This document shows positions 1 to 64,000 of a stretch of 64,000 bases of DNA, piece by piece. A program made the translations under genes and the position numbers. How positions within the stretch are numbered: the first letter of the stretch is position 1; each line of letters begins with the position of its first letter. The DNA comes from Myxococcales bacterium (GTDB lineage: Bacteria > Myxococcota_A > Polyangia > Polyangiales > Polyangiaceae): contig JADKKK010000003.1 of assembly GCA_016720545.1 (NCBI GenBank), forward strand, positions 217,516-281,515, given 5' to 3'. The notes under the pieces are model-generated. The model was not told the DNA's origin and did no database searches. It was given only the letters and a program-made list of their open reading frames with translations.

Positions 1-1104
1 CCCCCGGGCGGCGGGCTCAGCAACCCGGTCCAGTTCCGCGTCCAGTACGCCGCGCCGAACCTCGTCTCGCTCGCGCCCTCGAGCGCGATCGCGGGCTCGG
101 GCCCGGTGGTGGTCTCGCTGAACGGCTCGGCCTTCTACTCCGCGTCGCAGGTCTCGTTCGACGGCGTCGCGAGCACCACGACCTTCGTGTCGTCGAGCCA
201 GCTCCGCGCGACGCTCACGGCGGCGCAGCTCGCCACCGGGAAGGTCATCGCCGTGCGCGTGTCGACCCCGGCGCCCGGCGGCGGCACCTCCGCGGTGCAG
301 TCGTTCACGGTCCAGAACCCAGGGCCCACGCTCACGGGGCTCTCGCCGAGCACCGTCGCGGCGCGCTCCGCGGCGACCACCGTCACGCTCACGGGCAACG
401 GCTTCGTCACGGCGAGCCAGGTCCGCGCGAACGGCGCCGACATCGCCACCACGTTCGTCTCCGGGACTTCGCTCACCGCGCTCGTGCCGGCGAGCTTCCT
501 CCTGAACCCGGGGGCGGTGTCGATCACGGTGGCGAACCCGAACCCCGGCGGCGGGACGAGCGGCGCGTTCAACTTGAACGTCGCCTGCAACACGGCGGGC
601 GTGGACGTGGCCCTCGGCGCGATCGGGAACACCACTACGCTGAGCACGTCGTTCGCGGCGGCGCCCACCGCGGCGCGGCTCTTGGGCGCGGGCACCTGCC
701 CGGCTTCTCTCGCCACGACGAACCCCCAACCCGCCCGCTACTGGGTCGTGCAGAACACGGCGGGCGTGCCCATCGTGCTCTCGAGCTGGGCGGTATGCAC
801 CTCGGACGCCACCCGTGAGGACGACGCGTTCCTCACGTACTACCGGCGCAGCACGCGCCCGGCCACCGACGCCGAGCGCCAGGCGTGCACCGGCTTCATC
901 AGCGAGGGGCTCAGCGGCAACGGCGGCTACACGAGCCCAGAGGCCGGCGGCTCGGACTGGTGCCCAGGGCTCACGAAGTCGAACGGTGGAGCCATCGCGC
1001 TCGGCGTGTGCGAGACGGCCGTGGTGCACATTCAGCCGTGGAGCCTCACCAGCACGACCTACTCGCCGCCCGCGAGCGTCCGCCTCCGCCCCGAGGCCCC
1101 GTAG
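1..1104 (+). CDS. IPT/TIG-repeat (cell-surface Ig-like) domain protein, 5' partial
   Basis: The reading frame is open from base 1 and the annotated ATG at 106 is internal. It contains repeated ~80-aa units ('PTLTGLSPSTVAA...VTLTGNGF') typical of IPT/TIG repeats and a Cys-containing C-terminal domain. The stop is TAG at 1102-1104. Confidence 0.55.
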   Translation, partial: PPGGGLSNPVQFRVQYAAPNLVSLAPSSAIAGSGPVVVSLNGSAFYSASQVSFDGVASTTTFVSSSQLRATLTAAQLATGKVIAVRVSTPAPGGGTSAVQSFTVQNPGPTLTGLSPSTVAARSAATTVTLTGNGFVTASQVRANGADIATTFVSGTSLTALVPASFLLNPGAVSITVANPNPGGGTSGAFNLNVACNTAGVDVALGAIGNTTTLSTSFAAAPTAARLLGAGTCPASLATTNPQPARYWVVQNTAGVPIVLSSWAVCTSDATREDDAFLTYYRRSTRPATDAERQACTGFISEGLSGNGGYTSPEAGGSDWCPGLTKSNGGAIALGVCETAVVHIQPWSLTSTTYSPPASVRLRPEAP

Positions 1105-1136
1105 CGCTCGCGTAGCCCGGCTGCGCTGCCCACCAA

Positions 1137-1156
1137 GCCCGCCAAGCCCGGCGGGC
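1137..1156. terminator. GC hairpin (gcccgcc-N6-ggcgggc) between convergent genes
   Basis: This is a perfect 7-bp inverted repeat in the 150-bp gap between the convergent CDS 1..1104(+) and 1257..2276(-). Confidence 0.3.
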
Positions 1157-1256
1157 GGCGCAGGCGTGCGTCGCCGGGGTCGCGCCACGGCGGGCACACG
1201 CCGGACAGCGGCAAGTCGCTGGAACTACGTCACTATTCGGACCGCGGCGGACGGGC

Positions 1257-2276
1257 TCAGAACGTGCCGCCCACGCCGACCGAGCCCGGACCGAGGAGCG
1301 GGTGCCACTCGCGCGCGGGCGCCTTCGCCGCCTTCGGGGCCGGGCCGCGCTCCGGCTCCTGACCCGAGGTCATCACATAGGCCACCACGGTGAGCCCGCC
1401 CGCCAGGAGCGTGGCGCCCGCGAAGATGTCGGCCACGAGCGCCATGGTCTTCGTGCCGCTTCGCTGGCTGTCGATGTCGGCCTTCGTGGCGTTGGGCGTG
1501 GCGAGGGTCTTCTCGAAGGTCGAGTGCTTCGACGAGGTGACGATCGCGAACACCGCGGTCCCACCCGCCATGACGCCAGTCGCCGCGAGGCCTATGTAGA
1601 AGGGCGTGCGGCTCTTGGGCCGCATCACGGGCGCCTCGGGCGTGGGTCCCTTCGTGGCCACCACGCCACCGATCGGCTTCAGATCGAACTTCACCTCGAT
1701 CTGCTTTGCGCCGGCCACGTCGATCACCTTGGTCTCCGTCTGGTAGCCGGAGGCGGTCACCGAGATGCGCCGGCGCCCCGCGCTGACCAGCAGCGGCTGC
1801 GGCTCGGTGCGTGCCTCGTCGTCGACGGTGATCTCGACGGGCGACGTGGTGACCGCCACCGTGATCGTGAGCTGCGCCACGCGCTGCCTCAGCTTCGCCA
1901 GCTCGCCTTCGACCTCTTTGCGGCGCTCCGCGTCGATCTTGTCGCCACCCTCACGGAGGTACCGCTCGAACGAGCGCACCGCTCGCGCGTAGTCCTGGAG
2001 CTGGTAGAGGGTCTGTCCGAGGTTGTACTCGATGCGGTAGGACGGCGCCGCGGCGTTGGCGGCGCGGAACTCCGCGAGCGCCGCGTGAAAGTTCCCTTCC
2101 TTGTAGAGCTCGATGCCGCGTGCGAAGCGTGTGCGTCCCTCGTCGAGCCCGGCCGCCTGCGCGTGCGCAGAGCCCTCGGTGAGGGCGGCGTCGGCGAGGC
2201 CTCCCAGCACCCCAACCGTGGTGATCAGCATGGCCGCTGTGGCGGCGCGGCGCAGGCTGCGCGGGCGAGGCATCAT
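1257..2276 (-). CDS. TPR + PEGA-domain membrane-anchored protein
   Basis: It has an N-terminal signal ('MLITTVGVLGGLADA') and a TPR-like motif ('ELYKEGNFHAALAEFRAA...YNLGQTLYQLQDY'). A PEGA-like beta-sandwich follows ('ITVDDEARTEPQ...ISVTASGYQTETKVIDV') and then a TM segment. Its start codon overlaps the stop of the upstream kinase (ATGA at 2273-2276). Confidence 0.6.
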   Translation of the reverse strand: MMPRPRSLRRAATAAMLITTVGVLGGLADAALTEGSAHAQAAGLDEGRTRFARGIELYKEGNFHAALAEFRAANAAAPSYRIEYNLGQTLYQLQDYARAVRSFERYLREGGDKIDAERRKEVEGELAKLRQRVAQLTITVAVTTSPVEITVDDEARTEPQPLLVSAGRRRISVTASGYQTETKVIDVAGAKQIEVKFDLKPIGGVVATKGPTPEAPVMRPKSRTPFYIGLAATGVMAGGTAVFAIVTSSKHSTFEKTLATPNATKADIDSQRSGTKTMALVADIFAGATLLAGGLTVVAYVMTSGQEPERGPAPKAAKAPAREWHPLLGPGSVGVGGTF

Positions 2277-3904
2277 GGCGCGTAGGGGTCTTTCTCGTCG
2301 AGCGCCCTCGCCGACGGCTTCGTCGTGGGCGTGGGCGCGGCGACCGTGGTTGCGGCGGGGCCGGAATGCGCGACGGTGGGGGCCGGAGCGCCGACCCGCG
2401 GCACGCCCGCACCGGGCACGAACACGTGCCCGTGCGGAGTCGCGGGGGCGGCCTGGGCCGCGACCGAGGCCGACGGTGTGGGCGTGGGCGCCGCCGTCAG
2501 CGCCGACGCCGGCGTCGCCGGCACAGTCGCGGGCGCCGCCGAGGGGGGGGGCGGTGCGGGCGGCTGCGTCGCAGCCTGGGGACCACCCGCGCGGCCCTGC
2601 GCGTGCACCACGTAGGCGGCGACGCCGAAGCCCACCGCGACGGCCGCGGCGACGGCGACCACGACCGGCAGCGAGCGGCCGGGCCGCGGCTCGGGCAGCG
2701 AGATGCGCGAGGTGGCGTCCGACGGCACGACGACGGGTGGCTGCGCGAACGTGCGCGACTCGCCGCTCGTGGGGGCCGGCTCCGCGGGCTCGGTCGAGAT
2801 GCGAGGCACGGAGTGCGGGCCGGAGCTCGAGACCGCGTGCGACCCCGTGGTGAAGAGCGAGCTGCGGATGCCGCTCATGCCGTTGTCCGTCACGCGCTGC
2901 TCGATGAGCGCACGGAGCTGCTCACGCTCGGGCGCGAACGCATCGCGCAGCGCCTTCGCCCACGTCTTGCGCGGCGGCTCACCGTGCTTGCGGAGCCAGC
3001 CTTCGAGCGCGATTTGAAACTCCGACGGGGTCGGGAAGCGGTTCGCCGGCTTCGTGGCCATGGCGCGATCGCAAATCGCGGCGAGCTCCGGATCGACCTC
3101 CGGCACGATCTCGGCGATCTTCGGATCGCTGCCGTCGATGCGGCGCGTGAGCACGTCGCGCGCCGACGCGCCCTCGGCGAACCGCCGCCCGGCGATGGCC
3201 TCCCAGAGAATGACGCCCACGGAGAACACGTCGGCGCGTCCGTCGACGGCGCCGAGGCTCGCCTGCTCCGGCGACATGTAGCCGACCTTGCCTTTGAGCA
3301 CGCCGGCCTGGGTCATCTGGCTCGCCGCGGCGCTCTTGGCGATGCCGAAGTCGACGAGCTTCACGCGCCCGTCGTAGCCCACCAGGATGTTGTGGGGTGT
3401 GACGTCGCGGTGGACGATGCCGAGGACGGTGCCGTCGTAGTCGGCGAGGTTGTGGGCGTAGTCGAGACCCTCGAGCACGTCGCAGAGCACGCGCACGTAG
3501 GCGGTCAGCGGGAACTGCTCGGGCGCGACGCGCCGCCGCACCCGCGTGATCGGCTGCCCCTCGACGTACTCCATCGCGAGCATCAGCCGCCCCTGCGTGT
3601 CGTCGACCTCGAAGGTCTGGACCACGTTCGGGTGGTGGATGCGCGCGGCGAGGCGCGCCTCGTCGAGGAACATCGCGCGGAAGTCCTCGTCCTGCTCCAT
3701 GCTCTCTTTGAGCATCTTCAGTACGCAGAGCTTCCGGAAGCCCTCCGGGCCGTCGGCGATCGCGAGGTACACGTCGGCCATGCCGCCGTGGCCGAGCGCG
3801 CCCAACAGGCGGTACTTGCCTAGCGACGCGGCCAGGGACAGATCGAACGCCTCGAGGGGCTTGATCTGACCTGTCTCCTCGGGGCGGCGGTTCGGCTGGC
3901 TCAT
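2273..3904 (-). CDS. Ser/Thr protein kinase (Hanks-type) with C-terminal TM and Ala/Pro-rich extracytoplasmic tail
   Basis: The kinase subdomains are all present ('LGHGGMADVYLA', 'VLK', 'HRDVTPHNILV', 'DFGIAK', 'GYMSPEQ'). The start ATG at 3904 was checked to be in frame. The 253-aa N-terminal extension of track ORF 2273..4663 is rejected because it overlaps the upstream lipoprotein gene in another frame. Confidence 0.8.
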   Translation of the reverse strand: MSQPNRRPEETGQIKPLEAFDLSLAASLGKYRLLGALGHGGMADVYLAIADGPEGFRKLCVLKMLKESMEQDEDFRAMFLDEARLAARIHHPNVVQTFEVDDTQGRLMLAMEYVEGQPITRVRRRVAPEQFPLTAYVRVLCDVLEGLDYAHNLADYDGTVLGIVHRDVTPHNILVGYDGRVKLVDFGIAKSAAASQMTQAGVLKGKVGYMSPEQASLGAVDGRADVFSVGVILWEAIAGRRFAEGASARDVLTRRIDGSDPKIAEIVPEVDPELAAICDRAMATKPANRFPTPSEFQIALEGWLRKHGEPPRKTWAKALRDAFAPEREQLRALIEQRVTDNGMSGIRSSLFTTGSHAVSSSGPHSVPRISTEPAEPAPTSGESRTFAQPPVVVPSDATSRISLPEPRPGRSLPVVVAVAAAVAVGFGVAAYVVHAQGRAGGPQAATQPPAPPPPSAAPATVPATPASALTAAPTPTPSASVAAQAAPATPHGHVFVPGAGVPRVGAPAPTVAHSGPAATTVAAPTPTTKPSARALDEKDPYAP

Positions 3905-3939
3905 GGGGCTCGGTTCGCAGGGCGTTGGGCGGGGAGCGA

Positions 3940-4956
3940 TCAGGGCGGCGAGGGGAACACGGCCACGGAGGTGGCGGCGCCGGCGCGGATGAGGGTTCGC
4001 GTCGAGCCAATGCGCTTCCCGCTGTCGGCCCACTCCGCCGTGAACGTGTGGAACCCCGGCGGAATATTGATGAAGCCGGCGCGCCCGAGCGGATCGGTCT
4101 TCTTGTCCGCGCCAATCTCGGGGGTCGAGCCGATGATGTAGAAAGGCACGAGCAGCGGGTCGAGGGCGGTCGTGGTGAAGCGCACCCCGGAGAGCGGGTT
4201 GTTGTTGCAGTCGCGCGCGAACACGAAGACCAGCGCGTGGTTCACCGAGTCGTACGCGTTCGGTTTCCCGAGCGCCGTGTCGGCCAGATACGAGATCTCC
4301 TGGGGGCGCAGCATGAGCTGGAGGAAGTCGGTCTTGGGGGCCCGCAGCGGGGGCGACGTGTAACGGAACGTCGGCGCGTAGGCGCCGGACTTCACTTCGA
4401 AGAAGCCCTCGAAGCCGTACTCCACAGTCGCCGCAACCCAGCCCTCGGCGGTGGGCACCACGAAGCCCGCGCCCGCCTCGGGGCCGGCGTCCGCGGGGCC
4501 GCCAGCGTCGAGGTTGCGAGGGTTGTTGCACTGGTTGTCGGTCGAGGCGCAGAGACGGACCCCGACGCCCGTGGGCGGGATGCCGTTCGTGTAGTCGAGG
4601 TACTGGATCGACACGTCGACCTTGCGCGACGGATCCGGGTTGATCGCCGGAAGCGTCGCGCACGCGAACGGGTCGATGGCGGCGTCGGCAGCGTCGGGTG
4701 CGGCGTCCGGCGCGGCCGCGTCGGCGGGTGGGGCCGCGTCAACCTCGGGGCCCGCGACGCACAGGCTCTCGAGCGAGCAGCGGGTGTTCTCGAACCCTGC
4801 GCCTCGCGCGCGGCACTCGTCGTCCGACTTGCACTGCTCCTTGCTGGTCGAGAAGAGGAGCGAGCACGCGGAGTTGAGCGTCGCAAACCCAACGAACGCC
4901 GCGGCGAGGGCCGGGACGGTCGCTTTGGAGAGGTGAAGAATCCGACCGCGCACCAT
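3940..4956 (-). CDS. Secreted lipoprotein, hypothetical
   Basis: The internal ATG at 4956 gives a lipobox-containing signal peptide ('MVRGRILHLSKATVPALAAAFVGFATLNSAC'). It is Cys-containing and Asp/Ala-rich, and lies 35 bp upstream of and co-directional with the kinase. Confidence 0.55.
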   Translation of the reverse strand: MVRGRILHLSKATVPALAAAFVGFATLNSACSLLFSTSKEQCKSDDECRARGAGFENTRCSLESLCVAGPEVDAAPPADAAAPDAAPDAADAAIDPFACATLPAINPDPSRKVDVSIQYLDYTNGIPPTGVGVRLCASTDNQCNNPRNLDAGGPADAGPEAGAGFVVPTAEGWVAATVEYGFEGFFEVKSGAYAPTFRYTSPPLRAPKTDFLQLMLRPQEISYLADTALGKPNAYDSVNHALVFVFARDCNNNPLSGVRFTTTALDPLLVPFYIIGSTPEIGADKKTDPLGRAGFINIPPGFHTFTAEWADSGKRIGSTRTLIRAGAATSVAVFPSPP

Positions 4957-5131
4957 TCGTTTTTCGCGCCCGCTTTTCTCGGAGTGAACCGCGCGAGAGA
5001 GTAGAAATCGAATCTCCCCACCCGCGCCTTGAAAAGCATACCTGTCGCGCACGTGGGCCGCCATCATGCAACGTCACTTCCTTGTGACTTCTGTCGCACT
5101 GCGTTGTTACCTGCCTCCGCCAAGGGACCCC

Positions 5132-6016
5132 ATGACCGTGAATCGCGAAGGTTTCCGAGATCCTACGTTTCCCGCGGCGCTCGACGCCGCCGTGGCCGGC
5201 CGCGTTGACGCGCTGTACCACCTGCTCGCGAAGCTCTCGGGGCTGCCCGGGACGCGCATCAACGCGGGCATGGTGGAGGCCTTCGCCGTCGAGGCGGGCG
5301 CGCGCGGCAAGAAGGTGGACGCGCTGCTGCGCGCGATGGTGCTGCTGGACGCTGACGTGGCGCCCGGCGGCTCCGCTCACGAGATCGTCCCCGTGTGCGC
5401 GGTACACGCGCTCGGCGTGCGAGGCGCGACCGACGCGAAGGCGCGGCCCTTCGCGGTCGAGCACCTGCACGCGGCCTGCGACGATCTCCGATTTCGCGTG
5501 CGCGACGCGGTGCCCGTGGCGCTCGCGCGCATCGGCGCGAAGGCGGGCGACGAGCTCGTCGGCGAGCTCGCGCCGTACATGGACGGCTACTTCCACGCCA
5601 CCGCCGCGCTGCTCGCCCTCGCGCTCCCGTCGTTCCTCGACATGACACGCGACGCGGCCACCGTGGTCGCTCGACTGACCGAGGGCTTCGAGCTCGTCCT
5701 GCGCGCGCCACGCTCGGCGTCACGGTACCCGGGCCACAAGGCGCTCATGGAGGCGCTCGCGGCGGTGCCCGTGCGCCTCGCGGCGCGCTACCCGGCCGAG
5801 ACCGTGGCAGAGGTCGATCGGTGGGCCGCGGTGAAAGATCCGGCGCTGCGCGACCTCGCGCTCCGCGTGGCGAAGGGCATCCGGGCGCGGCACGGCGAGG
5901 AGGCGGAGCGCATTCGCGCGTCGCTCGAGCGCACGCGCCCCGCGCCGCGCGACCCCACGATCATCGTGCACGGCACGCGCGGACGCGGGAAGAAGCGCGG
6001 GCTCTCGAGCACGTAG
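5132..6016 (+). CDS. Alpha-helical (HEAT/ARM-like) repeat protein, possibly DNA alkylation repair (AlkD-like) family
   Basis: The start is taken at the ATG giving 'MTVNREGFRDP'. The whole protein is helical repeat with no signal peptide. The functional assignment is a weak pattern-level guess. Confidence 0.45.
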   Translation: MTVNREGFRDPTFPAALDAAVAGRVDALYHLLAKLSGLPGTRINAGMVEAFAVEAGARGKKVDALLRAMVLLDADVAPGGSAHEIVPVCAVHALGVRGATDAKARPFAVEHLHAACDDLRFRVRDAVPVALARIGAKAGDELVGELAPYMDGYFHATAALLALALPSFLDMTRDAATVVARLTEGFELVLRAPRSASRYPGHKALMEALAAVPVRLAARYPAETVAEVDRWAAVKDPALRDLALRVAKGIRARHGEEAERIRASLERTRPAPRDPTIIVHGTRGRGKKRGLSST

Positions 6017-6046
6017 GTCCACGGGCCGGGTCTTCCCGCGCTGCTT

Positions 6047-6763
6047 TCAGCGGAGGATCTCGAGCGCGCGCGCGAGGTGCCCGCCGGCCCTGCGCGCCAG
6101 CGGCCTCGCCGCGAACGCGAGCGCAGCGCCCGCCGGCACGTCGACGAGAAAGTGCCGCTTGCACAGCACGGTCGACGCGGCGATCCCGAGGGCGAGCGCG
6201 ATGGGCACGGGCGACCAGCGCCGCGCGTGGTCCCAGAAGAACGACGCGACGAACACGCTGTAAGCCACATGCATGCTGGGGAACGCGTTGAAGCCCTGGT
6301 CGGAGCGGTACATGAGGTCGAGCGCGGCGCAGTCGGCGCTCGTGCAGGCGGCCAGCGAGGGCTGGGTCATCTGCGAGGGCAAGAGCGCGAAGAACGCGAA
6401 CCCTACGATCGCGAGCGTCAGGTACCCAGCGAACGCCTCGTAGAGCAGCGCGCGGTCGCGGCGCGTGACGAGGTGGATGGAGACCGTGAGCGGGAAGTAC
6501 GCGTAGTAGACCCACACGAGCGGCACCACGAGGGGCAAGGCGGCGTCGAGCGACGTGGCGGGGCGGAAGAGCGCGCTCGGTGCCAGCGCGGCGTTGCGCC
6601 CGTCCAGGCCCGAGTAGAGGCCCACCATCGCCGCCATCGAGAGGACCGTCACCACGAACGCCTCACGGAGCGACGGCCGCGCCCCCTCGCGCGCGAGCGC
6701 CGGGTACTCGGCGGCCTGCGTGAGCGGGATCGTGCGAGGCGCGCGAAGGGAGATGGGCTGCAT
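6047..6763 (-). CDS. PAP2-family membrane phosphatase
   Basis: It has multiple TM segments and the PAP2 motifs 'SMHVAYS' and 'CKRHFLVDV'. Alternative upstream ATGs exist at 6787 and 6799. Confidence 0.6.
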   Translation of the reverse strand: MQPISLRAPRTIPLTQAAEYPALAREGARPSLREAFVVTVLSMAAMVGLYSGLDGRNAALAPSALFRPATSLDAALPLVVPLVWVYYAYFPLTVSIHLVTRRDRALLYEAFAGYLTLAIVGFAFFALLPSQMTQPSLAACTSADCAALDLMYRSDQGFNAFPSMHVAYSVFVASFFWDHARRWSPVPIALALGIAASTVLCKRHFLVDVPAGAALAFAARPLARRAGGHLARALEILR

Positions 6764-6936
6764 GACCTCCCCTGAAGCAGTGACCATGCCGGGCCTCACC
6801 AGGCGACACGAACAAGCAATTTCATACAGTTACAGAAGAGCCTGCGCTCCGATCTGTATAATGGTTGAACCAGTGCAAGTAACCAAGTGTTCGCGCGTAG
6901 CGCGGGTAGCACCTGGGCGGACGCGCCCAAAGCACG

Positions 6937-6965
6937 AAGCCCCGCCCCCTCGAGAGGGGCGGGGC
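6937..6965 (-). terminator. Intrinsic-terminator-like GC hairpin 22 nt downstream of the Tat-protein gene
   Basis: An 11-bp perfect stem ('agccccgcccc...ggggcggggct') with a T-rich tail on the minus strand sits in a low-GC intergenic region, upstream of the PAP2 gene. Confidence 0.35.
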
Positions 6966-6986
6966 TCGGTCGATATCGCCGCGAGC

Positions 6987-8369
6987 TCAGATGACGACGG
7001 TGTTCGTGATGCCGCTCAGATCGCCGCGGAACGGCGAAGCGCGGCTGTCGCCCTTCGCGACCGCGTAGCACACCGCGGCGGCCGCGGCCTGACCCGTCGT
7101 GGCCTCGACATAGGGGGCCGTGTTGCCCGTGGCGGGATCCCACCCGTCCACCTGGTTGTCCGCCGCGCCGAGGCCGCCGAACCAGCCGGTCTTGAGGAAG
7201 CCGGCGCCGTAGGTGATGAGCATGTTGGACGCCATCGCCGTGCCGTCCGGCCAGCCGCTGCGGTTCGTGAACGACTTGCAGGTGTCGCCGTAGACGCACC
7301 ACACGAGGCTGTCGAGGATGGTCTTGGTGCTCGACGCAGGGTCGGGCATCGACTTGGCCATCGTGAACATGCCGTTCAGGATGTCGCTCATCGACTTGGC
7401 GACGAGCTCGGCGTTCGCGTCACCGTTCGCGAACATTTGGTGAGGATCGTTGCGGAAGCCCGAGATGCAGACCCCCGAGCTCAGGCCCAGCGCGAAGGCC
7501 TTCAGCGCGGTGATGGTGGCCTGACCGATGTTCATCGCGGCCGCGGGCAGGCCGGGGTTGTTGAGGCCGAACATCGCGAGGTCCGCGGTCGTCGGCCGGA
7601 GCTGATCGGAGAGGTTCTTCCCGAGGAGGTTCATCGACACCTTGCCGGTGTCGAGCCCTCGCGACATGGTCGCCCGCCCCGCGGCGGCGTTCAGGTTGAG
7701 GAAGGCCTTGTAGTACGACTCCGCGAGGGCGGCGTTCTTCGGGGTGGCCAGCAGGGTCTTCGACGCGTTGCTGTTGAAGAGGTCGACCATGCCGCCCGCG
7801 TTGGCGACGACGGCCGGCGCGGGCGCGCCGTCGGCTGTGCCGAAGGTGATGTTGCCGACCGTGATGAACGGCAGCAGCGTGGGCACCTTCTGCTGGATGG
7901 CGGCCGCGTTGGCGAGCAGGCTGCCCGCGCCGCCGAGGGTGGAGGTCGTGACCGGCGAGCCCGTGTGGGTCTCGTTGCGGCCGGCGAGGAACGCCGTGAA
8001 GGGGAACTTCGCCGACTTGATGGCGTTCGCCATCTCGGGCGCCACGTACATCGGCTTGTTGGACCCGTCGACCTTGAGGGCCTTGCCCATCGCGTGGAAC
8101 GGGAAGGCCGGGTTGTTCCCGGTGGCGATGCGCGTCTGCGGAAACAGGAGCTGCATGTTGGCGAGCCCGCCGTTCGCCTCCAGCTGGAAAATGCTGAACG
8201 CGGTCGGGCGAATGCCCGCCGAGTCGGCGAGCGCGCTACCCGCGGTGTCGTTCAGCACGTCGAGCAGCTTCGAGCGCTCGAGGCCGATGGCCGCGGCGAG
8301 CACCGTCGACCACTTGATGAAATCGCGCCGGCTCGAACCCCGGAGATCTTTGAGTCGTTCATCGATCAT
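6987..8369 (-). CDS. Tat-exported protein, DUF1552/DUF1501-like
   Basis: It has a twin-arginine signal ('SRRDFIKWSTVLAAAIGL') and is ~460 aa. It is the last gene of a four-gene minus-strand operon with the heme-motif lipoproteins upstream. Confidence 0.65.
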   Translation of the reverse strand: MIDERLKDLRGSSRRDFIKWSTVLAAAIGLERSKLLDVLNDTAGSALADSAGIRPTAFSIFQLEANGGLANMQLLFPQTRIATGNNPAFPFHAMGKALKVDGSNKPMYVAPEMANAIKSAKFPFTAFLAGRNETHTGSPVTTSTLGGAGSLLANAAAIQQKVPTLLPFITVGNITFGTADGAPAPAVVANAGGMVDLFNSNASKTLLATPKNAALAESYYKAFLNLNAAAGRATMSRGLDTGKVSMNLLGKNLSDQLRPTTADLAMFGLNNPGLPAAAMNIGQATITALKAFALGLSSGVCISGFRNDPHQMFANGDANAELVAKSMSDILNGMFTMAKSMPDPASSTKTILDSLVWCVYGDTCKSFTNRSGWPDGTAMASNMLITYGAGFLKTGWFGGLGAADNQVDGWDPATGNTAPYVEATTGQAAAAAVCYAVAKGDSRASPFRGDLSGITNTVVI

Positions 8370-8381
8370 GACGGTCCTCCT

Positions 8382-9080
8382 TCACTCGCAGGTGTGCGCG
8401 GCGGCGAGCAGCGCGGCGACGGCGATTCGCTGCCCGTCGGTGGGGTTGTCGGCCTGGGCGACGAGATCGTCGGCCAGCGCCAGGTGCGCGGGCTTCGCGG
8501 GCTTGCCAATGAGGCACGACACGCCGTCTTTCGTGAACTTCCCGTTCTCGAGGAGCTTCACGCCGGGGCAGCCTGGAGGCGCCCAGTCCGGCTTCACGAC
8601 GTCGGCCGAGACCGACGCGTAGATGTCGAACGCCTTCCCCATGGACGAGGTCGACGAGAACGGCGCCTCGGGGATGCGGCCCGTGTAGTTCGGCCCACCG
8701 AGCGCGGCGGCGTTCGCCGCGTTCGTCACGAGCCCTTGGTTCTGCGTGGACGCGCCGCGGCTCTTCAGCAGGTTGCCCATGCCGCGGAGGGTCAGCTTGC
8801 CGCACGCGTGCATCCGCGCGGAGGCGACGGCGCCGCCCGCGGCCGCTGTCTCGAGGGCGCGCTGCCCCGGATCGGGCTGGGGGCCATCGACCACACCCGC
8901 GGGGTCGTTCACGTGGTTGAACGTGCCCTCTTCACCGCCAGCGGCGGTGCGGTTCGGGTCGTTCGCGTAGCCGGCGCCGGCGCCGGGGTTCAGCTGGTCG
9001 CCGGCCTCGCCGCAGCCCGCGAGCGCGAGCGCCGCGAGGACCGTGGTCACGGAGGCAAAGGTGAGTGCGTTTGGCTTCAT
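8382..9080 (-). CDS. Lipoprotein, hypothetical
   Basis: The internal ATG gives 'MKPNALTFASVTTVLAALALAGC' (a lipobox). Track ORF 8382..10415 is a fusion of this gene with an unrelated upstream frame. Confidence 0.55.
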   Translation of the reverse strand: MKPNALTFASVTTVLAALALAGCGEAGDQLNPGAGAGYANDPNRTAAGGEEGTFNHVNDPAGVVDGPQPDPGQRALETAAAGGAVASARMHACGKLTLRGMGNLLKSRGASTQNQGLVTNAANAAALGGPNYTGRIPEAPFSSTSSMGKAFDIYASVSADVVKPDWAPPGCPGVKLLENGKFTKDGVSCLIGKPAKPAHLALADDLVAQADNPTDGQRIAVAALLAAAHTCE

Positions 9081-9097
9081 GGCTGGACTCCTTCCCT

Positions 9098-10363
9098 TCA
9101 CCACATCGTGAAATCGTCGCTCTTGAAGACGCGACCGAGGGTGTCTTTGAACTTGAAGTTGCCGGCCTTGAAGGCCGCCACCTCGTTCTTGGTGACGACC
9201 GCGGGGACGGTCGCGAGATCGCCAACCACGTCGCCGCGAGAGAAGGCGTAGTTCCACGCGCGGGTCACCGCGCAGGCCGCGACGTCGGGGTCCTTCGCCA
9301 TCTCGGCCGCGAAGCCCGCGATGTCGGTGACGGGCTTGCCGAACCGCCAGCCGAACGTCTGCTGGCCGTCGGGCAGCCAGTCCTTCAGGCGCGCACGTGG
9401 GTTGCCGGCCACCGGGACGGTGACCTGGATGTCGGTCATGTAGGCGCCGTTCCCGTCGAAGTTCCCGAACAGCGGCGCCTGGTGGTTGATGGTGCCGTGG
9501 CAGTTCGCGCAGTTGACCGCCGAGGTGTCCTTGAAGTTCACGCGGATGTCGGGGTCGCCGGTGCCGCCCGTGACGCTGTCGAAGGGCCAGGTGTTCGTGT
9601 ACACGGTGAGCCCCATCGGCACCGGCTTGTCGCTGAACTCGGTGGGGAACTTCGCGCAGACGAAGGTCTCCTGGACGAAGCGCACGCGGCGGAAGGCCAT
9701 CGGCGCGAAGTATTGCGCCATGAGCCCGCGGTCGGTGAGCAGGCCCGCGGTCTGGAGGGTGCCGTTCGCTGCGCAGTCGGCCGCGTTGAGCTTGCTCTGC
9801 GCGGCGTCGAACGTGGGGCAAGTGCCGGTCTTCGCGGTGAAGAGGTCCGTGAAGGGGCGCCCCTCGACCGTCACCAGGGCGGCGAAGTTCGCCGCGAAGT
9901 CCTTGTTGGGCTGGTTCTGGCCAATGTTGCCGACCTGCGCGGTGCGGAGCGTGTCGCGCCAAAAGTCGATCATCTTCAGGGTGAAGCGCGGATCGCCGAG
10001 CAGGCGATCGACGTGCGCCTCGTAGACCTTCTTCTGCTCGGCCTCGCTCGGCGCCGAAGCGATGGAGTTTATCTCCGCGAGGGTCGGCACCTCGCCCACG
10101 AGCTTCAGGCTCGCGGCGCGGAGCGACTCGCCGTAGTCGCGCTTGCGCTGCTCGAGCTGCACGGGCGGCCCCTCCTCCGGGGAGGCCCCGGGGCCCGTGC
10201 CCCCACCCGGCACGCCGCCCGGCCCGGGGGTGAAGGGATCGCCGGGGTCGAGCGTCGTCTCCGAGCCGAGCTGGTTCGGATCGCCTTCGCTCGAGCAGCC
10301 GCCGAGGACGGCCACCATGCCGAACCCTGCGAGCGTCCACGCGGTGAGAGTTCGCCTGCGCAT
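9098..10363 (-). CDS. Putative heme-binding (CxxCH) lipoprotein, DUF1585/1588-like
   Basis: It has a lipoprotein signal ('MRRRTLTAWTLAGFGMVAVLGGC') and a CANCH motif. A GGAGAAAGGGAAG Shine-Dalgarno sequence lies before this ATG. An alternative ATG is at 10393. Confidence 0.6.
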   Translation of the reverse strand: MRRRTLTAWTLAGFGMVAVLGGCSSEGDPNQLGSETTLDPGDPFTPGPGGVPGGGTGPGASPEEGPPVQLEQRKRDYGESLRAASLKLVGEVPTLAEINSIASAPSEAEQKKVYEAHVDRLLGDPRFTLKMIDFWRDTLRTAQVGNIGQNQPNKDFAANFAALVTVEGRPFTDLFTAKTGTCPTFDAAQSKLNAADCAANGTLQTAGLLTDRGLMAQYFAPMAFRRVRFVQETFVCAKFPTEFSDKPVPMGLTVYTNTWPFDSVTGGTGDPDIRVNFKDTSAVNCANCHGTINHQAPLFGNFDGNGAYMTDIQVTVPVAGNPRARLKDWLPDGQQTFGWRFGKPVTDIAGFAAEMAKDPDVAACAVTRAWNYAFSRGDVVGDLATVPAVVTKNEVAAFKAGNFKFKDTLGRVFKSDDFTMW

Positions 10364-10444
10364 GTGCTTCCCTTTCTCCATGATCGAAGTCACTTCTTTG
10401 CAAAGACCGGGCCACGCGGACGCGCGCGACCTAGAGCGGCAGGC

Positions 10445-11665
10445 TCAGAAGAAGATGGCCTTGTTGTTCACGAAGAGGTCGATGAACCCCTGCGTGTTCC
10501 CGACCTTGCCGCCGGTGTGCGCGACGCCCGCGGTCGCGGCCTTCTGCAGCAAGACGCTCGTCGGCAGGTTGCCCTCGTTCAGCTTGCCCAGCACCGAGTC
10601 GCACATCGCCTGGTTGTCGTTGCCGTTGAGCGAGAGCCCAGCCAACCCGGCGCCATGGCAGCTCGCGCAGTTGGAGCCCCCGCCCACCCCCTGCCCTCGC
10701 AACGCCGGGAGGATCGTGTTCCCGAACGCATTGGGATCCTTGCACTTTTTAATCTGCGGGGGCGTCTGGTAGGTGCCCTTCTCGAGCTTCACGGCGTCGA
10801 ACCGGAGCTTGTCGGCCGCGATATCGAAGGGCGCCCATCCCTCTCCGGAGAAGAAAACGGCCCCCGGCCCGAGGAGGGCCTCGGTGCCCTGCTGCACGGT
10901 CTGATCGAGGTTCGAGAAGCTCGCGTCGATGAGCTCGGGAGCCGTCGGATCGGGCTTGGCGAGCACCCGCACGAAGCGCGGGGCGTTCACGTGGACGTCG
11001 GTGCCGGCAGGCGCCACGAGCTTGAGGTTCTTCAGCGAGAGGATGCCGCCGATGAGGCTCGCGTCGAACTTGAGCTTCACGCCGGTGAGCCCGCCCTGCG
11101 CCGCCTTCGTGAGATCGATCTCGTTCGGGCCGGTCTTCACGACGAAAGGGTCGGTCCCGGGGAGCTTCGCCGCGGTGATCGCGACGGCCTCGGACTCGAG
11201 CCACTTGCGGGTCTTTTCTTCGAGCTCCGGGGTCGCCGAGATGGACGGTCCGGCGTGGGCGCCGTGGGTGAGCAGGCTGCTCTGGAAGGCGTCGCGGACG
11301 ACGATGCCTGGAAATTTGCGAATAGAAACGTAGGAGTCGGGCCCCTCGAGGAACTTCGCGGGCTCCGGGTTGAACTGCCCGAGCTCGTGGCATTGCTTGC
11401 CACACGCGTTCTTGAGAGCGGGCTCGATCTCCCGATACAGCTTCTCGGCGTAGGCCTGCTTCGCCTGGATGTCCCCGGGCGAGCCCGGCGGGGCGACCCC
11501 CCCGCCGTCGCCCGCGACGGGCGTCCTGCCGCCGGGCGGAAACACCGGGGTATCGTCCGCGCAGGCGGCGAGCGCGCCGGCGGCGAGCGCGAGCCAAGCG
11601 AGGAGGGCGAGGGGGGCGAGGGGGGCGACGAGGGCGGTCCGAATGGACAACGAGCTGCGGTTCAT
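10445..11665 (-). CDS. Putative heme-binding lipoprotein (CASCH motif), DUF1587/1592/1595-like
   Basis: It has a signal/lipobox ('MNRSSLSIRTALVAPLAPLALLAWLALAAGALAAC'), one canonical CxxCH ('CASCHG') and a CGKQCH motif. An alternative start is at 11695. Confidence 0.6.
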   Translation of the reverse strand: MNRSSLSIRTALVAPLAPLALLAWLALAAGALAACADDTPVFPPGGRTPVAGDGGGVAPPGSPGDIQAKQAYAEKLYREIEPALKNACGKQCHELGQFNPEPAKFLEGPDSYVSIRKFPGIVVRDAFQSSLLTHGAHAGPSISATPELEEKTRKWLESEAVAITAAKLPGTDPFVVKTGPNEIDLTKAAQGGLTGVKLKFDASLIGGILSLKNLKLVAPAGTDVHVNAPRFVRVLAKPDPTAPELIDASFSNLDQTVQQGTEALLGPGAVFFSGEGWAPFDIAADKLRFDAVKLEKGTYQTPPQIKKCKDPNAFGNTILPALRGQGVGGGSNCASCHGAGLAGLSLNGNDNQAMCDSVLGKLNEGNLPTSVLLQKAATAGVAHTGGKVGNTQGFIDLFVNNKAIFF

Positions 11666-11917
11666 TTTCGGCCTCGAGAGCGAGACGTTGCACACGGGGG
11701 GCCAGGAGGTGCAGGAGCGAGGCGCACGAAGCGCCTCAGGAAAGGTGTGGGATCTCGGCAGAATAGCAGGCCGGGCGCGGGGCGCTCGGGATGAGCGCTC
11801 GCGCGGGCGTGGGTCGCGCGCCCACGAGGCCCCCCGTGGATCGTCGGCGAGCCATGGGGGCCAGCCCCAACATGCCGAGCGGGTATGGCCCCCAGGGAGG
11901 CTTCGACCACCCCACCC

Positions 11918-13423
11918 TCATGGGGGCGGTGGGGCGGGAGGCGGCGGCGCGCCAGACGCCGGCGCGCCGGGCGGGGCCGCCCCAGCGGCGAGGCGCTCGC
12001 GGAGGATGCGAGCGGCGTACGCGTACGAGGGGTTCTGCGGCTGCTCGCGCGCGAGCTGCTCGTAGGCCTCCGCCGCCTTGGCCAGATCGCCCTTGTGGAC
12101 CTCGTCGACCGCGGTGCGCTCGAGTGTGGGCCCCTTGCCCGCGTCTTTCCCCGCGGCCGCCGACGGATCGGACGTCCCCGAGGGGGCGGGGCCCGGCGTG
12201 GGGTTGGGCGCGTTGGGCGCAGTGCCCGGGGCGGTCGGAGTGGGCGTCGGCGGCGTGCTCGGCGGCGTGGGCGTGGGGACGAGGCCCATCGCCGAGGGCA
12301 CCGGCGCCGGATCGCCCGCCAGCGCACCGGCCTCGGCGCCCGCGTCGGACCGGGCGGCCTTTTTGGGCGGCGGCGGTGGATCGTCGGTGAAGAGGATGAG
12401 CGCCGCCGCGACGAGCGCCAGCGGCAGGATGATGTAGGTGAGCTTGCGGACGGGCGACGCGGTCTTGAAGTCGGCGATCGCCTTCTTCAGCGGGTCGGTC
12501 TCGGCGGGCGGCGCCGCCTGCGGGAGCTGTCCGACGCCAGAGGCCGAGAATCCTTGAGGGAAAAGTTGCTCCTGCCCGGCCGAGAACGAGCCGCCAGCCT
12601 GCATCGGCTGCATGGGGGGGAAGCCACTGCTTCCCCCGCTCATCGACGCGTTCGGGAAGCCGCCGCTCATGCCGGGCATCCCGCCGGGCATTCCCCCCTG
12701 CCCTTGCATCGGGAAGCCGCCGCTCGCGCCGGGCCCTTGCATCGGGAAGCCGCCGCTCGCGCCGGGCCCTTGCATCGGGAAACCGCCGCTCATGCCTGCG
12801 CTGGGCATCCCGGGCGCCTGCATGGGGAAGCCGCCCCCGGCGGGCGGGAAGGCGCCGGTGGGCGGGCGGGTGCCGCTGCGCGACATGGAGAGATCCAGGG
12901 GCGCGACCCGCGTGGACTCGCCGTCGTCGGCCTGGCTCGAGAACGCCCCGGGCTGGAACGGCCGCGACGGCGCGTCGGTGGGCACCGCCGGAGCGCCCCC
13001 CGAGATTTGCGCGGTGCGGGCAGCGGGTGGCTGGCCAGCCGCAGGAATAGGGGCTGCGGTCGGCGCCTTCGGGGGCGCAGCGGGCGCAGGCGGCGGACCG
13101 GCCGCGGCCCGCTCTTCGGCGCGGTACTCCAAGCGCGCGCCACCGATGTCGATGCTGCAAGGCGGGCGCACCTCGGTCCACTCGGTGCCGATGGGGAAGC
13201 CGTCGACACACGCCGCGTTGTCGGGGTCGGTGGTCTGAAGGAAGAGCGCGTAGCCGTCAAAGTACGCGTACGCGTGCACGTCGAGCATGCGCGCGCCGTC
13301 GATCCGCCACTGGCCGCGGCGGCCGATGCTCAGCGTGGGGGACTCCTTCCCGGAGGTGAGCGGGATGAACCCGGGCTCCCCGATTCCGTTCACGATCTCG
13401 ATGACGTGGGTGGAGGCCGCCAT
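11918..13423 (-). CDS. FHA-like domain protein with Pro/Gly-rich repeats, TM segment and C-terminal TPR-like region
   Basis: The N-terminus is FHA-like ('TLSIGRRGQWRIDGARMLDVHAYAYFDGYALFLQ'). It is followed by three 33-nt in-frame tandem repeats encoding 'GPGASGGFPMQ', then a TM segment ('LTYIILPLALVAAALILF'). The ATG at 13423 is in frame. Confidence 0.55.
   Translation of the reverse strand: MAASTHVIEIVNGIGEPGFIPLTSGKESPTLSIGRRGQWRIDGARMLDVHAYAYFDGYALFLQTTDPDNAACVDGFPIGTEWTEVRPPCSIDIGGARLEYRAEERAAAGPPPAPAAPPKAPTAAPIPAAGQPPAARTAQISGGAPAVPTDAPSRPFQPGAFSSQADDGESTRVAPLDLSMSRSGTRPPTGAFPPAGGGFPMQAPGMPSAGMSGGFPMQGPGASGGFPMQGPGASGGFPMQGQGGMPGGMPGMSGGFPNASMSGGSSGFPPMQPMQAGGSFSAGQEQLFPQGFSASGVGQLPQAAPPAETDPLKKAIADFKTASPVRKLTYIILPLALVAAALILFTDDPPPPPKKAARSDAGAEAGALAGDPAPVPSAMGLVPTPTPPSTPPTPTPTAPGTAPNAPNPTPGPAPSGTSDPSAAAGKDAGKGPTLERTAVDEVHKGDLAKAAEAYEQLAREQPQNPSYAYAARILRERLAAGAAPPGAPASGAPPPPAPPPP
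12700..12798 (-). repeat. 33-bp in-frame tandem repeat x3 (encodes GPGASGGFPMQ)
   Basis: The unit 'ccttgcatcgggaagccgccgctcgcgccgggc' is repeated directly. Confidence 0.7.
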
Positions 13424-13485
13424 GAAGGGACAACACGCGGGGGGGGAAGGAGGTTGGAGGATCGACCGACCGAGAACCGGGGACG

Positions 13486-14601
13486 TCAGCGCCGACGCTG
13501 CGCGGCTTCGTAGACCGAGGCCGGCAGGTCGAGCCCGTGCTCGTGCAGTTGCTCGATGCAACGAGGGATGATCCCGGTCGGGCCGATCGTGCTCTCGATC
13601 TTTCCGGACGGGTCGAACCCTTGGTACTCGCGCACGAAGATGTCCTGCATCTGATACGAGCTCGTGGTCGCATCATACCCCAAGACCTCGGTCACGTGCG
13701 TGATCTTGCGGCTGCCGTCCTGGAGGCGCGACACCTGAACGATGAGGTTCACGGCCGAGGCGATCTGCACGCGGAGCGCGTGGAGCGGCATGTCGACGTC
13801 GCTCATCATGCCCATGGTCTCGAGGCGGGTGATGGTGTCGCGCGGGTACGTGGCGTGGAGCGTGGACATACAGCCGCCGTGGCCCGAGGTCATGGCTTGC
13901 ACGAGGTCGAGCGCCTCGCCGCCGCGGATCTCGCCCACGACGATGCGGTCGGGGCGGAGGCGGAGGGTCGCGCGGAACAGGTCGCGGATCTTCACCTCGC
14001 CCTTGCCCTTTGGATCGGGCGGGCGCGCTTCGAGCTGGCACACGTGCACGCGCTGGAGCTGCAGCTCGCGGGAGTCTTCGATGATGACGACGCGCTCTTC
14101 GTCGGGGATGAAGGACGAGAGCGCGTTCAACATCGAGGTCTTGCCAGACCCCGTGCCGCCGGCGATGAGCACGTTGAGCTTCGACGCGACGAACACCTTC
14201 AGCGCCTCGGCGACCTCGTCGGTCATGGCGCCGAAGTTGATGAGGCGCTGGACGGTGAGGGTCTCCTTGAAGAACCGGCGGATCGACACGCAGGGGCCGT
14301 CGGGGGCCGCCGGCGGAAGCACGGCCTCGATACGCGATCCGTCGGGCAGGCGCCCCTCGAGGATCGGTCGCTCTTCGTCGATGTGCTTGCCGACGTACTG
14401 CGCGGCGTTGCGGAGCGCCGCGGTGAGGTGCTCGACGCTCTCGAACTTCGAGTCGGAGAGGTGGAGCGTCCCCTTCTTCTCGAAGTAGATCTGCCCCGGC
14501 CCGTTGATCATGATGTCGCTGACGCCCGGATCCTCGAGGAGGGGCCGGATGGGGCCGAAGAACTGGAGGAGCGTCTCTTCGAATATTTCCTTCGGAATCA
14601 T
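13486..14601 (-). CDS. CpaF/TadA-family secretion ATPase (short form, no FHA)
   Basis: It has a Walker A ('[10 protein letters not shown]') and the conserved CpaF/VirB11 core ('RIVVGEIRGGEALDLVQAMTSGHGGCMSTLHA'). The ATG at 14601 overlaps the stop of the upstream TPR lipoprotein (ATGA). Confidence 0.8.
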   Translation of the reverse strand: MIPKEIFEETLLQFFGPIRPLLEDPGVSDIMINGPGQIYFEKKGTLHLSDSKFESVEHLTAALRNAAQYVGKHIDEERPILEGRLPDGSRIEAVLPPAAPDGPCVSIRRFFKETLTVQRLINFGAMTDEVAEALKVFVASKLNVLIAGGTGSGKTSMLNALSSFIPDEERVVIIEDSRELQLQRVHVCQLEARPPDPKGKGEVKIRDLFRATLRLRPDRIVVGEIRGGEALDLVQAMTSGHGGCMSTLHATYPRDTITRLETMGMMSDVDMPLHALRVQIASAVNLIVQVSRLQDGSRKITHVTEVLGYDATTSSYQMQDIFVREYQGFDPSGKIESTIGPTGIIPRCIEQLHEHGLDLPASVYEAAQRRR

Positions 14602-15230
14602 GGCGTATCGCCCTCGACGCGGTGAAGGATGGAGGCCCGCGCTTCCTCGACGTGAGAGCCCTTCGGGTCGAGCCGGAGGTACTCGCGAAAATGAGCGTCC
14701 GCGGCCACGAGATCTTGCTCCGCGTCCCGCAGCAGCACGGCGAGCGCGTAGTGCGCTTGGGCGTCGTTGGGGCGCGCCGCGAGCACGCGCTCGAACTCGA
14801 CGCGGGCGAGCTTGGGCTCCTCGGTCGCCGAGTACAGCGACGCGAGCACGAGGCGCACGCGCACGTCGTTCGGGTGTTTCACGAGGTGCTCGCGCGCGTA
14901 CTTCGCCGCGAGCCGAAAGCGCGACTCCTTGATGCACACCTCGAGCAGCAGCGGCATGATCTGCCGAGGGTCGCCGCCTTGGGCGAGCGCGTCGGCCAGG
15001 TACTCCTCCGCGCGCACGTAGTCGCCCACCGCCGCGAAGCCGCGCCCACGCGAGATGAGCTTGTCGACGGTGTGCTCGCGGCTGTACGTGGCCACGTCTG
15101 CCTTGATGGTCTCCGACACGGAGGGCGGCCCGCACGCAGCGGCACCGAGCGCCACGAGCGTCGCCGTCAGCGCGCGCGCGTGTATTATGCACGAGTTTAG
15201 GAGGGCGGCTCCCCGGCGCGCGGCGCTCAC
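14598..15230 (-). CDS. TPR-repeat lipoprotein
   Basis: It has a lipobox ('LVALGAAAC') and TPR repeats. The proposed GTG start at 15230 overlaps the TGA of the upstream FHA gene (GTGA). An alternative ATG at 15290 would overlap that gene by 64 nt. Confidence 0.5.
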   Translation of the reverse strand: MSAARRGAALLNSCIIHARALTATLVALGAAACGPPSVSETIKADVATYSREHTVDKLISRGRGFAAVGDYVRAEEYLADALAQGGDPRQIMPLLLEVCIKESRFRLAAKYAREHLVKHPNDVRVRLVLASLYSATEEPKLARVEFERVLAARPNDAQAHYALAVLLRDAEQDLVAADAHFREYLRLDPKGSHVEEARASILHRVEGDTP

Positions 15231-16102
15231 GTCTTCTTGGCGGCCTCGCCGATTTTCAGCTTCAGCTTTCTGTCGAGGTTCGAGAGCCATGTCACGTACT
15301 CGCCCGTCTTTCCGCTGGTGAACTGCTGAAGAATGCGGACCTGCCGCTGGGCGAGCGCCCAGTCTTCCACGGAGAGCGCGTGGTCGAGCCGCACCTGCTG
15401 TGTGCGGTAGTCGTCGTTGAGCTCGGCGCGCATGGCCCGGGCCGCCTGGTCGGCGATGCCCGCCGAGACAGCGTCGCCACCGACACGGTAGCACGCGGCC
15501 GCTTCCTCGAACAAAGGGACCGCGTGGACGCCATCGGCGACGTGGAAGGGCCGGCGCTCGCGCTTCGCGTCGGCGATGGCCATGCGCTCCTGCGCGCGGG
15601 CGAGGCCCTGCGCGCCGCTCACGGGGCAGGCCGCGATGGGCGGCCCCCAGAGGACGGGCGCCTCCTTCTTGCCGAGCACCGGCCCGGTGGCCTCGTCAGG
15701 GGCGAGGAACAGGTAGCCGGCCGCCGGGAGCATGAGCGCGAGGCCGATGAAGGCCAGCGGGCTCTGCCCTTTCTTCTTCTGCTGGGTCTGGCCACCGAGG
15801 CCAGCCGAGTCCGCGATCGCGACGGCGATCTGGGTCTGGTTGACGCCGAGCACCGCGTCCGGCGGGAGCGGCGACTGCATGAAAGGGACGTTGTTGATCG
15901 TCGGCGAGGGCTGGAAGTTCAGCGCCTTCGCGAAGACGCCCGCCGGGCCGAGCTCGATGAGGAGGTGCTCGACGGCCGCCTGATCGAGCGGCAAGCGGAT
16001 CTCGCAGTGCGCGCCGCTGCCGATGAGCACGCGCTCGGACTCGATGTTGAGCTGCTCGATCTGCCCGGTGGGGAGTCGGATCTGGAAGCGTAGGACGCGC
16101 AC
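15227..16102 (-). CDS. FHA-domain membrane protein
   Basis: The N-terminus is FHA-like ('ERVLIGSGAHCEIRLPLDQAAVEHLLIELGP...PTINNVP') and there is a central TM segment ('LAFIGLALMLPAAGYLFLA'). Confidence 0.6.
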   Translation of the reverse strand: MRVLRFQIRLPTGQIEQLNIESERVLIGSGAHCEIRLPLDQAAVEHLLIELGPAGVFAKALNFQPSPTINNVPFMQSPLPPDAVLGVNQTQIAVAIADSAGLGGQTQQKKKGQSPLAFIGLALMLPAAGYLFLAPDEATGPVLGKKEAPVLWGPPIAACPVSGAQGLARAQERMAIADAKRERRPFHVADGVHAVPLFEEAAACYRVGGDAVSAGIADQAARAMRAELNDDYRTQQVRLDHALSVEDWALAQRQVRILQQFTSGKTGEYVTWLSNLDRKLKLKIGEAAKKT

Positions 16103-16123
16103 TCAACAACCTTTCTACACCGG

Positions 16124-17035
16124 CTAGAGGCCGCCCGTGATGTTCATCATGGCGGGGCCAAGGATGAGCCCCATGATGGCGAAGAAGACGAGCATCAGCG
16201 GGCCGACCATGGCCACGCCCGCCTTCGCCGCCGACTCCTCCGCGCGAACGGAGCGGCGCTGACGCGACACGCCCGCTTGGATGCTGAGCACCTCCGAGAC
16301 CGGGTTGCCGCGCTCCTCCGCTTGGACAAGCGAGTTGACGAACTCGATCACGGCCTCGCAGGGGCAACGGTTCATGAACTCGATGAGCGCGTCCTTGCGG
16401 GTGCGCCCGAGGTTCATGGTCTGGAGGAGGAGAGTGAACTCCTCGACGATGGGGTCGGCCGGGTTGCTGGACTTCTCGACCACTTGGCGAACGGCCCCGG
16501 GGAAGTCGAGGCCCGCACCCATGGAAAGCGCCATGAGATCGATGACATACGGCAAGCCCCGGCTGACCGACTTGAGTCGCTCTTGGGCCTCGCCGCTGAT
16601 CTGCATGTAGGGCATCGACCCGCCGAGCGCGAGGCCGGCGATGAGCGTGATCTGCCCGAGGTCCATCATCCAGCCGAAGATGCCGCCCACGACGCCGCCA
16701 GCGACCGTCGCGAGGATGGTGAGCGCGATGTACTCGTCGGCGCTGATGCCCATGAAGTCGCCGGCGAGGCCGATCTGCTTGTCGAGGGCCGCGCGCTGCT
16801 CGTCGGTGGGCAGGCCGCTGACCCGGAGGCCGAGCCAGCGCACGATGGGCTCGATGCTGGCCCAGGTCTCGTTGTTCGCCAACGCGCGCTGGCGCTTCAG
16901 GCCGCGGAGGCCGAAGCGGCTCGCCACGCGGCTCGGCGCGCTGCCGATCGTGTAGAGGGCCAGGGCGGCTGCGAAGCTGATGAGGACCGGCACCGAGTAG
17001 CGGAGGGTGAGGAGCTGCCAGGAGTAGGTGGGCAT
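16124..17035 (-). CDS. TadC-like pilus-assembly inner-membrane platform protein (T2SSF family)
   Basis: It is a polytopic membrane protein with GspF/TadC-like sequence ('GLPYVIDLMALSMGAGLDF'), located directly downstream of the TadB-like gene. Confidence 0.7.
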   Translation of the reverse strand: MPTYSWQLLTLRYSVPVLISFAAALALYTIGSAPSRVASRFGLRGLKRQRALANNETWASIEPIVRWLGLRVSGLPTDEQRAALDKQIGLAGDFMGISADEYIALTILATVAGGVVGGIFGWMMDLGQITLIAGLALGGSMPYMQISGEAQERLKSVSRGLPYVIDLMALSMGAGLDFPGAVRQVVEKSSNPADPIVEEFTLLLQTMNLGRTRKDALIEFMNRCPCEAVIEFVNSLVQAEERGNPVSEVLSIQAGVSRQRRSVRAEESAAKAGVAMVGPLMLVFFAIMGLILGPAMMNITGGL

Positions 17036-17036
17036 G

Positions 17037-17921
17037 TCAGAGGTCCACCGCGAGCACCTTGCGGGCGATGATGATGGAGCTGGCCCAACACGCGACGCAG
17101 CCCGTGCTGATGAGGTACCCGGTGACGCTCTTGGTGAGCGGGTCGAAGTAGCCGGGCCAGAGCGAGTTCAGGCCGACGAGCAAGCCGAACGGCATGACCG
17201 CGATGACCCAGAGCTGCATCTTGCCCTCGGCGGTCTTGGTGCGGACGACGCCCTCGAGGCGGCGCATCTCGCGGAGCGTGTTGGCCGTCGCCTCGAGCAC
17301 CTTCGGGAGATTGCCGCCGACCTGCCGACCGATGAGCACGGACGAGAGCGCCGAGTCGAGCTGGCGGCTGCCGACCCGCGCAGCCATGTGGAGCAGCGCC
17401 TGATCGAGCGTGCTGCCGACCTTCATCTCCTTCAGCGCGAGGTCGACCTCCTGACGCATCGGATCGGTGATGACCGACGCGACCGAGTTGAGCGCGCCGC
17501 CGATGCTCGGCGTGGTCTTCAGGGCGTTCGCGAGCGCGAGCATGAAGTTGTCGAGCTGCTCTTCGATGAGCTCGACCCGCTTGCGGCGCATGGCCTCGAT
17601 GTAGACGAGCGGCACCACCGCGATGAGGAGCAGGCCCGCCCACCACATGGGGATGGAGAACAGCACGTTCGCCGTGATGAGGAAGAACGCCACGCCGAGC
17701 TGCCCGAGCGTGATGTTCTGCCCCGGGATGAAGATGAACATCGGCCGCAGGCGCTGCTCGAGCAGCGAGTTGTAGCGGGCCCAGTAGCGGTACACGGGAC
17801 CCGACTGATCGGCCGCGGCGGCCCACGTGCCAGCGAAGAGCGCGAGCCCGGTGACCCCGGCGCTCGCCCACTTCAGCACCTCCGTCACGGGGGACACGTC
17901 CCCCATTCTGCCGCTCATCAT
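17037..17921 (-). CDS. TadB-like pilus-assembly inner-membrane platform protein (T2SSF family)
   Basis: It is a polytopic T2SSF-family protein. Its ATG overlaps the stop of the upstream ATPase (ATGA at 17918-17921). Confidence 0.7.
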   Translation of the reverse strand: MMSGRMGDVSPVTEVLKWASAGVTGLALFAGTWAAAADQSGPVYRYWARYNSLLEQRLRPMFIFIPGQNITLGQLGVAFFLITANVLFSIPMWWAGLLLIAVVPLVYIEAMRRKRVELIEEQLDNFMLALANALKTTPSIGGALNSVASVITDPMRQEVDLALKEMKVGSTLDQALLHMAARVGSRQLDSALSSVLIGRQVGGNLPKVLEATANTLREMRRLEGVVRTKTAEGKMQLWVIAVMPFGLLVGLNSLWPGYFDPLTKSVTGYLISTGCVACWASSIIIARKVLAVDL

Positions 17922-19789
17922 ACGTAGGGCTCCCCGGGCTTCACGAGCCCCATCACGATGAACGTATCGAGGAACGACGGCAAGTAGCCCGTGGCGCGGA
18001 ACTCACCCACGACCTTGCCGCCTGGGCCCGTGCCCGTGCGCACGAAGGCGAAGATGTGGCGCAGCTCGATGTCGCCCGATTCGCGATCGAGGCCGGTCAC
18101 CTCGCTTATCGCGGTCACCTTGCGCGAGCCGTCGGAGAGGCGGCTCTGCTGGACGATCATGTTCACGCTCCCCGCGATCTGCTCGCGGATCGCGCGGACC
18201 GGCAGGTCGAGGCCCGACATGAGCACGAGCGTCTCGAGGCGGTTGATGGCCTCGCGCGGGGAGTTCGCGTGGGTCGTGGTCATCGACCCGTCGTGTCCCG
18301 TGTTCATGGCCTGGAGCATGTCGAGCGCCTCGCCGCCGCGGCACTCGCCGACGACGATGCGGTCGGGGCGCATACGCAGGGCGTTCTTCACGAGGTCGCG
18401 GATGGTGTACTCGCCGCGCCCCTCGAGGTTCGGCGGGCGGGTCTCGAGCGAGACGACGTGCGGCTGCTGCAGCTGGAGCTCGGCCGCGTCTTCGATGGTG
18501 ACGATGCGATCTTCCTCGGGGATCGAGGCGGAGAGCACGTTGAGCAGCGTGGTCTTCCCGCTGCCCGTGCCGCCCGAGATGACGATGTTCTTCTTCGCGA
18601 CCACGCAGCGCGTGAGGAAGCGGCCCATCTGCGTGGTCATCGAGCCGTAGTTGACGAGCTTCTCGAGCGTGAGCGGCACCTTCGAGAACTTGCGGATGGT
18701 GATGCACGCACCGCGGAGCGCGATGGGCTTGATGACCGCGTTCACGCGGGAGCCGTCTTTGAGGCGCGCGTCGACGAGCGGCGACGACTCGTCGATGCGT
18801 CGGCCGAGCGGCGTGACGATGCGCTCGATGACCGCGCGCACGCGCTCGTCGTCGGTGAACCGAGCCTCCGACAGCATGAGCTTGCCGCTGTTCTCGATGT
18901 AGATCGTGTTGGGATCCACGACCATGATCTCGCTGACCTTGGGGTCGGAGAGGAAGCGCTCCAGCGGCCCAAGGCCCAGGGCCTCGTCGGAGAGCTCGCC
19001 GATGAGCGTGTCGCGGTCGATCTCGGGCGGGATCTTCAGCGCCATGTTCGCCACGATCTGGCGGAGCGCGGTGAGCACCTTCGGGCGCATCGAGGGGTCG
19101 TCGAGCTTCTTCGCGTCGATGGTGGCGAGATCGAGGTGCTCGAGGAGCGCCTTGTGGATCTCGCGGCGCATTTCGACGTCTTTTCTTCGCTCTTCGTCGC
19201 GGGGCCGCGACGGCATGAGCTGCGCCTGCATCGCCGGGTTCTGCCCGAGCGCCTGGGGAGGGAGCGGGGGCGCCACGCCGCGCGTCTGCGCGTGGTGCTG
19301 CTGCATGTGCGCGGGCACCTGCCCCGACATGCCCATGTGACCCTGCTGGCCGCCGTGCTGCCCGTGCTGCCCTCCGTGCGCCCCCGGCTGACCCATGTGC
19401 GGGGGCATCTGCGAGGGCATCGGCGGCGGCGCCATCGGCGGCAGGCCCGTCCGCGGGCGGGTCTGCGGCGGCGGCGGCGCCTGCGGCGCGTCGCCCGGGA
19501 AGAACGCGACCGTGAAGTCGCCGAGCACCACCGGTGTGCCGAACGGCACCTCGATCGCCTCGCGCTTCAGCAGAATGCCGCCGGCGAGCGTGCCGTTCGT
19601 GGAGACGTCCTCGACGAGGATCGACTGCGGCCCAATCTGCACGACCGCGTGCTGCCGGGACACGAGATCGCTCTCGAGCCGGAGCACGCACTGCGCGTGA
19701 CGCCCGATGGAGATGGGTCCGGTGACGGCCATCGTCTCCTGACGCTGGCCCTGAGACTCCGACTGGATGAGGACCCGAACCGAGGTCAT
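17918..19789 (-). CDS. FHA-domain-fused CpaF/TadA-family secretion ATPase
   Basis: The N-terminus is a canonical FHA ('[30 protein letters not shown]...DVSTNGT'). A ~170-aa Pro/Gln/His/Met-rich low-complexity linker follows. The CpaF core comes next, with Walker A ('[10 protein letters not shown]') and '[32 protein letters not shown]'. An AGGAG ribosome-binding site lies 6 nt before the ATG. Confidence 0.85.
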
Positions 19790-19828
19790 GCCCTGCTCCT
19801 CGCAGTTTCGGCGGCGGCGGCCATGGCC

Positions 19829-19888
19829 GCTACTTGGCCGCTTACTTGGCCGCTTACTTGGCCGCTTACTTGGCCGCTTACTTGGCCG
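19829..19888. repeat. 12-bp tandem direct repeat (cttacttggccg) x~5
   Basis: Four perfect units plus one degenerate unit lie immediately 3' of the secretin gene. The rightmost unit supplies the secretin stop codon (TAA), and each further unit carries TAA in the same frame. The repeats are in the intergenic space before the FHA-CpaF gene. Confidence 0.75.
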
Positions 19889-21206
19889 ATGGGGGAGCCT
19901 TCGGGAAGGCCTCCACGTTGTCGATGTCCCCCGAGTAGTCCTTGAAGCTGTTCAAGGCGTTGTTGATGATCTCGAGCGAGCTCTTCGGCACCGAGTCCAC
20001 GACGCTGGGGATGATGAACACAGCGCCTTCGGTCTCGGCGTTGTCCCAGCGCTGGCTCCCGAAGAGCGCCCCGACGACGGGCAGCTGCGCGAGGCCCGGC
20101 AGGCCCGCGCTGTCGCGGCGACGGGTCTGGGTCTTGATTCCCGAGAGGACGAGCGCTTGGCCAAGCTTCAGCGTGACGAGGGTCTCGAGCTTGGTGGTCG
20201 AGCGCCCCGGCACCGTGCCCGAGGCCGCCGGCGTGAGGTCGGCCACATCGGCCGCGAGCTTGATCTCGACGTCCTTCGAGTTGACGTCGTACCGCGGCAG
20301 CACGGTCACGTTCGTGCCGAACTGCACCTTGACGAGGCCTACCGAGTTCGCGGTGACCTGCTGGAAGTTCTGCTCGCCGCCGCTCTGGAAGGTGGCCTCG
20401 GAGCCGTTCGACGTGATGACCGTCGACTGCTTCATGATGCGCACCCAGCCGTAGCGCGACCCGATGTCGAGGCGCGGCATGGGCTGGTTCACGATGTTCG
20501 CCTCGGCGCGCGTGGCGGTCTTGGCGATGAAGTCGAAGTCGATGCGCGTGGCGACGATCTGCTGGCCTTGGCCGGAGACGCCGCCGATGGCGTCGGGCCA
20601 CCCGATGCCCACCGTGTAGTTCCAGCTCTTCTCGTACTGGACGAAGTAAAAGTCGAGTCGCATCAACAGCTTACGGTCGGCGGCGCCCTGCCCCACCGTG
20701 ACCACCGACTCGACCTGCCCTTGATACAGCGAGGCGATCTGCTGGATGCGCTTGGAGTCGGATTCGCTCGAGACGCCGCCCTCGATGAACACGCGGCCGC
20801 CCACTCGACGCACCCGAATGCCCGGGATGCCCTCGAGGAGCTGCACGAGCTCCTTCTCGACCACCTGCGGCGGGCGCTGAGCCACCGAGATGTCGTACGT
20901 CACCTGCGACTTGTCCTTGCGGATGAGGAGCAGCGTGGTGGAGCCGGGCTTCACGGCGCGGAGCACGAACTGCGACTTGTCGTCGGTGAGCTGCACGCTC
21001 ACGATGCCGGCCTGACCCTCGGTGTACTGGTCGATGCCGGACGCGGGGATGGTCTTGGTCTCGCCGATGGCGAGCGCGATGTCCTCGCGCTTCTGCGAGC
21101 CCTGCGCCGCGGCGGCGCGAGGCACGATGGAGAGCGAGATCGCCGAGGCGACCCCCATCGCCCCCGCGAGCCAGAAGATACGTGTGGAGCGCTTCAAGCT
21201 AAGCAT
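19878..21206 (-). CDS. Secretin, CpaC/RcpA-like outer-membrane channel
   Basis: The internal ATG gives a signal peptide ('MLSLKRSTRIFWLAGAMGVASA'). The C-terminal secretin domain reads '...LVLSGIKTQTRRRDSAGLPGLAQLPVVGALFGS...AVFIIPSVV'. Its start overlaps the CpaB stop (TGATG). The upstream 170 aa of the track ORF are rejected. Confidence 0.75.
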   Translation of the reverse strand: MLSLKRSTRIFWLAGAMGVASAISLSIVPRAAAAQGSQKREDIALAIGETKTIPASGIDQYTEGQAGIVSVQLTDDKSQFVLRAVKPGSTTLLLIRKDKSQVTYDISVAQRPPQVVEKELVQLLEGIPGIRVRRVGGRVFIEGGVSSESDSKRIQQIASLYQGQVESVVTVGQGAADRKLLMRLDFYFVQYEKSWNYTVGIGWPDAIGGVSGQGQQIVATRIDFDFIAKTATRAEANIVNQPMPRLDIGSRYGWVRIMKQSTVITSNGSEATFQSGGEQNFQQVTANSVGLVKVQFGTNVTVLPRYDVNSKDVEIKLAADVADLTPAASGTVPGRSTTKLETLVTLKLGQALVLSGIKTQTRRRDSAGLPGLAQLPVVGALFGSQRWDNAETEGAVFIIPSVVDSVPKSSLEIINNALNSFKDYSGDIDNVEAFPKAPPSAK

Positions 21207-22033
21207 CACGGGTTCTGTCCTCCGCCACCGATCACGGTGGGCCCCCTGGGTGTACGCACGCCAGGGATGGTGGCCCGCTGCTCGGGCTTCAAGATTGCGT
21301 CCATGTTGATGTCGACCAGACCGACCGTGGTCTTGTTGTCCTCGGGGTTGCGGACCGCGACCGCGAGGCGGCCACGCTCGGCGGCGAGGGCGAGGATCTG
21401 GGCCTCCGGGAGCGTGAGGCTCAGCGTGAGGAGGTTCTCGCGATCGGCCGACTTGTCGCGGCTCTCGCTCGCCTCGACCGACGTGTCGACGCCCGTCGCG
21501 AGCACGAGGACGCGCTGGAGGAGCACCACCGCGTTCTTCGCCTCGCTGATGCCGCCGGCGCCGAGGACGCCGATGACGTCGACGTAGTCGCCCGGGCGGA
21601 TGAGCGCGATGCTCGAGTCGTCGCGGGCGGTGCGGATCGACACCGCGCGGTAGCCCGGCTGCACGAGCACGCTGAGCTCCTTGCGGTCCTCGTTCGCCGT
21701 GGCGAGGTCGGTCCACATGAGGGTCTGACCGGCCTTCACGGTGGTGCCCACGCGGAGGTTCAAGATCTTCGACTTCTCGGCCTCCTTCACGGAGCGCTCT
21801 TCGACGTAAGCGATCGGGATCTCGCGCGTCGCGATGTTGTCTTCGCTCAGCGCCTTGCCGCGATCGACCTGCTTGACGACGGTGAGCACGCGCACGCGCT
21901 CACCGCCGGAGGCCTCGACCTCGAAGCGGCGCTGGTACAGAAAGAGCAGGAAGATCCCGAGGATGCCGACCACGACGGCGATGGCGAGGGCGCGACGATT
22001 CACGAAGTGGCCTCCGCGTGGGCGTCCGAGCAC
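21206..22033 (-). CDS. CpaB-like Flp pilus assembly protein (SAF domain)
   Basis: It has an N-terminal TM ('ALAIAVVVGILGIFLLFLY') and CpaB/RcpC-like sequence, and lies immediately upstream of the secretin. Confidence 0.65.
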   Translation of the reverse strand: MLGRPRGGHFVNRRALAIAVVVGILGIFLLFLYQRRFEVEASGGERVRVLTVVKQVDRGKALSEDNIATREIPIAYVEERSVKEAEKSKILNLRVGTTVKAGQTLMWTDLATANEDRKELSVLVQPGYRAVSIRTARDDSSIALIRPGDYVDVIGVLGAGGISEAKNAVVLLQRVLVLATGVDTSVEASESRDKSADRENLLTLSLTLPEAQILALAAERGRLAVAVRNPEDNKTTVGLVDINMDAILKPEQRATIPGVRTPRGPTVIGGGGQNP

Positions 22034-22249
22034 AGGCTCGTGTTCGTCATGGGGATCTCCTCACCCTCCGGGCGGCGACGCCGTACTGTGGCGCGCGAGG
22101 CGCTCGCTTGCGGTTTCATGAGTTTGTCCACGGTAGCGACAATTCCGCGACGCAGGAAGCCTCATCGCGCGCGTCCCGACGCGGCGACCGCGACGCAGCG
22201 CGCGGTTCCATCCCCACGGCACGAATCCGCTGCGGGCGTCCGCGCGGCC

Positions 22250-25177
22250 TCAGAAGCTCACGCTCACGTTCGCGAGGAAGCTGCGCCCGTTCTGCAGGAT
22301 CGTGCGCTGGCGGAACTCGCGGCTCGGAATCGATTCGTAGCGGGAATCCGCGAGGTTGTACGCGCCCACGGCGTACCGAGCGTTCAGGCGCTCGATCTCG
22401 CCGGAGAACACGAGGTCGCCGACGATGCCCGCGCGCGACGAGCCCTGGGGCGGGTCGGTCACTTCGTTGTCCGAGTCGAAGCGCGGCCCCTCGACCGAGA
22501 CGCGCATCATGGCCATCAGCGATCTCCCCACGATCGGCGCCGCGCCCTTCACCGAGCCGAGCACCACCGGCGAGTTGGGGACCTGGCGGAGCGTTGGAGC
22601 GTCGAGGTACCGCGCCTTCTGCACCGAGACGGTGGCGCTGGCCATGAAGCCCTGACGCCACTCGCGTCGCAGCTCCGCCTCGCCACCCGCGACGAGGACG
22701 GGCGAGTCGCTGTTCTCGTAGCGGAGCTTGCCCGCCGAGATCTCCTTCAGCTCGATCAGGCCGCTGACGTAGTTCGTGTATCCTGCAAGGAGCGCGACGA
22801 GCGTCGGCGAAATTCGCTGCGACACCTCGACCTCGCCCGAGGTGACCTGCTCGGGCTTCAGGTCCGCGGCGGCGGCCCGATCGGAGCCGTTCGAGAAGAG
22901 CTCGTAGACGCTCGGCGAGCGGAACGCCTTGCCGCCGAGCAGCTTGATCTTTCCGCCCTTCCACGTGTCGAAGATCAGCGCGAGGCGCGGGTTCGTCGCG
23001 CCGAGCGGATCGAAGGCGACGTTCGAGTAGTAGTCGACGCGGGCGCCCGCGGAAATCTTCACGGCCTTCACGGGCGTGATGTCGCCGACCAGGTAGCCGG
23101 CGGCGTTCATGTAGGGGTCGTTGCGGTTCGTGTAGACCTGCGACGCGTCGGCCGCGAACTGCCTCGCCTGGAGGTGCCCGATGAGCTCGGCGCCGACGGT
23201 GATGCGCAGGGAGTCGGCGGGCTTCAGGACGAGGCGCTGCTCGCCGCCGATCCACTTCCCGTAGAACACCTCGGTCTCGAGGCTCGGGCGCGGATCAGAC
23301 CCGTAGGTGCCGTAGTAGTTGTAGAGGTTCAGGTGCACGCGCGAGAGGCTCTCCACGCGCTTGCCGAGGTTGGGCTCGACGCGCAGCTCGACGAGCCCGC
23401 GTGTGTCGCGGACCTTGCTGCGCGGGTCGCCGAGGACCGACTCGTACGCGCCGGTGGGGATGCTCTTGGTCCGATGCGACAGCATCCACTGCACCGTGAT
23501 GAAGCGCCACCAGGCACGCCCCCCGATCGAGCCGGCGCTGAAGCCATCCGCGTTGCGGACGTTGCCGTCGGACGGGAGGCCGTCGGCCCCGAGCTCGGGG
23601 TCCGTCGCGCGGGGGTCGTTCCGGTACTCGGGGAAGTAGAAGTCCCGGCCGCCGCTCCGGGCGATCGCGAGGGAGGTCCACACGCCCCCGTCTTCGCCTA
23701 GCCGCAGAACCCCGGTCGCGCGCGCACGACCGACGCCGTCGAGCGCGGTGCCTCCGGCGACCTCTCCGTGCGTGCGCACCTGACGGCTGCGAGTGACGAG
23801 GTTGATGACACCGAAGAACGCACCGGTACCGTAGAGGACGGACCCCGGGCCTCGGACCACCTCGATGCGGTCGATGTCGTCGAGGTCCACACGGGCGTGG
23901 AACCCCACCAGGGACGAGCCGGCGTAGTTGTCGTTCGTGGACTGCCCGTCGATCGTCACCAGGATGCGATTGCCATAGTCGCCGGGCCTCGAGAAGCCAC
24001 GCACGCCGACCGCTTCGTAGTTTCGATCGTCGCTCAGGTACATGCCGCGCACACCACGCACGGCCTCCGAGATGGTGGGGTAGCCCATCGCGCGGAGCTC
24101 GGCGCCGGTGATGATGGTGACCGACGCGGGCGCGTCCTCCACCGACTCGAGCGAGCGCGAAGCCGCGGCGACCTCGTCGAGCTCGAGCAGCTCGGCCTCC
24201 ACCTTGGCCTGAGTCTGCTTCCGCACCCTGACCTTGCGGACCACGGCGCGGTAGCCGCCCTTCTCGACGCGCACCTCATGTTCACCTTCGGTGATCGACA
24301 GCACGGCGGGGGTGAATCCGCTCGCGTTGCCGTCGACCGTCACCAGCGCTTCGCGGACGTCAGCGGACACGAGGAGCGTGCCGAACACGGCGGCGAGGCG
24401 CGGACGCACGACGGTGGTCGCGTTCGCGGCGATCTCGGCCGCCACCTCGACTCCCTGAAATCCGTTCTTCGTGACGTACAGCGTCCGGCGGCCCATCGGC
24501 AGGCGCTCCGTGCACGGGATCACGCAGAGCGGCTTCGCGTCCTCCGGAGCGAGCCGAACTTCCGCGCCGGTCGGGTCGCCCTCGACCCGAAGAGTCCCGA
24601 AGATTGGCGCGAGCGGGATTCGAACGGTCGTGTCGGTGCCGAGCTTCAGCTCGACCCCCTCGACCTTGCCGGGCTCGTGGGCCGCTCGCTCGCCGAGGAA
24701 GGTGTAGCGGCCGGCAGGCAGCGCGAGGACCATGGGCGTCTGCCCGCGCGCTCCGAGGTCCTTGCGGTCGATGAAGAGCGTCGCGCCTGGCGGGGTCGAC
24801 TCCACGCGGACGACCGCGACGAGCGGCCTGATGCGCGCGATGGCGTCGCCGATGCGAGTCCGGATCGCGGGGTCGGGCTCTCCGTCCAGCGCGCGCTGGT
24901 AGTAGCGGTACGCGTCCGCCGGCTGCTTCAGCTGCTCGTAGGTCCGCGCGATGTTGAAGAGCACGTTCTTGTTGGGAACGAGCCTGTTGGAGGCCAGAAA
25001 ATGCTCGAGCGCGCCGTTGAAGTCGCCGACCTCGTAGCGCTTCGCTGCGAGCCGAAACTGGAAGTCCGCCTCGTCGGCGACGTCGTCGGCGTAGGCCACG
25101 GCGGACACGCCGAAGAGGCCCACCAGTGAGAGGGCTGTCAGTCCGAGGCGGAGAACGCGCGGAGCCTTGCGGAACAT
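22250..25177 (-). CDS. TonB-dependent-receptor-like outer-membrane barrel with N-terminal TPR and three PEGA-like domains
   Basis: It has a signal peptide, then TPR ('YEVGDFNGALEHFLASN...YEQLKQPADAYRYYQRAL') and three PEGA/carboxypeptidase-regulatory-like repeats. A TonB-dependent-receptor plug follows ('DAPASVTIITGAELRAMGYPTISEAVRGVRGMY...RGFS') and then a long beta-barrel ending in Phe. Confidence 0.75.
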   Translation of the reverse strand: MFRKAPRVLRLGLTALSLVGLFGVSAVAYADDVADEADFQFRLAAKRYEVGDFNGALEHFLASNRLVPNKNVLFNIARTYEQLKQPADAYRYYQRALDGEPDPAIRTRIGDAIARIRPLVAVVRVESTPPGATLFIDRKDLGARGQTPMVLALPAGRYTFLGERAAHEPGKVEGVELKLGTDTTVRIPLAPIFGTLRVEGDPTGAEVRLAPEDAKPLCVIPCTERLPMGRRTLYVTKNGFQGVEVAAEIAANATTVVRPRLAAVFGTLLVSADVREALVTVDGNASGFTPAVLSITEGEHEVRVEKGGYRAVVRKVRVRKQTQAKVEAELLELDEVAAASRSLESVEDAPASVTIITGAELRAMGYPTISEAVRGVRGMYLSDDRNYEAVGVRGFSRPGDYGNRILVTIDGQSTNDNYAGSSLVGFHARVDLDDIDRIEVVRGPGSVLYGTGAFFGVINLVTRSRQVRTHGEVAGGTALDGVGRARATGVLRLGEDGGVWTSLAIARSGGRDFYFPEYRNDPRATDPELGADGLPSDGNVRNADGFSAGSIGGRAWWRFITVQWMLSHRTKSIPTGAYESVLGDPRSKVRDTRGLVELRVEPNLGKRVESLSRVHLNLYNYYGTYGSDPRPSLETEVFYGKWIGGEQRLVLKPADSLRITVGAELIGHLQARQFAADASQVYTNRNDPYMNAAGYLVGDITPVKAVKISAGARVDYYSNVAFDPLGATNPRLALIFDTWKGGKIKLLGGKAFRSPSVYELFSNGSDRAAAADLKPEQVTSGEVEVSQRISPTLVALLAGYTNYVSGLIELKEISAGKLRYENSDSPVLVAGGEAELRREWRQGFMASATVSVQKARYLDAPTLRQVPNSPVVLGSVKGAAPIVGRSLMAMMRVSVEGPRFDSDNEVTDPPQGSSRAGIVGDLVFSGEIERLNARYAVGAYNLADSRYESIPSREFRQRTILQNGRSFLANVSVSF

Positions 25178-25251
25178 ACGGGAGACACGTTACGCGGACG
25201 GGCGACCGCGCCGGCGATGAAAAGCGCGCGGCCCGAGCGAATCGGACGGCG

Positions 25252-26775
25252 TCACCGCTGGAGGATGATGTCCCCGGTCGCGGGCGGCTTCACGGCGGGC
25301 ACCGGCGAGGACGGCGCCGCCTTGGGGTGCCCCGCCGCGTTCGTGTGAGCGCCCTTGGTAGGCGACGCGGATGCGGTGGGCGCGGCGCTCGCCGAGGCGA
25401 GGGCGCTCGCGGACGGTGCGGACGCCAAGGCGACCGGCAGGGCAGTCGCGCTCGGCGGGCTCACGAGGGTGGCCGCCGGCGGCGGGGCGGGCGCGGTGGC
25501 CTGCGTCGCACGCCAGACGAGGACGATCGCGAGCGAAAGCAGCCCGAGCGCCGTGGCGCTGGTCGAGATCACGAGGGCGATGTTGCGGCTCGGTGGCGGG
25601 GCGCCGTGGACCTCGGGGCCGGTCGCGGAGGCCATCGAGAGCCCGGTGCCAGGGGTCGAGCTGCGCTCCTGGCCGGCGAGCGTCACGCCCACGACAGGGG
25701 CGGCGGCGGAGGCCACCAGGCTAGGCTGCGGCCCGCCCGTGGGAAGCGACGCGTCGGCGGTGGGCAACTGCGGGAGGTCGAGCGGGGCGAGCTCGCCCGT
25801 GACCATGAGCGGGCCCCTCGAGAGCTGTCGCTCGATGACGGCGCGGATACGCGCGCGCTCCTCCGCGAAGTGCTCGGCGACCGCCGTGCCCACTGGGCGA
25901 AGCTGCGGGGGCGGGTCGAGCGTCGCCAAGTACGCGTCGATCGGGGCGCGCATCGCGGCCGCGGTGGAGAACCGGTCGTCCGGCTTGGGCGCGAGCGCGC
26001 GAGCGCACACCTCAACCAGCGCCGGTGGCGCGTCTGGGGCGAACTCGGTGAGCTTCGGCAGCTCGCCCATCGCGAGGTAGTGGATGATCCCTGCGTCCGG
26101 GAGATCCTTCCACATGCGTCGGCCCGCGACGGCCTCCCACAGCATGATGCCCACGGCGAAGATGTCCGCGCGGCGATCCACCTTACGGCCCAGCGCCTGC
26201 TCGGGCGCCATATAGGAAATTTTTCCTTTGATGACGCCGGTTTGCGTCTTCTGCGACGACGTCGCCGCCTTCGCGACGCCGAAGTCGACGACCTTCACCT
26301 GGCCGTCGAAGGTGACGAAGACGTTGTGCGGGCTCACGTCGCGATGCACGACGTTGAGCGGCGTCCCGTCCCAGTCGACCGCCTCGTGCGCGGCGTGGAG
26401 GCCCTCGAGCACCTCGGCGAGGACACGGACGTGAGAGTCGACCGAGAGCGCTCCTTTGCGAATGAGGCGGGAGCGCACGTTGGAGAGGGGCTGCCCCTCC
26501 AGGTACTCCATGACCAGCATGTACTTCCCGTCGCCGTCCATGACCTCGTAGGTCTGGACGATGTTCGGGTGGTTTAGGCGCGCCGCGAGCCGCGCCTCGT
26601 CGAGGAACATCTCGCGAAACTCGTACTCCTCCGCGAGCTCTGCCTTCAGCTGCTTGACGACGACGAGCTTGGTGAAGCGGCTCGGCCCCTCGGCGGCGGC
26701 GAGGTAGACCGTCGCCATGCCTCCCCGCCCAAGCTCCCCCAGGAGGCGGTATTTTCCAAGGGTAGGCTCCGTCAT
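25252..26775 (-). CDS. Ser/Thr protein kinase with TM segment and Ala/Pro-rich extracytoplasmic tail
   Basis: The kinase motifs are present ('LGRGGMATVYLA', 'VVK', 'HRDVSPHNVFV', 'DFGVAK', 'YMAPEQ'), followed by a TM ('IALVISTSATALGLLSLAIVLV'). Confidence 0.85.
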   Translation of the reverse strand: MTEPTLGKYRLLGELGRGGMATVYLAAAEGPSRFTKLVVVKQLKAELAEEYEFREMFLDEARLAARLNHPNIVQTYEVMDGDGKYMLVMEYLEGQPLSNVRSRLIRKGALSVDSHVRVLAEVLEGLHAAHEAVDWDGTPLNVVHRDVSPHNVFVTFDGQVKVVDFGVAKAATSSQKTQTGVIKGKISYMAPEQALGRKVDRRADIFAVGIMLWEAVAGRRMWKDLPDAGIIHYLAMGELPKLTEFAPDAPPALVEVCARALAPKPDDRFSTAAAMRAPIDAYLATLDPPPQLRPVGTAVAEHFAEERARIRAVIERQLSRGPLMVTGELAPLDLPQLPTADASLPTGGPQPSLVASAAAPVVGVTLAGQERSSTPGTGLSMASATGPEVHGAPPPSRNIALVISTSATALGLLSLAIVLVWRATQATAPAPPPAATLVSPPSATALPVALASAPSASALASASAAPTASASPTKGAHTNAAGHPKAAPSSPVPAVKPPATGDIILQR

Positions 26776-26867
26776 CGGGTCACCGAGCCCAGAGCGCGAC
26801 GGTCCGCCGGGAGCGCATCACAGGAGCATACCCCACGCCGCGCGACGAGAGAAGCGCGAGCTTGCCT

Positions 26868-27260
26868 TCAGGGAGACGGGCACTTCCCGCGGCAGGCGGC
26901 CCGAACCGCGTGGCACTTGTCGATGCAGGGCTTCAGCTTGTCGGCGCACTTGCTGAGGCACTTGTTGTCGTTCAGCGTCTTCTGCTTCTTCGCCTCTTCC
27001 TCGGTCGTCTTGCAGGCCTTGAAGCAGGGCTCTTCCTTCTTCAGACAGAGCGACGAACAGTAGGTGCTGCCCTGGTCGCAGCGCTGCCCGCACGCCGTGG
27101 CCTGCTCGGCGTCGGCGCAGGCCTGCTCGACCAGCTCCACGCCCTCGGACGACAAGTCAGCCGACCCCGCACAGCGCACCGAGCTCGAGGGGGAGAAGGC
27201 GAGCAGCCAGGCGCCGAAGAAGGTCGCGACCGAGCCGCTGATCCGCGCGAGGGAGCTCAT
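26868..27260 (-). CDS. Small secreted Cys-rich protein (about 14 Cys, repeated CX3C pairs)
   Basis: The internal ATG gives a signal peptide ('MSSLARISGSVATFFGAWLLAFS'). The mature ~105 aa contain paired CX3C motifs ('PCFKAC', 'KCLSKC', 'PCIDKC', 'ACRGKC'). The ATG overlaps the upstream gene's stop (ATGA). Confidence 0.5.
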   Translation of the reverse strand: MSSLARISGSVATFFGAWLLAFSPSSSVRCAGSADLSSEGVELVEQACADAEQATACGQRCDQGSTYCSSLCLKKEEPCFKACKTTEEEAKKQKTLNDNKCLSKCADKLKPCIDKCHAVRAACRGKCPSP

Positions 27261-28237
27261 TGGAGATCGAGGTCCTGGGGCTTGACGCCGGGGACCACTT
27301 CCATGATCGACATGGCGGTGGTTCCAGAGCCGGCCGCGCGCCGCGCGGTGATGATCACCTGGGTGCCGCCGTTGAAGTACGCCCGCATCGTGCCTTCGGG
27401 GTGCTCGGGGGCGATCGAGCGCCAGTCGCCCGTGCTGGCGGCCCACTTGTCGTAGAAGACGCCCACGTCCTCTGGCGCCAGCGAGGTCTCGTAGATGCGC
27501 ACGCCATACGGGCTGCCGACGACCTCGGCCGTCATGAGGCGCTTGGCGCCGTTGGGGCGCGGGAGGAGCGAGTCGCTGCCGGGAGCGGTGCCGTCCGTGT
27601 TGGCGATCTTCGCGAAACTAAAGGAGTTGTCGGTCCAGGCGGTGACCACGCGGGTGCCGTGGGTGGTCTCCCGCGCATAGACGTACCGAAGCTTGCCGAG
27701 GTCGCCAAGGTCCTGCGACTCGGCGAAATTCTTGAGGGCGTCCGTGGCGCTGTTGGACGTGCGCTCTCCCTTGATGAGGCACATCACCGCGCCCTCGCCC
27801 GTGCTCCCCTGGGTGCGGAGGATGCCCGAGTGCATCGTCTTCGGCAGCTTGTGCCCGTCGACCACCATGTTCGCCTTGGGCACCTGCGACCAGAGCTCTC
27901 CAAGGGCGCCTTTGTCTTGCTCGCAGCGGCCCTCATAGTCGTCCAGAATCGACTTCACCGTCGCGTCGGTCATGCCTTCGCGAAGGAAGAAGCTCTGGCC
28001 GTTGAGGCGGACTTCACTGGCGCCGTCGCTCGCGAGCGGCGCGATCTCGCGGCCAAACTTGAGGGTCGCCTTGCCGATATCGGCCTTAGCGGTGTGGGTC
28101 GCGAACAGGCCAACGCCGAGACCCGCCACGAGCACGACCGCAGCTGCGCGGCCCGCGCCGCGGATTTGCTGTGCGCGGGCGCTGTTGAAGCCCTTGGCGT
28201 TTCGCCAGGCGATGAGCAGGGGGCCGAGCATGTTCAT
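27257..28237 (-). CDS. Hypothetical N-terminally anchored membrane/periplasmic protein
   Basis: It has a TM near the N-terminus ('AAVVLVAGLGVGLFA') and is co-operonic with the pseudopilin genes. No recognisable domain was found. Confidence 0.5.
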   Translation of the reverse strand: MNMLGPLLIAWRNAKGFNSARAQQIRGAGRAAAVVLVAGLGVGLFATHTAKADIGKATLKFGREIAPLASDGASEVRLNGQSFFLREGMTDATVKSILDDYEGRCEQDKGALGELWSQVPKANMVVDGHKLPKTMHSGILRTQGSTGEGAVMCLIKGERTSNSATDALKNFAESQDLGDLGKLRYVYARETTHGTRVVTAWTDNSFSFAKIANTDGTAPGSDSLLPRPNGAKRLMTAEVVGSPYGVRIYETSLAPEDVGVFYDKWAASTGDWRSIAPEHPEGTMRAYFNGGTQVIITARRAAGSGTTAMSIMEVVPGVKPQDLDLQ

Positions 28238-28280
28238 GGCGACCGCCCCTGGCCTCACTTCGGTTCATGGGACCAAACTC

Positions 28281-28796
28281 CTAGTTCGCCGCGCCAGCGA
28301 TCTTACCCTTAACGTAGCCGAACATGCCGCTGAAGCTGCCGTCTTCCGGTGTCTCGTTGCACACGGCGGTCGACGTGAGACTGTTGACCTTGAGCGAGAG
28401 CCCCATCCCCCGGGTGGAGGTGTTGGGCTTCGGATTGATGACGGTGGTCGAGGCGTACGTGACCTGGGTCTTCGCCATGAAGCCGCTGGTCTTCGCCTGC
28501 CCTGGAGCGTTCGCGAGGGCCTCGGCCGACTGGCTGTCGGCGGCGCCGACGCCGCCTCCCACCCCCGCGGAGCCCTGCGAGCGGCTCGTGTTTCCGTACT
28601 GAATCACCTGCCGCTGGCACTGGTGAGAGGCGTAGTCGAGCGCCATGGAGCGCGCCTGCTGGTTCTGCGTGAGCTTCACCGTGTACGCGTTGCCCATCAT
28701 CATGGTGAGTCCGAGGAAGGAGACCATCACCGGCAGCACCACCGCCGCTTCCACCATCGCCGCTCCCCGAAGGGAGAATTTGCGGGACTTCTTCAT
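28281..28796 (-). CDS. TadE-like pseudopilin
   Basis: The N-terminus ('RGAAMVEAAVVLPVMVSFLGLTMMMG') is the TadE/TadF signature. The ATG at 28796 is in frame. Confidence 0.65.
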   Translation of the reverse strand: MKKSRKFSLRGAAMVEAAVVLPVMVSFLGLTMMMGNAYTVKLTQNQQARSMALDYASHQCQRQVIQYGNTSRSQGSAGVGGGVGAADSQSAEALANAPGQAKTSGFMAKTQVTYASTTVINPKPNTSTRGMGLSLKVNSLTSTAVCNETPEDGSFSGMFGYVKGKIAGAAN

Positions 28797-28812
28797 GGTT
28801 GGGTCCTGGGTT

Positions 28813-30273
28813 CTAGTGGAGCATCTGGGGGATGACCGGGCCCGTGGGGTCGATGCCGAGCGCGCCGTTGATTGCGCCGCTGGCCGCCGCGGTGCCCTTC
28901 TTGATGGTGTCGTCCACGATGGCGCCAGCGAACGGACCGCCCTTACCGATGGCGCCTTCAATCGACTTGTACGCGTCGCTGCCCTTGATGGAGTCGCCGA
29001 GCTTGCCGCCGAGGAAGTCGGCCACCGGGCCGATGAAGAGGTCGGCGAGGGCGCCGCCGAGCAGCGAGCCGAGCGACGGAGACTTCACGTGGCGGATACG
29101 GGCCATCCACCGCATGTTGAAGGTGACCTCGGTCGAGCTGTCCCCATTGCACTTGGCGTCGGCAAACTTCGCGTCGCAGTCGTAGTAGAACTCGGCCTGG
29201 GCGGAGTAGATGGGGGCCTGGGGGACGCGGCCGCGAGCGGCGACCGCTTGGGAGTACACGGCGCCCTTGCTCCCGATGGCGAGCGCCACCTTGCTCTCCG
29301 CGAAGCCTTCGTCGTACTTCGTAGGCGTGAGAATCGACCAGATTTGCAGCCAGTCGTTGCCATTCGACGCGGGGCCGTACCACTTCTTCCAGCCGAGGTT
29401 CTGGTTCTTCCACACACCTCCGTTGCAGTAGCCGCGCCCTTCGACGAAGCGCCCGCCGACCCAGGAGATGATGGAGCCGAGGAAGCTCGGGAAGAAGCTG
29501 CCCACTGAGTCGGTGACGCGCAGGCAGAGCTCTGCGTTTTCGGCGAGCGTGACCGGAAGGCCGAGCTTCATGCCGAAGGTGGTGGGCTTCGCGCCGCCGG
29601 CCGCTGGGGCGCCGGCCGCGCCGGTCGCGGGCACCGACGGAGGCTTGCCGCCGCCAAAGTACTTGTCGAGGTTCATCGAGAAGTTGAACCCCGGGATATT
29701 CGACGGCCCGATCGCGAGCCCGGTCGTCTTGTAGTCGGACCCCACGCTGTAGCCAGCGTAGGTGCCGTACCACGGGTAGCCGATGGCCACCGCGGTGCCG
29801 GTCAGGCTGAGCGCCGGCAGGCCAATGTTCACGGCCGAGGCCTCGTAGGCGTTCTTCGCGACGGTGACCGCGCGGTCGGCCGCGGTGGCGACCGGCAAGG
29901 CTTCGCAGCAGAAGGCGCACCCGACGATGGTGGCAGCGCAGGTGGTGAGCAGCGTGACGGCGAGATCGAGCAGGTCCTTCAGGACGCACAGGATCACCCA
30001 GATCAGCGCGATGACGTACATCACGATGTTGATCACGCTGATGATGTTCATGCCGCGGGCGTGGACGACGGCCGACGTGAAGGCCACGTGGTCCGCGCTC
30101 TCTTGCATGCGGTCTTTGAAGACGACGGCGTCGCCGATGCCCTTCATGAACCACATCGCGCCGATGAGGAACGTGGCCATGAAGAGGCCCATCACCATCA
30201 CGGCGCCGCGCGTGTCCTCGCGCAGGTCACGCACGTCGCGAGTTCCGAGCTGGTCGAAGGTTGCGGTTGTCAT
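28813..30273 (-). CDS. TadG-like / large membrane-anchored pilus-associated protein
   Basis: It has N-terminal TM helices and a Gly-rich C-terminus, and lies between the two TadE-like genes. Its start overlaps the stop of the upstream TadE-like gene (TGATG). Confidence 0.5.
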   Translation of the reverse strand: MTTATFDQLGTRDVRDLREDTRGAVMVMGLFMATFLIGAMWFMKGIGDAVVFKDRMQESADHVAFTSAVVHARGMNIISVINIVMYVIALIWVILCVLKDLLDLAVTLLTTCAATIVGCAFCCEALPVATAADRAVTVAKNAYEASAVNIGLPALSLTGTAVAIGYPWYGTYAGYSVGSDYKTTGLAIGPSNIPGFNFSMNLDKYFGGGKPPSVPATGAAGAPAAGGAKPTTFGMKLGLPVTLAENAELCLRVTDSVGSFFPSFLGSIISWVGGRFVEGRGYCNGGVWKNQNLGWKKWYGPASNGNDWLQIWSILTPTKYDEGFAESKVALAIGSKGAVYSQAVAARGRVPQAPIYSAQAEFYYDCDAKFADAKCNGDSSTEVTFNMRWMARIRHVKSPSLGSLLGGALADLFIGPVADFLGGKLGDSIKGSDAYKSIEGAIGKGGPFAGAIVDDTIKKGTAAASGAINGALGIDPTGPVIPQMLH

Positions 30274-30818
30274 CAGTCCACCTTGTACCTTGCGCCTTGA
30301 TTGGGCATCGTCGCTTCGGCCGTGAGGATCTTGCGAGAGCCGGGACAGATGAGTCGACCCATGGGGACCGTGCAGCTGTAGGTCGCCTGCACGCGCACCC
30401 GAACGGGTCCGTAGACGTCGGACATGCTCGAACCGTCTTGGACCGAGACGCTGACGTTCGAGACGGAGCCGCTCGTGATCCAGGGGCTCAGCGCGAGGCC
30501 GGCGGCCTGCTTGACGTCGGTGTTGCTGCCCTTTTCGCCGGGGTTGGTGGGCTTCTTCACCATCACGATGGCCGCGCGCGCCGCGGTGATCGCCGCGTGC
30601 TGAACGCCGAGGTTGACGGTGTAGATCTTCGCCACCTGTACGAAGGAGAAGAACGTGGTGAGCAAAGGCACGACGGCGATGACGAACTCGACCAGGGCCG
30701 CTCCGCGACGATCGTGGAGGAGCGACGCGGGCGCAGAAGCCGAGTCGGAGCTGCCGGAGTCGGCGGAGCCTGACTCATGCGGCGCAGGATTAAAAAATAC
30801 CGACCTGAGCGACTTCAT
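30273..30818 (-). CDS. TadE-like pseudopilin
   Basis: It carries the TadE signature 'RRGAALVEFVIAVVPLLTTFFSFVQV'. The ATG at 30818 was checked. Confidence 0.65.
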   Translation of the reverse strand: MKSLRSVFFNPAPHESGSADSGSSDSASAPASLLHDRRGAALVEFVIAVVPLLTTFFSFVQVAKIYTVNLGVQHAAITAARAAIVMVKKPTNPGEKGSNTDVKQAAGLALSPWITSGSVSNVSVSVQDGSSMSDVYGPVRVRVQATYSCTVPMGRLICPGSRKILTAEATMPNQGARYKVD

Positions 30819-31357
30819 TTCGACCCCCAATGGAAGGCGGTGGTCACGGCGACGCCGATAAAAATACACGGCCCCAGGCGAAACCACGTCATGGCCTCGG
30901 GCTCGACCGCCTTGCGCTTTTCTTTGGGCAAGACGGGATTGAACATCAGATAGATGGTGTTCTTCAGTGTCCTGAAGAGCTTGCCGTCGTAGGCGAGCCG
31001 CGCCGGCGCGATCACGAGCGCCGCCATGAAGGCGTACATCTCGAGCTCGAGGCCGAGCGACGGGTGGCAGAGCGCGCCAAGCGCCGCGAGGAGCTTCAAG
31101 TCGCCGCCGCCGATCGCGTTCTGGCGATAGAGGACCAGCGGGACGACCGCGGTCACACAGGCCCCTGCGACGGAGAAGCCGCCTTCAAAGGCAGCTTCGT
31201 CCGAGGCTATGCCCTGCGCAGAGGCAGCGACGAAGTGGGCGATGGGGGCGAGAAACAGCGCCGGTAGCGTCACCCAATTGGGTATCTGGCCCGACTTCAT
31301 GTCGTACACCGCAGCGATGCCACTTACGATGACCGCTGCGATGAGAAAGGGAATCAT
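30815..31357 (-). CDS. Prepilin peptidase, CpaA/TadV type (A24 family, no methyltransferase domain)
   Basis: It is a polytopic membrane protein with the two catalytic Asp regions ('AAVYDMKSGQIPN' and 'GGGDLKLLAALGA'). Confidence 0.7.
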   Translation of the reverse strand: MIPFLIAAVIVSGIAAVYDMKSGQIPNWVTLPALFLAPIAHFVAASAQGIASDEAAFEGGFSVAGACVTAVVPLVLYRQNAIGGGDLKLLAALGALCHPSLGLELEMYAFMAALVIAPARLAYDGKLFRTLKNTIYLMFNPVLPKEKRKAVEPEAMTWFRLGPCIFIGVAVTTAFHWGSK

Positions 31358-31484
31358 GGCACCATGGCTACCGAATACGGGCGCTTTTTTTTCGCGTGGC
31401 GTGTGGGTCGTGCGCGTGTCCGCGAGGACGCGGGGGCCTGCTCGGTCACCCAAGCCGAGCAGGCCGCACACACGCGCAAGCGGA

Positions 31485-31640
31485 TCAGAGCTGCTGGGTC
31501 GCGTTCGTGGCCGAGCGACCGACGACGGGGCCGAGCGCCTTGAAGGCCGCAGCGGCGAGCAGCAGGACGGCGACGAGGAGGAGCGCGTACTCGACCATGG
31601 AGGCGCCGCGGGACTTCATGCGAAGGATCTGCTTGTTCAT
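31485..31640 (-). CDS. flp: Flp/Fap-family pilin (51 aa)
   Basis: The manual translation is MNKQILRMKSRGASMVEYALLLVAVLLLAAAAFKALGPVVGRSATNATQQL. It carries the Flp motif 'G/ASMVEYAL' and has a GGAGAAG ribosome-binding site. It is absent from the ORF track only because it is short. Confidence 0.75.
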   Translation of the reverse strand: MNKQILRMKSRGASMVEYALLLVAVLLLAAAAFKALGPVVGRSATNATQQL

Positions 31641-31700
31641 GTTCTTCTCCGAGAGGGGTTGCAGGCAGTTGAGGGTGCAGTTGAGGGTGAACGGGGCCTA

Positions 31701-31896
31701 TCAGGGGATAGGCGCCATGAGTGTGGTACGTGACGAACGATAGTCTGCGAGCATCTTCACGCCGCCGGCGGTGATCCCCACCATGGTGGGGACGGCGACG
31801 AACGTGAGGAGGAGAGCGTACTCTACCAGGACGGCGCCGCGGGCTGCGCGCGATGCGCGAGGCGGTAGGGCGGGTCGTGCGAACGCGCTTCGTCAT
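31701..31896 (-). pseudogene. flp: Second flp pilin gene with apparent +1 frameshift in the leader
   Basis: An ATG at 31896 opens 'MTKRVRTTRPTASRIARS...'. The pilin body ('RGAVLVEYALLLTFVAVPTMVGITAGGVKMLADY...') is in the +1 frame with no start codon of its own. Deleting one C in the run 'AGCCCGCGG' restores an intact Flp prepilin. The span is 196 nt, which is not a multiple of 3. Confidence 0.5.
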
Positions 31897-32227
31897 GGAA
31901 GTTCCTCCCGTAGCGGAGCCGGGGAGCTCAAGGTGGAGGGGCGAGGAGGCTTGCACGATGAGGGTATATCCAAGACTCGTGCCATGCCACAAGCCGAGGT
32001 CTCGGAGCGCCGACTTTCGAGCGTTTCACGAAATCATTGGAGAATTCTTCAGGGAAGGCGGGCGGCTCGCACATGTAGGACACTTCCGCAGGATCCGAAT
32101 GGATTCACCATGGTGCGGAGAGGATCCAGCTGGAGTGGATCGTTACCGCGTATGTGGAATATGCAGCGAGGCTCGAAGCGGTGGCGCTGCGCTTGACGAG
32201 ACGCGCTCCGTACGGAACGCTTGAGGC
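31897..32227. promoter_or_regulatory. Divergent low-GC promoter region (flp operon to the left, lipoprotein gene to the right)
   Basis: This is 330 bp with no credible ORF and locally reduced GC. On the minus strand, 'TGGCACGagtcTTGGA' at about 31966-31983 is near the sigma-54 -24/-12 consensus (GG-N10-GG instead of GG-N10-GC). It is roughly 70 nt from the flp2 ATG. Confidence 0.3.
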
Positions 32228-32923
32228 ATGCCACGCACGTTGACCTCTCGGCTTCTCTGGTTGAGCGTCGGCCTCGCCGGCGCGATCACCGCGCTCGGCT
32301 GCGGCAAGCAGCTCGAGCCCGCGCCGGTGCCAGCGTTCAAGTTCTCGCTGCGCGTCGACTCCGACCCGAACCGCCCGCTCGCGGGGGCGAAGGTGCTCCA
32401 CCAGGACAAGGAGGTGGGGGTCACCCAGGCCGACGGGCGCGCGCTCGTCGCGCTGCGCGGCAACGAGGGCGATCAGGCCCAGCTCGTGGTGAAGTGCCCC
32501 GAGACCAACCAGCAGCCCGCGCCCATCGTCGTGGCGCTGCGACGCCTGGCCGACGGGCGGGTCCCCGAGTACGCGATCGCGTGCCCGCCCCTCGTGCGTC
32601 GCGTGGTGGTCGGCATCCGCGCCGACGGCGGCGGGAACCTGCCTGTGGTGTTCCTAGGGAACGTGGTCGCGCGGACCGACAGCTCGGGGGCCGCGCACTT
32701 CGCGCTGGACGTGAAGCCGGGCGAGCAGTTCGAGGTGCAGCTCAAGACCGACGAGAACCCGAAGCTGCTCCCCAAGAACCCGGGGCGGAGCTTCGTGATG
32801 CCGGCGCGAGACGACGTGGTGGTGTTCAACCAAACGTTCTCGCTCGAGAAGACCAAGAAGGTCTACCACTTCGTCGCGAAGCCGCGCGGGCCGCGGCCCG
32901 TCGGCGGCCCCGCGAAGCTGTAG
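32228..32923 (+). CDS. Lipoprotein, hypothetical
   Basis: It has a signal/lipobox ('MPRTLTSRLLWLSVGLAGAITALGC') and coding-like composition throughout. Confidence 0.55.
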   Translation: MPRTLTSRLLWLSVGLAGAITALGCGKQLEPAPVPAFKFSLRVDSDPNRPLAGAKVLHQDKEVGVTQADGRALVALRGNEGDQAQLVVKCPETNQQPAPIVVALRRLADGRVPEYAIACPPLVRRVVVGIRADGGGNLPVVFLGNVVARTDSSGAAHFALDVKPGEQFEVQLKTDENPKLLPKNPGRSFVMPARDDVVVFNQTFSLEKTKKVYHFVAKPRGPRPVGGPAKL

Positions 32924-32932
32924 CGGGCGCGG

Positions 32933-33724
32933 CTACCGGCCTTCGAAGCGGGGCGGGCGCTTGGCCGCGAAGGCCTCGAGCGCCTCGCGGCGATCGGCGC
33001 TCACGAGCACCTTGTCGTAGCTCACCTTCTCGAGCTCGAGCCCCAACGCGAGCGTGGTGTCGAACGAGCGATCGATCGCTTCGAGCGCGGCCGCTTGCGC
33101 GATGGGCGCGCCCTCGGCGATGGGGTGGAGCCACGCGACGGTGTCGTCGACCACGTCGGTGGCCGCGGGAGAGACGCGGTTCACGAGGCCCCACGCGAGC
33201 GCCTCGGGCGCCTCGACGCGGCGGCCGAGGAGGATCATTTCTTTCGCCCGCGCCTCGCCCACCACGCGCGGGAGGCGCTGCGTGCCACCGGCACCCGGGA
33301 TGATGCCGAGGGTGGTCTCGGGGAGCGCGAGCACCGCGTGAGGCGCGGCGACGCGGAGATCGCACATGAGCGCGAGCTCGAGGCCGCCGCCGAAGGCCAC
33401 GCCGTTGATCGCGGCGACGACCGGCTTCGGCGAGCGATCGAGCACGCCGAGCTCTTCGCGATAGAGCTCGACCTGGAGGCGCACGTCGTTCTCCGACATG
33501 CCCTGCCGCTCTTTTAGGTCGGCGCCCGCGCAGAAGGCCTTCTGGCCGGCGCCCGTCAGGACGATCGCGCGCACCGACGGGTTGGCGATCGCCTCGCGTG
33601 TGAGCTTGCCGAGGGCGCGGAGGGTGCCTCGGGATAGGCTGTTCATGCGCTCGGGGCGCGTGATCGTGAAGACCGCGACGGTGCCGCGCTGGTCGACCTC
33701 GACGGGGAAGCTCTCGTCTGCCAT
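32933..33724 (-). CDS. Enoyl-CoA hydratase/isomerase (crotonase fold)
   Basis: It carries crotonase signatures ('AIVLTGAGQKAFCAGADLKE' and 'INGVAFGGGLELALMCDLRVAA'). The ATG at 33724 was checked. The upstream part of track ORF 32933..34393 is rejected. Confidence 0.8.
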   Translation of the reverse strand: MADESFPVEVDQRGTVAVFTITRPERMNSLSRGTLRALGKLTREAIANPSVRAIVLTGAGQKAFCAGADLKERQGMSENDVRLQVELYREELGVLDRSPKPVVAAINGVAFGGGLELALMCDLRVAAPHAVLALPETTLGIIPGAGGTQRLPRVVGEARAKEMILLGRRVEAPEALAWGLVNRVSPAATDVVDDTVAWLHPIAEGAPIAQAAALEAIDRSFDTTLALGLELEKVSYDKVLVSADRREALEAFAAKRPPRFEGR

Positions 33725-33785
33725 GGGCGGCAGTGTCGTGATTCGCTCGCCGGAACTCAAGGCGGAACTCACGCTGGGCGTGCGC

Positions 33786-36509
33786 CTACTTCGTGCGTGG
33801 CTCGCGCGGCGGGAGGGCGGGCGCCTTTGCCTTGGTGGCCTTGGTGGCCTTGGTGGCCTTGGTGGCCTTGGTGGCCTTGGTGGCCTTGGTGGCCTTGGTG
33901 GCCTTGGCTGAGTCGCGGGTCGGCTTCGCTGCGCGGAGCTTCGTGGGGCGCTCGGGCCCGACGCGCGCCTCGAGCTTCCGGAGGCGTGTCTCGAGGTCGT
34001 GCGCGTGGGCGCGGAGCTTCTCGAGCTCCGCCTCAGCTTCGTGTGCGCCCGCTTTGCGGTCGCCCGTGAGGTCGCGGAGGACCTCGCGGAGACGGCGGCG
34101 CACACGCACGTCGTCTTCGACGCCCTCGCGGGCACGGAGGGCGCCTCGCGCGCGCGGATCGCCCATGAGCTGGAGGGCGCGCGCGACGTCTTGGCGCAGC
34201 AGCGGGTCGCGATCGTCGAGCAGCTCCTCGAGCAGCTCGCGATCGTCGCGCGCCTCGGAGAGCCTACCGATCGCGAGCGCGGCGGCTCGGCGCGCCCTCG
34301 GCGCCTGCCCGTAGCGGGTCTTGGCGCGGAGGTGGGGCAACGCGCGCGGATCGCGCAGCGACGCGAGCCCGTCGATCGCGCCGGTCCGCACAACCTCGGC
34401 CCACGAGGGGCGATCGAGGAGCTCTACGAGGTCGTCGAGGGCGCCGCCTTGGCGCGTCTTGCCGAGCGAGCGCGCTGCTTCCGCGCTGACGAAGTAGCTC
34501 GCGTCGGAGCGCGCGACGTGGGCGAGGAGCGTCGCCGCCGCCGCGGTGCGGCTCGCGCCCAGCGCCTCTGCGACGGCACGGCGGACCTTCGGCGAGGTCA
34601 CGCCGAGCGCGCGCTCGAGGGCCTCGAACGCGTCCGGCGCGCGTGAGCGGCCGAGCGCCGTGGCGCACTCGGCGCGGACACCCCAGAACTCGTGCTCGTC
34701 GTGGAGGCGCGCCGCGAGCGCGGCTCGCGTGGGGGGGTCGTCGACCCGGGAGAGGCTGCCCGCGGCGAGCCACCGACCCCGCGCCGTGGGCGCGTGGGCG
34801 AGCTGCTCGCGGAGCATGTCGAGCGGACCGCGGACGCTCACCTCGCCGAGCACCCGCAGGTCGGGATCGACGACGACGAAGCGAGGGCGACGCGGCGAAG
34901 GGAGCGCGAACACCTGGTGGCGCTGCGTGAGCTCGACTTCGAGGCGCTTCACCACCGGGCGACCGCGCTCGGTCGCGGTCGCGCAGTCGAGCACGAGCGG
35001 CGCGTGGAAGACGGAGGGCACTCCGTCGGTCGCCGCCTGCCCCTGCTTGACCGTGACGAGCAAGATGCCCTCGTCCCACGCGAACGACACCTCGAGCTCG
35101 ACGTGACCGGCCCGGTGCACGAGCTCCTCGAAGGCGCGCCCGAGGCTGCGACCCGACACGCGCTCGAGAGCGCGCTGGAGATCGCGCGTCTCGACGAGGC
35201 CCTTCGCGTGCGCGCGAAGGTAGTGCGCGACGCCGGCGAAGAAGCCGTCGTCCCCGACGGTGCGGCGCAGCACGTGGAGCACGAGCCCGCCCTTCTCGTA
35301 GAGGTGGCGGTCGAACAGATCGAGCGGGGCGTCGTAGTCGAGGCAGACCAGGGGGCGGCGGTAGCGGCCGCGCGCCTCCGCCACGTAGTTGGCGAGGTCG
35401 GTCTTGAGCCCGTACTCGTACTCGTCGAGCCCGAGGCGGTGCTCGCGGAAGAGGTGCTCGCAGAACGTCGCGAAGCCTTCGTTGAGCCACGCCTCCGACC
35501 AGTCGCGGCACGTGACCAGATCGCCGAACCACTGGTGGGCGAGCTCGTGCGCGATGAGGTCGTCGCTCGTGCCGTCGAGCGCGGCGCGCTCGTCGAGCAG
35601 CACGTGCTCGTAGAGCGTCGTCGCGGTGGTGTTCTCCATTCCCCCGAAGAAGAAGTCGGAGACGACCGCCTGCGCGTACTTGCTCCAGGGATACGGCGAC
35701 GCGAAACGATGGCCAAAGAAACGCATCATTTCCGCGGTTTGCGCGAACGTACGGCGGGCGTCGGCGGCGCGCCCCGGCGGCACGTAATACGTGAGGGGCG
35801 CGGGGCCGTCGTCCTCGAGCACCTCGAGCTCGCCGACCACCAGCGTGAGCAGGTAGCTCGGGTGAGGCTCGCTCATCTTCCAATGGAAGAGGACGCCGTC
35901 GGGGCGCGGCTCGCGCGCCGCGAGGTGCCCGTTCGAGAGCGCCGTGTAGCCCGGCGGGACGACCACCGACAGCTCGGTGGTCATCTTCACGTGGGGCTTG
36001 TCGTGGGAGGGGAAGAAGTGCCGCGCGTCCTCCTCTTGGCACTGAGTCCACGCCTGGCGTGGCAGGTGCGGGCGGTGCTCGTCGGGCTCGATGAAGTAGA
36101 GCCCGCGGCGCGGCGTGCAGGTGTACACGACGCGCACGATGGCCTCTTCGAGGTCGCCCAGCTCCACCCGGAGCGCGCAGCCGTCGTAGATGAAGTCGGC
36201 GCGGGCGCCTCCCACCTCGACCGCCGAGAGCGTGAAGCCCACGGCGTCGAGGGTGATCGCCGACGCCGTCGGGCTCACCCGGCGGACGTGCAGCGTCGCC
36301 GTGCCAGCGACCTCGTGTTTCTCGAACGAGAGGCCGAGGTCGAGCGCGAGGTGCTCGATGACGAAGGGGCGATCACGCTCGAAGTTGCGAGGGCTCGTCG
36401 CGAACGCGAACGCGAACGGGCGGCCTTGCGCGGCTTGGCTCCGCTGCTCCGTGTGTTCGGTGCCCCCGGAGAGGCACCGGCAGCGGGCGTGGAGGCGGTG
36501 CTCTCCCAT
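33786..36509 (-). CDS. pepN: M1-family aminopeptidase N with C-terminal HEAT-like repeats and (KAT)n tail
   Basis: It has the GAMEN-like motif 'GGMENTT', the zinc motif 'HELAHQWFGD' and 'WLNEGFATF'. The C-terminus ends in KATKATKAT..., encoded by a 9-bp tandem repeat. Confidence 0.8.
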   Translation of the reverse strand: MGEHRLHARCRCLSGGTEHTEQRSQAAQGRPFAFAFATSPRNFERDRPFVIEHLALDLGLSFEKHEVAGTATLHVRRVSPTASAITLDAVGFTLSAVEVGGARADFIYDGCALRVELGDLEEAIVRVVYTCTPRRGLYFIEPDEHRPHLPRQAWTQCQEEDARHFFPSHDKPHVKMTTELSVVVPPGYTALSNGHLAAREPRPDGVLFHWKMSEPHPSYLLTLVVGELEVLEDDGPAPLTYYVPPGRAADARRTFAQTAEMMRFFGHRFASPYPWSKYAQAVVSDFFFGGMENTTATTLYEHVLLDERAALDGTSDDLIAHELAHQWFGDLVTCRDWSEAWLNEGFATFCEHLFREHRLGLDEYEYGLKTDLANYVAEARGRYRRPLVCLDYDAPLDLFDRHLYEKGGLVLHVLRRTVGDDGFFAGVAHYLRAHAKGLVETRDLQRALERVSGRSLGRAFEELVHRAGHVELEVSFAWDEGILLVTVKQGQAATDGVPSVFHAPLVLDCATATERGRPVVKRLEVELTQRHQVFALPSPRRPRFVVVDPDLRVLGEVSVRGPLDMLREQLAHAPTARGRWLAAGSLSRVDDPPTRAALAARLHDEHEFWGVRAECATALGRSRAPDAFEALERALGVTSPKVRRAVAEALGASRTAAAATLLAHVARSDASYFVSAEAARSLGKTRQGGALDDLVELLDRPSWAEVVRTGAIDGLASLRDPRALPHLRAKTRYGQAPRARRAAALAIGRLSEARDDRELLEELLDDRDPLLRQDVARALQLMGDPRARGALRAREGVEDDVRVRRRLREVLRDLTGDRKAGAHEAEAELEKLRAHAHDLETRLRKLEARVGPERPTKLRAAKPTRDSAKATKATKATKATKATKATKATKATKAKAPALPPREPRTK
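33822..33910 (-). repeat. 9-bp in-frame tandem repeat (cttggtggc) x8-10 encoding (KAT)n
   Basis: There are eight perfect units at 33831-33902 plus degenerate flanking units. Confidence 0.8.
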
Positions 36510-36530
36510 CGGGCGGGGGCGTCCGCGGGC

Positions 36531-38873
36531 TCAGCGCCCGAGCGCTTCGGCGCGGTTCACGATCCGGGGGGTGAGGAAGATCACCAGCTCGTTGCGGGTG
36601 TCGCTGGCGCGACGACGCTGGAAGAGCACGCCGAGGATCGGGATGTCGCCGAAGAACGGGACCTGGTCGAGGTTGCGACCCGTGTTGCGGGTGTAGATGC
36701 CGCCGATGACGGCCGTGTGGCCGTCCATCACGAGCAGGTCGGTCTCGGCCTCGCGCTTGAGGATCGTGGGATCGCCGCGCGCCGAGGTCTGGTTGAAGTC
36801 GGGCTCGTCGCGGTTGATCTTGACGTGCATCGACACCGACCCGTCGGCGGTGACGTGCGGGCGCACCAGGAGCTGCAGCTTCGCCTCCTGGAAGGTGGTC
36901 TGGACGCCCTGGGCAGAGAGCTGCGCGAACGGGATGAGCGTGCCCTGATTGATGCGCGCCTCGCGGTTGTCGAGGGTGAGGATGCGCGGGCTCGACACGA
37001 TGCGCAGCAGACCGCTCGCCTCGGCCGCCGAGAGGCGGACGCCGAGGTTGAACGCGTTGTTGATGGAGCCGAGGGAGATGCCGAGCGCGCCGCCTTGCCC
37101 GGTACCGACCGCGGCCGGGAGGTTGACCGCGTAGTTCGGGGCGTCGATGACGGGCTGAGTGGGCGAGAGACCCTGCGTGGGCGACTGGCCGTCATAGTTA
37201 CCGCCGGCGACGCCGACGCTGGACGGGAACGCGATGCCCGTGGGGTTGCCGGTGGCCTCGGAGAAGGACGCGTCGCCGCCCCACTGGATACCGATGTCGC
37301 GCTGGTAGCGGCTCGTGGCCTCGACGATGCGCGCCTCGATGAGCACCTGCGGGGTCTGCGTGTCGAGGGCGCGGACGAGCTGCTCGATGTTGTCGAGGCC
37401 GCCCGAGATGTCGCGGGCGATGAGCACGTTCGTGCGCTCGTCGACCGCGATCGAGCCGCGCGGCGAGAGCAGGTCCTTGGCGCGGGCCTGAATTTCGTCG
37501 GCCCGCGCGTAACTTACCGGAATCAATCGAGTTTCGAGCGGGGTAAGCTCGTACTCTTGGCGGGCTGCGGCGAGGCGGAGCTCGCGCTCTTTCTGCAGCG
37601 CGGCGAGCGGCGCGACGCGGATGAGATTGCCCGACCGCACCATGCCGAGGCCCTTCGCCTGGAGCACGACGTCGAGCGCTTGATCCCACGGCACGTTGCG
37701 CATGCGGATGGTGACGCTGCCGGACACGTCGTCGGCGGTCACGATGTTCACCCGGCCGACGTCGGCCAGCAGGCGCAGGATGTTGTGGATGTCCGCGTCC
37801 TTCAGGTCGAGATCGATGCGACGACCCGAGTAGCGACCCGCCTGCGCGTTCATCGTGGAGGTGAAGCCAGCCTCGCCACCGCCCGACACTTCGGCGTCCA
37901 CGCCTTCGTGTCCGGGCTCGACGGGGCGAATGCTGGTCTCGACGCGCGGCCCCTCGGCGAGCGGGCGCTCACGCGCGACGGTCACGGTCTTCGACGTGTC
38001 GCGAGCGGGGCCCTTCGCGTGCGCGGCGGGGGCCGCGTCGAACGACCAGACGATCTGCTTGCCCTCGACGGAGAGCACTCCCTGGTCGTCGCCGGCTCGC
38101 TCGAGCTCGATGACGGCGGAGTGGGTCTGCGCGTCGAACGACGTGGACACCTTGCGGACCGGGCCGCCGAACGCGCCGAGCTCGAGCGCGCGCGCGAGGT
38201 TCGCGGGCACGCGGACGTTCTTCATGGTGAGGCGCAGGCGGCCATCGTGCCCTGCGGCGAGCTGGTACGAGGGGACCTCGCTCGCCTGGATGATGACGCG
38301 ATCGGTCTGGCCCTTGCCAACCTTGCGACGCTCGAAGCGGACGTCGGCCAGCTCGGGAGAAGCCACGGCCTGCGCCGCAGCGGGCGCAGGAAAGAGCGAC
38401 GGCGCGCCTGGGGCGGTCTGCGCGGCTGGCGCGAGCTGGACGCGGAGGTCGTTCCCGTCCGCGAAGACCCGGTAGCTCGCGGGCTTCAAGAGGTTCACGG
38501 TCAGGCGGGTCATGGTGCCCGCCGAGGTCTTGAAGGTCTGCGTGAGCGCACCGCCCACGAGGCCCACGGGGCTGGTGATAGGCTCGCCCCCGCCCGACAG
38601 GTCCGCGTTCGCGATGTCGACGACGAGGCGCTTGCCTCCGGACTCGACGCGGAGCGAGAACGCCGGGGCGCTGGTGCCGCGAAGAACGAGCTCCGTGCCC
38701 GGTCCGGCCGTCGACTCGAGCGCGTGGGCCACCACGTCGCGCACGTGGTTGCCTTCACCCGCCGCGAGCGCCACGCCGGGGTGCAGGAACATCACGTGTG
38801 CGAAGGCCGCCGCGAGCAGGAGCGGCGTTCCACTCCCGAGGATTCGGCGCGTTCGCGATTTCGACCGGTGCAT
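36531..38873 (-). CDS. pilQ: Type IVa pilus secretin PilQ (AMIN domains + secretin)
   Basis: It has a signal peptide, N-terminal AMIN-like repeats and the secretin C-terminus ('GVLFQRRRASDTRNELVIFLTPRIV'). It is the last gene of the pilMNOPQ operon. Confidence 0.85.
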   Translation of the reverse strand: MHRSKSRTRRILGSGTPLLLAAAFAHVMFLHPGVALAAGEGNHVRDVVAHALESTAGPGTELVLRGTSAPAFSLRVESGGKRLVVDIANADLSGGGEPITSPVGLVGGALTQTFKTSAGTMTRLTVNLLKPASYRVFADGNDLRVQLAPAAQTAPGAPSLFPAPAAAQAVASPELADVRFERRKVGKGQTDRVIIQASEVPSYQLAAGHDGRLRLTMKNVRVPANLARALELGAFGGPVRKVSTSFDAQTHSAVIELERAGDDQGVLSVEGKQIVWSFDAAPAAHAKGPARDTSKTVTVARERPLAEGPRVETSIRPVEPGHEGVDAEVSGGGEAGFTSTMNAQAGRYSGRRIDLDLKDADIHNILRLLADVGRVNIVTADDVSGSVTIRMRNVPWDQALDVVLQAKGLGMVRSGNLIRVAPLAALQKERELRLAAARQEYELTPLETRLIPVSYARADEIQARAKDLLSPRGSIAVDERTNVLIARDISGGLDNIEQLVRALDTQTPQVLIEARIVEATSRYQRDIGIQWGGDASFSEATGNPTGIAFPSSVGVAGGNYDGQSPTQGLSPTQPVIDAPNYAVNLPAAVGTGQGGALGISLGSINNAFNLGVRLSAAEASGLLRIVSSPRILTLDNREARINQGTLIPFAQLSAQGVQTTFQEAKLQLLVRPHVTADGSVSMHVKINRDEPDFNQTSARGDPTILKREAETDLLVMDGHTAVIGGIYTRNTGRNLDQVPFFGDIPILGVLFQRRRASDTRNELVIFLTPRIVNRAEALGR

Positions 38874-39118
38874 CAGGGACTCCCTAGGCCGCGGATGAGC
38901 TCCGCGCAGGCTCGCGATCGCCGGCTCGGCTCTCGCGCGGCGCACCTGGAGGTGCGCGCTATCAACGAACGTAGAACGAGGCCGCTCGAAGAGGCCAGTT
39001 TGTCGTGCGCTATTTCGCTGTTGTCTCGCATCGCGTGCCCCGCCCGTCCCGGAGGGACCTCGCCAGCGTCACCAGTATCACGCTTCGCTCTCCGGGCTCG
39101 CCAGCATTTCGCCGCCCC

Positions 39119-39733
39119 TCAGTCGAGCTGCAGCTTGGGTTCGCCTTCAGGGTGGAGCGCGAGCACCCTCGTCGAGGGCGGGAGGTTCGGCTGGGCCGGG
39201 TCCTCACGCACCAGGACGACGTCGGTGGCCCGGACCCGGTCTACGCGCCAGTTGAGCTGGTAGTCGGCCCCGTTCGCGCCCCCGACGTGCACGGTGTCGG
39301 GACGGCCGAGGAAGTCGCCGCGCTTCAGAACCCACCCCTTGCCGCCCGGATCGATGAGCATCGCGCGCGGGTAGTCTCCCCCGGTCACGATGGCAGCGAG
39401 CTTCAGCTCGTCGAGGCTGTACTGCCCCAGGAGCACCTTGCGCTGGTTCGCGGGCTTGGGACCCTTCCGGGTCTCGTCCAGCGTCGCGGCGAACGAGCGG
39501 AACGGATCGCGGTTCTGGTCAGCCTCGACGAAGTCGCCCTCGGAGTAGTCGACCTTCACGACCTGGCTGGGGGGGAGCGCGGCGGCGTCGAGCGCGGCGA
39601 CGCCCGCGTCCGCCACGGTGGGTCCCGTATTGAGCACCGCGTCGAAGCGCTTGGGCTCCTTGCAGCCGGCTCCGACGACCAAGCTGAGGGCCGCGAGCCC
39701 CACGAGGGCGATCCCCTTGGAGAGGCGGCTCAT
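39119..39733 (-). CDS. pilP: PilP lipoprotein
   Basis: It has a lipobox ('MSRLSKGIALVGLAALSLVVGAGC'). Its ATG overlaps the pilO stop (ATGA at 39730-39733). Confidence 0.75.
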   Translation of the reverse strand: MSRLSKGIALVGLAALSLVVGAGCKEPKRFDAVLNTGPTVADAGVAALDAAALPPSQVVKVDYSEGDFVEADQNRDPFRSFAATLDETRKGPKPANQRKVLLGQYSLDELKLAAIVTGGDYPRAMLIDPGGKGWVLKRGDFLGRPDTVHVGGANGADYQLNWRVDRVRATDVVLVREDPAQPNLPPSTRVLALHPEGEPKLQLD

Positions 39734-40377
39734 TTCGGCGCCCCCGCCTGGCCAGGCGCGCCAGGCGCACCAGGCGCACCAGGCGCACCAGGCGTACCAG
39801 GTGCGGCGGCGGGCTTGATGAGATGGAACGTCGTCGCGAGGCACATGGCCTTCAGCACCACGTCTTCGCCCTCGACCTTGGGATCGCTCAGCTCGACGTT
39901 CTCGAGGTTGATGATGCGGTCCTGTTTGCCGATCTCGAACATGAACTTGCCGATCTGGTGGAACTTGCCCGACAGCTCGAGGCGCATCGGGACCTTCGCG
40001 TAGAAGGTTGCGGGGACCTCTTCTTGGGGCTGCCACGCCTTCAGGTTGGTGCCGCTGATGTTCGAGACCTGTTGGATGGCCGACAGGAACGCCGCGGCCT
40101 CGGTCTCGGCAGGCAGGATCTTGTTGAGCTCACGCTGCTTCTGCTGGCGCATGGCGAGCTCTTCGCGGTCTTGGATGTAGCTGGCCTCCGCCTGGCGGAG
40201 GCTCACGATTTGGGCCTCGAGCTCCTTCGAGCGGCGGCCCTCCTGCTCGATCTTCGCGACGACGTCGGTGTGGAGCACCACGTAGTAACCGACGGCGACG
40301 AGCACGACGAGGAAGAGTCCGAAGCCTACCTTCGCGGGGAGCGAGAGCTTGGAGAGGCTGATCGACGCGGCGGCCAT
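39730..40377 (-). CDS. pilO: PilO inner-membrane pilus alignment protein
   Basis: It has a single N-terminal TM followed by a coiled coil. The C-terminal (PGA)n is encoded by the 9-bp repeat 'ccaggcgca' x~5 at about 39755-39805. Confidence 0.75.
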   Translation of the reverse strand: MAAASISLSKLSLPAKVGFGLFLVVLVAVGYYVVLHTDVVAKIEQEGRRSKELEAQIVSLRQAEASYIQDREELAMRQQKQRELNKILPAETEAAAFLSAIQQVSNISGTNLKAWQPQEEVPATFYAKVPMRLELSGKFHQIGKFMFEIGKQDRIINLENVELSDPKVEGEDVVLKAMCLATTFHLIKPAAAPGTPGAPGAPGAPGAPGQAGAPK

Positions 40378-41088
40378 TTAGTACCTCACCATGGCGCTGA
40401 ACTCGAACTTGACGAGCTCGAGCTTGGTCGTCGGGTCAATCTCCTTCGAAGCCGGGAGCAGCTTGACGTCGTAGAAGAAGTCGCTGAGGGCGAGGCGGCG
40501 CAAGAGCTCCGAGACGTCTTCGCCGTCGCGCGCGAGGCCGCCGACCTTCACCACGCGGTCCTTCTCCGCGTACGTGGTCAGCCAGAGGCGATGCGTGTCC
40601 CAGTTCGGGTTGGGCACGGCCAGCGGGTTGTCGCGCCGCAGCTGCTCGAGCTTGTCGCGATCGACGGTCGGCCCGCGGCCGGGGCTCAGGATCTTGGAGA
40701 GCTCGAGGAGCGTAGCGGTGGGGCCCGTGCGCGCCGCCTGGAGCTTCGCGATCGCGTTCTCGCGTTCGCGTAGCTCGGTAAGCTGCGCCTTGAGCTGCTC
40801 GTGCTGAGAGATGTTCGCCTGGATGGAGGTGATCGTCGCCGTGTGGGCGAGGTTTCTGTCCTTCGCCTTGGTGAGCTGATCGCCCTTGGTCTTGTAGACC
40901 ACGAGGAGAATGAGCACCTCGAGGACCACGACCCCCAAGAGAACACCGAGCCACGCTTGGCTGCCCTCGCTGTCGCTCGAGGACGACGAGCCGCCGCCGC
41001 CGCTGGTCATGCTGGTGAAGCGCGACAGGAACGACAGATCGGTCCGCCGAGACTGCTTCTTGTTCGGCAGGAGGTTGACGCGAATCAT
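40378..41088 (-). CDS. pilN: PilN inner-membrane pilus alignment protein
   Basis: It has the PilN N-terminus 'MIRVNLLPNKK' and a TM. Its start overlaps the pilM stop (ATGA). Confidence 0.75.
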   Translation of the reverse strand: MIRVNLLPNKKQSRRTDLSFLSRFTSMTSGGGGSSSSSDSEGSQAWLGVLLGVVVLEVLILLVVYKTKGDQLTKAKDRNLAHTATITSIQANISQHEQLKAQLTELRERENAIAKLQAARTGPTATLLELSKILSPGRGPTVDRDKLEQLRRDNPLAVPNPNWDTHRLWLTTYAEKDRVVKVGGLARDGEDVSELLRRLALSDFFYDVKLLPASKEIDPTTKLELVKFEFSAMVRY

Positions 41089-42140
41089 ACCCTTCGCTCC
41101 TTGTCGCAGCGCAGCGCGAGGCCGAGGGCGACGACCATCTGCGCAGAGCGCGATCGCATCTCGGCTTCGTTGACGAATTTCGTGTCGACCGCCAGCCCAC
41201 TGAGCGGGTCGAACACCTGGACGGGCACCCGCGCGCGCCTCTCGATCGCCTTGCAGAGCGGCGCGAGATAGGCGGTCCCCCCGGAGATGCAGATCTTGGT
41301 GATCTCGGCCTCACCGCTGGTGGCCAGGTAGAAGTCGAGCGAGCGCTGGATCTCGCCGGCGAGACCGTCGCACGCGGACTGGATCACCTCATGCACCTCT
41401 TGCGGCACGATCTGCGTCGGCCCGCCACCGCACTTGTAGGCCTCAGCCTGCTCGAACGGGACGTTGCACTGCTTCTGGATCTCTTCTGTGATCGACGAGC
41501 CCGCGTTCGCGATCTCGCGCGTGAACGCCGAGATGCCACCCGAGATGATGTTGAGCGACGAGACGGCGGCCCCCACGTTGAGCAGCGCGACGGTGCCCGC
41601 CTCGGGCAGCCCCTGCTGCTGCTCGAAGATGTTCTGGACGGTGAACGCGTTGATGTCGACGACGATGGGCCGGAGGTTGGCCTCGCGTAGGATCGACGCG
41701 AAATCGTTGATTTCGTCCTTCTTGGCGGCGACCAGGACGAGGTCCATCTGGCCGGCCTCGGGGCGCTTGCGGAGCACCTCGTAGTCGATCGACATGACCT
41801 TGATGTCGAACGGGATGTGCTGCTCGGCCTCCCATCCGATCTGCTCGTCGAGCTCCGCCGCCGTCATCATCGGGACGGTGATCTTGCGGACGATGACCGA
41901 CTGGCCGTAGACGCCGATCGCCACGTCTTTCTGAGAGATCTTCTGCTCTTCGAAGATCTTGAGGAGGCTGTCGACGATGACGCCCGAGCTCATGACGTGG
42001 CCATCCACGATGGTCTGCGGAGGCAGTGGCGCGTAGCCCGCGCGGATGACCTGGAACTTCTTCCGCGACTCCTTGAGCTGGACGACTTTGATGGAGCTCG
42101 CCCCGATGTCGACGCCGACCAGGTTCTTGCCCTCACCCAT
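41085..42140 (-). CDS. pilM: PilM actin-like ATPase of type IVa pilus
   Basis: It reads 'LVGVDIGASSIKVVQL' and has an FtsA/actin-like fold. The ATG at 42140 was checked. The upstream 440 aa of track ORF 41085..43463 are rejected. Confidence 0.85.
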   Translation of the reverse strand: MGEGKNLVGVDIGASSIKVVQLKESRKKFQVIRAGYAPLPPQTIVDGHVMSSGVIVDSLLKIFEEQKISQKDVAIGVYGQSVIVRKITVPMMTAAELDEQIGWEAEQHIPFDIKVMSIDYEVLRKRPEAGQMDLVLVAAKKDEINDFASILREANLRPIVVDINAFTVQNIFEQQQGLPEAGTVALLNVGAAVSSLNIISGGISAFTREIANAGSSITEEIQKQCNVPFEQAEAYKCGGGPTQIVPQEVHEVIQSACDGLAGEIQRSLDFYLATSGEAEITKICISGGTAYLAPLCKAIERRARVPVQVFDPLSGLAVDTKFVNEAEMRSRSAQMVVALGLALRCDKERRV

Positions 42141-42350
42141 AGATACTTCCTTACTTCGCGCTCGAAGGTGGCTCGCGGACCGAGCCGGCCGTGGTCCTAC
42201 CCCGGCGGCGGGGAGGGAGACCATGAGAATCCTTTCATTGTGGCGGCACAACGTCAAAAAATGCGCCGGCACCCACACATTTTGGCGGGTTTCGCGGTCC
42301 GGTGCCCCGGAGCGGTGGCCTTCGGCGCGAGATGCGCTAAGCAGGGCCGG

Positions 42351-43520
42351 ATGGGGCCCCTCTCTCTCGCTCGCTCTCGCTCGCTCGTCGCCGCGCTCCT
42401 CGTCGTCGGCGCCACCTTGGCGCCAGGCTCCGCCGCAGCCGACGTGACGCACGTCATCGGGAAGGGTCACACGCTCAACACCATCGCCGGGCGGTACCAC
42501 GTGACGGCGAGGGCCATCCTCGCCGCGAACCCGAACCTGAACCCCAAGCGCCTCCGCGTAGGCGACAGCATCACCATCCCCGGCGTCGCGCCCAAGGCCG
42601 AGAAGGGCAAGCCCAGCACGGCCGACAAGGGCGCGAAGCCCGCGAAGCCCGCGGCGGAGGCGAAGCCCAAGGAAGCGGAGAAGGCCGCGAAGGTCGGCGA
42701 CAAGAAGGGTGCGGAGCGCGAGGCCGCGCAGGCGAAGGCGGCTCCCCCAGGCCCCGCGGTCAAGGGCGCGGGCGCGGCCCCGACCGCGTTCGCGGGCAAG
42801 CCCAAGCACCCGAACGTGGTGCAGTTCGTAAGGTTTGGCACGAGCGAGGAGGCCACCGTTCGGGTCAGCGCCGGTGGCCGCGTCCCGCCGGCGGCGCTCG
42901 CGAAGGTGAAGCAGATCATGCACTCGTCGGGCGGGGCGACCCATGCCCCCGACCCGCGCCTCGTGGCCTTGCTCGGCATCGTGTCGAACCACTTTGGTGG
43001 CCGCAAGCTCGAGGTGGTGAGCGGCTTCCGGCCGTTCTCGCCCAAGCAGTACACGCCGCACTCCAACCACAACCACGGCAAGGCGATGGACTTCCGCGTG
43101 CAAGGGGTGCCGAACACCGCCGTGCGAGACTTCTGCCGCACGCTGCACAACGTGGGCGTGGGTTACTACCCGAACAGCGTGTTCGTGCACCTCGACGTGC
43201 GCGCGGCGCCGGCGTTCTGGATCGACTACTCGCGGCCCGGTGAGGCGCCGCGGTACCACGCGCCGAACACCGACGCCGACGAGGGGACCAGCGACGTCCA
43301 CGCCGAGCTGCCCGCGGGCATGGGCGCGGCCGCCCCAGAGCCTGGCGCCGAGGGGACGACGCCGGCCGCCCCGGGTGCCGCCTCTCCGAGCGCGGGCACC
43401 GCGGGCACCGTGGCCCCGCCGGCCGTCACCGCTCCCGGGGCGCCCGCGAAGCAGCCCGATCACCCCGCGCCCAAGGGTCCGGCGCTCCCCGCGCCGTCGC
43501 CCGGCGCGCCCACGCCCTGA
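42351..43520 (+). CDS. Secreted LysM-domain protein with DUF882/M15-like peptidase domain
   Basis: It has a signal peptide and a LysM ('HVIGKGHTLNTIAGRYHVTARAILAANP'). A Lys/Ala-rich linker follows, then a DUF882-like domain ('HSNHNHGKAMDFRVQGV...YYPNSVFVHLDVR'). Confidence 0.7.
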   Translation: MGPLSLARSRSLVAALLVVGATLAPGSAAADVTHVIGKGHTLNTIAGRYHVTARAILAANPNLNPKRLRVGDSITIPGVAPKAEKGKPSTADKGAKPAKPAAEAKPKEAEKAAKVGDKKGAEREAAQAKAAPPGPAVKGAGAAPTAFAGKPKHPNVVQFVRFGTSEEATVRVSAGGRVPPAALAKVKQIMHSSGGATHAPDPRLVALLGIVSNHFGGRKLEVVSGFRPFSPKQYTPHSNHNHGKAMDFRVQGVPNTAVRDFCRTLHNVGVGYYPNSVFVHLDVRAAPAFWIDYSRPGEAPRYHAPNTDADEGTSDVHAELPAGMGAAAPEPGAEGTTPAAPGAASPSAGTAGTVAPPAVTAPGAPAKQPDHPAPKGPALPAPSPGAPTP

Positions 43521-43554
43521 TCCGCGCCACCCGACGCGAGCTCGTGCCTGACCT

Positions 43555-43596
43555 CGCCTGGCCTGGCCTGGCCTGGCCTCGCCTGGCCTCGCCTGG
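43555..43596. repeat. Pentanucleotide microsatellite (cctgg/cctcg) x8
   Basis: It lies in the 117-bp convergent intergenic gap. Confidence 0.6.
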
Positions 43597-43637
43597 CCGC
43601 GCGGCTCTCGCGCGGGACTGGCGGTGTGCGCTCGACG

Positions 43638-46286
43638 CTACCTCTTGGTGGGCGGCGGTACGGGGCTCGTGGGCAAGAACCGGAAGCCCCGCGGGGCCAG
43701 CGGCTTGGCGACCGCGTAGAGCGTGGTCGCGTCGTAGCTCGCGTGGGGCGGCGCAGACGTGCCGCTCCGGTGCCAGGACACGGGCTCGGCCACGCCCCGC
43801 TCGAGCTGCACCACCCGCTCACAGCCGAGCGCGACGAGCGCCTCCACCGGCCCTCGGCCGGCGGCGGACGCGCGTGCAATATACACATTGCCGCTGGCGA
43901 TCCCGAGCGCTGCGCGCGCGGGGCGATCACCGACGGCGCGCCCCTCGTCGGCGAGGAGGGGGAGCTCGGCGTAGTCGTGGTGAGCGAGGTCGGCGGGGAG
44001 CTCGCGGGCGAGCTGGATGGCGAGCGCGCCGTCTTCGCGCGCGACCAGGAGGGCGCGTCCTTCCCCGCTCGCGGCGGCGGTAGGCGCCGCGGCGTGCGGC
44101 GAGTGCACGACGCGGCCGTCGGTCGCGAGCCCCCACGGCCGCTTCTCCGGCGACGTGCCCAGCGTGAGCGCGAAGAGGGCGCGCTTCGCGTCGGCCTCCC
44201 CGAGCTCGTGGAGCGCCTCGCCCGAGGCGCCCGAGGGCTCTCGTTTTCCGCCGCGAATTCGATAGGTTGCGCGACCGGAAGACACGAGCGAGACCTCGAC
44301 CCCGAGGGCGGTGCGCGTGGACCAGACCCCCGGGTGCCACGCGGGGGCGGGCTGCGTGCCCGCCTCGGGCGCCCACGGGCGCGCGCCCTCGAGCGGGGGC
44401 GGCGTGGGGTCGCTCACCATCATGTAGAAGAAGTCCTTCGGGGAGAACTCGATGAAGCGGTCGGGTGAGATCTCCATCTGGTTCGTGAGCAGCTCGGTCT
44501 TGTAGGCCTTGCCCTTGATCTCGGTGATGTTGGTGAACACGAGCCCGGTGTGGTGCGGGTTCATGTCGAGGTGCATGCCGTAGACGCAGCCGGCCATCTT
44601 CATGGCCTTGCCGAGGGTGTTCGCGGAGACGTCGTCGCCCCACGCGTAGAGCATGTGCCCGGCGGGCGTGACGCAGATGCCCGAGCGCTCGGTCTGCATG
44701 CTGGTGCCGGGGAGCGTGAACCCCCACAGCGAGCGACCGGTAGGGTTCACCTTGTCGCCGTCGAGGAGCGGGTCGAGGTTCTGGCGGAAGGAGAGGATGT
44801 CCCCGTCGTCGATCCCGGCGAGCCCCGAGACCTTGGTCGTGTTGCCCCAAGAGCCCATCCCCACGCGGCCGTCCTTCAGGAGGACGACGGCGGCCGCACC
44901 CGGCTGGGGCGGCAGCAGCACGCGCCGACGGACCATCATGCCGTAGCTGCCGTGCTCGGTCTTGAAGCCGCCGTTGAACGCGGCGGCGACGCGCCCGAAC
45001 ACCGCCTTCTCGCGCGGAATGCGGCCCGCGCCCGGTGGACCGACGGCCGGCTTGGGGTCCTCCATGCCGCCCTCCATGCCGAGGTCGAGTTGGCGCATGT
45101 CCATCGCGACGAGGAGCACCTTCGCGTAGGGGCGCTCCTCGTCCGAGCGGACGAACGTGCGGTAGAACATGCTCGGCGCCGTGGCCTGGCCGGGCACCCC
45201 CGGAAAGCTGGGGAAGCGCTTCAGCCAGGCCTGCGTGGGGACCACCCAGGCGCCCTCGCCCTCCTGCGGGTTCTTCCAGATCGACGGGATGTCCGCGGGA
45301 GGAAAGCCCGCGCCTCCCTCCCCCGCTTCGGCGGCATCGAGGAGCTTCGGAGGGGGCGGCGCGGCCTTCGCGAGCTCGCTGCCCTCGGCGCCACCGCCGA
45401 CCTTGAACGACAAGCGGCGGGCCTGATCACGCGCGTAGAACGCGCGCTCCTCGAGCCACGCGATGGGCGCAGGCCCGATCTCGGGCATCGCGCGGACGGT
45501 GTCGACCGCCCAGAAGATGGGGCGCTTCGGGAGGTGCTGGACGGCCTGCGCGTGGACGCCCTCGGCCTCGGGGACGACCTCGCGCGTGGCGCCGTCGAGG
45601 CGCGCGCTGCGGGCGCTCGCGCCGTCGGCGAGGGACACCCGGAGCCCTCCCTCGTCGAGCGCGAGCCCGAGACGCGGAGTGGGCAACTCGAGGGTCAGAT
45701 CGACGCGACCGATGCCTGCGAAAGAGCCGGTCTGCTGGTAGTTCGTGACCGCCGACATGACGCGGTCAGCGGCGTGCGTGGCGAGGTTCTGTGGGCCTTC
45801 GCCGGCGAGGTCGAGGTAGCTGACGCTCTGCTCCTGGCCAAACGCGTACGTGGCGTAGGCCGCCTTGTCTCCGAGGAGGACGAGCGCGTGGTCGTCGCCG
45901 AGGTCCGTGGCGGTGAGGTTCCTCGCGTCCACCACCTCGAGCACGCGCCCCTCGGGAGTGACGCGAACGCGCGCGCGAAAGAGGTCGCGCGGAGCGTCCT
46001 TGGCGGCACCGGCGAGGAACAGCACGCGGCGCCCGAACAGCGCGTCGAGCGCGGCGCCGCGGCTCGCCTCCCAGCGGTAGTCTCCGCTCCCGACGACCCG
46101 ACCCGTCGCGCGGCCGAGGAGCAGCGCGACGCCCGCAGAGGAGGCCTCGACGGGCGAGGGGCGGGCCAGGGCCACGACGACGCCGAGCGCCGAGAACGCC
46201 GCGAGGGCGGCGCGGCGGCTAGCGAGGGCGGCGGTCGGCGAGGCGGGCGGAGCGGTCACGGCGTGCCTACATTGGACACGTTGCAT
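43638..46286 (-). CDS. Large secreted protein with phosphodiester-glycosidase-like (DUF2233/NAGPA-like) C-terminal region
   Basis: It has an N-terminal hydrophobic signal region and consistent coding composition over 882 aa. The domain call is pattern-level only. Confidence 0.5.
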   Translation of the reverse strand: MQRVQCRHAVTAPPASPTAALASRRAALAAFSALGVVVALARPSPVEASSAGVALLLGRATGRVVGSGDYRWEASRGAALDALFGRRVLFLAGAAKDAPRDLFRARVRVTPEGRVLEVVDARNLTATDLGDDHALVLLGDKAAYATYAFGQEQSVSYLDLAGEGPQNLATHAADRVMSAVTNYQQTGSFAGIGRVDLTLELPTPRLGLALDEGGLRVSLADGASARSARLDGATREVVPEAEGVHAQAVQHLPKRPIFWAVDTVRAMPEIGPAPIAWLEERAFYARDQARRLSFKVGGGAEGSELAKAAPPPPKLLDAAEAGEGGAGFPPADIPSIWKNPQEGEGAWVVPTQAWLKRFPSFPGVPGQATAPSMFYRTFVRSDEERPYAKVLLVAMDMRQLDLGMEGGMEDPKPAVGPPGAGRIPREKAVFGRVAAAFNGGFKTEHGSYGMMVRRRVLLPPQPGAAAVVLLKDGRVGMGSWGNTTKVSGLAGIDDGDILSFRQNLDPLLDGDKVNPTGRSLWGFTLPGTSMQTERSGICVTPAGHMLYAWGDDVSANTLGKAMKMAGCVYGMHLDMNPHHTGLVFTNITEIKGKAYKTELLTNQMEISPDRFIEFSPKDFFYMMVSDPTPPPLEGARPWAPEAGTQPAPAWHPGVWSTRTALGVEVSLVSSGRATYRIRGGKREPSGASGEALHELGEADAKRALFALTLGTSPEKRPWGLATDGRVVHSPHAAAPTAAASGEGRALLVAREDGALAIQLARELPADLAHHDYAELPLLADEGRAVGDRPARAALGIASGNVYIARASAAGRGPVEALVALGCERVVQLERGVAEPVSWHRSGTSAPPHASYDATTLYAVAKPLAPRGFRFLPTSPVPPPTKR

Positions 46287-46296
46287 GGCTCGTCAA

Positions 46297-46734
46297 GTTC
46301 ATCGCGACACCTCGCCTTCGGCTCGGGGTCGCCATCGACCTTCGTTCGCCCCTTCGGGGCTCACTTCGAGGTTCATCGCGACACCTCGCCTTCGGCTCGG
46401 GGTCGCCATCGACCTTCGTTCGCCCCTTCGGGGCTCACTTCGAGGTTCAGCGCGACACCTCGCCTTCGGCTCGGGGTCGCCATCGACCTTCGTTCGCCCC
46501 TTCGGGGCTCACTTCGAGGTTCATCGCGTCACCTCTCCTTCCGCTCGGGGTCGCCATCGACCTTCGTTCGCCCCTTCGGGGCTCACTTCGAGGTTCATTG
46601 CGACACCTCTCCTTCGGCTCGGGGTCGCCATCGACCTTCGTTCGCCCCTTCGGGGCTCACTTCGAGGTTCATCGCGTCACCTCTCCTTCCGCTCGGGGTC
46701 GCCATCGACCTTCGTTCGCCCCTTCGGGGCTCAC
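46297..46734. repeat. 74-bp tandem repeat array, ~6 copies, each with a GCCCC-TTC-GGGGC hairpin
   Basis: Unit starts at 46297, 46371, 46445, 46519, 46593 and 46667 give an exact 74-bp period with a few substitutions between copies. It sits in the divergent promoter region between the 882-aa gene (ATG 46286) and the FIST gene (ATG 46832). The period is not a multiple of 3. Confidence 0.85.
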
Positions 46735-46831
46735 GTGCCGGTTCTGCGGCCGCGCGCTCAGCCGTAACCAAACGGAGACGCAGCAGCGCTTGCCTCGGGC
46801 GCCGGTCCTTGCTCTCTTGCCAGCGGGGGAC

Positions 46832-48031
46832 ATGACGCTCTTTTCGTCCGCAGTTTCCTGCGCACCGATCCTCGTTGACGCGCTCGACGAGGCCATGGCG
46901 CGCGCGCGCGCCGACCTCGGCGATCACACGCCGTCGCTCGCGATCGTGTTCGCCAGCGATGGCTATGCTTCGCTCGAGGCGGTCGCGGGGCGTGTCGCTG
47001 AGCACCTCCCGGGGGTGCCCTTCGTCGGCGGCACGTCGGGCGGGTGCGTGTTCGACACGACGCGCTTCGGCTACATGGGCGTGTGCGTGGCGCTCCTCGC
47101 CGGGGGCGACCTGCGCGTCGAGACGCGCGCCGTGCCGATCGTGAGCGGGGAGCTGCTCGAGGTCGCGACGGCCGCCGAAGAGCTGCGCCTCCTCGCCGAC
47201 GCGCACGCAGAGGAGGGGCGCGGGGAGCTCACGTGCCTCGCCTTCGCGCCGAGCCGCGGCATCGTCGGCGACGCGCTCGTCGCGGCGCTCAAGAAGGGCG
47301 CGACCGCGCGCGCTCAGCTCGTCGGCGGCCTGCTGGCGCAAGAGGGGAGCATGTCGGGCGGTCGCGTCTGGTCCAGCGGGGGCGTGAGCGAGGCCCACGT
47401 GGTGCTCGCGGGCCTCTACACGGAGCGCCCGCTCGGCGTCGCGGTGCGGCACGGCTGGACGCCCATCGGCGACACCCACCGCGTGACCCGCGCCGACGGG
47501 GCGCGCCTGCACGAGCTCGACGGGCGCCCGGCGCTCGACGTGTGGCTCGAAGAGGCGACCCGCCACGGGGGGGAGCCGCTTCCTGGTGAAGCCGGCTCGC
47601 TCGCTCTCCATCTCGCGGCTCGCTACGAGCTCGCGATCTTGGGCACCGAGGCGCACCTGGACGGCGAGCCGATCGTGCGCGGCTCGCGCGTGATCCACGA
47701 CGACCGCACCGTCGAGCTGTTCGGGAGCGTGCCCGAGGGCGCCCAGGTGCGCTTCGTCACGGCCACCGAGGGGTCGCTGTTCGCCGCCGCGAAGTACGCG
47801 GCGGAGCACGCGCTCGGGAAGGTCGCCCGCGCGTCGGGTGCGCTGGCGCTCACCTGCGCGGGGCGCGCGTTCGTGCTCGGCGACCGGTACCGCCTCGAGC
47901 CCGAGCTCCTCGCCGCGACGCTCGGGGTCCCGGTGGGTGGCACCACCGTGACCGGCGAGATCGCGCTCGCGCGCCGCGCCGCGGACGGCTTCTACAACTC
48001 GACGGCCGTCTTGCTCGTGTTCCCTCGCTAA
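46832..48031 (+). CDS. FIST-domain sensory protein
   Basis: It has FIST N- and C-domain-like sequence and no TM. The ATG at 46832 is in frame. The upstream part of the track ORF is a translation of the 74-bp repeats. Confidence 0.65.
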   Translation: MTLFSSAVSCAPILVDALDEAMARARADLGDHTPSLAIVFASDGYASLEAVAGRVAEHLPGVPFVGGTSGGCVFDTTRFGYMGVCVALLAGGDLRVETRAVPIVSGELLEVATAAEELRLLADAHAEEGRGELTCLAFAPSRGIVGDALVAALKKGATARAQLVGGLLAQEGSMSGGRVWSSGGVSEAHVVLAGLYTERPLGVAVRHGWTPIGDTHRVTRADGARLHELDGRPALDVWLEEATRHGGEPLPGEAGSLALHLAARYELAILGTEAHLDGEPIVRGSRVIHDDRTVELFGSVPEGAQVRFVTATEGSLFAAAKYAAEHALGKVARASGALALTCAGRAFVLGDRYRLEPELLAATLGVPVGGTTVTGEIALARRAADGFYNSTAVLLVFPR

Positions 48032-48079
48032 ATCAGCGGTCATGAAAACGAGGGGGGCGAACGGGGAGAAGGCGCGCCG

Positions 48080-49162
48080 TCAGCCGCGAAGCAGCGCGCG
48101 GAGCTCGGCCGGCAGCTCGCTCGACACGTCGAACGAGAGCCCCACCGTCGCGGTCTCGAGCGACAGCCTCGACGCGTGCAGCGCGTGACGGGCAAGCCCC
48201 GGCACGGGCTCGCCGCCGTAGAGCACGTCGCCGACGAGCGGGTGCTCGATGGATGCAAAATGCACGCGAATTTGGTGCCGCAGCGCCTTCGACACGGTCA
48301 CCCGCACGAGCGCATAGGGTCCGGCTCGCTCGACCACGACGTAGTCGGTCGACGCCGGGCGGGGCGCGTAGCGGATGACGTCGCGCGGATGAACACACGC
48401 GTAGACACGACGCTGGTCCTTGGGGTGGTTCGCGAGCGGGAAGGCGATGGTGCCTTCGTCCGGCAAGTGCTCGCCTCGACAGACCAGCAAGTACTCCTTC
48501 ACGAGCGCCTCGCCGTCGAGCGCGGCCTTGAGCTCGTTGAACGCCTCGCGGGTCCGCGCGACGACGAGCAGGCCCGAGGTGTCGTTGTCGAGCCGGTGGA
48601 GCAGGCCCGGATCCCGCGGCGAGTAGCCCAGCGTCGCGGTCTCGGGGTAGCGAAACACGAGGGCGTTCGCGAGCGTGCCCGTCTCGCCCGCGCGGAGCGG
48701 CGCCGTGGGTTGTCCCGCGGGCTTGTCCACGACCACCACGTGGGCGGACTCGAAGCGCACGTCGAGCGGGGTGTCCTCGGGCACGGCGGGCGCGTCGGGG
48801 CTGGCGAGGTCGGCGAGCTCCATCGAGAGCCGGTCACCGGCGGCGACCACGCCGCCCTTCGGGACGTGCCGGCCGTTGACCCGCACCGCGCCGTCGGCGA
48901 TCGCGGACTTGACCCTCGCGCGTGATGCGCCGGGGATCAGCGCGACAAGCGCCTTGTCGAGGCGCGCGCCGCCGAGCCTCGTCTGGGACCGTGACTTCGT
49001 GGGTGGGCACCGCGCACTCGTACCACGGTTTGCGAGCCACGCCGCTCCGGGAGGCGCTCGACGAGCGCGACGCGCGACGGCCGCGGCCGTCGCGCTCCTT
49101 CTCGAAGGCGAGGGGTGCCGGCGTTGGGCTCCGAAGAGCGACGCACAAACACAACAAATCAT
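48080..49162 (-). CDS. RluA-family pseudouridine synthase with N-terminal S4 domain (RluD-like)
   Basis: The S4 domain reads 'RLDKALVALIPGASRARVKSAIADGAVRVNG'. The catalytic motif is 'HRLDNDTSGLLVVA'. The start is uncertain. The only in-frame ATG (49162) lies in an AT-rich stretch with atypical codons, and a non-ATG start nearer 49040 is possible. Confidence 0.65.
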   Translation of the reverse strand: MICCVCASLFGAQRRHPSPSRRSATAAAVARRARRAPPGAAWLANRGTSARCPPTKSRSQTRLGGARLDKALVALIPGASRARVKSAIADGAVRVNGRHVPKGGVVAAGDRLSMELADLASPDAPAVPEDTPLDVRFESAHVVVVDKPAGQPTAPLRAGETGTLANALVFRYPETATLGYSPRDPGLLHRLDNDTSGLLVVARTREAFNELKAALDGEALVKEYLLVCRGEHLPDEGTIAFPLANHPKDQRRVYACVHPRDVIRYAPRPASTDYVVVERAGPYALVRVTVSKALRHQIRVHFASIEHPLVGDVLYGGEPVPGLARHALHASRLSLETATVGLSFDVSSELPAELRALLRG

Positions 49163-49185
49163 TCGCGATTTATCCTCCGCTGCTG

Positions 49186-50184
49186 CTAGGGCCCGGCGGA
49201 GACCCATGTGCGGAGCGCCCGATCGTCTTCCGGATGCAGGAACGGCGCGACCTCGTCGATGCTTCCCGCGCGCGAGGTGGGCGCGCCGAGCCCAAGGGCC
49301 GCCTGCTTCGCGATCGCGGCGAGGAGTGGGTGCGGCGACTGCACGAGCTCGAGGAGCTCCCGCACGAGCTCGGTAGCGCCAAGCTCCGCCGCCAAGACCG
49401 CGGCGAAGGCGCGCGGATCGGCCTCGGCGCGCGGCGCCCCCCGCAGCGCGGCCCGCAGGACCTCCACCGCGGGGCGCGTAGCGACGCGGGCGGAAGCCCG
49501 CCGGTACCCCGCGCCGTGAAGCCCGAGCCGCCTGTGCGCCTCGGCGGTGTCGAGCCACGCTCGCGCGGCGCCCACGAGGCGCTCCCACTCCGGCTCGGTG
49601 ACGTCGCCCGCGGTCGTACCCTCGAGGTCGAAAGCGAGCGGGGTGGACTGTTCGTCGGCGTAGGCGGTGTGGTAGGCCTCGAGCCTGTCGAGCGGGGCCG
49701 CGCCGGCGGTGCGCCCGTGGAAGGTCTCGCGACCGGTCTCGACGGTGACGAAGCTCGCGAGGGTGTCGGTGTTCCCTCCGTCGCGGGTGTGCGCCATGCG
49801 GACGCGGATGCTGCGCACCGACGACCACATGAGGGCCCGCAGGCCGTCGTGGGCCTCGACGAGGACGCCCCAGGGCACGATCGCGAACGACGCCTGATCG
49901 CCACCGTCGGGGCTCGTGCTCGCGGCGCGACGGAGGAGGAGCCCCGACAAGCCGCCTACGGTGAGCGCGGCGGCGAGACGCACGCCAACGCCCGAAGCGA
50001 GCGCGACGCCGAGGCCCGCCGCCGATCCGGCCAGGAGGAGCGGCCAGGCCCGACGCGAGCTGTAAGGCATCAGTGCGACATAGCGAAAATCGGGCGCCGG
50101 CGGCCTCCGCGCAGGCGCCGAGGGCCCCGCAGACTCGGCGGGAGCCTCGCTCGGAGGGCCGTCGTCTCCCGAAGCCGGTACCAT
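49186..50184 (-). CDS. Hypothetical membrane protein
   Basis: The internal ATG at 50184 was checked. It has TM segments ('AWPLLLAGSAAGLGVALASGVGVRLAAALTVGGLSGLLL'). The upstream 279 aa of the track ORF are antisense to the kinase gene. Confidence 0.45.
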   Translation of the reverse strand: MVPASGDDGPPSEAPAESAGPSAPARRPPAPDFRYVALMPYSSRRAWPLLLAGSAAGLGVALASGVGVRLAAALTVGGLSGLLLRRAASTSPDGGDQASFAIVPWGVLVEAHDGLRALMWSSVRSIRVRMAHTRDGGNTDTLASFVTVETGRETFHGRTAGAAPLDRLEAYHTAYADEQSTPLAFDLEGTTAGDVTEPEWERLVGAARAWLDTAEAHRRLGLHGAGYRRASARVATRPAVEVLRAALRGAPRAEADPRAFAAVLAAELGATELVRELLELVQSPHPLLAAIAKQAALGLGAPTSRAGSIDEVAPFLHPEDDRALRTWVSAGP

Positions 50185-50283
50185 GACGCAAATGTAGCGA
50201 CGCGCGGAGCGGAGGCCAGGCGCGGGCGCAGAATTCGACGATTGCGCCGATACCCCACGCGCGAAGGCGCTAAAATTGCCGTA

Positions 50284-51441
50284 GTGAACTGCGCTCGCTG
50301 CCAGACGCCGCTCGCTCCGGGCACGGCGGTGTGCCCTCAGTGCCGCTCTTTGCAGCGGCGGCGCAGCGCGGGCGTCGGGCCGGGGACGCGGATCGATCGA
50401 GGCTTCGGCACCTACGTGGTGGACGCCCGGCTCGGGGCCGGCGCGATGGGCGTCGTGTGGCGCGCGTGGCTCTTCTTCGCTCCGGACGGTCCCCACGCGG
50501 GCAAACCACCGCAGCTCTTGGCGTTGAAGCAGCTCCGCCATCAGGGGAGCCTCCAGGCGCAGTTTCAGACCTTTTTTCTGCGCGAGGCGGAGGCCCTGCG
50601 GCGGCTCTCCCACCCCAACGTCGTGGCCTTCCACGAGCTCTTCGAGTGGGTCCCCTCGGCGGAGTCGGGGCCTCCCTCGAGCGGGGGGGCAACGCTGACG
50701 CTCGTGCTCGAGTACGTCGAGGGCTCGACGCTCGAGGACGTGATCGTTCGACACGTCGCGCGGGCGCGCCTCGCGGGCCCGGGCGCCCTCCCGGGCGTGC
50801 CATTCCGGCGCGCGTGGTACTACTTCGAGCAGCTCCTCGGCGCGCTCAGCGCGACCCACGCGCTCGACATCGTCCACCGCGACGTGAAGCCGGCGAACCT
50901 GCTCCTTCGCAACGACGGCATCGTGAAGCTGACCGATTTCGGCATCGCGCGGGTGACCGCGCCCACCCCGGAGGAGGCGAAGACCGCGCCCGGCACCGGC
51001 GCCTACATGTCGCCCGAGCAAGTGCTGGGGCAGCCCCTCGACGGCCGCAGCGATCTGTACTCCGCGGCGATCGTGCTGTTCGAGACCCTCACGGGCGTGC
51101 TGCCCTTCCCCACCACCGATCGAACCGAATACGAGGTGCGACGCGACCAGGTCGAGGCGCCGCCGCCACCCCTGCGCGCCTACCTCCCGCAGGCGCCGCG
51201 CGTCCTCGACGACCTCTTCGCCCGCGCGCTGGCCAAGCAGGCAAGCGACCGCTTCCCCACCGCCGAGGCCATGGGCGAGGCCTTCCGTGGCGCGCTTGGG
51301 CTACCCGCCAGCTCGACCTGGGCAGCCCAACGCGAGATGTCCGCGCTCGCGCGGCCCGGCGGCTCGACCGTGAGGCTCGAGCAGGTGCGGGCCGCCCTCG
51401 TGCAGGGCTACCGCACGGCCATGCTCCAGCAGGCGCCCTAG
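50284..51441 (+). CDS. Ser/Thr protein kinase with N-terminal zinc-ribbon
   Basis: It has an N-terminal 'CARCQTPLAPGTAVCPQC' and a Hanks kinase ('HRDVKPANLLL', 'DFGIAR', 'YMSPEQ'). The start is probably the GTG at 50284, since there is no in-frame ATG before the zinc ribbon. Confidence 0.7.
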   Translation: MNCARCQTPLAPGTAVCPQCRSLQRRRSAGVGPGTRIDRGFGTYVVDARLGAGAMGVVWRAWLFFAPDGPHAGKPPQLLALKQLRHQGSLQAQFQTFFLREAEALRRLSHPNVVAFHELFEWVPSAESGPPSSGGATLTLVLEYVEGSTLEDVIVRHVARARLAGPGALPGVPFRRAWYYFEQLLGALSATHALDIVHRDVKPANLLLRNDGIVKLTDFGIARVTAPTPEEAKTAPGTGAYMSPEQVLGQPLDGRSDLYSAAIVLFETLTGVLPFPTTDRTEYEVRRDQVEAPPPPLRAYLPQAPRVLDDLFARALAKQASDRFPTAEAMGEAFRGALGLPASSTWAAQREMSALARPGGSTVRLEQVRAALVQGYRTAMLQQAP

Positions 51442-51490
51442 AGCGCCTTCGATTTGCGGACGTGTGCCGGCGAAGGGCGTCGGTCGCGAG

Positions 51491-54400
51491 CTACCGACGC
51501 GCGCGGAGGACGCGCACCTCGATGGAGGCGCCGCGGTGGTCGGGGTTCAGCGCGAGGACGTCCTCGAACGCCGCGAGGGCGTCCATCTGCCGGCCGAGCG
51601 CCTTCAGGAGCTTGCCTCGGTAGAAGTGCGCGGTCTCACACACGGGGTCGTCGGCGATGATGAGATCGAACTCGCCCACGAACTCGAGCGCCTCGTTCGG
51701 CCGGCTCTGCGAGCGCACCCAGGTGAGCAGCGCGCGGTACTCCGCTTGAGACGGATCCCCCTCGACGGCCTTCTCGGCGAGCACCTCCGCCGACGGGATG
51801 TCGCCGCGCTTCAACGCGGCCTCCGCGAGGCGGAAGTCGGTGACGGCACCGAGCGCGCGCTCCGCGTCGGCGACGCCCTCTTCCTCGATCTCGACCTCGC
51901 CGAGGTCGACCGGGGCGGACTGCTCGGGCCGCGAGGCGAAGGCCGTCGGGCTCGCGGCGACCTGAGGCCGCGGCGCGGGCCGGGGAGGCGCGAAGACGGG
52001 GCGAGCCGCGATCGCGGTCTTCTCGTCGTCGTCGTCGTCGGGTGGCGGCTCCGCGTGCCGGAGGTTCTCACGCGACGGCGGCGGTGGCGGCGGTGGCGGC
52101 GGTGCCGGTGCCTCGGCGGCCGCTGGGCGGATGGGGCGGATCATCGGGCGGCGCCCGCCGGCCGGCAGAGGCGCTCGCACGGCGGGCTGCGCAGGCTGCG
52201 CAGACTGGACAGACTGGACAGACTGGACAGGGGCCGCAGGCGGCGGCGGTGGCGCGGGCGGCGCGGGCTGCACACGCGGGGCGACGGGAGGCGCGGCATG
52301 GACCGGAGGCGCGACCGGCGCGGCGACCGGTGCCGGCGCAGCGTTCGCGGCGCGGGCGGCCATCGGGCCCTTCTTCTGACCCTTGAACGCGAACTGGCGC
52401 GTCACCGCGAAGGTGTAGACAAGAGAGTTGACCACTTCCTCGTCGGTCACCCCTCGATCGATGAGCTCCGCGTACGTGAGGCTCTCCGTGCGCAGCAGGG
52501 CCATGACGGCCTCCTCTTCGCCCGTGAGCACCAGCGACTCGAACGCGCACTCCTCGAAGAAGACGAGCGGGTGCTTCGAGATACGGAGCAGCGTGGCGCG
52601 GATGCGGTCGCGATCGCGCCACTGGCGAGTGGCGGTGAGGATCGCGTTGAGCGCGCCCTGCAGCTCGATGTTCGCAGCGCCCCAGTCGGCGAGCGAGTTG
52701 ACGTTGTAGAAGTACGAGTACGTCGACTCGACGGGCAGGTTCGTGAGGGTCGCGAGGTTCTCGAGCAGCTGCAGCTCGAGGCCGAGACCCACCACCGACT
52801 CGGGCATGCCGACGTTCGCGACGAGGTGCTGCCCGAAGAGGAGCCCAGCCTGCTTCGCCTCGGCCGACAGCGCGTCGAGGCCGGCGCCGTCGAGCTGCTC
52901 GAGCCGCGCGAGCGCCTCGCCCAGCTTGATCCCCCCGTAGGCCAGCCGCACCTTCGCGGGTACGCCAGCGACGAAATAGACCGCGTGCTCGAACTCGCCC
53001 TCCATGAACACCACGGTGCCCGTGAGCGCGTGGTCGAGCATGTACACGAGCACGTGGACCAGCGGGGTCGTCGACAGCACGCCCTCGGCCGTGGGGGTGA
53101 CTCCCTCGGGGCGCATGCGAGCCGCGGGCGCAGGGCGCGGCGGGCGCGCGGCGGGCGCGGCGGGCGCCCGCGCGAAGTCCTGCCCTACGCGCGACGGCGT
53201 AGTGCCGATCGAGGGGCTCGAGCGCTTCAAGTCGCCGCTGCTCGGGCGCATGTTGGCGCTCGAGGTCTTCATGTTGGCGCTCGAGGCCTTCTGGCTGCTC
53301 GGGCTCGACCAGCCGGAGTAGTCCGGTGGAGCGACGGGCGGAGGCGCCGGCGAGACGTCGACGCCGAGCGCGATCGGCGGCCGGTTGGCGCGCGGATCGG
53401 GGAGCGCACTCCGCGCCTCCGCGGGCGGCGGCTCCGGCGCGGGCGCCTGCTGCGGCGGTGTCCAGGCCGCGACCGGGGGTGGCGCTGGCGGCGGCGGCGG
53501 CTCTGGCGGGGGATCCGAGCCGCCTCCTGCGTTGGCCTCTTCCTGGGGGAAGCCCTCGAGGCCCTTCTTCCACCCGTCGATGCTCACCACGCGGTTGATT
53601 TGCCGAGGCGGCTCGCGGGGGTTCGGCTTGCCGAGGTCGATCTCGGCGCCGTTCGCGATCACGCCGCCGCGCGCGTCCATGACGATCTTGAGCTTCGGCT
53701 TGTCGAGCGAGCCCGCGGCGCCACGCGTGACCTCGGCCACTTCGCCTGTCGAGAGCTGCACCACCGTGCCGATGGGGATGAGCCCGAGCGCGGCGACCGC
53801 CATTCGCAGCACGGTCTTGTCGGACGGATCGGTGAGCTCGGCGTCGAGGCTGGCTACCGCGAAGTCGGTGGTGGGCGGCGGGAGGCCGGGCTCCGGCGTG
53901 AGGAGGTCGTTGTAGCGCCGCGCGATGCGCATGATGCGCGCGTGCACCGTCGGCTGGCGCTGCCCGCGGTAGAGCGGCCCAAGCCACTGCTGCCTGCGCA
54001 TCCACTGGGCCTCGTAGGCGACGACGGTGCGCGTGATGGTGGGCTCGTTGACGCGACCGAGGGCCGTAAGGACCGCCGCGGTGCCGGCGGCGAGGCGGTC
54101 TTCCTGGTCCTCCGACAGGGTGGTGGTCGTCATCATCGCGGCGAACTCGCCGGCGTTGGCCTTGCTGAGGGCGAACGCGCGCGGCCTCGCGACGTCATGC
54201 ATCATGGCGGCCATCGCCACCTGGGCGAGCACCACGCGATCGGACGTGACCTCACGCGCGATCGCCACGGCGAGGATCGCCGAGTTGACCGCGCGGCCCG
54301 CTTCGTCGTGGTTCGCGTTACGCACCTCGGTGACCCCCAGGAACGCCGGCGTGGTGCCGTCGGAGAGGTCGACGAGGCTCTGCGCGACGCGTTTGATGCG

Positions 54401-55000
54401 CCGCGGGAGCATGTAGTGACTGGACTCCAAGTCCTCGAAAAACCTACGCAAAACGACGACAGCCGACGCATAGGTGCGGCGAATTCGCTGCTCTTGATCG
54501 AGCTTCTCGACGTCGATGCCGCGCATGCGCGCCGCGTCAGCCACCTGGCGCAAGCGGATCTTCGCCGTGGGCGAGCGGAAGTTGCCTCGCTCGCTGCGCA
54601 TGCACCGCGAGATCTCCTCGGCGAAGGCGAGCATCTCTTCGCGCGAGATGTCGCGCTGCATGATGAGCTCGGAGCCGCCGAGCCACTCGAAGATCTCGCC
54701 GAGCTCCGTGGCGAGCTGGTAGGTCCCGCGCGAGCCTTTCAGGAGCTGCCCGCCGACGAACGCGGCGCGGTGCGCGAAGAGGATGTTGAGGTTGGTCCCC
54801 GATCGCAGGCAGTAGTCGGCGACGATGTTGACGGTCTGATCGAGCTGCTGGAGGAACGCCTGGTTCGTCAGGTTGTGCACCTGCGCCAGCTTCGCGAGCT
54901 TGTAGACCGCCATGAGGGCGTTCGAGCCCTGGTCGCGCGCGTGCTCACGACGGACGAGCTCGCCCGCGTCGTTCGTCACGATATCGAGCCGCATCGTCAT
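51491..55000 (-). CDS. Large multidomain regulatory protein: HD-like domain + Pro-rich linker + DUF4388-like domain + C-terminal TPR
   Basis: The HD-like region reads 'AAMMHDVARP'. Low-complexity Pro/Ala linkers follow, including a 9-bp repeat giving (VQS)n. The DUF4388-like region reads 'PLVHVLVYMLDHALTGTVVFMEGEFEHAVYFVAGVP'. The ATG at 55000 overlaps the upstream kinase stop (ATGA). Confidence 0.65.
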   Translation of the reverse strand: MTMRLDIVTNDAGELVRREHARDQGSNALMAVYKLAKLAQVHNLTNQAFLQQLDQTVNIVADYCLRSGTNLNILFAHRAAFVGGQLLKGSRGTYQLATELGEIFEWLGGSELIMQRDISREEMLAFAEEISRCMRSERGNFRSPTAKIRLRQVADAARMRGIDVEKLDQEQRIRRTYASAVVVLRRFFEDLESSHYMLPRRIKRVAQSLVDLSDGTTPAFLGVTEVRNANHDEAGRAVNSAILAVAIAREVTSDRVVLAQVAMAAMMHDVARPRAFALSKANAGEFAAMMTTTTLSEDQEDRLAAGTAAVLTALGRVNEPTITRTVVAYEAQWMRRQQWLGPLYRGQRQPTVHARIMRIARRYNDLLTPEPGLPPPTTDFAVASLDAELTDPSDKTVLRMAVAALGLIPIGTVVQLSTGEVAEVTRGAAGSLDKPKLKIVMDARGGVIANGAEIDLGKPNPREPPRQINRVVSIDGWKKGLEGFPQEEANAGGGSDPPPEPPPPPAPPPVAAWTPPQQAPAPEPPPAEARSALPDPRANRPPIALGVDVSPAPPPVAPPDYSGWSSPSSQKASSANMKTSSANMRPSSGDLKRSSPSIGTTPSRVGQDFARAPAAPAARPPRPAPAARMRPEGVTPTAEGVLSTTPLVHVLVYMLDHALTGTVVFMEGEFEHAVYFVAGVPAKVRLAYGGIKLGEALARLEQLDGAGLDALSAEAKQAGLLFGQHLVANVGMPESVVGLGLELQLLENLATLTNLPVESTYSYFYNVNSLADWGAANIELQGALNAILTATRQWRDRDRIRATLLRISKHPLVFFEECAFESLVLTGEEEAVMALLRTESLTYAELIDRGVTDEEVVNSLVYTFAVTRQFAFKGQKKGPMAARAANAAPAPVAAPVAPPVHAAPPVAPRVQPAPPAPPPPPAAPVQSVQSVQSAQPAQPAVRAPLPAGGRRPMIRPIRPAAAEAPAPPPPPPPPPSRENLRHAEPPPDDDDDEKTAIAARPVFAPPRPAPRPQVAASPTAFASRPEQSAPVDLGEVEIEEEGVADAERALGAVTDFRLAEAALKRGDIPSAEVLAEKAVEGDPSQAEYRALLTWVRSQSRPNEALEFVGEFDLIIADDPVCETAHFYRGKLLKALGRQMDALAAFEDVLALNPDHRGASIEVRVLRARR

Positions 55001-57807
55001 GACGGCGAGCCCTCCACGCGCGCTGCGATCTTGGAGAGCGCCGTGGTGGCGGCCTGGCGGGTCTCCTCGGCCGTGCCCCACCGCGACTGAAACACCTCGT
55101 TGAGCGCGGCGATCGCGCCGCGTGAGCGCGCGTACTCGCCTAGCACCTCGCACGCGATCGCGCGGGTCGACTCGCGCGACTCGGACGCGAGCATGCCGCC
55201 CTTCCGAGCCAGGTCGAGCAGGAGCGGTTCGCCACGCTCGGGGCCGAGCAGGTAGAGCGCTCGCAGGACCTCTCGGCGCTCGTCGGCGCCGAGCTCGAAG
55301 AAGTTCTTCGCCTGGGTCATGCGCTGCACGGGCAGCCACGCGCCACGCAAGCCGTAGCGAATGATGGCGCGGAGCGACGCCATTCGCACGAGCGCCGACG
55401 GGTTCTCGAGCATGCGAGAGACCTCGTTCACCGCCTGGTCGGGCGAGCCCATCATCAGGATGCGCGCCTCGACGCGCACGTTGACGTCGTCGGTCTGGGC
55501 GAGGCTGGAGAGCGCCTGCCGAGCGGCGGGGGTGCCCGTGCGCCCGAGCAGCGCCACGATGGCGGCGGCGAGGTCGCTGTCGGCGCCGAGCGCGACCTGC
55601 GCGACCTCGGCCTCGCGGCCCGTGAGGTGCCGCTCGAGGAAGCCGATGAGCAGGGCGCGCACGGGCGGCGGCGACGGCTCGCGGAGCGCGTTTTGTACGC
55701 CCGTGAACTCGTTCGCAGGGAGGAGCGCCATGATGGGGGCGAACGCCTCGACGCGCGCCGGATCTTCCCGGAGGGTGCGCACGATGAGATCGAGGGTCTC
55801 TCCGCCAAAGAGCGCGCTCGTGAGGACGCTCACGAGCTTCCGGTGGCTCTCCGCGCTCGGCACCCGCGGCGCGAGGCGCTCGCAGACGGCCGAGTAGAGC
55901 TGGACGAGGACGTCCACCCTGCCGGCGACCACGAGGTCCTGCCCCGACTTGCGGAGCGAGGCGAGGACGAGGGGCGCGTCGCGATTGGCCGCGGCGTCGA
56001 GGAAGCCGTCGACGAGGGCGTCGACGAAGCGCTCGGCCCACTGATCGCGGCCGACCTCGAACTGGGCGAGCATGGCGCCCTTCACCACGTCGTCGAGGCC
56101 GAGGACGCTGGCCACCTTCGGGGCCGTGAGCGCGGTCTTGTCCGTGGAGAGCGCCATCGTGCGCGTCTCGAGGCGGCTGATGTTCTCGCGGTTGGCCGAC
56201 TCGGCCATGGCCTCGAGGCGATCGGACTCTTCGAAGAAGGCCTCGCGCGCGCCGGCGTCGCCTTCGGCGAAGGCCTCGGCGCACTCGTAGGTGATGCTCG
56301 GGAGCGCGCGCTCCCAGAACGCCGCCGCGAGGTCGTCCTCGGGGGGCAGGTCCCGCGCGGGGTCGAGCATGAAGAGCGTGAGCGTCTCCCTCAGCTCGTC
56401 GATGGAGATGCCCGGACCTAGCCGCATGCTGCGGATCCCGCACGCGAAGAGGTTGTAGGGGATGGAGTCGTAGGGGGCTTGGGGCTCCCACACGTTGTGG
56501 CCCAACGTGACGAACGAGTACGGGCGCACCGAGAACTGCAGGAGCTCGGGGTCGCGGCCGAGCGCCTCGCGGAAGGCGTCGTGGGCCGTGCGCAGCGAGC
56601 GATCGGTCGCGGGGTGCGCCCAACCGAACTGCCTCACGCTCGGGAGCACCCGGTCGAGGTGACGCAGGACGTCGCGGGCCCCTTGAACCCGCGGATCGTT
56701 CTCTGGCACCTCGGGGGCGGGGGGCGCAGCCTGGACGGGCGGCTTGGGGACCGCGCGCGCGCCCGACGCGGCGTCGGTGTGCGACCCCGAGGGGAGCTGG
56801 GCGTTCGCCTTTGGCGAGGACCCGCTGCTCGAGACCTCCTGAGGTGACGGGGCGGCCGCTTGAGGCTGCGCGACCGGCGCGGGCGCCGGCGCGGGCGCTG
56901 CCCGTCGACCACCGTACGAGAGCGGCTCGCCGCCCGCGTTCTTGAGCGCCTCGAGCACGGCCGCCTGCATCTCGCGCGCATCGGCGAAGCGGTTGCGTCG
57001 GTCCCACTGGAGCGACTTGTCCGTGAGCGCGATGACGTCGATGGGCAGATTCGGCGCAAGACGGGCCACGGAGGGCACCGGCTTCGTGGCCGCCATCACG
57101 AGCGCCTCTTGCTCGGTGCGGCCGTTGTTGATGCGGTGCCCCGTCACGAGCGCGTGGAGCATGGCGCCCACGGAGAAGATGTCGGCGCGGCCGTCGAGCT
57201 GATCGACGAGCCCCATCGCCTGCTCCGGGGACATGTAGGCCGGCGTGCCGAGCGCGGTGCCGGTCGCGGTGCGTTCGCTCGTGGCGTCGCGCATCTGGGC
57301 GACGCCGAAGTCGAGCACCTTGATGTCACCGGTGTCGGTGATGAAGATGTTCGCGGGCTTGAGGTCGCGGTGGATGACGTTGATGGCGTGGCAGGCGACG
57401 AGACAGTCGAGCACGCGCTCGCAGATTTGAAGGACGCGTACGACGGGCATCGTGCGGCCCGACTTCTTCCACGCGTCGCGGACCGTCTCGCCCTCGAGGA
57501 GCTCCATCACGAGGAACGGCTCGCCGTTCTCGGTCTCGTCGTCGTCCTGGACCTGAACCGTCGCCGGATGCCCGACCTTGTTCGAGACGTACGCCTCGCG
57601 GAGAAAGCGCTCGACCACCGTGCGCTCTCGCGCGAAGTCGGCGTGGAGGATCTTCAACGCGGCGCGCGTGCTGTTGCGGTGGACGGCCGCGTACACGGCG
57701 GCCATTCCTCCGACTCCAAGGAGGGACTCGATGGTCCACTTGCCTTTGATGACCTGCCCAACCCTGGCTGCCGGGTTGGCCGCGTCGGTCTGGTTCTTCG
57801 CCGCCAC
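54997..57807 (-). CDS. Ser/Thr protein kinase (936 aa) with long C-terminal HEAT/ARM-like region
   Basis: The kinase motifs are 'LGVGGMAAVYAA', 'HRDLKPANIFI', 'DFGVAQ' and 'YMSPEQ'. The C-terminal half is helical repeats. Confidence 0.85.
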   Translation of the reverse strand: MAAKNQTDAANPAARVGQVIKGKWTIESLLGVGGMAAVYAAVHRNSTRAALKILHADFARERTVVERFLREAYVSNKVGHPATVQVQDDDETENGEPFLVMELLEGETVRDAWKKSGRTMPVVRVLQICERVLDCLVACHAINVIHRDLKPANIFITDTGDIKVLDFGVAQMRDATSERTATGTALGTPAYMSPEQAMGLVDQLDGRADIFSVGAMLHALVTGHRINNGRTEQEALVMAATKPVPSVARLAPNLPIDVIALTDKSLQWDRRNRFADAREMQAAVLEALKNAGGEPLSYGGRRAAPAPAPAPVAQPQAAAPSPQEVSSSGSSPKANAQLPSGSHTDAASGARAVPKPPVQAAPPAPEVPENDPRVQGARDVLRHLDRVLPSVRQFGWAHPATDRSLRTAHDAFREALGRDPELLQFSVRPYSFVTLGHNVWEPQAPYDSIPYNLFACGIRSMRLGPGISIDELRETLTLFMLDPARDLPPEDDLAAAFWERALPSITYECAEAFAEGDAGAREAFFEESDRLEAMAESANRENISRLETRTMALSTDKTALTAPKVASVLGLDDVVKGAMLAQFEVGRDQWAERFVDALVDGFLDAAANRDAPLVLASLRKSGQDLVVAGRVDVLVQLYSAVCERLAPRVPSAESHRKLVSVLTSALFGGETLDLIVRTLREDPARVEAFAPIMALLPANEFTGVQNALREPSPPPVRALLIGFLERHLTGREAEVAQVALGADSDLAAAIVALLGRTGTPAARQALSSLAQTDDVNVRVEARILMMGSPDQAVNEVSRMLENPSALVRMASLRAIIRYGLRGAWLPVQRMTQAKNFFELGADERREVLRALYLLGPERGEPLLLDLARKGGMLASESRESTRAIACEVLGEYARSRGAIAALNEVFQSRWGTAEETRQAATTALSKIAARVEGSPS

Positions 57808-57954
57808 GTTCTATTCCACCGGAGGTCGGGCCACACTAGAAGACGGCGGGAGCGCCGGACTCAGGCGTCGACGAGCTACAGAATAGCGAGCCTCGCGCTA
57901 CGTTCCCAGGAAGTTTTGGCATTTCGCTCGGTCGCCGCGCCGTCAGCCGCGGGC

Positions 57955-57980
57955 ATCCTGGCATGCGACGTGCGAGCGCT
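57955..57980 (+). promoter_or_regulatory. Candidate sigma-54-type promoter upstream of the copZ-like gene
   Basis: 'cTGGCATgcgacgtGCg' has GG-N10-GC spacing. It lies about 35 nt upstream of the copZ-like ATG, which is preceded by a GAGAGGTAGGA ribosome-binding site. Confidence 0.25.
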
Positions 57981-58007
57981 CGCTCACCACCCGAGAGGTA
58001 GGACACC

Positions 58008-58241
58008 ATGCCGACGATCGTGCTGAATATCGAGGGGATGACGTGCGGGGGCTGCGTGAAGGCGGTGCAAAATGTGCTGGGCCGGCTAGAAGGTGCCGAG
58101 GTCGTCGAAGTGAGCGTCGGCCGCGCAGTACTGCGTTTCGGTTCAGCGTGGGGAGGTGATTCGAGCCCGGCGGTCGCGGCGATCGCCAAGGCAGGCTTCA
58201 CCGCGCGCGTCGCGGAACCTGCGGGGGACGCTACGCGCTGA
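58008..58241 (+). CDS. copZ: Heavy-metal-associated (HMA) copper-chaperone-like protein
   Basis: It carries the 'GMTCGGC' metal-binding motif, is 77 aa long and has a good ribosome-binding site. Confidence 0.75.
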   Translation: MPTIVLNIEGMTCGGCVKAVQNVLGRLEGAEVVEVSVGRAVLRFGSAWGGDSSPAVAAIAKAGFTARVAEPAGDATR

Positions 58242-60696
58242 GGCGACGCACCGCGAGCAGGCCGAGCACGGCCGCGGCGAGGCCCGCGAGCGGCGCGAGC
58301 GGCGTGGGGATAACGCCGAACGCGAGCCCGAGCACGGCCACGACCGTGGGCGCTACGCCGAACACGAGGCCACGCCGCACTCGCTCGCGCAGGCTCCGGG
58401 CGAGGCTCAGGGCGAGCGCCGCGGCGCGCACGTCGTCGGTGGCGAGGAGCACGGCGAAGTCACCGGGGAGGCCGATCGAGCCGAGCGCGATCGACACGTC
58501 GGCCGCGGCAAGCGCGGCGTCGTCGGCCACCGCGCGCCCCACCACCGCCACGACGTGGCCTCCCTCGGCGAGGGCTCGCACCTCGGCGGCGCGGTCCTGC
58601 GGGAGCACCTCGGGCCTCACGTGGTCGATGTCGAGCGCCCGCGCGAGGGTATCGCAGGCCTCGCGCGTCTCGCCGCTCACGAGCACGGGCTCGACGCGAG
58701 CCTCGAGCAATCGCTGGATCGCGGCGCGCGCCCCGGGTCGCAGCGCGTCTTGGAGGGCGACGAGACCGGCGAGCTTGCCCGAGAGCGCGACGAGCACGAC
58801 GCTCGCCCCCTGGGCCTCGAGCTCGCGGACGCGCTCCTCCGAGGCGGCGACGCTCACGCGCTCCTTCAACAGGTGGGCGCGGCTCCCGACGATGAGCGGC
58901 TCGCCGTTGGCGAGGAGCGCCGTCACGCCGAGGCCCTCGTGTGTGAGGACGCTGCGAAGCGACTCGGCCACCACGCCCTCGCCCGCCGCGGCCCCTAGGA
59001 GCGCCTTGCCGGCGGGCGTGCCACGCGAGCCCTCGGCGCCCGCGGCGAGCGCCAAGATGCGCTTTCGATCGTAGACGCGCGCGCCGAGCGGATCGATCGC
59101 GATGACCTCGGGCTCGCCCATGAGGACGGTGCCGCGGGAGCACAGGACGGCCACGTCGCTCATGCCCGCGAGCTCCAGCGCGCGGGCGTCGCGGAAGGCG
59201 ATGCCCGCGGTCAGGGCGTCCTGCTGGGTCGCCGCCGTGGCGAGCGTGAGCGTGGCGACCACTCCGACCACCGAGAGGGATGTCCCCGCCGCGAAGGCGG
59301 CCGACAGTACGCCGAGCCAGGGCGCGTTGCTCGCGAACTCGGCCGCGCCGACGAGCGCGCACACGATGGGCAGCGCGCGGGGTGTCCACACACGCACGAG
59401 GCCGAAGAGGCCGGCGGTCTCGCGCCCCGCGAACCGTCGCGTCGCGAGGCGCTCTCGCCCCACGGCGCTGGCCTCCACGACGAGCTCGCCCTCGAGCACG
59501 GTGAGGCCCGCCAGGACCGCGTCGCCGGCGGCCTTGGTGGCCTCAGTGCCCGCGAACGCCCATGGGATCACCGTGGCCCGGCCGCGAACCACGACCCCGT
59601 CCACGCGCAGAACCTCGCCAGCCGCGACGGCCACGCGATCGCCGAGGCGGAGGTCGGAGGAAGGGAGCGTCACCGTGGTCGATCCGACGACCCGCCGCGC
59701 ACCTCCGCCCAAGTGGGCGGCGAGTTCCTCTGTATATCCAAGCACTTCCGCTTCTGCCCTGAGCGCCGCGAGCTGCGACAACACGAGCGCCGCGACCGCG
59801 AGCCCGGCCGCGGAGACCACGCCTCCCGCCTGGTCGACGCGGAGCGCGGCCGCCACGACCGCGACCGCGACCAGGCCGAGCGTGGGCGCGCCCGCGATCC
59901 ATGGCGAGGGCTCGCCAAGGACCCGCGGCTTTCGCACGAACCACGGCACCAGCAGCGCCGCGCCGAGCAGCACGAGGCCCGCGCGGAGCCGCGGCTCGGG
60001 GACGCCCGCCAGGGCCAAGGCGAACGCCCCCGCGCCCGCCACCACCGCGGCGAGAGGTAGCCAGAGTCGCGCGAAGGGCGCGCGGGTCACCTGCCCGGAC
60101 GCGGGCGACGGTTCGTCGAGCGACCGCTGGGTGTGCGGCGCCGGCAGCGACGCGGGCTCCTCCTCCGCCCACCGGGCGTAGTCTACGGAGGGCGCGAGGT
60201 ACGGCTCGTCGACGGCGCTCTGCGACGCGGGCGCCGGCGGCGGCGCGGAGGGCGCGAGCTCCTCGAGCGGCGGCGTGGAGGCCCACGAGCGGAGGGTGGG
60301 GTGGGAGGGCGGGTCGGTGTCGCGCCGGGCCCCGTCGTCGGCGGGGTCATCGACATCGATCGAGACCTCGGGCGCTGCCGGCGTGCGCGGGCGTGTGCGC
60401 GGCCCCGACTCGACGGCCTGGTCGCGCGGCGACGGCGCCACGCCCGGCGGCCTCGCCGACGGCGCCACGCCCGGCGGCCTCGCCGAGCGAGTGAGCGACG
60501 CCACCCGCGGGGGCTCCGCGGTGAGGTCGAACGACCGCTCCGCCGACGGCGAGCTCTCGACGTACGCAGCCTTGCAGCTCGCGTCGCAGAAGTAGCGGAA
60601 GCGCCCGTCGAGGATCGCCACGTGCCCCGCGCGCAGCGGATCGGTCGGCCTCCCACAGCCGAGGCACTGCACGGGGTCTTGTGCGGCTTGACTCAT
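58231..60696 (-). CDS. P1B-type (heavy-metal) ATPase-like membrane protein with degenerate catalytic motifs and N-terminal Cys-rich zinc-ribbon
   Basis: The topology and length fit a P1B ATPase, with 8 TM helices. However DKTGT is replaced by 'CSRGT', TGES by 'GTEAT', GDGxND by 'GRAVADD', and no CPC is seen in the TM6 region. The N-terminus has 'CLGCGRP...FCDASC'. It overlaps the copZ-like gene convergently by 11 bp. Confidence 0.65.
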   Translation of the reverse strand: MSQAAQDPVQCLGCGRPTDPLRAGHVAILDGRFRYFCDASCKAAYVESSPSAERSFDLTAEPPRVASLTRSARPPGVAPSARPPGVAPSPRDQAVESGPRTRPRTPAAPEVSIDVDDPADDGARRDTDPPSHPTLRSWASTPPLEELAPSAPPPAPASQSAVDEPYLAPSVDYARWAEEEPASLPAPHTQRSLDEPSPASGQVTRAPFARLWLPLAAVVAGAGAFALALAGVPEPRLRAGLVLLGAALLVPWFVRKPRVLGEPSPWIAGAPTLGLVAVAVVAAALRVDQAGGVVSAAGLAVAALVLSQLAALRAEAEVLGYTEELAAHLGGGARRVVGSTTVTLPSSDLRLGDRVAVAAGEVLRVDGVVVRGRATVIPWAFAGTEATKAAGDAVLAGLTVLEGELVVEASAVGRERLATRRFAGRETAGLFGLVRVWTPRALPIVCALVGAAEFASNAPWLGVLSAAFAAGTSLSVVGVVATLTLATAATQQDALTAGIAFRDARALELAGMSDVAVLCSRGTVLMGEPEVIAIDPLGARVYDRKRILALAAGAEGSRGTPAGKALLGAAAGEGVVAESLRSVLTHEGLGVTALLANGEPLIVGSRAHLLKERVSVAASEERVRELEAQGASVVLVALSGKLAGLVALQDALRPGARAAIQRLLEARVEPVLVSGETREACDTLARALDIDHVRPEVLPQDRAAEVRALAEGGHVVAVVGRAVADDAALAAADVSIALGSIGLPGDFAVLLATDDVRAAALALSLARSLRERVRRGLVFGVAPTVVAVLGLAFGVIPTPLAPLAGLAAAVLGLLAVRRLSA

Positions 60697-60754
60697 GGGT
60701 CTGCGAGTCGCCTTGTGCCGCGCCCTCGCGCGGAACGCAAGCGACGCTGGCCGA

Positions 60755-61969
60755 TCACCCGCCGCGCTCGCTCGCCATGGCTCGGAGCGTGGCCTTCAGC
60801 AGGCCGACGGCGTCGGTCAGCTGGGCCTCTGTCACCACGAGAGGCGGCACGAAGCGTATGACGCGTGCGCCCGCGCCCGTGAGCAGCAGCCCAGCGACAG
60901 CGGCACGAGCCACGACGTCGCGTGCGACCCACCCTGGCGCCAGCACCAGGCCTCGCAGGAGCCCCACGCCGCGCTCCGCCTCGCACACGCTCGGGAGCTC
61001 GGCGACGAGACCGCGCAGCCCCGCCGCGAGGTGCTCACCCTTGGCGCGGGCACCCTCCACGAGCCCCTCCGTCGCGACGGCCGAAAGCACGGCGCGCGCC
61101 GCGGCGCAGCCAAGCGGGTTGCCCGCATAGGTGGAGCCGTGCGTGCCCGGGGGCAGCGCCTCGGCGAGGGCCTCCCGCGTGAGGATCGCGCCTATCGGGA
61201 AGCCCCCGCCGAGCCCCTTCGCGAGCGCCACGGCGTCCGGCGCGACGCCGGCCCGCTGGAAGCCGAACCACGCGCCCGTGCGACCCACCCCCGTCTGCAC
61301 CTCGTCGAACAGCAGCAGCGCGCCGCGCGCGTCGCAGGCCGCGCGGAGGCCCGCGAGGAAGCCCTCCGGCGCAGGCAGCACCCCGCCCTCGCCTTGAATG
61401 GGCTCGACCACGACCGCGGCGAACTCGTCGGTCAGGGCCGCGCGCACCGCTTCGAGGTCGCCGTAGGGCACGTGCGTGACACCGGCGACCTCTCCGAAGC
61501 CTTCCCGATACTTGGGCGTCCCCGTGAGGCTGAGGGCGCCCATGGTGCGACCGTGAAACGCGTTGTCGAACGCGAGAAAACGCGTGCGCGAGAGCTGGCC
61601 TCTGCCGAAGAAATGATGGCGCGCGAGCTTGAACAGCGCCTCGAGCGCCTCCGCGCCCGAGTTGCAGAACATGGCCCGATCGAAGCCCGACAGACGGCAG
61701 AGCTCGTCGGCCAGCAGCACGTTCTCTTCGTTGTAGAACCAGTTCGACACGTGCCCGAGCTTCGCGACCTGCGCCGATACGGCGGCCACATACGCGGGGT
61801 GGGCGTGCCCGAGCGTGCACACAGCGACCCCGGCCGCCATGTCCAGGTAGCGCGCGCCCTCCACGTCCCACACCTCGCAGCCCTTGCCGCGCGAGAGCAC
61901 GAACGGCGCGGGCCGATAGTTCGGGTAGAGGCGCTGGCTGGCGAGGGCGAGGAGCTCGGCGTTGTTCAT
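60755..61969 (-). CDS. argD: Class-III PLP aminotransferase, acetylornithine aminotransferase-like
   Basis: It carries 'LLFDEVQTGVGRTGAWFGFQ' and 'GSTYAGNPLGCAAA', and is 404 aa. Confidence 0.8.
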   Translation of the reverse strand: MNNAELLALASQRLYPNYRPAPFVLSRGKGCEVWDVEGARYLDMAAGVAVCTLGHAHPAYVAAVSAQVAKLGHVSNWFYNEENVLLADELCRLSGFDRAMFCNSGAEALEALFKLARHHFFGRGQLSRTRFLAFDNAFHGRTMGALSLTGTPKYREGFGEVAGVTHVPYGDLEAVRAALTDEFAAVVVEPIQGEGGVLPAPEGFLAGLRAACDARGALLLFDEVQTGVGRTGAWFGFQRAGVAPDAVALAKGLGGGFPIGAILTREALAEALPPGTHGSTYAGNPLGCAAARAVLSAVATEGLVEGARAKGEHLAAGLRGLVAELPSVCEAERGVGLLRGLVLAPGWVARDVVARAAVAGLLLTGAGARVIRFVPPLVVTEAQLTDAVGLLKATLRAMASERGG

Positions 61970-62030
61970 GGCGGTGACGCGCAGCTTAGCAGCCCCGAGT
62001 AGCGAGGCGATCTCCCTCCCCCCTCGAGGG

Positions 62031-63729
62031 TCAGCGGAGACGCGCCACGACCGAGCCCGTCGCGGGCAGCTCGAGGGTGATCTTCGCCCCCTCGCGGCGC
62101 GCGATCCCCGCGCCGAGCGCCCGCTCGGTGAGCGTGCCCTCCACCTCGGCCACGCCGGACTGAGCCGCCTCGGTGAGGTTCTCGGCGACCAGCCACGCCT
62201 CCGAGGCGTCGGAGCGCACGAAGGCGAACACGCTCGGGTTCCCCACGTCGACGAGCTTCATGTCGCCCGCGCCGAACACCCGCCGGCCGCGCCGCAGCGC
62301 GAGGAGCTGCTTGTAATGTACATACATCGACCCGGGCTCGGCTCGCTCGGCCTCGACGTTCGTCACGTCGGCGTCGGGGGCGAGGGCGAGCCAGGGCTTC
62401 CCCGTGGAGAAGCCGTGGTTCTGCCCGCCGCGCGTCCAGGGCATGGGGGTGCGCGCCGAGTCGCGATTGTCGACCACCTTCTCGGCGCCGGGGCGGAGGC
62501 CGAGCTCCTCGCCGTAATAGATGTAGGGAGTGCCCCGCGCGAGCAGCTGGATCTCCACCGCGCGCCGGTGCCGCCACTCCTTCCCCTGCGCCACCGCGTA
62601 CGCGCGCCCGACGTCGTGCGAGCCGATGACGAGGGCGCTTTGGGCACCGGCCGGGAACGTGGCGGCCGACTCGAACGCGCGGTCGATCTGGGCGCGGCTC
62701 TCCGACTGGAAGGCGAGCGGCCACAGGTATCCATAGTCGAACAGGAAGGCCATCTGGAACATGTCGGAGCCAGAGCCGAAGTAGGCCTTCGGGCTCTCGA
62801 ACAGCACCGACTCGGCGACCATCGCGCGGTCCGGGAACGTGTCGAGCACGCCGCGGAGCTTCCGTAGGTACTCGCCGGTCTTGGGCTGGAGCGCGCCGCA
62901 ATCCTTCGCGACGGGCGACTCGTAGAGCAATCCGATCACGTCGCAGCGGAAGCCATCGACGCCCTTCTCGAGCCACCTCCGCGCGACGCCGAGGGTGTCG
63001 GAGACCACGGCCGGATCGTCGAAGTTGAGGTCGGGCTGACCCAGGGTAAAACCTATGAAAATAATACTGATTTCGGGTCGGATCGAGCGTCCACGGCGTG
63101 GTCCCGAACTGCGCGTTGAAGGGGCCACACGCGTTCGTCGGCGAGGAGGCCGTGTCCGACCACACGTACGTGTTCGCGCGGGGGCCGGTCTTGTCCTTGC
63201 GCGACTCTTGGAACCAGGGGTGCGCCTCCGAGGTGTGGTTGAACACGAGGTCGAGGAACACGCGCATCTTGCGGTTGTGGGCTTCGTCCAGCAGCTCCTT
63301 CAGGTCGGCGTCGGTGCCGTACTCCGGCGCGATCGCGTCGTAGTCGGCGACGTCGTAGCCCGAGTCCTTGAAGGGGCTCTTGAAGATCGGCATGAGCCAC
63401 AGAGCATCGACCCCGAGGCGCTGCAGATCGTCGAGCCGCGAGGTGAGGCCCTTCAGGTCGCCGATGCCGTCGCCGTTCGAGTCCTGGAACGAGCGGACCA
63501 TCACCTCGTAGAACACCGCGTGGCGGTACCAGTCGGGCCCCGTGAGGAGCGCCGCGGCCCTGGCCTGCTGCTCCGCGGTGGGCTCGGTGGGCGCCGCGGG
63601 CGCGGGCGCGGGCGCGGGGGCAGGCGTCGTGGCCGCGCTGCATGCGGCCGCGAGGAGCCCGAGGGCCGCCGCGAGGCGCGCGAGCGCGGTCAGGGGTCGC
63701 GTGGTTCGGCGAGGTACGGGCGCGCTCAT
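62031..63729 (-). pseudogene. GH13 alpha-amylase-family lipoprotein (trehalose-synthase/oligo-1,6-glucosidase-like) with a +1 frameshift
   Basis: The N-terminal part, up to '...NQYYFHRFYPG', runs from ATG 63729 and has a lipobox ('LLAAACS'). The remainder, '...GQPDLNFDDPAVV...GVDGFRCDV...YYGEELG', is in another frame. Deleting one G near 63040-63046 joins the two frames to give 'FYPGQPDLNFDDP'. Confidence 0.7.
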
Positions 63730-63843
63730 GAGCCCATGGGAGGGGAGAACTCGGCGGACGGCAAGCGGCCCGATCCTGCGGCGCCTCGCGGCCATGGCTG
63801 AGCGGACCGAACCGCGGGCAAGGCGCGATGCGAGCGCCGCTGC

Positions 63844-64000
63844 TACGCCAACACGCCGAGGCGCTTGCCCGCGCGCGCGAACGCCGCGATCGCCTGGTCG
63901 ACCTGGGCCTCCGAGTGGTCGGCGGAGAGCTGCACCCGGATGCGCGCCTCCCCCTTCGGAACGACGGGAAAGTAGAACCCAATCACGTAGATACCCTCTT
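63844..64000 (-). CDS. C-terminal fragment of 2-amino-3-ketobutyrate CoA ligase / 8-amino-7-oxononanoate synthase family (PLP enzyme), 5' end outside window
   Basis: The translation '...[50 protein letters not shown]' matches the conserved Kbl/BioF C-terminus. The stop is TAG at 63844-63846. Confidence 0.55.

Follow-up and report, generated by a model that had tools for sequence, protein, structure and literature searches.

A probable Kil-type Tad pilus operon with an inserted kinase-barrel module in an uncultured myxobacterium

The 64-kb stretch of DNA analysed here (the window) harbors, at positions 11918-31896, 18 tightly spaced genes that comprise a complete Tad/Flp machine and extra genes. 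Its ends coincide with the start codon of the foremost flp gene (ATG, 31896) and the stop codon of the final gene (11918). A preliminary description of this DNA had assigned the locus to a single strand, and third-position GC frame plots and translations confirmed the minus strand for every gene; all features below lie on that strand. Intergenic gaps range from -4 to +92 nt, except for 127 nt between the flp genes and the peptidase gene, 246 nt between the barrel gene and cpaB, and a nominal -64 nt between the genes of an FHA-fold protein (F) and a TPR lipoprotein (E), the start codon of the latter being uncertain. Terminator-like sites within the locus were not in excess of those in shuffled sequences. 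A sigma-54-like -24/-12 element (TGGCACG-N4-TTGG, 31970..31984), located some 73 nt ahead of the ATG of flp-1, represents a putative promoter. The pattern TGGCACGNNNNTTGS is matched only here in the 64 kb, with 0.03 matches expected, and this block and an upstream GGTGAATCCATTCGGATCC block are both kept in the orthologous upstream regions of the related loci L081, L168 and L166.

The first two genes both carry a Flp motif, as expected from the preliminary description, however, only the second is intact. The Flp-type pilin gene flp-1 (31701..31896) is frameshifted as assembled: its body (...GAVLVEYALLLTFVAVPTMVG...) is not in the frame of the ATG at 31896, with 64 nt separating the ATG from the G/AVLVEY body, and the orthologues of L081, L166 and L168 are in frame. 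The second gene, flp-2 (31485..31640), encodes a 51-aa Flp prepilin that matches Pfam Flp_Fap weakly and below cut-off (E 0.003); the textbook RG/ASMVEYALLL motif can be read directly (MNKQILRMKSRG/ASMVEYALLL...), and identity to the counterparts in L081, L166 and L168 is 72-84%. They are followed by a short prepilin peptidase of the TadV/CpaA/KilA type (30815..31357; 180 aa, Peptidase_A24 2e-15) and by a trio of minor pilin genes, to which the KilL-KilN-KilM tip concept (PMC12075869) may be applied. The first encodes a TadE-like protein of the KilM/KilL type (30273..30818; TadE 3e-5), which is conserved in L081, L166, L164 and L086, and the third is a second TadE-like minor pilin (28281..28796; TadE 8e-5), both matches lying barely above the Pfam gathering score. 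Between them lies a large minor pilin of 486 aa (28813..30273), earlier described as TadG-like. It has no Pfam match and was assigned as TadG/KilN equivalent by position and architecture; a weak TadE-like match (TIGR03816, 1.3e-3) is confined to the N-terminal hydrophobic helix after RG/A, and in relatives the gene is always flanked by two TadE genes. A membrane-anchored periplasmic protein, O (27257..28237), always follows the trio.

The next gene encodes a small secreted protein, N (26868..27260), with a signal peptide and six CX3C motifs, for which no family match was obtained in Pfam and further searches; the six motifs are kept in the orthologues of L081, L166 and L168 despite an overall identity of just 26-48%. 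It is followed by a pair of genes, the first of which codes for a Hanks-type Ser/Thr kinase (25252..26775; Pkinase 5e-41) with one transmembrane helix, an Ala/Pro-rich periplasmic tail and the C-terminal end GDIILQR-COOH. In its catalytic loop, HRDVSPHN, Ser replaces Lys. The second gene (22250..25177) encodes an outer-membrane protein of 975 aa composed of a TPR segment, three PEGA domains, a Plug and a 22-strand-type barrel. Pfam identified the TPR, two PEGA (4.5e-27), Plug (5e-20) and TonB_dep_Rec (1e-14), whereas the AF2 model (pLDDT 72) contains three PEGA-like beta-sandwiches; a Foldseek search with this model retrieved PqqU, PfeA, FepA and BtuB at E ~1e-25. Few parts of the protein are as well conserved as the TPR segment, with 38% invariant positions compared to 4-20% in the PEGA domains. 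A D-[IL]-R-x-x-R-COOH end occurs in 27 of 29 barrel-preceding kinases, with the terminal Arg being invariant and irrespective of the catalytic-loop type, and barrel-adjacent kinases also share the Pro-rich periplasmic tail. The motif is absent from the two other kinases of the window and from that of L086. This common C-terminal motif suggests that kinase and barrel form a previously undescribed outer-membrane-to-kinase signalling pair.

Downstream of the barrel gene, the machine continues with CpaB/RcpC/KilB (21206..22003; RcpC 3e-19, SAF 2e-6) and a short CpaC/KilC-like secretin of 442 aa (19878..21206; Secretin 5e-25, T2SS-T3SS_pil_N 7e-5), in which N0, STN and Secretin_N were not matched by Pfam. 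A KilF-like FHA-CpaF fusion ATPase of 623 aa (17918..19789; FHA 1.5e-9, T2SSE 8e-64) shares 63-64% identity with Myxococcaceae KilF over 187 columns. Its FHA domain is canonical: all phosphothreonine-binding residues are kept, and five orthologues share the signature residues G-R, S-x-x-H and N-G-T without exception. Two platform proteins of the TadB/KilG-H type (17037..17921; T2SSF 1e-14) and the TadC/KilG-H type (16124..17035; T2SSF 5e-14) are followed by protein F (15227..16102), an FHA-fold protein of the YscD/PrgH type and counterpart of MXAN_4649, with an FHA-fold N-domain, one transmembrane helix and a periplasmic helical domain. Yop-YscD_cpl is matched by protein F (5e-4) and by 35 of 47 family members (best 5.5e-9), and the family, which has 648 representatives, yields a profile that matches the solved FHA domains of FhaA (3e-8) and Ki-67 (2e-6); in protein F the phosphothreonine-binding Arg and Ser are replaced (GSG, AVEH). 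The TPR lipoprotein E (14598..15290; TPR_14 9e-9, TPR_19 2e-7), possibly a TadD-like pilotin, is conserved in L081, L084, L085, L086 and L164, with the lipobox LVGC in the L081 orthologue. A second ATPase of the CpaF/TadA family (13486..14601; 371 aa, T2SSE 2e-57) has neither FHA domain nor linker. Walker A, Asp-box, Walker B and His-box are readable in its sequence, and its identity is 44% with FHA-CpaF and does not exceed 47% with any reference CpaF. In the ATPase tree it forms a deep-branching clade of its own with the orthologues of L081, L084 and L086, and it also occurs in L085 and L164. The last gene encodes a Pro/Gln-rich membrane protein, B (11918..13423), without a match in Pfam or NCBIfam and conserved in L081, L084, L085 and L164; a conserved N-domain is followed by a Pro/Gln/Gly-rich linker, one transmembrane helix, a Pro-rich periplasmic segment and a C-terminal TPR-like hairpin. 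By hhalign, the N-domain aligned with the ATPase FHA (E 2e-3) and the F family (E 5e-4) at probabilities of 13-32%, and it may possibly be a degenerate FHA fold. Of the three FHA or FHA-like proteins earlier proposed, those of the ATPase and protein F are borne out, whereas the third is weakly supported. The Pfam domain matches, including those for FHA, T2SSF and TadE, agree with a complete Tad machine in one locus, and the kinase, second short CpaF, TPR lipoprotein, TonB-receptor-like barrel and Cys-rich gene listed in the preliminary description were all found.

Comparison with related loci separated a conserved core from an inserted part. The core genes, namely those of FHA-CpaF, protein F, lipoprotein E, the second ATPase and protein B, occur in L081, L084-L086, L164 and L168; L166 ends ahead of them. 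Accordingly, the FHA proteins, lipoprotein E and the second ATPase, which might have proved to be chance neighbours, are present in each related locus that reaches that far. For kinase and barrel, which had been considered part of the machine as well, this did not hold. The location of the pair between N and cpaB is common to the window, L081 and L168 and restricted to the subclade of the window (barrel identity at least 70%), and the pair is not found at the corresponding site in the homologous Tad loci L084, L086, L164/L165 and L166, the last of which reads flp-pep-TadE-big-TadE-O-N-CpaB. Conversely, a full-length barrel homologue is encoded at about 45 Myxococcota loci, none of which has Tad genes within 10 kb, as in the stand-alone pairs of L082 and L167 (barrel identity 61-65%). 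The kinase is the only conserved neighbour of the barrel (37 loci); some 30 loci have both genes on one strand, with 400-1100 nt from the end of the kinase domain to the barrel gene downstream. Compared with L081/L168, the window shows 61-72% identity for kinase and barrel and ~80-93% for the flanking machine genes; the divergence of the pair is about the same as its distance from the stand-alone pairs of L167 and L082. The kinase-barrel pair is an independent module that was inserted into the Tad operon at a single site; since Tad loci without the pair and the ~45 Tad-free loci both exist, it is not an ancestral part of the machine.

We consider that the locus probably constitutes a Kil-type Tad (type IVc) pilus operon, into which a separate kinase-barrel module was inserted in the subclade of the window. 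The DNA is from an uncultured myxobacterium; its barrel protein is 100% identical to that of a 'Myxococcales bacterium' MAG. The short prepilin peptidase would process the Flp pilins, the fibre would be primed by the tip trio of TadE, large pilin and TadE, and CpaB and the short secretin would provide the outer-membrane conduit. Assembly would be powered by the FHA-fused CpaF ATPase and the two T2SSF platform proteins, and extension and retraction may be divided between the first and the second ATPase. The YscD/PrgH-type FHA-fold/transmembrane protein, the TPR lipoprotein, the second, ancient CpaF paralogue and the Pro/Gln-rich membrane protein would form the accessory set of this subtype. The kinase-barrel module, which stands alone elsewhere in Myxococcota, would have landed between the pilin/tip block and cpaB. 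Here, the conserved periplasmic TPR of the barrel protein may dock the D-[IL]-R-x-x-R-COOH tail of the kinase, allowing outer-membrane-to-cytoplasm signalling, and the kinase of this subclade may produce phosphothreonine for recognition by the ATPase through its canonical FHA domain. By analogy with Kil, with which predatory myxobacteria kill their prey upon contact, we infer that the machine may mediate contact-dependent prey interaction.

Coupling of the pair to the Tad machine is plausible, and we propose it only tentatively, at somewhat below even chances. In its favor, the FHA domain of the ATPase has the complete set of phosphothreonine-binding residues, and at least three sequenced relatives have kept the pair whole, with both genes in one orientation. 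Moreover, L086 carries, at a distance of 3.7 kb from this Tad subtype, a related kinase with 47% identity together with a signal-TPR-PEGA protein that aligns in register with the N-terminus of the barrel protein (E 3e-9). The replacement of Lys by Ser in the catalytic loop counts against coupling, as does the stronger divergence of kinase and barrel than of the flanking machine genes, and neither a PP2C phosphatase nor an identifiable phospho-acceptor was found. As most pairs and most Tad loci of the subtype are unlinked, linkage is not required for the function of either, and since Ser/Thr kinases abound in the genome, with three in the 64-kb window, proximity alone is weak evidence. That kinase and barrel are merely neighbours of the Tad genes, i.e., a mobile, self-sufficient nutrient-uptake or envelope-signalling module at a permissive junction, comes close to an even chance; the FHA domains would then be served by another kinase or work without phosphorylation. 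The unrelated, non-conserved genes adjoining the ~45 stand-alone pairs, the four homologous Tad loci without the pair and the kinase density of the genome are in line with this, as is the absence of phosphothreonine-binding residues from the FHA-fold proteins F and B. The insertion junction is also where relatives rearrange, the pilin block being divergent in L086 and the M. xanthus genes lying in two clusters. However, a mere neighbourhood does not readily account for the canonical FHA domain of the ATPase, the independent co-location in L086, or a co-oriented pair with gaps of 74-246 nt and no terminator signal, which the window, L081 and L168 all retain unbroken at one position despite a divergence of 28-39%.

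Two further readings concern the function of the barrel and of the pilus. A barrel acting as secretion channel rather than sensor would export the Cys-rich protein or another product of the locus, similar to M. xanthus Oar, a TonB-dependent transporter that exports the protease PopC and sets a precedent (PMC6434023). The Cys-rich gene lies two genes upstream of the barrel gene, with gaps of 92 and 74 nt. However, the barrel has the kinase as its conserved partner rather than the Cys-rich protein, homologues of the latter and of protein O are missing beside the barrel in all of ~50 other loci, and the Cys-rich protein is present without the barrel in L166 and missing from L164, rendering this reading highly improbable. 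With no link to secretion found, its proposed role as candidate cargo is also not upheld. The locus might instead encode an ordinary adhesive or surface-sensing Tad pilus and no killing device, the likeness to Kil reflecting shared myxobacterial Tad ancestry. Pfam and further searches of the proteins of the locus revealed neither toxin nor effector domains, the two ATPases differ from the single one stated for Kil, and the ATPase tree does not place the locus in the Kil clade. Yet the FHA-fused ATPase, its YscD/PrgH-type partner and the KilL/N/M-like trio in Kil order are distinctive features according to the Kil authors, and the TadZ/CpaE positioning ATPase is absent as in Kil; we therefore regard an ordinary pilus as rather unlikely.

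The locus represents the undivided form of M. xanthus kil clusters 1 and 2, as compared to the Kil gene table of Seef 2021 (PMC8460266, supplementary file 1). In M. xanthus, the kil genes are split into two clusters, whereas both are joined at one locus in the window, where the gene order is collinear with cluster 2 and the secretin and ATPase of cluster 1 lie in between. The earlier view of a single-locus, more elaborate Kil relative thus holds with respect to gene order and architecture; a tree based on 187 ATPase columns does not place the locus within the Myxococcaceae Kil clade but in a clade of its own (100% bootstrap), only weakly sister to Bradymonadales (26%). Kil possesses, as a stated trait, a single ATPase, while the window locus has two. 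Both systems have in common the FHA-CpaF fusion, a short secretin, the tip trio of TadE, large pilin and TadE, the lack of TadZ/CpaE, and a YscD/PrgH-type FHA-fold membrane protein encoded right after the two platform genes.

The GC content of the window is about 70%, and spurious long open reading frames are plentiful for this reason; in a third-position GC frame plot, every gene of the Tad locus fell on the minus strand. The ends of the locus coincide with the stop codon of gene B (11918) and the ATG of flp-1 (31896). Read from 31896 to 11918 (-), flp-1 is followed by flp-2 (T, a Flp prepilin), S (a prepilin peptidase of 180 aa), R (a TadE protein), Q (a pilin-like protein of 486 aa), P (a second TadE protein), O (a 326-aa protein without family name), N (a 130-aa Cys-rich secreted protein), M (a Ser/Thr kinase), L (a 975-aa TPR-PEGA-Plug-barrel protein), K (CpaB), J (the secretin), I (FHA-CpaF), H and G (TadB and TadC), F (a 291-aa protein), E (a TPR lipoprotein), D (a CpaF-like ATPase of 371 aa) and B (a 501-aa protein). 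Most neighbouring genes are spaced by -4 to +92 nt. Only three junctions fall outside this range: flp-2/S (127 nt), L/K (246 nt) and F/E, where the start of E is uncertain and the value of -64 nt is nominal. Terminator-like sites within the locus showed no excess over shuffled sequence, and a combined scan for sigma-70 promoters and terminators gave nothing above shuffles.

Pfam matches and the frame plot confirmed the contiguous Tad locus with additional genes that the preliminary description had proposed. Its family assignments were backed by Pfam in all but three cases, a weak Flp match with an otherwise textbook motif and the proteins Q and B, for which family support was missing. The processing motif of flp-2, of the G/XXXXEY type, reads ...SRG/ASMVEYALLL (Flp_Fap, E 0.003), and S is a short prepilin peptidase of the TadV/CpaA type (Peptidase_A24, 2e-15) without the methyltransferase part. 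Motor and platform are represented by T2SSE in I (8e-64) and by T2SSF in two adjoining genes (1e-14 and 5e-14), CpaB and secretin by RcpC in K (3e-19) and Secretin in J (5e-25). The pseudopilins R and P matched Pfam TadE just over the cut-off, and Q, located between them, showed a weak match at its N-terminus only. Thus, the claim of a complete Tad machine held for the core parts, as Flp, TadV/CpaA, pseudopilins, CpaB, secretin, CpaF and TadB/TadC are all present. A ParA-like positioning ATPase of the TadZ/CpaE type was not found among the 19 locus proteins, and Kil, the Tad-like prey-killing apparatus of Myxococcus xanthus, is likewise without one. The secretin J comprises 442 aa and matches pil_N and Secretin only, lacking N0, whereas a PilQ-like secretin elsewhere in the window does match N0, STN and AMIN. 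R, Q and P form a consecutive TadE / 486-aa pilin-like / TadE arrangement, which is kept in related loci. The pilin and tip genes (T to N) diverge at a much higher rate than the machine genes and show a different pattern of relatedness: for T-N, the related Tad locus L166 is nearer to the window than the related locus L081, for K-J-I it is farther. This fits the idea of a diversifying 'tip' put forward in 2025 (PMC12075869).

Among the proteins that accompany this core, I carries an FHA domain at residues 26-90 (1.5e-9) and T2SSE at 271-548 in a single open reading frame. The FHA domain is canonical, with the G-R, S-x-x-H and N-G-T motifs invariant in five orthologues. Searching with protein F gave 648 representatives of a large and as yet uncharacterised family at a cut-off of E 1e-3. 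A profile of 47 family members matched solved FHA domains (M. tuberculosis FhaA, 3e-8; Ki-67, 2e-6; Rv1747, 2e-3), and Pfam Yop-YscD_cpl was matched by 35 of the 47; on account of these two kinds of match, F is classified by sequence as a YscD/PrgH-type protein with FHA fold, in which the phosphothreonine-binding Arg and Ser are replaced. Cluster look-ups for ten distant members of the family returned 'hypothetical protein' throughout and no sequence tie to MXAN_4649. The N-terminal domain of B appeared weakly FHA-like (hhalign E 2e-3 and 5e-4), the phosphothreonine-binding residues not being conserved, and the C-terminus is TPR-like. No homologue was returned when the first 115 residues served as query, so that the FHA-like assignment of B is drawn solely from these weak profile comparisons.

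The second ATPase, D (13486-14601, -), shares 44% of its residues with I and no more than 47% with any of the reference CpaF proteins, falls into a separate clade and has intact nucleotide-binding motifs. Judged by these comparisons, it is not a recent duplicate but an old, distinct lineage of the CpaF family. Its gene always follows that of the TPR lipoprotein (in the window and in the related loci L081, L084, L085, L086 and L164), with a 4-nt overlap in the window, and is conserved in all relatives whose sequence reaches that far. Tad systems have been described as using one bifunctional ATPase, and two motors are unusual.

The preliminary description had regarded the FHA proteins, the second ATPase, the kinase and the barrel as parts of one regulated machine rather than mere neighbours. 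This was examined in both directions, starting from barrel homologues and from Tad genes; Tad relatives were identified via the ATPase (L084, L085, L086) and via protein O (L164/L165, L166). The block I-H-G-F-E-D-B, judged only where the contig of the relative extends far enough, is kept in L084, L085 and L164 and, as far as D, in L086. The pilin block R-Q-P-O is also kept in L164 and L166, and in L086 the pilin block is divergent from peptidase-CpaB. L166 has the order flp, flp, peptidase, TadE, large pilin-like gene, TadE, O, N, CpaB, secretin, with neither kinase nor barrel. In L164, CpaB directly follows O, and L084 leaves no space for a kinase-barrel pair upstream of CpaB. The pair (22250-26775, -) resides inside a Tad locus only in the window, in L081 (barrel 72% identical) and in L168 (70%), in each case at the identical site between N and cpaB, and two further contigs probably share this arrangement, their lengths agreeing between the hit lists for the barrel and for protein O. 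In L167 and L082 (65 and 61% barrel identity), it stands alone among unrelated genes.

In the opposite direction, a genome-wide scan for the barrel yielded 80 loci, 52 of which encode the full-length TPR-PEGA extension. The hosts include Sorangium (two copies per genome), Polyangiaceae, Byssovorax, Sandaracinaceae, Corallococcus, Archangium and a Myxococcus species. Among named organisms, Polyangiaceae, Labilithrix and Sorangium carry the closest relatives of the barrel protein. A tblastn search with all 19 window proteins found no Tad genes within 10 kb of the scanned barrel loci, with the single exception of an Eisenbacteria locus, in which only plug and barrel match and lie on the opposite strand. 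About 30 barrel genes are preceded, on their own strand, by a kinase domain whose end lies 400-1100 nt away, and unbiased clustering of all flanking open reading frames gave the kinase as the only family present in more than 8 loci (37 loci). As the FHA proteins, the TPR lipoprotein and the second ATPase are kept across the relatives that extend far enough, the comparison of loci indicates that they are integral to this Tad subtype, in line with the preliminary description. The inclusion of kinase and barrel in the machine was not upheld: since the pair is missing from homologous Tad loci (L164, L166, L084, L086) and is found elsewhere without Tad genes, the same comparison makes it a module of its own that entered the Tad locus once, in a shallow subclade.

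Taken by itself, the pair is a conserved two-gene module across Myxococcota, present at some 45 loci (from L001-L052, L082 and L167) and twice in Sorangium. In the model of L (pLDDT 72), the signal peptide precedes a TPR segment of five helices (residues 30-119) and three PEGA beta-sandwiches (121-328), after which come the plug and the barrel, both also supported by Pfam (5e-20 and 1e-14). The plug-barrel part matches PqqU, PfeA, FepA and BtuB (Foldseek E about 1e-25; target-normalised TM-score 0.65-0.77), the plug is predicted to sit within a beta-barrel of the 22-strand type, and the C-terminus ends in an aromatic residue (...VSVSF). Typical TonB boxes read ExVVVTA; the segment preceding the plug of L reads LDEVAAASR, in a region of low model confidence. 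An STN-type signalling domain and an anti-sigma partner are both absent at L, the extension being TPR plus PEGA and the neighbour a kinase. Invariant positions are concentrated in TPR (38%) and plug (48%), as opposed to 4-20% in the PEGA domains and 19% in the barrel.

In the kinase M, Pkinase matches across the whole domain (5e-41), and the Gly-rich loop, beta3 Lys, HRD, DFG and APE are readable. The Lys of the catalytic loop (HRDxKxxN expected) is missing, the loop reading HRDVSPHN. Loops of this type also occur in the other kinases of the window's clade and in those of L082, L167 and L086, whereas other barrel-adjacent kinases have HRDLKPxN. The kinases preceding the barrel share a common layout of a cytoplasmic Hanks domain, one transmembrane helix and a Pro/Ala-rich periplasmic tail of 80-220 residues. 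The extreme C-terminus conforms to x-D-[IL]-R-x-x-R-COOH with both loop types, canonical HRDLKPxN and HRDVSPHN, and the terminal Arg is invariant in all 27 motif-bearing sequences; the motif is missing in the two other kinases of the window, in the L086 kinase and in one L-adjacent outlier. TPR domains bind C-terminal peptides, as Hop does with EEVD-COOH and PEX5 with PTS1. Based on this general property, we infer that the periplasmic TPR domain of L may hold the C-terminal tail of the kinase, by which the two proteins would form a signalling pair reaching from the outer membrane to the cytoplasm, analogous to FecA-FecR but ending in a kinase. A description of a kinase-coupled TonB-type receptor was not found in the searched open-access literature. 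The combination of a Hanks kinase with a conserved C-terminal peptide and a TPR-PEGA TonB-type barrel is a widespread and apparently undescribed pair in Myxococcota. One protein, P0108 (1468 aa), was considered as a natural kinase-barrel fusion and rejected, its junction being an Arg-rich frameshift artefact. Two of the scanned loci, L022 and L025, carry the labels Rubrivivax sp. and Klebsiella pneumoniae; both are typical myxobacterial kinase-barrel loci on contigs of the 70%-GC type, and the assemblies are likely mis-binned or mislabelled.

Does the pair act on the pilus? It is co-oriented with the Tad genes within the operon and has stayed intact at one site though diverged by 28-39%, and the canonical FHA domain of the ATPase requires a source of phosphothreonine; work on Kil anticipates a cascade of this sort and has named no kinase for it. 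A related configuration occurs in L086 (16282-19359, -), a more distant relative, where two genes lie 3.7 kb from a Tad locus of the same subtype. The first encodes a kinase that has a periplasmic PEGA domain and 47% identity to M over 322 residues. The second encodes a 337-aa signal-TPR-PEGA-TM protein; it aligns in register with residues 32-153 of L (E 3e-9) and, by this alignment, looks like the N-terminal extension of L without plug and barrel. On the other side, linkage of pair and Tad locus is the exception in both directions, M lacks the catalytic-loop Lys, the locus encodes no PP2C phosphatase and offers no evident substrate, and the embedded pairs are no nearer to one another than to those standing alone in L167 and L082. 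The window also encodes two more Ser/Thr kinases (48913-51441, +, and 54997-57810, -), one of them with HEAT repeats, and proximity as an argument for coupling is weakened by this high density of three kinases. Balancing these observations, functional coupling of the pair to the Tad machine appears conceivable from gene content and arrangement but somewhat doubtful.

A more far-reaching reading, drawn by analogy, is that the pair represents a new class of TonB-type cell-surface signalling device that has been wired into a Kil-like killing pilus in this subclade. The outer-membrane plug-barrel would sense an external cue, e.g., a prey-derived ligand or envelope contact, and the periplasm-spanning Hanks kinase, its D-[IL]-R-x-x-R-COOH peptide held by the TPR domain, would relay it. 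In the window's subclade, the kinase would then be the missing upstream input that tells the FHA-fused ATPase where and when to assemble. We regard this combined proposal as unlikely. An FHA-read phosphorylation cascade with an unnamed kinase has been proposed for Kil (Seef et al., 2021, PMC8460266), and a preprint of July 2026 still calls the spatial determinants of Kil assembly unknown. M may serve as a concrete candidate input kinase for Kil-like assembly, with the linkage confined to one subclade.

As assembled, flp-1 (31701-31896, -) is out of frame, with 64 nt between the ATG and the G/AVLVEY body and a +1 frameshift in the leader relative to three orthologues, which are in frame; either the gene is truly a pseudogene, or the metagenome-assembled genome carries an assembly error in a GC-rich run. 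A sigma-54-like element, TGGCACG-N4-TTGG (31970-31984, -), precedes flp-1 by about 73 nt and is the sole match in 64 kb (0.03 expected). A second block, GGTGAATCCATTCGGATCC, lies about 110 nt further upstream (about 32095-32113, -), and both elements are conserved upstream of the orthologues in L081, L168 and L166, the -12 element having GG rather than GC in three of the four loci. Four orthologues of the Cys-rich protein N have all six of its CX3C motifs despite an overall identity of 26-48%. The protein was previously suggested as cargo, a role that found no support, as N is absent from L164 and nothing ties it to secretion as a cargo. PADLOC defence models matched none of the nameless locus proteins, and NCBIfam added no names for them.

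Between an enoyl-CoA hydratase (ECH) gene and flp-1 lies a gene for a 231-aa lipoprotein (32228-32923, +), 74% identical to the L081 protein and inverted compared to L081, L166 and L168, in which it runs in the direction of the Tad operon. An invertible switch at this position was considered and not supported, as the surrounding inverted repeats were only short 71-93% matches, as expected in DNA of 70% GC, and none of the flanking repeats was convincing. Part of a type IVa pilus cluster (36531-40377, -) is situated 5 kb upstream of the Tad locus and includes the PilQ-like secretin with AMIN, N0/STN and Secretin_N (36531-39068) and PilO (39730-40377); an M1 peptidase with HEAT repeats (33786-36509) separates this cluster from the Tad locus. 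L166 likewise has the secretin-M1-ECH arrangement ahead of its Tad locus. Downstream of the locus, a secreted protein with two CxxCH haem motifs (10445-11665, -) and a PSCyt2/PSD2 (DUF1549/DUF1585) protein (9098-10393, -) are encoded. A homologue of the haem protein with 30% identity also follows the last Tad gene in L084, and kil cluster 1 of M. xanthus starts with a cytochrome-cd1-like protein.

The Kil apparatus of M. xanthus is encoded by two clusters, MXAN_3102-3108 and MXAN_4648-4661 (Seef et al., 2021, PMC8460266). According to that study, KilF combines FHA and ATPase, MXAN_4649 is an FHA protein resembling PrgH, MXAN_4648 and KilD combine FHA and TPR, with MXAN_3104 grouped among these accessory proteins, and a short secretin, KilB, KilG, KilH and the Flp protein KilK are further components. 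The trio KilM, MXAN_4659 (TadG-like, now KilN4) and KilL is followed by small proteins without known function, and a single ATPase is a stated trait of Kil (PMC8460266). The window shares the FHA-CpaF ATPase, the short secretin, CpaB, the short prepilin peptidase, the Flp pilin and the lack of TadZ. Likewise, two platform proteins are followed by a PrgH/YscD-type FHA-fold protein (F compared with MXAN_4649 by the annotation in that paper), and a TadE / large pilin / TadE tip trio is followed by small proteins, a likeness of architecture. The order R-Q-P-O-N-[M-L]-K-[J-I]-H-G-F-...-B is collinear with cluster 2 when the latter is taken in the direction from 4660 to 4648; the secretin and ATPase of cluster 1 sit between CpaB and the platform genes in the window. 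The window differs in having one locus instead of two clusters, a conserved second CpaF paralogue together with a TPR lipoprotein, both encoded after the FHA-fold protein and before the last gene, the inserted pair of kinase and TonB-type barrel, and an ATPase 63-64% identical to KilF of Myxococcaceae. The presence of D contradicts the single motor ATPase stated for Kil. In a neighbour-joining tree of 187 KilF columns (two blocks) from the alignment of Seef et al. with 29 taxa, the window and its relatives formed a separate clade with 100% bootstrap, sister to Bradymonadales at 26%, with 61% for a wider group that includes beta- and gamma-proteobacterial systems. In view of this separate clade, its weakly supported position relative to the Kil group and the second ATPase, we class the locus as a Kil-like variant and not as a Kil orthologue. 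The earlier view of the locus as a relative of Kil stood for architecture and gene order; the second ATPase sets it apart, and the ATPase tree gave no firm placement with or away from Kil. The locus defines a single-locus Kil-like system of Polyangia type, whose conserved accessory genes include the one for the second motor ATPase, and such a system may help to reconstruct the origin of the split M. xanthus system and to decide which of the 'unknown' genes are core.

With the classical Tad/Flp pili (tad of Aggregatibacter, cpa of Caulobacter), the window shares Flp, TadV/CpaA, TadE/F/G-like pilins, RcpC/CpaB, the RcpA/CpaC secretin, TadA/CpaF and TadB/TadC; it differs by the FHA domain on the ATPase, the two ATPases, the lack of TadZ/CpaE and the FHA-fold accessory proteins. 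An analogy to the threonine-phosphorylation pathway of the Pseudomonas aeruginosa T6SS (TagQRST-PpkA-Fha1-PppA) has been proposed by the Kil authors (PMC8460266). Both would share a logic, deduced here from the genes alone, in which an envelope sensor activates a membrane Hanks kinase and an FHA domain, on recognising the resulting phosphothreonine, triggers assembly of a contact weapon. In the window, the part of the sensor would fall to a TonB-type barrel extended by TPR and PEGA domains, the motor ATPase itself carries the FHA domain, and the locus has no PP2C phosphatase. M. xanthus Oar, required for PopC secretion, resembles L by description: it is a TonB-type barrel, carries a beta-sandwich extension at the N-terminus and has a role other than nutrient uptake; its extension is CarboxypepD_reg, and to our knowledge no adjacent kinase partner is known. 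In common with transducers of the FecA-FecR-FecI type, the pair has an outer-membrane plug-barrel with an extra periplasmic N-terminal domain and an adjoining gene whose product, the signalling partner, crosses the inner membrane once and has a tail in the periplasm. By this analogy, it may be a kinase-coupled counterpart of FecA/FecR-type signalling, in which TPR and three PEGA domains take the place of the STN signalling domain, and a Hanks kinase ending in D-[IL]-R-x-x-R-COOH that of the anti-sigma factor.

Follow-up and report, generated by a model that had tools for sequence, protein, structure and literature searches.

Gene organization of the locus

The window, the whole stretch of 64,000 nucleotides analyzed here, belongs to a Polyangiaceae MAG (a soil myxobacterium) and encodes, in one cluster, a Tad (type IVc) pilus machine of the predation-type, Kil-like sort, a one-piece relative of the Kil (Tad-like) system of Myxococcus (Table 1). 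Downstream of the FHA-fused CpaF and the tadB/tadC platform genes, we found a trio encoding an FHA-fold membrane protein, a TPR lipoprotein and a short ATPase. The short CpaF subfamily to which the latter belongs is called ATPase2 and the co-resident FHA-CpaF is called ATPase1; the name ATPase2 is our own. The letters B-C-D-E-F-G-H-I denote the gene order CpaB, secretin, FHA-CpaF, TadB, TadC, FHA protein, TPR protein and short ATPase. An earlier note on this DNA had proposed that two CpaF-type ATPases, one FHA-fused and one short, lie in one Tad-like operon, and this was borne out by the Pfam, NCBIfam, PDB and fold comparisons.

Table 1. Positions in the window of the genes and junctions of the Kil-like cluster.
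Feature	Position	Strand	Evidence
Membrane protein J, downstream	11918..13423	-	Sequence reading
ATPase2, 371-aa CpaF/TadA-family ATPase, NTD+CAD only	13486..14601	-	Pfam T2SSE 1.7e-57; PDB CpaF 317 bits; AlphaFold/Foldseek
ATGA stop/start overlap, TPR lipoprotein/ATPase2	14598..14601	-	Sequence; -4 in 21/36 loci
TPR lipoprotein, 210 aa, GTG start, candidate TadD/PilF/Tgl-like pilotin	14598..15230	-	TPR_14/16/19; conserved lipobox Cys
GTGA stop/start overlap, FHA membrane protein/TPR lipoprotein	15227..15230	-	Sequence
Bitopic FHA-fold membrane protein, 291 aa	15227..16102	-	AlphaFold pLDDT 81; Foldseek 3poa/2lc1
TadC/CpaH-like platform protein (T2SSF)	16124..17035	-	Pfam T2SSF 5e-14
TadB/CpaG-like platform protein (T2SSF)	17037..17921	-	Pfam T2SSF 1.2e-14
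ATPase1, KilF-like FHA-CpaF, 623 aa	17918..19789	-	Pfam FHA + T2SSE
CpaC/RcpA-type secretin	19878..21209	-	Pfam Secretin 4.5e-25 + T2SS-T3SS_pil_N
CpaB/RcpC	21206..22033	-	Pfam RcpC 3e-19 + SAF
TPR-PEGA-Plug/TonB-dependent-receptor-like outer-membrane protein, directly upstream of cpaB	22250..25177	-	Pfam
Ser/Thr protein kinase	25252..26775	-	Pfam Pkinase 4.6e-41
TadE-like pseudopilin, upstream end of cluster	30273..30887	-	Pfam TadE 3.4e-5

The Ser/Thr kinase probably supplies the phospho-Thr ligands that the FHA domains bind. A Pfam search gave no match for protein J, in which we read an FHA-like N-terminus, Gly/Pro/Met-rich repeats, a TM helix and a short TPR-like C-terminus. J occupies the position of Myxococcus MXAN_4648 and is syntenic in most loci; in the divergent locus L044, the gene in this position carries FHA/Yop-YscD_cpl.

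Gene junctions and co-expression

Direct reading of the sequence confirmed the two overlaps that the earlier note had described within the trio. In GTGA (15230-15227), the TGA stop codon of the FHA membrane protein gene overlaps the in-frame GTG start of the TPR gene, and in ATGA (14601-14598), the TGA stop codon of the TPR gene overlaps the ATG of ATPase2, whose product begins with MIPKEIFE. The further claim that overlaps chain the trio to the platform genes held inside the trio but not at its upstream end, where a spacer of 21 nt, containing the ribosome-binding site GAAAGG, separates the TadC stop (16124) from the GTG of the FHA membrane protein (16102).

Overlaps of four bases are nothing unusual here and were also found at the CpaB/secretin and FHA-CpaF/TadB junctions of the operon; the weight of the overlaps in the trio rests on conservation. 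The TPR-to-ATPase2 overlap was -4 in 21 of 36 orthologous loci and the distance was at most about 20 nt in nearly all of the others, the exceptions being one 68-nt spacer and one locus without a usable estimate. Independent gene callers also gave this overlap in the loci retrieved via the FHA protein. The MIPKEIFE start of ATPase2 was kept out to the Bradymonadales. A longer open reading frame in the ATPase2 frame (13486-15192) was rejected as an artefact, its 197 extra residues being Arg-rich nonsense that overlaps the TPR frame.

The GC3 values of ATPase2 (0.92) and the TPR gene (0.89) were the same as in the remaining operon, and the codon usage of ATPase2 was native. From cpaB to gene J, the coding strand showed no terminator-like site other than one inside cpaB itself. 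Together, the genes for the FHA membrane protein, the TPR lipoprotein and ATPase2 form a conserved tail of the operon that is coupled in translation. The overlaps had also been taken to imply co-translation; what they imply is translational coupling and co-expression, not that the periplasmic lipoprotein and the cytoplasmic ATPase are physically co-translated or interact.

Family and architecture of ATPase2

The best NCBIfam match of ATPase2 was the TadA family with 288 bits, compared with 47 for PilT, 53 for PilB and 55 for GspE. A PDB search matched it to CpaF residues 147-491 with 44% identity at 317 bits, followed by archaeal GspE (150), FlaI (130) and VirB11 (127), and the top Foldseek matches of its AlphaFold model (pLDDT 82.8) were CpaF structures, the best being 9e24 with an E-value of 2e-43. 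The PilT/PilU model TIGR01420 gave 46.8 bits against a cut-off of 319, and the AIRNLIRE motif was absent from ATPase2, in which the equivalent region reads GYDATTSSY. By sequence and modelled fold, ATPase2 is a member of the CpaF/TadA family and not of PilT, PilB or VirB11.

ATPase1 consists of an FHA domain, a disordered linker, a three-helix bundle, an NTD and a CAD; it aligned to CpaF residues 44-489 with 397 bits, the bundle included, and falls into CpaF class III as defined by Yen et al. 2025. ATPase2 begins at approximately CpaF residue 134, only about 13 residues ahead of the aligned region, and its model has a single N-terminal helix before the NTD. It has neither the disordered region (IDR) nor the three-helix bundle, and thus falls short of the minimum architecture described for CpaF, which comprises the three-helix bundle as well as the NTD and CAD (Yen et al. 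2025, PMC12019362). Its layout is instead of the PilT type, with N2D and CTD, no N1 domain and a larger paralogue beside it. The Walker A motif, the Walker B motif with the catalytic Glu, the His box and the arginine fingers were intact in the alignment, and P386 of CpaF was retained.

In neighbour joining, the ATPase2 subfamily was strictly monophyletic in 23 of 60 bootstraps and contained at most three intruders in 55 of 60, which amounts to no more than moderate phylogenetic support. ATPase2 was never the sister of the co-resident ATPase1 (0/60 bootstraps); it is a distinct, old CpaF subfamily.

ATPase1 and ATPase2 share 47% identity over the whole NTD+CAD with conserved inter-subunit arginine fingers, so that mixed assemblies are conceivable. 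ATPase2 might thus be a regulatory or accessory subunit that tunes activity, either in mixed or stacked rings with FHA-CpaF (a PilU-like dependence) or by competing for the platform. Type IVa pili offer a precedent in accessory ATPases of the PilT type, such as PilU, and seven substitutions surround the nucleotide pocket of ATPase2 (S280A, T289S, A311R, N371T, T372S, S377C and N384T). We nevertheless regard such a role as improbable, given that the Walker A/B and His box residues for hydrolysis are retained and that the Bradymonadales gene lies at a separate locus.

Conservation and genomic context

The B-to-I order recurred in more than 30 loci of the Polyangiaceae, Labilithrix and Sandaracinaceae (Polyangia), in the more divergent loci L044 and L045, which represent two more distant metagenome lineages, and in loci that were retrieved with the FHA protein and not with the ATPase. 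ATPase2 identity ranged from 66 to 99% across the Polyangia families. As evident from these results, ATPase2 is very probably a genuine, functional and divergent component. A decaying, functionless duplicate of the main motor, which the loss of the N-terminal domains and the many changed conserved positions could suggest, has a negligible probability: this identity, the fixed derived residues, the intact catalytic motifs, the conserved start and overlap and the lack of a sister relationship to ATPase1 effectively refute it.

In the Bradymonadales, the gene of the ATPase2 subfamily lies away from the tad genes. At four loci, the orthologue adjoins obg, no tad gene is present within 10 kb, and a membrane protein of 670-750 aa with a partial protein-kinase domain and then a lipoprotein follow. 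These loci would fit an ATPase2 that serves a non-pilus process and is only a frequent neighbour of the pilus genes, perhaps in export or in connection with signalling, together with the single-pass membrane proteins of FHA or kinase type beside it; in Polyangia, ATPase2 likewise precedes the single-pass FHA-type membrane protein J. This explanation has little probability in our estimate. The Bradymonadales neighbours showed no detectable homology to J or K, the operon position with its 4-nt overlap is fixed in the Polyangiaceae, Labilithrix, Sandaracinaceae and two distant lineages, and the characterized close relatives (CpaF/TadA, FlaI and archaeal GspE) all use a T2SSF platform.

The earlier note had treated the second ATPase as a component and would have counted it as an unrelated neighbour if it belonged to another secretion family and had its orthologues elsewhere. 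The family is CpaF/TadA, and in Polyangia and L044/L045 the gene is encoded with tadB/tadC, cpaB/rcpC and the secretin; an orthologue away from tad occurred only in the Bradymonadales. Its fixed position in more than 30 Polyangia loci and two divergent lineages supports a conserved component rather than a stray neighbour.

Residues of the platform-contact face

Using 139 positions with at least 75% conservation among 137 CpaF representatives as reference columns, we found 21 deviations in ATPase2, fixed within its clade, and two in ATPase1; mean identities to the 137 representatives were 0.46 and 0.56, respectively. The deviations of ATPase2 include the platform-contact changes R205K, R206H and E331K/R; a further platform-contact change is N329D. 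We then compared the platform-contact (extension-face) residues G204, R205, R206, D208, E331 and G334. All six were kept in 31/31 ATPase1 orthologues, in which the identity was 0.97 for loop 8 and 0.95 for alpha5 (n=31). ATPase1 is a mainstream CpaF whose platform-contact (extension) face is fully canonical and extremely well conserved.

The ATPase2 orthologues do not carry this conserved contact set. K205, D329 and K/R331 were each present in 31/31, position 206 was H, T, M or F (n=31), G204 and G334 were invariant, and D208 was present in 27/31. K205 was also found in 85/87 sequences of the Bradymonadales group and 22/33 of the second metagenome group, and in both groups D329 was invariant and position 331 was never Glu. 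Loop 8 of archaeal GspE2 likewise reads G-K-H. The identity of the C-terminal motif was 0.57 in ATPase2 and 0.73 in ATPase1. At position 387, R occurred in only 13/31 ATPase1 orthologues and R/K in 25/31 ATPase2 orthologues; by group, ATPase2 has R/K in Polyangiaceae, Labilithrix and Sandaracinaceae, His in the second metagenome group and Asp in the Bradymonadales. The known retraction residue R387 thus does not define the ATPase2 subfamily.

The conservation of the altered N-face residues within the ATPase2 family argues, at the sequence level, that this face is still used for something. Such an interface, together with the intact catalytic motifs, could belong to a second assembly motor that drives another polymerization step on the same platform, such as priming with minor pilins or a tip complex, or the assembly of a second pilin type, with FHA-CpaF performing the bulk, signal-gated extension. 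The TadE-like pseudopilin and unknown proteins of the cluster could form tip complexes, adaptable tips are found on Myxococcus Kil pili (PMC12075869), and archaeal GspE2 shares the loop 8 residues. We consider this arrangement unlikely: the cluster has no second platform pair, and in Caulobacter CpaF, extension was abolished both by loss of the three-helix bundle (deletion of residues 1-146) and by a quadruple central-loop mutant including E331K (PMC11300603).

The TPR lipoprotein and the FHA-fold membrane protein

The TPR protein has several Pfam TPR matches and a signal peptide ending in LGAAAC, and the Cys after the hydrophobic stretch was kept in essentially all orthologues. It thereby shares with the TadD, PilF (PilW) and Tgl pilotins the features of a small TPR-repeat lipoprotein, with a lipoprotein signal and a conserved Cys, in a type IV filament cluster with a secretin. 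It differs in that the specific family models match it weakly, below their cut-offs (PilW, 37.4 versus 154 bits; Tgl, 16.4 versus 225), and its PDB matches were generic TPR proteins. It would most simply be a TadD/PilF/Tgl-type pilotin or outer-membrane accessory produced in a fixed ratio with the motor.

For the FHA membrane protein, Pfam gave only a sub-threshold Yop-YscD_cpl match and did not reach FHA. The AlphaFold model revealed a cytoplasmic FHA fold (residues 1-98), a TM helix (approximately 116-133) and a helical periplasmic domain (164-290), and its N-terminal beta-sandwich resembled the FHA domains of 3poa and 2lc1 in Foldseek (TM 0.81, E 1e-7). The Arg of GR and the Ser of SxxH, which canonically contact pThr, are absent (IGS...AVEH versus IGR...SRQH in ATPase1). 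The protein resembles the PrgH/YscD-type FHA folds and may be a PrgH/YscD-like scaffold that docks cytoplasmic parts.

Comparison with known systems

ATPase2 shares with CpaF/TadA (Caulobacter crescentus CpaF; PDB 9e24 and 8rjf) the NTD+CAD core, the motifs, P386 and the context of tadB/tadC, cpaB and secretin; it differs in its missing IDR and bundle, changed contacts and 21/139 deviating columns, and in being additional to a canonical CpaF. The cluster as a whole resembles the Kil system of Myxococcus xanthus (Seef et al. 2021, PMC8460266), whose KilF is an FHA-CpaF: the FHA-fused ATPase, CpaB, secretin, two T2SSF proteins (the TadB/TadC pair) and several FHA proteins were all found here, in a Myxococcota host. 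Kil is described as having a single ATPase, no TadD and two clusters, and its gene table places MXAN_4649 (PrgH-like FHA) and MXAN_4648 (FHA+TPR) by the platform genes (PMC8460266). By comparison with that description, the present cluster is one operon with two CpaF-type ATPases, in which the TPR lipoprotein and ATPase2 come between the FHA membrane protein and the FHA protein that follows; the Myxococcus kilG-kilH-MXAN_4649-MXAN_4648 cluster, as described, shows neither an ATPase nor a TPR gene in between.

More than one TadA-type ATPase is also found in Bdellovibrio bacteriovorus, a predator with a Kil-related Tad system, where TadZA, tadA2 with rcpA2 and a lone tadA3 are at separate loci and the rcpA2-tadA2 module could be deleted and was dispensable (bioRxiv 10.64898/2026.07.08.737194). 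In contrast, the second ATPase described here lies inside the core operon and is syntenic across a class. The PilB/PilT pair of type IVa pili is similar in having two paralogous ATPases for one platform, the larger with N-terminal domains and the smaller with NTD+CAD only, but ATPase2 is outside the PilT family. Since both motors here are CpaF-type, any division of labour would have arisen independently of PilB/PilT.

Proposed division of labour

According to recent proposals, CpaF changes direction by turning over on the platform, and the decisive elements are the N1 domain (three-helix bundle) and the C-terminal face; in the inversion model (preprint 10.64898/2026.02.24.707734), retraction proceeds via the C-terminal face and the N1 domain clashes with the platform N-termini. 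In the reading that we prefer, FHA-CpaF, gated by Ser/Thr-kinase signalling via its canonical FHA domain, would drive pilus extension. ATPase2 would be an active hexameric motor that shares this TadB/TadC platform but cannot perform canonical extension, because it has no three-helix bundle and carries K/R at 331 and, at 205/206, K followed by a non-Arg residue; the Caulobacter CpaF deletion and central-loop mutant cited above speak for this. Its contact with the platform would be of another kind, like that of PilT with its N1-less architecture, and it would drive or assist the opposite or a later step, that is, retraction, disassembly or resetting.

Taken as a whole, this explanation is plausible at somewhat less than an even chance. 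ATPase2 is probably retraction-like or auxiliary, and we suggest the specifically retraction-like role, by analogy, only tentatively. The PilB/PilT-like pairing raised in the earlier note fared accordingly in part: the N1-less NTD+CAD layout and the extension-face changes, including E331K/R, agree with it, whereas the family assignment and the variable R387 do not. Against a retraction motor also stand the unlinked Bradymonadales gene and the Myxococcus Kil pilus, which extends and retracts with KilF as its sole predicted motor (PMC12075869), as do the lower identity of the C-terminal motif in ATPase2 than in ATPase1 and the conservation of its altered N-face. It is possible, if rather doubtful, that the Kil-like branch (Polyangia and relatives) independently re-invented the type IVa two-motor scheme, with an extension-only, signal-gated FHA-CpaF and an N1-less CpaF acting inverted on TadB/TadC as a retraction or reset motor. 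In that case, nature would have produced a derivative with split functions from the "single inverting ATPase" class of type IV filament motors.

Implications

Present research on Tad pili (2019-2026) builds on a single, bifunctional CpaF, and ATPase2 is a natural exception to this "one bifunctional motor" rule. Nature has split the features between two paralogues, one CpaF having FHA, N1 and the canonical face and the other being N1-less with K/R at pore-loop position 331. The split lends itself directly to a genetic test of the inversion model, and ATPase2 also tests whether the three-helix bundle is indispensable. Cultivable carriers exist, such as Labilithrix luteola DSM 27648 (locus L014). 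Kil-like genes have been listed in the literature for Sandaracinus and Chondromyces. For the predatory pili of Kil type outside Myxococcus, ATPase2 changes the picture.

Operon organization and gene junctions

The cluster, annotated with Pfam and NCBIfam, lies in 70% GC DNA, and all of the relevant genes were found on the minus strand. The window matched contigs of Polyangiaceae MAGs with 99% identity. As the earlier note had proposed, two secretion ATPases were present in one Tad-like operon: an FHA-fused ATPase (ATPase1) and a short ATPase (ATPase2), both of the CpaF type. On the coding strand, no terminator-like site was found between cpaB and the gene for J, a membrane protein encoded downstream of ATPase2; the sole one on this strand was located inside cpaB.

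Genes of the Tad-like cluster, from the upstream end
Feature	Position	Strand	Annotation
TadE-like pseudopilin (upstream end)	30273-30887	minus	Pfam/NCBIfam
Two unknown proteins	28813-30273, 27257-28258	minus	
Ser/Thr kinase	25252-26775	minus	Pfam/NCBIfam
TPR-PEGA-TonB-receptor-like outer-membrane protein	22250-25177	minus	Pfam/NCBIfam
CpaB	21206-22033	minus	Pfam/NCBIfam
Secretin	19878-21209	minus	Pfam/NCBIfam
FHA-fused CpaF (ATPase1)	17918-19789	minus	Pfam/NCBIfam
TadB	17037-17921	minus	Pfam/NCBIfam
TadC	16124-17035	minus	Pfam/NCBIfam
FHA-fold membrane protein (G)	15227-16102	minus	
TPR lipoprotein (H)	14598-15230	minus	Pfam/NCBIfam
Short ATPase (I, ATPase2)	13486-14601	minus	Pfam/NCBIfam
FHA-like/Pro-rich/TM/TPR-like protein (J)	11918-13423	minus	

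The two overlaps described earlier were both read from the sequence. The GTGA at 15230-15227 contained the TGA stop of G and the in-frame GTG start of H, from which the H protein reads MSAARRGAALLNSCIIHARALTATLVALGAAAC-GPP, and the ATGA at 14601-14598 combined the stop of H with the ATG of ATPase2 (MIPKEIFEETLLQ...). Contrary to the earlier suggestion, this chain did not extend to the platform genes; between the TadC stop (16124) and the GTG of G (16102) is a spacer of 21 nt, which contains a ribosome-binding site (GAAAGG). Overlaps of the same kind were found at the CpaB/secretin and FHA-CpaF/TadB junctions, and they are therefore usual for this operon. They point to translational coupling of G, H and ATPase2, but not to the physical co-translation that had been read into them.

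An ORF at 13486-15192 in the ATPase2 frame was rejected as an artefact, as its added residues were Arg-rich nonsense across the TPR frame. A simple GC3 gene caller preferred plus-strand ORFs opposite ATPase2 and H (13742-14488 and 14767-15021; GC3 of 0.95), a known artefact of such GC-rich DNA. These were overruled because of homology and the GC3 in the true frames of ATPase2 (0.92) and H (0.89), which was similar to that of the neighbouring genes; as the plus-strand ORFs outscore the true genes, automatic annotations of this region call for caution.

A seemingly perfect 12-nt tandem repeat at 19824-19888 (5.5 copies, 98% matches; coding-strand unit AGTAAGCGGCCA, with TAA in every unit) overlaps the end of the secretin gene and otherwise lies in the spacer that precedes the FHA-CpaF start. 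Placed between the secretin and the motor genes, it could have a regulatory or phase-variable role. Within J, a 33-nt repeat (12700-12791; 2.8 copies, 98% matches) encodes GGFPMQGPGAS repeats, which are part of its Gly/Pro/Met-rich cytoplasmic linker. The gene that immediately precedes cpaB, in the same orientation and right after the kinase gene, encodes an unusual protein of 975 aa in which TPR, two PEGA, Plug and a TonB-dependent-receptor barrel are fused; part of this fusion was also present at the edge of two scanned loci (L001 and L005). Downstream of the cluster are genes for a lipoprotein that carries a pair of haem-binding CxxCH motifs (10445-11695) and a PSCyt2/PSD2 (DUF1549/DUF1585) protein (9098-10393), a pair also found near the cluster in several related loci (e.g., L047 and L048).

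Family and architecture of ATPase2

The database label of ATPase2 is "CpaF family protein" and no more. The protein was 47% identical to ATPase1 across its full length, corresponding to ATPase1 residues 253-622. The top NCBIfam match was a TadA-family model with 288 bits, and PilT, PilB and GspE scored 47, 53 and 55 bits, respectively. A sequence search of the PDB revealed Caulobacter CpaF (317 bits) ahead of archaeal GspE (150), FlaI (130) and VirB11 (127). When the AlphaFold2 model (pLDDT 82.8, pTM 0.74) was compared with the PDB using Foldseek, CpaF was the best match (E 2e-43), followed by archaeal GspE/FlaI, VirB11 and, at a large distance, PilB/PilU/PilT.

The alignment with CpaF begins at CpaF residue 147, preceded by 13 ATPase2 residues, and the model contains one short helix ahead of the strands of the NTD; ATPase2 therefore has neither the disordered region nor the three-helix bundle (N1 domain). 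Its catalytic motifs were intact in the alignment. ATPase1 aligned to CpaF from residue 44, three-helix bundle included (397 bits), and contained a canonical FHA domain (GR...SRQH...NG), and because of these two features it belongs to class III of Yen et al. (2025). Among 292 orthologues, the bundle, NTD and CAD were described as the minimum CpaF architecture, and deletion of the bundle abolished expression (Yen et al. 2025, PMC12019362). The earlier comparison with the extension and retraction motors of T4aP agrees with the N1-less, PilT-like predicted architecture of ATPase2, which by its PilT and TadA scores is not a member of the PilT family.

Six top-scoring library proteins (P0121-P0126, 831-1605 aa) contained two to four CpaF-like ATPase modules per polypeptide. 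They are real tandem-motor proteins or merged adjacent genes, and they hint at adjacent CpaF paralogues in other lineages.

Conservation of the ATPase2 locus

A scan of one genome per species revealed 43 loci. All Polyangiaceae, Labilithrix and Sandaracinaceae loci with sufficient flanking sequence had the order CpaB-secretin-FHA-CpaF-TadB-TadC-G-H-I(-J), and ATPase2 was 66-99% identical among these loci. One carrier is Labilithrix luteola DSM 27648, with the cluster at about 1.12-1.14 Mb of NZ_CP012333.1. Of 36 loci, 21 had H and I overlapping by 4 nt, and in nearly all of the remainder the H-to-I junction did not exceed about 20 nt; the exceptions were one 68-nt spacer and one locus without a usable estimate. 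Two more divergent metagenome lineages (51-57% identity) kept the order FHA-CpaF-TadB-TadC-FHA protein-(TPR)-short ATPase-FHA protein; in one of them, genes for a prepilin peptidase and a TadE-like protein come next. Loci found via protein G, rather than via the ATPase, again contained a TPR gene and a 379-385-aa T2SSE gene with a 4-nt overlap. A decaying copy has a practically negligible probability, as this conservation excludes decay.

The exception was Bradymonadales, in which a short ATPase (51-54% identical, with the same MIPKEIFE start) is located near obg and no tad genes were found within 10 kb. This context favours the reading that ATPase2 serves another process and is merely linked to the pilus operon, which we consider quite unlikely in view of the kept operon position elsewhere. 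In Bradymonadales, the gene after the ATPase always encodes a single-pass membrane protein of 670-750 aa (MSDDRFKQARRSL...) that carries a partial protein-kinase domain. With obg upstream, the ATPase, membrane protein and lipoprotein genes follow one another as a conserved three-gene unit (L038, 10001-14068; L039, 10001-14264; L041, 6425-10634; L042, 3700-7774), and no homology of the downstream genes to J or K was detectable.

Apart from Bradymonadales, membership of the CpaF/TadA family and the kept position agree with the earlier proposal of a component rather than a chance neighbour. The comparisons show a conserved, catalytically equipped CpaF paralogue, predicted to be co-expressed, beside a mainstream FHA-CpaF, and ATPase2 is very probably a genuine divergent component.

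ATPase2 as a distinct subfamily

The ATPase1 and ATPase2 orthologues were aligned over the core with Caulobacter CpaF, two archaeal outgroups and 137 CpaF representatives drawn from a 1.8-billion-protein library. In the representatives, 139 columns were conserved to at least 75%; ATPase1 deviated at 2 of these and ATPase2 at 21, and the ATPase2 deviations were fixed within its clade. A signature of 13 of these derived states (I165, K205, L228, R242, A280, S289, A/S344, L366, T371, S372, T384, D/E401 and M404) scored 9-13 in the Bradymonadales proteins (mostly 11-13), 10-12 in 24 of 33 proteins of a second metagenome group (5-8 in the others) and 0-1 in ATPase1. Identity to Caulobacter CpaF was 55% for ATPase1 and 44% for ATPase2, and the mean identity to the representatives was 56% and 46%, respectively.

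The phylogeny was built by neighbour joining alone. A first tree with 150 representatives was star-like and did not join the Bradymonadales proteins to the Polyangia clade; denser sampling recovered the ATPase2 subfamily with moderate support: of 60 bootstraps, 23 showed strict monophyly and 55 had at most three intruders. The case for a subfamily thus rests mainly on the shared derived residues. A recent duplication of ATPase1 was rejected, as the two are 47-48% identical, no nearer than unrelated CpaFs, and were never sisters in the 60 bootstraps. ATPase2 thus forms an old and divergent lineage that later became frozen. An apparently better conservation of ATPase2 than of ATPase1 proved to be an artefact of the variable linker of ATPase1 (common core, 0.82 for ATPase1 and 0.76 for ATPase2).

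Companion proteins G and H

The AlphaFold model and Foldseek revealed a genuine FHA fold in G. Within residues 23-50, Ser replaces the canonical Arg (IGS) and Ala replaces the Ser of SxxH (AVEH), so that G, unlike the fully canonical FHA domain of ATPase1, probably does not bind phospho-threonine. In lacking these contacting residues, G resembles the cytoplasmic domains of PrgH/YscD; MXAN_4649 of Myxococcus xanthus is annotated as PrgH-like (PMC8460266). Essentially all H orthologues had a Cys after a hydrophobic stretch, and H contains TPR repeats with weak NCBIfam matches to PilW and Tgl. In the PDB sequence search, H matched generic TPR proteins alone and J matched nothing. By analogy, H may be a TadD/PilF/Tgl-like pilotin.

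Platform-facing surface and proposed role

In the extension orientation, CpaF contacts CpaG/CpaH through helix 5, loop 8 (G204, R205, R206 and D208) and the central/extended pore loop (E331 and G334) (Yen et al., Hohl et al.). We compared these sites in 31 matched genomes for both ATPases.

Platform-face states in the 31 matched genomes
Site	ATPase1	ATPase2
Six contact residues	all kept, 31/31	G204, G334 invariant; D208 27/31
Position 205	R	K, 31/31
Position 206	R	H/T/M/F, variable
Position 329	N	D, 31/31
Position 331	E	K or R, 31/31
Identity, helix 5 / loop 8 / pore loop	0.95 / 0.97 / 0.90	0.73-0.79

The Bradymonadales group had the same states as ATPase2 of the Polyangia clade; in the second group, K205 was present in 22 of 33 proteins, D329 was invariant and position 331 was never Glu. 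In Caulobacter, pilus extension was lost in three mutants, one with D208K, one with a central-loop change that includes E331K and one lacking residues 1-146, with reservations regarding expression (PMC11300603). The alignments show an N1-less, PilT-like predicted architecture with a re-modelled platform-facing surface, and ATPase2 would be incapable of canonical extension.

A recent preprint proposes that CpaF retracts by flipping its C-terminal face to the platform, with the N1 domain clashing with the platform N-termini and R387 being critical (10.64898/2026.02.24.707734). In the window's clade, 13 of 31 ATPase1 orthologues had R at position 387, and 25 of 31 ATPase2 orthologues had either R or K there, a distribution that fits a split of functions; general CpaFs had R in 95 of 137. 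The C-terminal motif, in contrast, was less conserved in ATPase2 (identity 0.57) than in ATPase1 (0.73). R387 was rejected as a general retraction marker, as it holds only in the Polyangiaceae/Labilithrix/Sandaracinaceae clade; the second group has His at this position, and Bradymonadales have Asp.

We tentatively regard the role of ATPase2 as retraction-like. Two findings count against this: KilF is the only motor predicted for the Myxococcus Kil pilus, which both extends and retracts (PMC12075869), and the N-face of ATPase2 is conserved in its altered form. Alternatively, ATPase2 might be a specialised second assembly motor, which is unlikely, or an accessory or regulatory partner of ATPase1, which is rather improbable. 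In the retraction-like reading, FHA-CpaF would be a kinase-gated extension motor, and ATPase2 would most likely serve retraction, disassembly or resetting as a second motor.

Comparison with known systems

The gene content matches that of Kil, the Tad-like predation system of M. xanthus, in the FHA-fused KilF, KilB, KilC and KilG/H, and in Kil the proteins MXAN_4649 (FHA, PrgH-like) and MXAN_4648 (FHA and TPR) likewise adjoin the platform genes (PMC8460266). In contrast to Kil, for which one ATPase and no TadD are stated as features (PMC8460266), the window contains one cluster, in which the genes of the two FHA proteins flank those of a TPR lipoprotein and a second ATPase. One paper names MXAN_1327 among the M. 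xanthus Tad-like genes. Our literature search for a second CpaF/TadA within a Tad operon revealed only the Bdellovibrio paralogues, which are at separate loci and of which only the rcpA2-tadA2 module was deleted and found dispensable (bioRxiv 10.64898/2026.07.08.737194). Because Tad and Kil machines are treated as single-motor systems in the literature searched, the ATPase2 operon would be a newly described Kil-like Tad machine with a built-in second, bundle-less CpaF.

Follow-up and report, generated by a model that had tools for sequence, protein, structure and literature searches.

A predicted class III CpaF motor ATPase with a tethered FHA domain in a Kil-like Tad cluster of a Polyangia-type myxobacterium

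CpaF ATPases that carry an N-terminal FHA domain have been described as class III CpaF, with the Achromobacter xylosoxidans protein E3HIW0 as representative (Yen et al. 2025, Nat Commun, PMC12019362). According to that study they occur mostly in Betaproteobacteria, and the intrinsically disordered region (IDR) of CpaF is needed for full pilus dynamics, not for ATPase activity. The class II CpaF of Caulobacter crescentus (8rjf, 8rkd, 9e24) has no FHA domain, and nothing is found at the end of its own 79-aa IDR; its disordered N-terminus was dispensable for pilus extension, with phage sensitivity as the readout (PMC11300603). A myxobacterial counterpart with an FHA domain is KilF (MXAN_3107), the ATPase of the Tad-like Kil predation apparatus of Myxococcus xanthus, which is diffuse at first, forms clusters upon contact with prey, and is needed for killing (Seef et al. 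2021, PMC8460266). The Kil system also carries many accessory FHA proteins (KilD with 2xFHA/TPR, MXAN_3104, and MXAN_4648/4649), and its phylogeny was based on a four-protein supermatrix (PMC8460266). Reviews call FHA proteins “promising candidates” for the switching of Tad/Kil pili (PMC12428579).

We analyzed a stretch of 64,000 nucleotides, hereafter the window, in which one gene encodes a protein with the order FHA, IDR, three-helix bundle (3HB), NTD and catalytic ATPase domain (CAD). This FHA-IDR-3HB-NTD-CAD architecture is not new: it was described for class III CpaF by Yen 2025 and for KilF by Seef 2021. The window protein shares its domain order with class III CpaF; it differs in tether composition, in having a kinase encoded in the same operon and a second ATPase, and in coming from a Polyangia-type myxobacterium rather than a betaproteobacterium.

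A contiguous Kil-like Tad cluster

Gene content and order place the gene in a Kil-like Tad cluster that is complete and unsplit and belongs to a Polyangia-type myxobacterium. The cluster consists of a Flp pilin, a prepilin peptidase, pseudopilins, RcpC, a short secretin, FHA-CpaF, TadB, TadC, a YscD-like FHA/TM protein, a TPR protein, and a second short ATPase, in that order, and the synteny of these genes is kept in relatives (positions below are those of the window; a minus sign marks the reverse strand). The putative Flp-type pilin of 51 aa (…SRGASMVEYALLLVAV…; 31485..31640, −) was assigned from its sequence and position, the latter being occupied in relatives by small ORFs of 42-59 aa or, in L086, by a larger 135-aa gene with a Flp_Fap match. 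It is accompanied by a CpaA/KilA-like prepilin peptidase of the A24 family (30815..31357, −; inferred start MIPFLIAAV; PF01478, 55.8 bits), a TadE-like pseudopilin (30273..30887, −; PF07811, 24.3 bits), a second TadE-like pseudopilin (28281-28796; PF07811, 23.0 bits), and a KilB-like RcpC/CpaB protein (21206..22033, −; PF16976, 69.4 bits, plus SAF). The short CpaC/KilC-like secretin (19878..21206, −; Secretin, 87.5 bits, with a weak pil_N match) measures 442 aa from its inferred start MLSLKRST, and gene calls in relatives range from 434 to 447 aa.

On the other side of the FHA-CpaF gene lie two inner-membrane platform proteins, one resembling TadB/CpaG/KilG (17037..17921, −; T2SSF, 54.8 bits) and the other TadC/CpaH/KilH (16124..17035, −; T2SSF, 52.7 bits). 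They are followed by a 291-aa protein (15227..16102, −) with a YscD/PrgH-like, degenerate FHA N-terminus, a TM segment at 114-135, and a periplasmic domain. Its match to Yop-YscD_cpl (20.7 bits, E=5e-4) falls below the cutoff of 33.2, and neither the GR nor the SxxH residues are present; the protein is the positional equivalent of MXAN_4649, measures 287-292 aa in relatives, and is the one accessory FHA-like protein in the cluster. The adjacent TPR protein of ~210 aa (14598..15230, −; TPR_14, TPR_16, and TPR_19) has a lipobox-like LGAAAC, contains no FHA domain, and is kept in relatives. The last gene encodes a second, short CpaF-like ATPase of 371 aa (13486..14601, −; T2SSE, 193 bits) without FHA, IDR, and most of the 3HB. 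This protein is 47% identical to residues 253-622 of FHA-CpaF, its Walker A and His box are intact, it was found in 12 related loci, and it forms a separate clade in a neighbor-joining (NJ) tree with 100% bootstrap support.

Both here and in Kil, a myxobacterial FHA-fused CpaF-type ATPase is encoded directly after a short secretin, the order TadB, TadC, PrgH/YscD-like FHA protein, TPR protein matches that of MXAN_4651-4648, and a Flp pilin, an A24 peptidase, RcpC, and TadE-like pseudopilins are present. However, the Kil cluster is split in two, while that of the window is contiguous. In addition, the window lacks a KilD-like 2xFHA protein after the ATPase and an MXAN_3104-like FHA protein (L013, by comparison, has a KilD-like gene), its secretin gave no BON domain in a Pfam scan, and it encodes two ATPases, whereas Seef et al. 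describe one (PMC8460266).

Domain architecture of the FHA-CpaF protein

The ORF runs from 17918 to 19789 on the reverse strand, as already given in the preliminary description. It encodes 623 aa from an ATG start, and its stop overlaps the start of TadB by 4 nt (17918-17921). Based on its Pfam FHA and T2SSE matches, the whole ORF is assigned as a class III CpaF/TadA (KilF-like) protein, that is, the predicted motor ATPase of a Tad (type IVc, Flp) pilus machine, for which hexameric activity is predicted. The T2SSE model (PF00437) matches residues 271-548 with 216 bits (E=8e-64). The nearest solved proteins found by phmmer are the C. crescentus CpaF entries 9e24, 8rkd, and 8rjf (E ~1e-117, covering query residues 168/211-615), and the same entries rank at the top with Foldseek, at 48% identity; the disordered N-terminus, three-helix bundle, NTD2, and catalytic domain are common to both proteins. 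The Walker A motif GGTGSGKT occupies residues 406-413. An Asp box, a Walker B motif, a His box, and arginine fingers are present as well. Residues K412, E437, E482, H507, R342, R348, and R472 correspond to K287, E312, E357, H382, R217, R223, and R347 of CpaF, respectively; all 7 are invariant in an alignment of 113 sequences. Together, these matches bear out the earlier assignment of a complete CpaF core. NTD2 and the C-terminal ATPase domain span residues 282-623 (17918..18946, −; Walker A at 18551-18574), a region that averages 89% identity among homologues. The best NCBIfam match, TIGR03819 (TadA-family conjugal-transfer-associated ATPase), scores 330.3 bits, which is under its curated cutoff of 373, and FHA-CpaF is therefore not filed in that sub-family.

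The N-terminal 100 residues (19490..19789, −) had been read as a textbook FHA domain, and a domain search classed them as such: PF00498 matches residues 26-90 (E=1.5e-9) with 38.6 bits, above its gathering cutoff (20.7). The motifs IGR, SRQHA, and STNGT lie at residues 28-30, 44-48, and 63-67, respectively, and AlphaFold2 (AF2) models residues 1-100 as a beta-sandwich with a pLDDT of ~90, except for loop 64-76. We compared the protein with 120 homologues from independent assemblies among the matches listed (121 sequences including that of the window). Residues G29, R30, S44, R45, H47, N65, and G66 are invariant in all 121 sequences, while the remainder of the domain, outside the phosphate-contact residues, averages 64% identity.

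The preliminary description placed a linker of ~170 aa between the FHA domain and the core, which proved too long. The disordered part measures ~95 aa (residues ~101-195; 19205..19489, −), given that AF2 pLDDT values stay below 50 only up to residue ~195, that helices begin at residue 197, and that mean identity among homologues is 21% for residues 99-195 but 75% for residues 196-270. Residues ~196-281 (18947..19204, −) instead form a conserved three-helix bundle (H197-219, H232-248, and H259-270 in the AF2 model), which aligns with CpaF from about chain residue 10 of the 8rkd construct. In other words, this stretch is the counterpart of the three-helix NTD1/3HB of CpaF, and the linker takes the position of its disordered N-terminus, NTD0/IDR (PMC11300603, PMC12019362). 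The bundle had been counted as linker because the Pfam T2SSE model begins only at residue 271.

The linker is rich in Pro, Gln, Gly, Ala, Met, and His (22, 16, 14, 10, 9, and 8 of 97 residues, respectively), with 5 charged and no aromatic residues; the low-complexity string pointed out previously corresponds to residues 133-166. Among homologues, the tether ranges from 56 to 158 aa and is hypervariable in sequence. A proposal that it might bind metal finds some footing in the 8 His and 9 Met of the window linker and in a mild, family-wide enrichment of His in tethers (median 5%). However, the GGQHGQHGG tract is confined to the window and its 2 closest relatives (P0001 and P0002, in both of which it is 8 residues shorter) and is encoded on short, slippage-prone DNA tandem repeats (19341-19488). 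In relatives whose cores are 82-92% identical, the linkers are Pro/Met-rich and contain few His, those of Myxococcaceae, the family of Kil, are acidic and rich in Glu and Tyr, and no conserved His or Cys position was found in the tether across the homologue alignment. We therefore consider a metal-binding or metal-sensing role very improbable. The exact sequence of the tether, including the His/Gln tract, is probably functionally unconstrained, with only its disorder and approximate length under constraint.

Since the linker is of low complexity and free of stops in all 3 frames, we considered whether the FHA and CpaF parts could be separate genes merged by a frameshift or by faulty assembly, a concern that the preliminary description had raised itself. 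FHA and T2SSE occur in a single ORF of 578-683 aa in all 120 of the listed homologues, and GC3 is highest in the same frame throughout (0.91 in the FHA domain, 0.96 in the linker, and 0.92-0.95 in the core). Because of these 2 results, and with the same architecture in print (PMC12019362, PMC8460266), an artefact was rejected, and we give it practically no chance. A fused FHA domain was further confirmed with Pfam in Myxococcaceae, Burkholderiales, Thauera, a Gammaproteobacteria MAG, and Lentisphaeria. L010, which belongs to the same ATPase clade, has no FHA domain at all, implying that the domain is dispensable in some lineages.

To place the protein among its homologues, we used a single-protein NJ tree of the ATPase with 300 bootstraps, in which deep nodes are unresolved. 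The Polyangia-type clade is supported by 99% and the Myxococcaceae pair by 100% of bootstraps; an exclusive union of both, whose cores are ~65% identical between the window protein and the Myxococcaceae orthologues, received 0%. The Burkholderiales FHA-CpaFs fall outside the group of the query in this single-gene tree, subject to the same unresolved deep nodes.

An in-operon kinase and its TonB-receptor-like neighbor

Between the pseudopilin and RcpC genes, the cluster encodes a membrane-anchored Hanks-type Ser/Thr kinase of 507 aa (25252..26775, −; Pkinase, 141 bits). Its VVVK lysine and its HRD, DFG, and APE motifs make it look catalytically competent; a single TM segment lies at ~398-421. 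The activation-loop residues T172, T177, and T179 and a juxtamembrane T326-G-E-[L/I] are kept in 12 of 12 orthologues, and the protein is 100% identical to P0121, from an NCBI MAG annotated “Myxococcales bacterium”. Next to it lies a gene for an outer-membrane TonB-dependent-receptor-like protein of 975 aa (22250..25177, −), assigned by Pfam and a signal peptide, which contains TPR, 2 PEGA domains, a Plug, and a beta-barrel. The two genes belong to the operon and are read in its direction, with intergenic gaps of 74-216 nt.

The kinase, or a full-length orthologue, was found at the same position beside a TonB-receptor-like gene in all 7 contexts inspected (the window, L082, L083, L084, L088, L089, and L090), even where identity drops to 60-66%. 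However, 8 of 15 related loci have FHA-CpaF but not the pair, which was not found among the Pfam-annotated gene calls of L081, L085 (a complete Labilithrix luteola genome), L086, and L087, nor by tblastn at L001, L004, L012, and L022. The ATPase of L081 is 82% identical to the query and retains its FHA domain, and L081 groups with the kinase-bearing L082 on the ATPase tree, which suggests a loss of the pair that left the FHA domain in place. With 4 Ser/Thr kinases encoded in the 64 kb of the window, or roughly one every 16 kb, closeness by itself says little about a link. The preliminary description had proposed a substrate of this kinase as the partner of the FHA domain. This proposal is helped by a kinase that looks competent and is dedicated to the cluster in 7 loci, and is limited by the 8 FHA-keeping loci without the pair. 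The locus kinase cannot be the reason for the conservation of the FHA domain, and is plausibly a lineage-specific input rather than its general partner. No PP2C phosphatase match was found among the cluster ORFs and the other large window ORFs scanned.

A possible phospho-switch on the Tad motor

All canonical phosphothreonine-contact residues are kept and do not vary among the 121 sequences; the most reasonable reading of the FHA domain is therefore that a phosphothreonine partner gates or recruits the protein, as suggested earlier. We consider it probable that the tethered domain recruits or licenses the Tad ATPase through a kinase-made phosphothreonine. The hexameric motor would act on the TadB/TadC platform as Caulobacter CpaF does, and a Hanks-type kinase would place a phosphothreonine on a membrane-proximal partner. 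The FHA domain, on its long flexible leash, would bind this phosphothreonine and thereby gather at the platform an ATPase that is otherwise cytoplasmic, or free it for assembly there, so that Ser/Thr phosphorylation would switch on pilus assembly. The best candidate writer in this sub-lineage would be the membrane kinase of the cluster (25252..26775), paired with the outer-membrane TonB-receptor-like protein; in relatives without the pair, another of the many kinases of the genome would have to write the mark. Such behavior of the ATPase would match the change of KilF from diffuse to clustered when prey is contacted. The literature searched contained no report of a Tad-ATPase FHA domain binding a phosphopeptide or controlling assembly. 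Points that we weighed against this mechanism are the missing kinase in 8 of 15 FHA-keeping loci, the lack of a PP2C match among the ORFs scanned, the FHA-less L010, and pilus extension in Caulobacter that, judged by phage sensitivity, does without the disordered N-terminus of CpaF (PMC11300603).

Several other readings of the FHA domain were weighed. The domain could dock directly on the in-cluster kinase or its substrate, as part of a dedicated trans-envelope switch in which the FHA-ATPase works with the kinase and the TonB-like protein. In mycobacteria, FHA proteins are known to dock on kinases that have autophosphorylated, and the juxtamembrane T326-G-E-L/I, whose sequence agrees with the pTxx(I/L) that FHA domains commonly prefer, offers a candidate site. 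The operon position of the pair, its retention in the 7 contexts, and the threonines kept in all 12 orthologues also favor this reading. With the FHA domain intact in the 8 loci without the pair, the apparent loss of the pair in L081, the density of kinases in the window, and FHA-CpaF fusions being far older and more widespread than the kinase (PMC12019362), we consider it possible but unlikely. Alternatively, a phosphorylated Thr in the tether could be bound by the FHA domain of a neighboring subunit, promoting oligomerization or clustering of the ATPase by the logic of Rv1747 or Rad53/Chk2. Thr is present in 111 of 121 tethers, T-x-x-[ILVM] in 68, and a TRxR near the tether start in 57, including the QTRPRTG of the window. 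No Thr position is conserved family-wide, though: 10 tethers have no Thr, and in several close relatives (P0007, P0010, P0015, P0087, and P0112) the TRxR site holds Ser or is absent, while phosphoserine is not read by FHA domains, making self-association quite improbable.

The domain might also serve as a phospho-independent protein-protein module that needs no kinase, like YscD/PrgH of the T3SS or EssC of the T7SS. In line with this, it also scores against the Yop-YscD_cpl model (22.6 bits), the second FHA-like protein of the cluster (15227-16102) has lost its phosphothreonine residues, and no phosphatase match was found in the cluster. However, R30, S44, R45, H47, and N65 are invariant in 121 sequences against 64% identity in the rest of the domain, a pattern expected from selection for phosphothreonine binding, and phospho-independent FHA-like domains typically lose the contact residues, as the neighboring 291-aa protein did. 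We therefore hold a purely scaffolding role to be improbable.

For the preferred mechanism, recruitment or licensing through a phosphothreonine, the T6SS of Pseudomonas aeruginosa (PpkA/Fha1/PppA with TagQRST) offers a functional analogy, and threonine phosphorylation in T6SS was invoked for Kil by Seef et al. as well (PMC8460266). Both systems combine a cluster-encoded membrane Hanks kinase with an FHA domain whose phosphothreonine residues are intact, although on the window side this is limited to the sub-lineage; both have an envelope component beside the kinase, and assembly on contact is thought of for both. In the T6SS, the FHA domain is on a scaffold protein and a PP2C phosphatase takes part in the pathway, whereas in the window it is fused to the motor ATPase itself and the ORFs scanned gave no PP2C match. 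Furthermore, the envelope sensors TagQRST have their place taken by a TonB-receptor-like barrel.

A more specific and rather doubtful extension is that this Polyangia sub-lineage may own a trans-envelope phospho-switch together with an FHA-less second ATPase for division of labor. The outer-membrane TonB-receptor-like protein would sense contact or an envelope cue and activate the adjacent single-pass Hanks kinase, whose phosphothreonines (e.g., T326-G-E-L/I) would be read by the tethered FHA domain and license pilus assembly locally. The second ATPase, lacking both FHA and 3HB, could then cover, for example, retraction or a constitutive mode. Such a division of labor is absent from described Tad systems, as all are reported with one bifunctional ATPase, and the conserved second short ATPase challenges that generalization.

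The locus reveals no new architecture. It is a compact, contiguous version, in which one operon encodes the FHA-ATPase together with its own membrane kinase and a partner in the outer membrane, and some sister lineages are natural knock-outs of the kinase pair. It thereby touches on the question of how Tad/Kil pili are switched on in place and time, especially on prey contact in predatory myxobacteria, and supplies concrete candidates that could write and read a phospho-signal.

A CpaF-type motor carrying a tethered FHA domain

The protein encoded at 17918..19789 (-), FHA-CpaF, is a motor of the CpaF type whose catalytic residues are all present; it carries a phosphothreonine-competent FHA domain on a flexible tether and is surrounded by the genes of a full Tad machine. 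In a window of ~70% G+C, the gene is a 623-aa ORF with an ATG start, a GC3 of 0.94 and the codon-position GC typical of a real gene. The motifs and the low-complexity string quoted in the preliminary description are present in the protein, and the FHA domain proposed there was recovered by Pfam, which assigns residues 26-90 to FHA (E=1.5e-9; 38.6 bits against a gathering cutoff of 20.7) and residues 271-548 to the T2SSE secretion-ATPase domain (216 bits). Its top NCBIfam matches are TadA, VirB11 and TrbB-type ATPases, every one below the equivalog cutoff, and the nearest solved structures, in three sets, are all of CpaF from Caulobacter crescentus (E ~1e-117, query residues 168/211-615). Caulobacter crescentus CpaF entries also ranked first (48% identity) in a Foldseek search with an AlphaFold2 model; the whole-protein model returned ATPase matches only, and nothing independent on the FHA domain. 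The catalytic and arginine-finger residues of CpaF reported by Hohl et al. (K287, E312, E357, H382, R217, R223 and R347) correspond here to K412, E437, E482, H507, R342, R348 and R472, all of which are invariant in a 113-sequence alignment.

The possibility that a frameshift had joined two genes was ruled out on two grounds: FHA and T2SSE lie in a single ORF of 578-683 aa in all of the 120 best homologues listed, which were drawn from independent JGI, ENA, NCBI and Logan assemblies, and GC3 peaks in one frame throughout the gene (FHA 0.91, linker 0.96, core 0.92-0.95). The fusion itself therefore stands, and the original observation was essentially right, but the length of the linker needed correcting from ~170 aa to ~95 aa, since the last ~75 residues counted form a conserved three-helix bundle. 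In the AlphaFold2 model, built from the 113-sequence alignment, residues 1-100 form a confident beta-sandwich (block means 77-91, except for the loop at 64-76), pLDDT falls below 50 across ~101-195, and helices at 197-219, 232-248 and 259-270 precede the alpha/beta domains. Caulobacter CpaF has a disordered segment at 1-79 (NTD0/IDR), a three-helix motif at 80-149 (NTD1/3HB) and NTD2 plus CTD at 150-502 (PMC11300603, PMC12019362); considering this layout together with the zones of the model, we place the linker where CpaF has its native disordered N-terminus. Measured against FHA-CpaF, the 120 homologues listed average an identity of 0.64 in the FHA domain, 0.21 across residues 99-195, 0.75 across 196-270 and 0.89 in the T2SSE region.

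The tether varies widely in both length (56-158 aa, median 100, among the homologues listed) and composition. Only the window and the two relatives nearest to it have the GGQHGQHGG-type tract, which is 8 residues shorter in both relatives; relatives with 82-92% core identity have Pro/Met-rich tethers, and Myxococcaceae orthologues have acidic, Glu/Tyr-rich ones. The DNA beneath the Gly/Gln/His and Pro/Met tracts (19341-19488) consists of short imperfect tandem repeats with periods of 9, 12, 15 and 21, and the 8-residue indel is consistent with replication slippage as the driver of linker length variation. Selection on the tether appears to act on disorder and rough length.

The surrounding Tad cluster and its relation to Kil

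The Tad cluster around FHA-CpaF is complete. In order of transcription, all on the minus strand, it comprises genes for a Flp pilin (31485-31640), an A24 prepilin peptidase (30815-31357), a TadE-like pseudopilin (30273-30887), an unannotated 486-aa protein (28813-30273), a second TadE-like pseudopilin (28281-28796), an unannotated 333-aa protein (27257-28258), a small Cys-rich protein (26868-27260), a Hanks kinase with one TM segment (25252-26775), a secreted TPR/2xPEGA/Plug/barrel protein (22250-25177), RcpC (21206-22033), a 442-aa secretin (19878-21206), FHA-CpaF, a TadB-like protein (17037-17921, overlapping the ATPase stop by 4 nt), a TadC-like protein (16124-17035), a 291-aa protein with a sub-threshold YscD-like FHA N-terminus, a TM segment and a periplasmic domain (15227-16102), a TPR protein with a lipobox-like sequence (14598-15230) and a second ATPase of 371 aa (13486-14601). 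The Tad gene order is repeated in Polyangia-type relatives, the complete Labilithrix luteola genome among them.

Several of these genes have features of their own. The Cys-rich protein directly upstream of the kinase has ~130 aa, with a hydrophobic N-terminus and 16 Cys in its C-terminal ~90 residues; in relatives, kinase-less ones included, its slot holds a gene of 110-127 aa. The N-terminus of the 291-aa protein is degenerate FHA-like (Yop-YscD_cpl, 20.7 bits, below cutoff), with the GR and SxxH residues lost, and is followed by a TM segment (114-135) and a periplasmic domain of ~155 aa, a topology equal to that of T3SS YscD/PrgH; all Polyangia-type relatives encode the protein, at 287-292 aa and without a Pfam annotation, and its position is that of MXAN_4649 in the Kil cluster. 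The TPR protein (~210 aa) carries the lipobox-like 'LVALGAAAC' behind a hydrophobic stretch and may be a TadD-like pilotin lipoprotein, although Kil reportedly does without TadD. Downstream of the short ATPase lies a conserved 501-aa gene (11918-13423, -), of 516-588 aa and without a Pfam family in relatives. Its N-terminus looks FHA-like by eye (…LSIGRRGQWRIDG…), but Pfam gives nothing, and we did not accept it as an FHA protein. The window also carries a type IVa pilus gene set at 36531-41088 (-), with a PilQ-type secretin (AMIN, STN/N0 and Secretin domains; 36531-38945, -), PilO (39730-40377, -) and PilN (40378-41088, -), so that two different type IV filament systems lie ~5 kb apart.

The FHA-CpaF architecture has already been published twice: Seef et al. 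list MXAN_3107 (KilF, the ATPase of the Kil predation apparatus of Myxococcus xanthus) as 'FHA domain; P-loop NTPase' in their Supplementary file 1 (PMC8460266), and Yen et al. 2025 sorted 292 CpaF orthologues into three classes, of which class III has this domain order (PMC12019362). Pfam further confirmed a fused FHA domain in CpaFs of Citreicoccus (Myxococcaceae), Piscinibacter and Quisquiliibacterium (Burkholderiales), Thauera, a Gammaproteobacteria MAG, a Lentisphaeria MAG and the MAGs L005, L036 and L045. From these confirmations and the two papers we conclude that the fusion is widespread and that FHA-CpaF joins a known architecture. Our scan of the genome collection with universal CpaF motif patterns retrieved mostly generic CpaFs among 80 loci, ~15 of them informative. 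A clade-specific FHA HMM scored 18/91 as fused, a biased lower bound that missed divergent FHAs such as that of locus L066 (an FHA-like N-terminus by eye only), and we therefore preferred Pfam.

As a reference for Kil cluster 1 we used the Citreicoccus locus, L013, which encodes an FHA protein, an A24 peptidase, a BON-secretin, the FHA-ATPase and a 2xFHA protein, corresponding to MXAN_3104-3108. As in Kil, the FHA-ATPase of the window lies directly behind a short secretin, and the order TadB, TadC, YscD/PrgH-like FHA protein, TPR protein matches MXAN_4651-4648. Unlike the split Kil system, the window cluster is contiguous, contains a second ATPase, has neither a KilD-like nor an MXAN_3104-like protein, and its secretin has no detected BON domain. 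A bootstrapped NJ tree built on the ATPase core puts the window's protein in a Polyangia-type clade (99%) and groups the Myxococcaceae pair together (100%); an exclusive union of the two received 0%, with deep nodes without resolution, and orthology to KilF is not proven by this phylogeny. Given these shared and differing features and the tree, we call the cluster Kil-like, a myxobacterial system of the same general design, and claim no strict orthology. The same ATPase clade (97% bootstrap) includes that of the Polyangia MAG locus L010, in whose 21 kb FHA is found nowhere and the short second ATPase is retained; the conserved ATPase core starts from ~10148, and the ORF begins ~60 residues ahead of the three-helix bundle. 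By implication, FHA was either lost secondarily in L010 or gained later in the sister lineages.

A conserved second ATPase

The short ATPase (13486-14601, -) is CpaF-like, 371 aa long and 47% identical to FHA-CpaF residues 253-622. Its Walker A and B motifs and its His box are intact, and the FHA domain, the IDR and the greater part of the three-helix bundle are missing; the minimal CpaF architecture of Yen et al. is 3HB-NTD-CAD (PMC12019362). Twelve related loci of the Polyangia type (L002-L004, L010, L012 and L081-L087) have kept this protein, and the short ATPases form their own clade with 100% bootstrap. A 568-aa ORF at 13486-15192 was rejected as a long second ATPase, because the sequence, together with the gene calls in relatives, gives a 371-aa ATPase starting with MIPKEIF at position 14601; the 197 codons upstream are a stop-free extension crossing the TPR gene (14598-15230), which uses another frame and, by the relatives' gene calls, overlaps the short ATPase by 4 nt. 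To our knowledge, Tad systems have been described with one bifunctional ATPase, and a conserved second one is at odds with this current picture.

Candidate partners and the role of the FHA domain

The preliminary description linked the FHA domain to the kinase encoded in the cluster. In this Hanks kinase (25252-26775) the catalytic Lys is present along with HRD, DFG and APE, and residues 398-421 form a TM segment; its orthologues are full-length with 59-76% identity. Together with the secreted 975-aa TPR/2xPEGA/Plug/TonB-barrel protein it forms a pair (22250-26775, -) inserted between the pseudopilin genes and rcpC. The kinase gene is followed by the TonB-like gene at the same position in 7/7 readable contexts (the window and loci L082, L083, L084, L088, L089 and L090), with kinases only 60-76% identical; the pair is thereby well supported as a module dedicated to the Tad cluster. 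Locus L081 lacks the pair and has a clean junction; its ATPase shows 82% identity to FHA-CpaF and clusters with the one of L082. The pair is also missing from L085-L087 and, by tblastn, from L001, L004, L012 and L022. All eight of these loci (L001, L004, L012, L022, L081 and L085-L087) retain FHA, and the FHA fusion is far older than the kinase insertion. STPK matches near L002, L003 and L010 (27-33% identity, no TonB-like partner) were treated as background kinases.

The window encodes four Ser/Thr kinases in 64 kb, so proximity of a kinase alone means little; the other three lie at 2273-4663 (-), 48922-51441 (+) and 54997-57807 (-), the last with HEAT repeats. Among the window ORFs scanned we found no PP2C phosphatase, and among the large ones no other stand-alone FHA protein. 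In the kinase orthologues, the activation-loop residues T172, T177 and T179 are conserved, as is a juxtamembrane T326-G-E-[L/I] in 12/12. FHA domains commonly prefer pTxx(I/L), and T326-G-E-[L/I], which fits this pattern, is by sequence a candidate docking site for the FHA domain. As a dedicated in-cluster module, the locus kinase is a plausible lineage-specific FHA partner, but singling it out partly over-reaches, as eight FHA-bearing loci do without the pair.

As the most likely mechanism, we propose that the hexamer would act at the platform formed by TadB and TadC, in the manner of Caulobacter CpaF, and that the tethered FHA domain would grip a phosphothreonine on a membrane-proximal partner, by which the motor may be recruited or licensed. 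The best candidates for the input would be, in this sub-lineage, the kinase of the cluster and its partner in the outer membrane; elsewhere another kinase would have to serve. Such a switch resembles PpkA-Fha1 control of T6SS assembly, an analogy also drawn by Seef et al. (PMC8460266). Recruitment or licensing would also fit the behavior of NG-KilF, which is diffuse before prey contact and clustered after it (PMC8460266).

Other roles for the fused domain can be envisaged. That FHA acts as a phospho-independent scaffold is unlikely; its phosphothreonine-contact residues (G29-R30, S44-R45-x-H47 and N65-G66) are invariant in 121/121 sequences. Self-association of the ATPase via a phosphorylated tether seems slightly less probable still: a TRxR motif occurs in 57/121 tethers, but no tether Thr is universal, and a conserved phospho-acceptor is thus only partial. 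Metal binding by the tether, suggested for its His/Gln/Met-rich sequence, is very improbable, because the tether is variable and the window shares its His tract with the nearest two relatives only; across the family, His enrichment is mild (median 5%), with no position conserved. Gating by a phosphothreonine partner was a reasonable interpretation that went partly too far on the specific kinase and on metal binding.

Our literature searches yielded no functional assay of the FHA domain of any Tad ATPase, and a 2025 review still calls the FHA proteins of the Kil cluster 'promising candidates' (PMC12428579). For this domain, whose regulatory role is predicted from sequence, the compact cluster offers explicit candidate partners.
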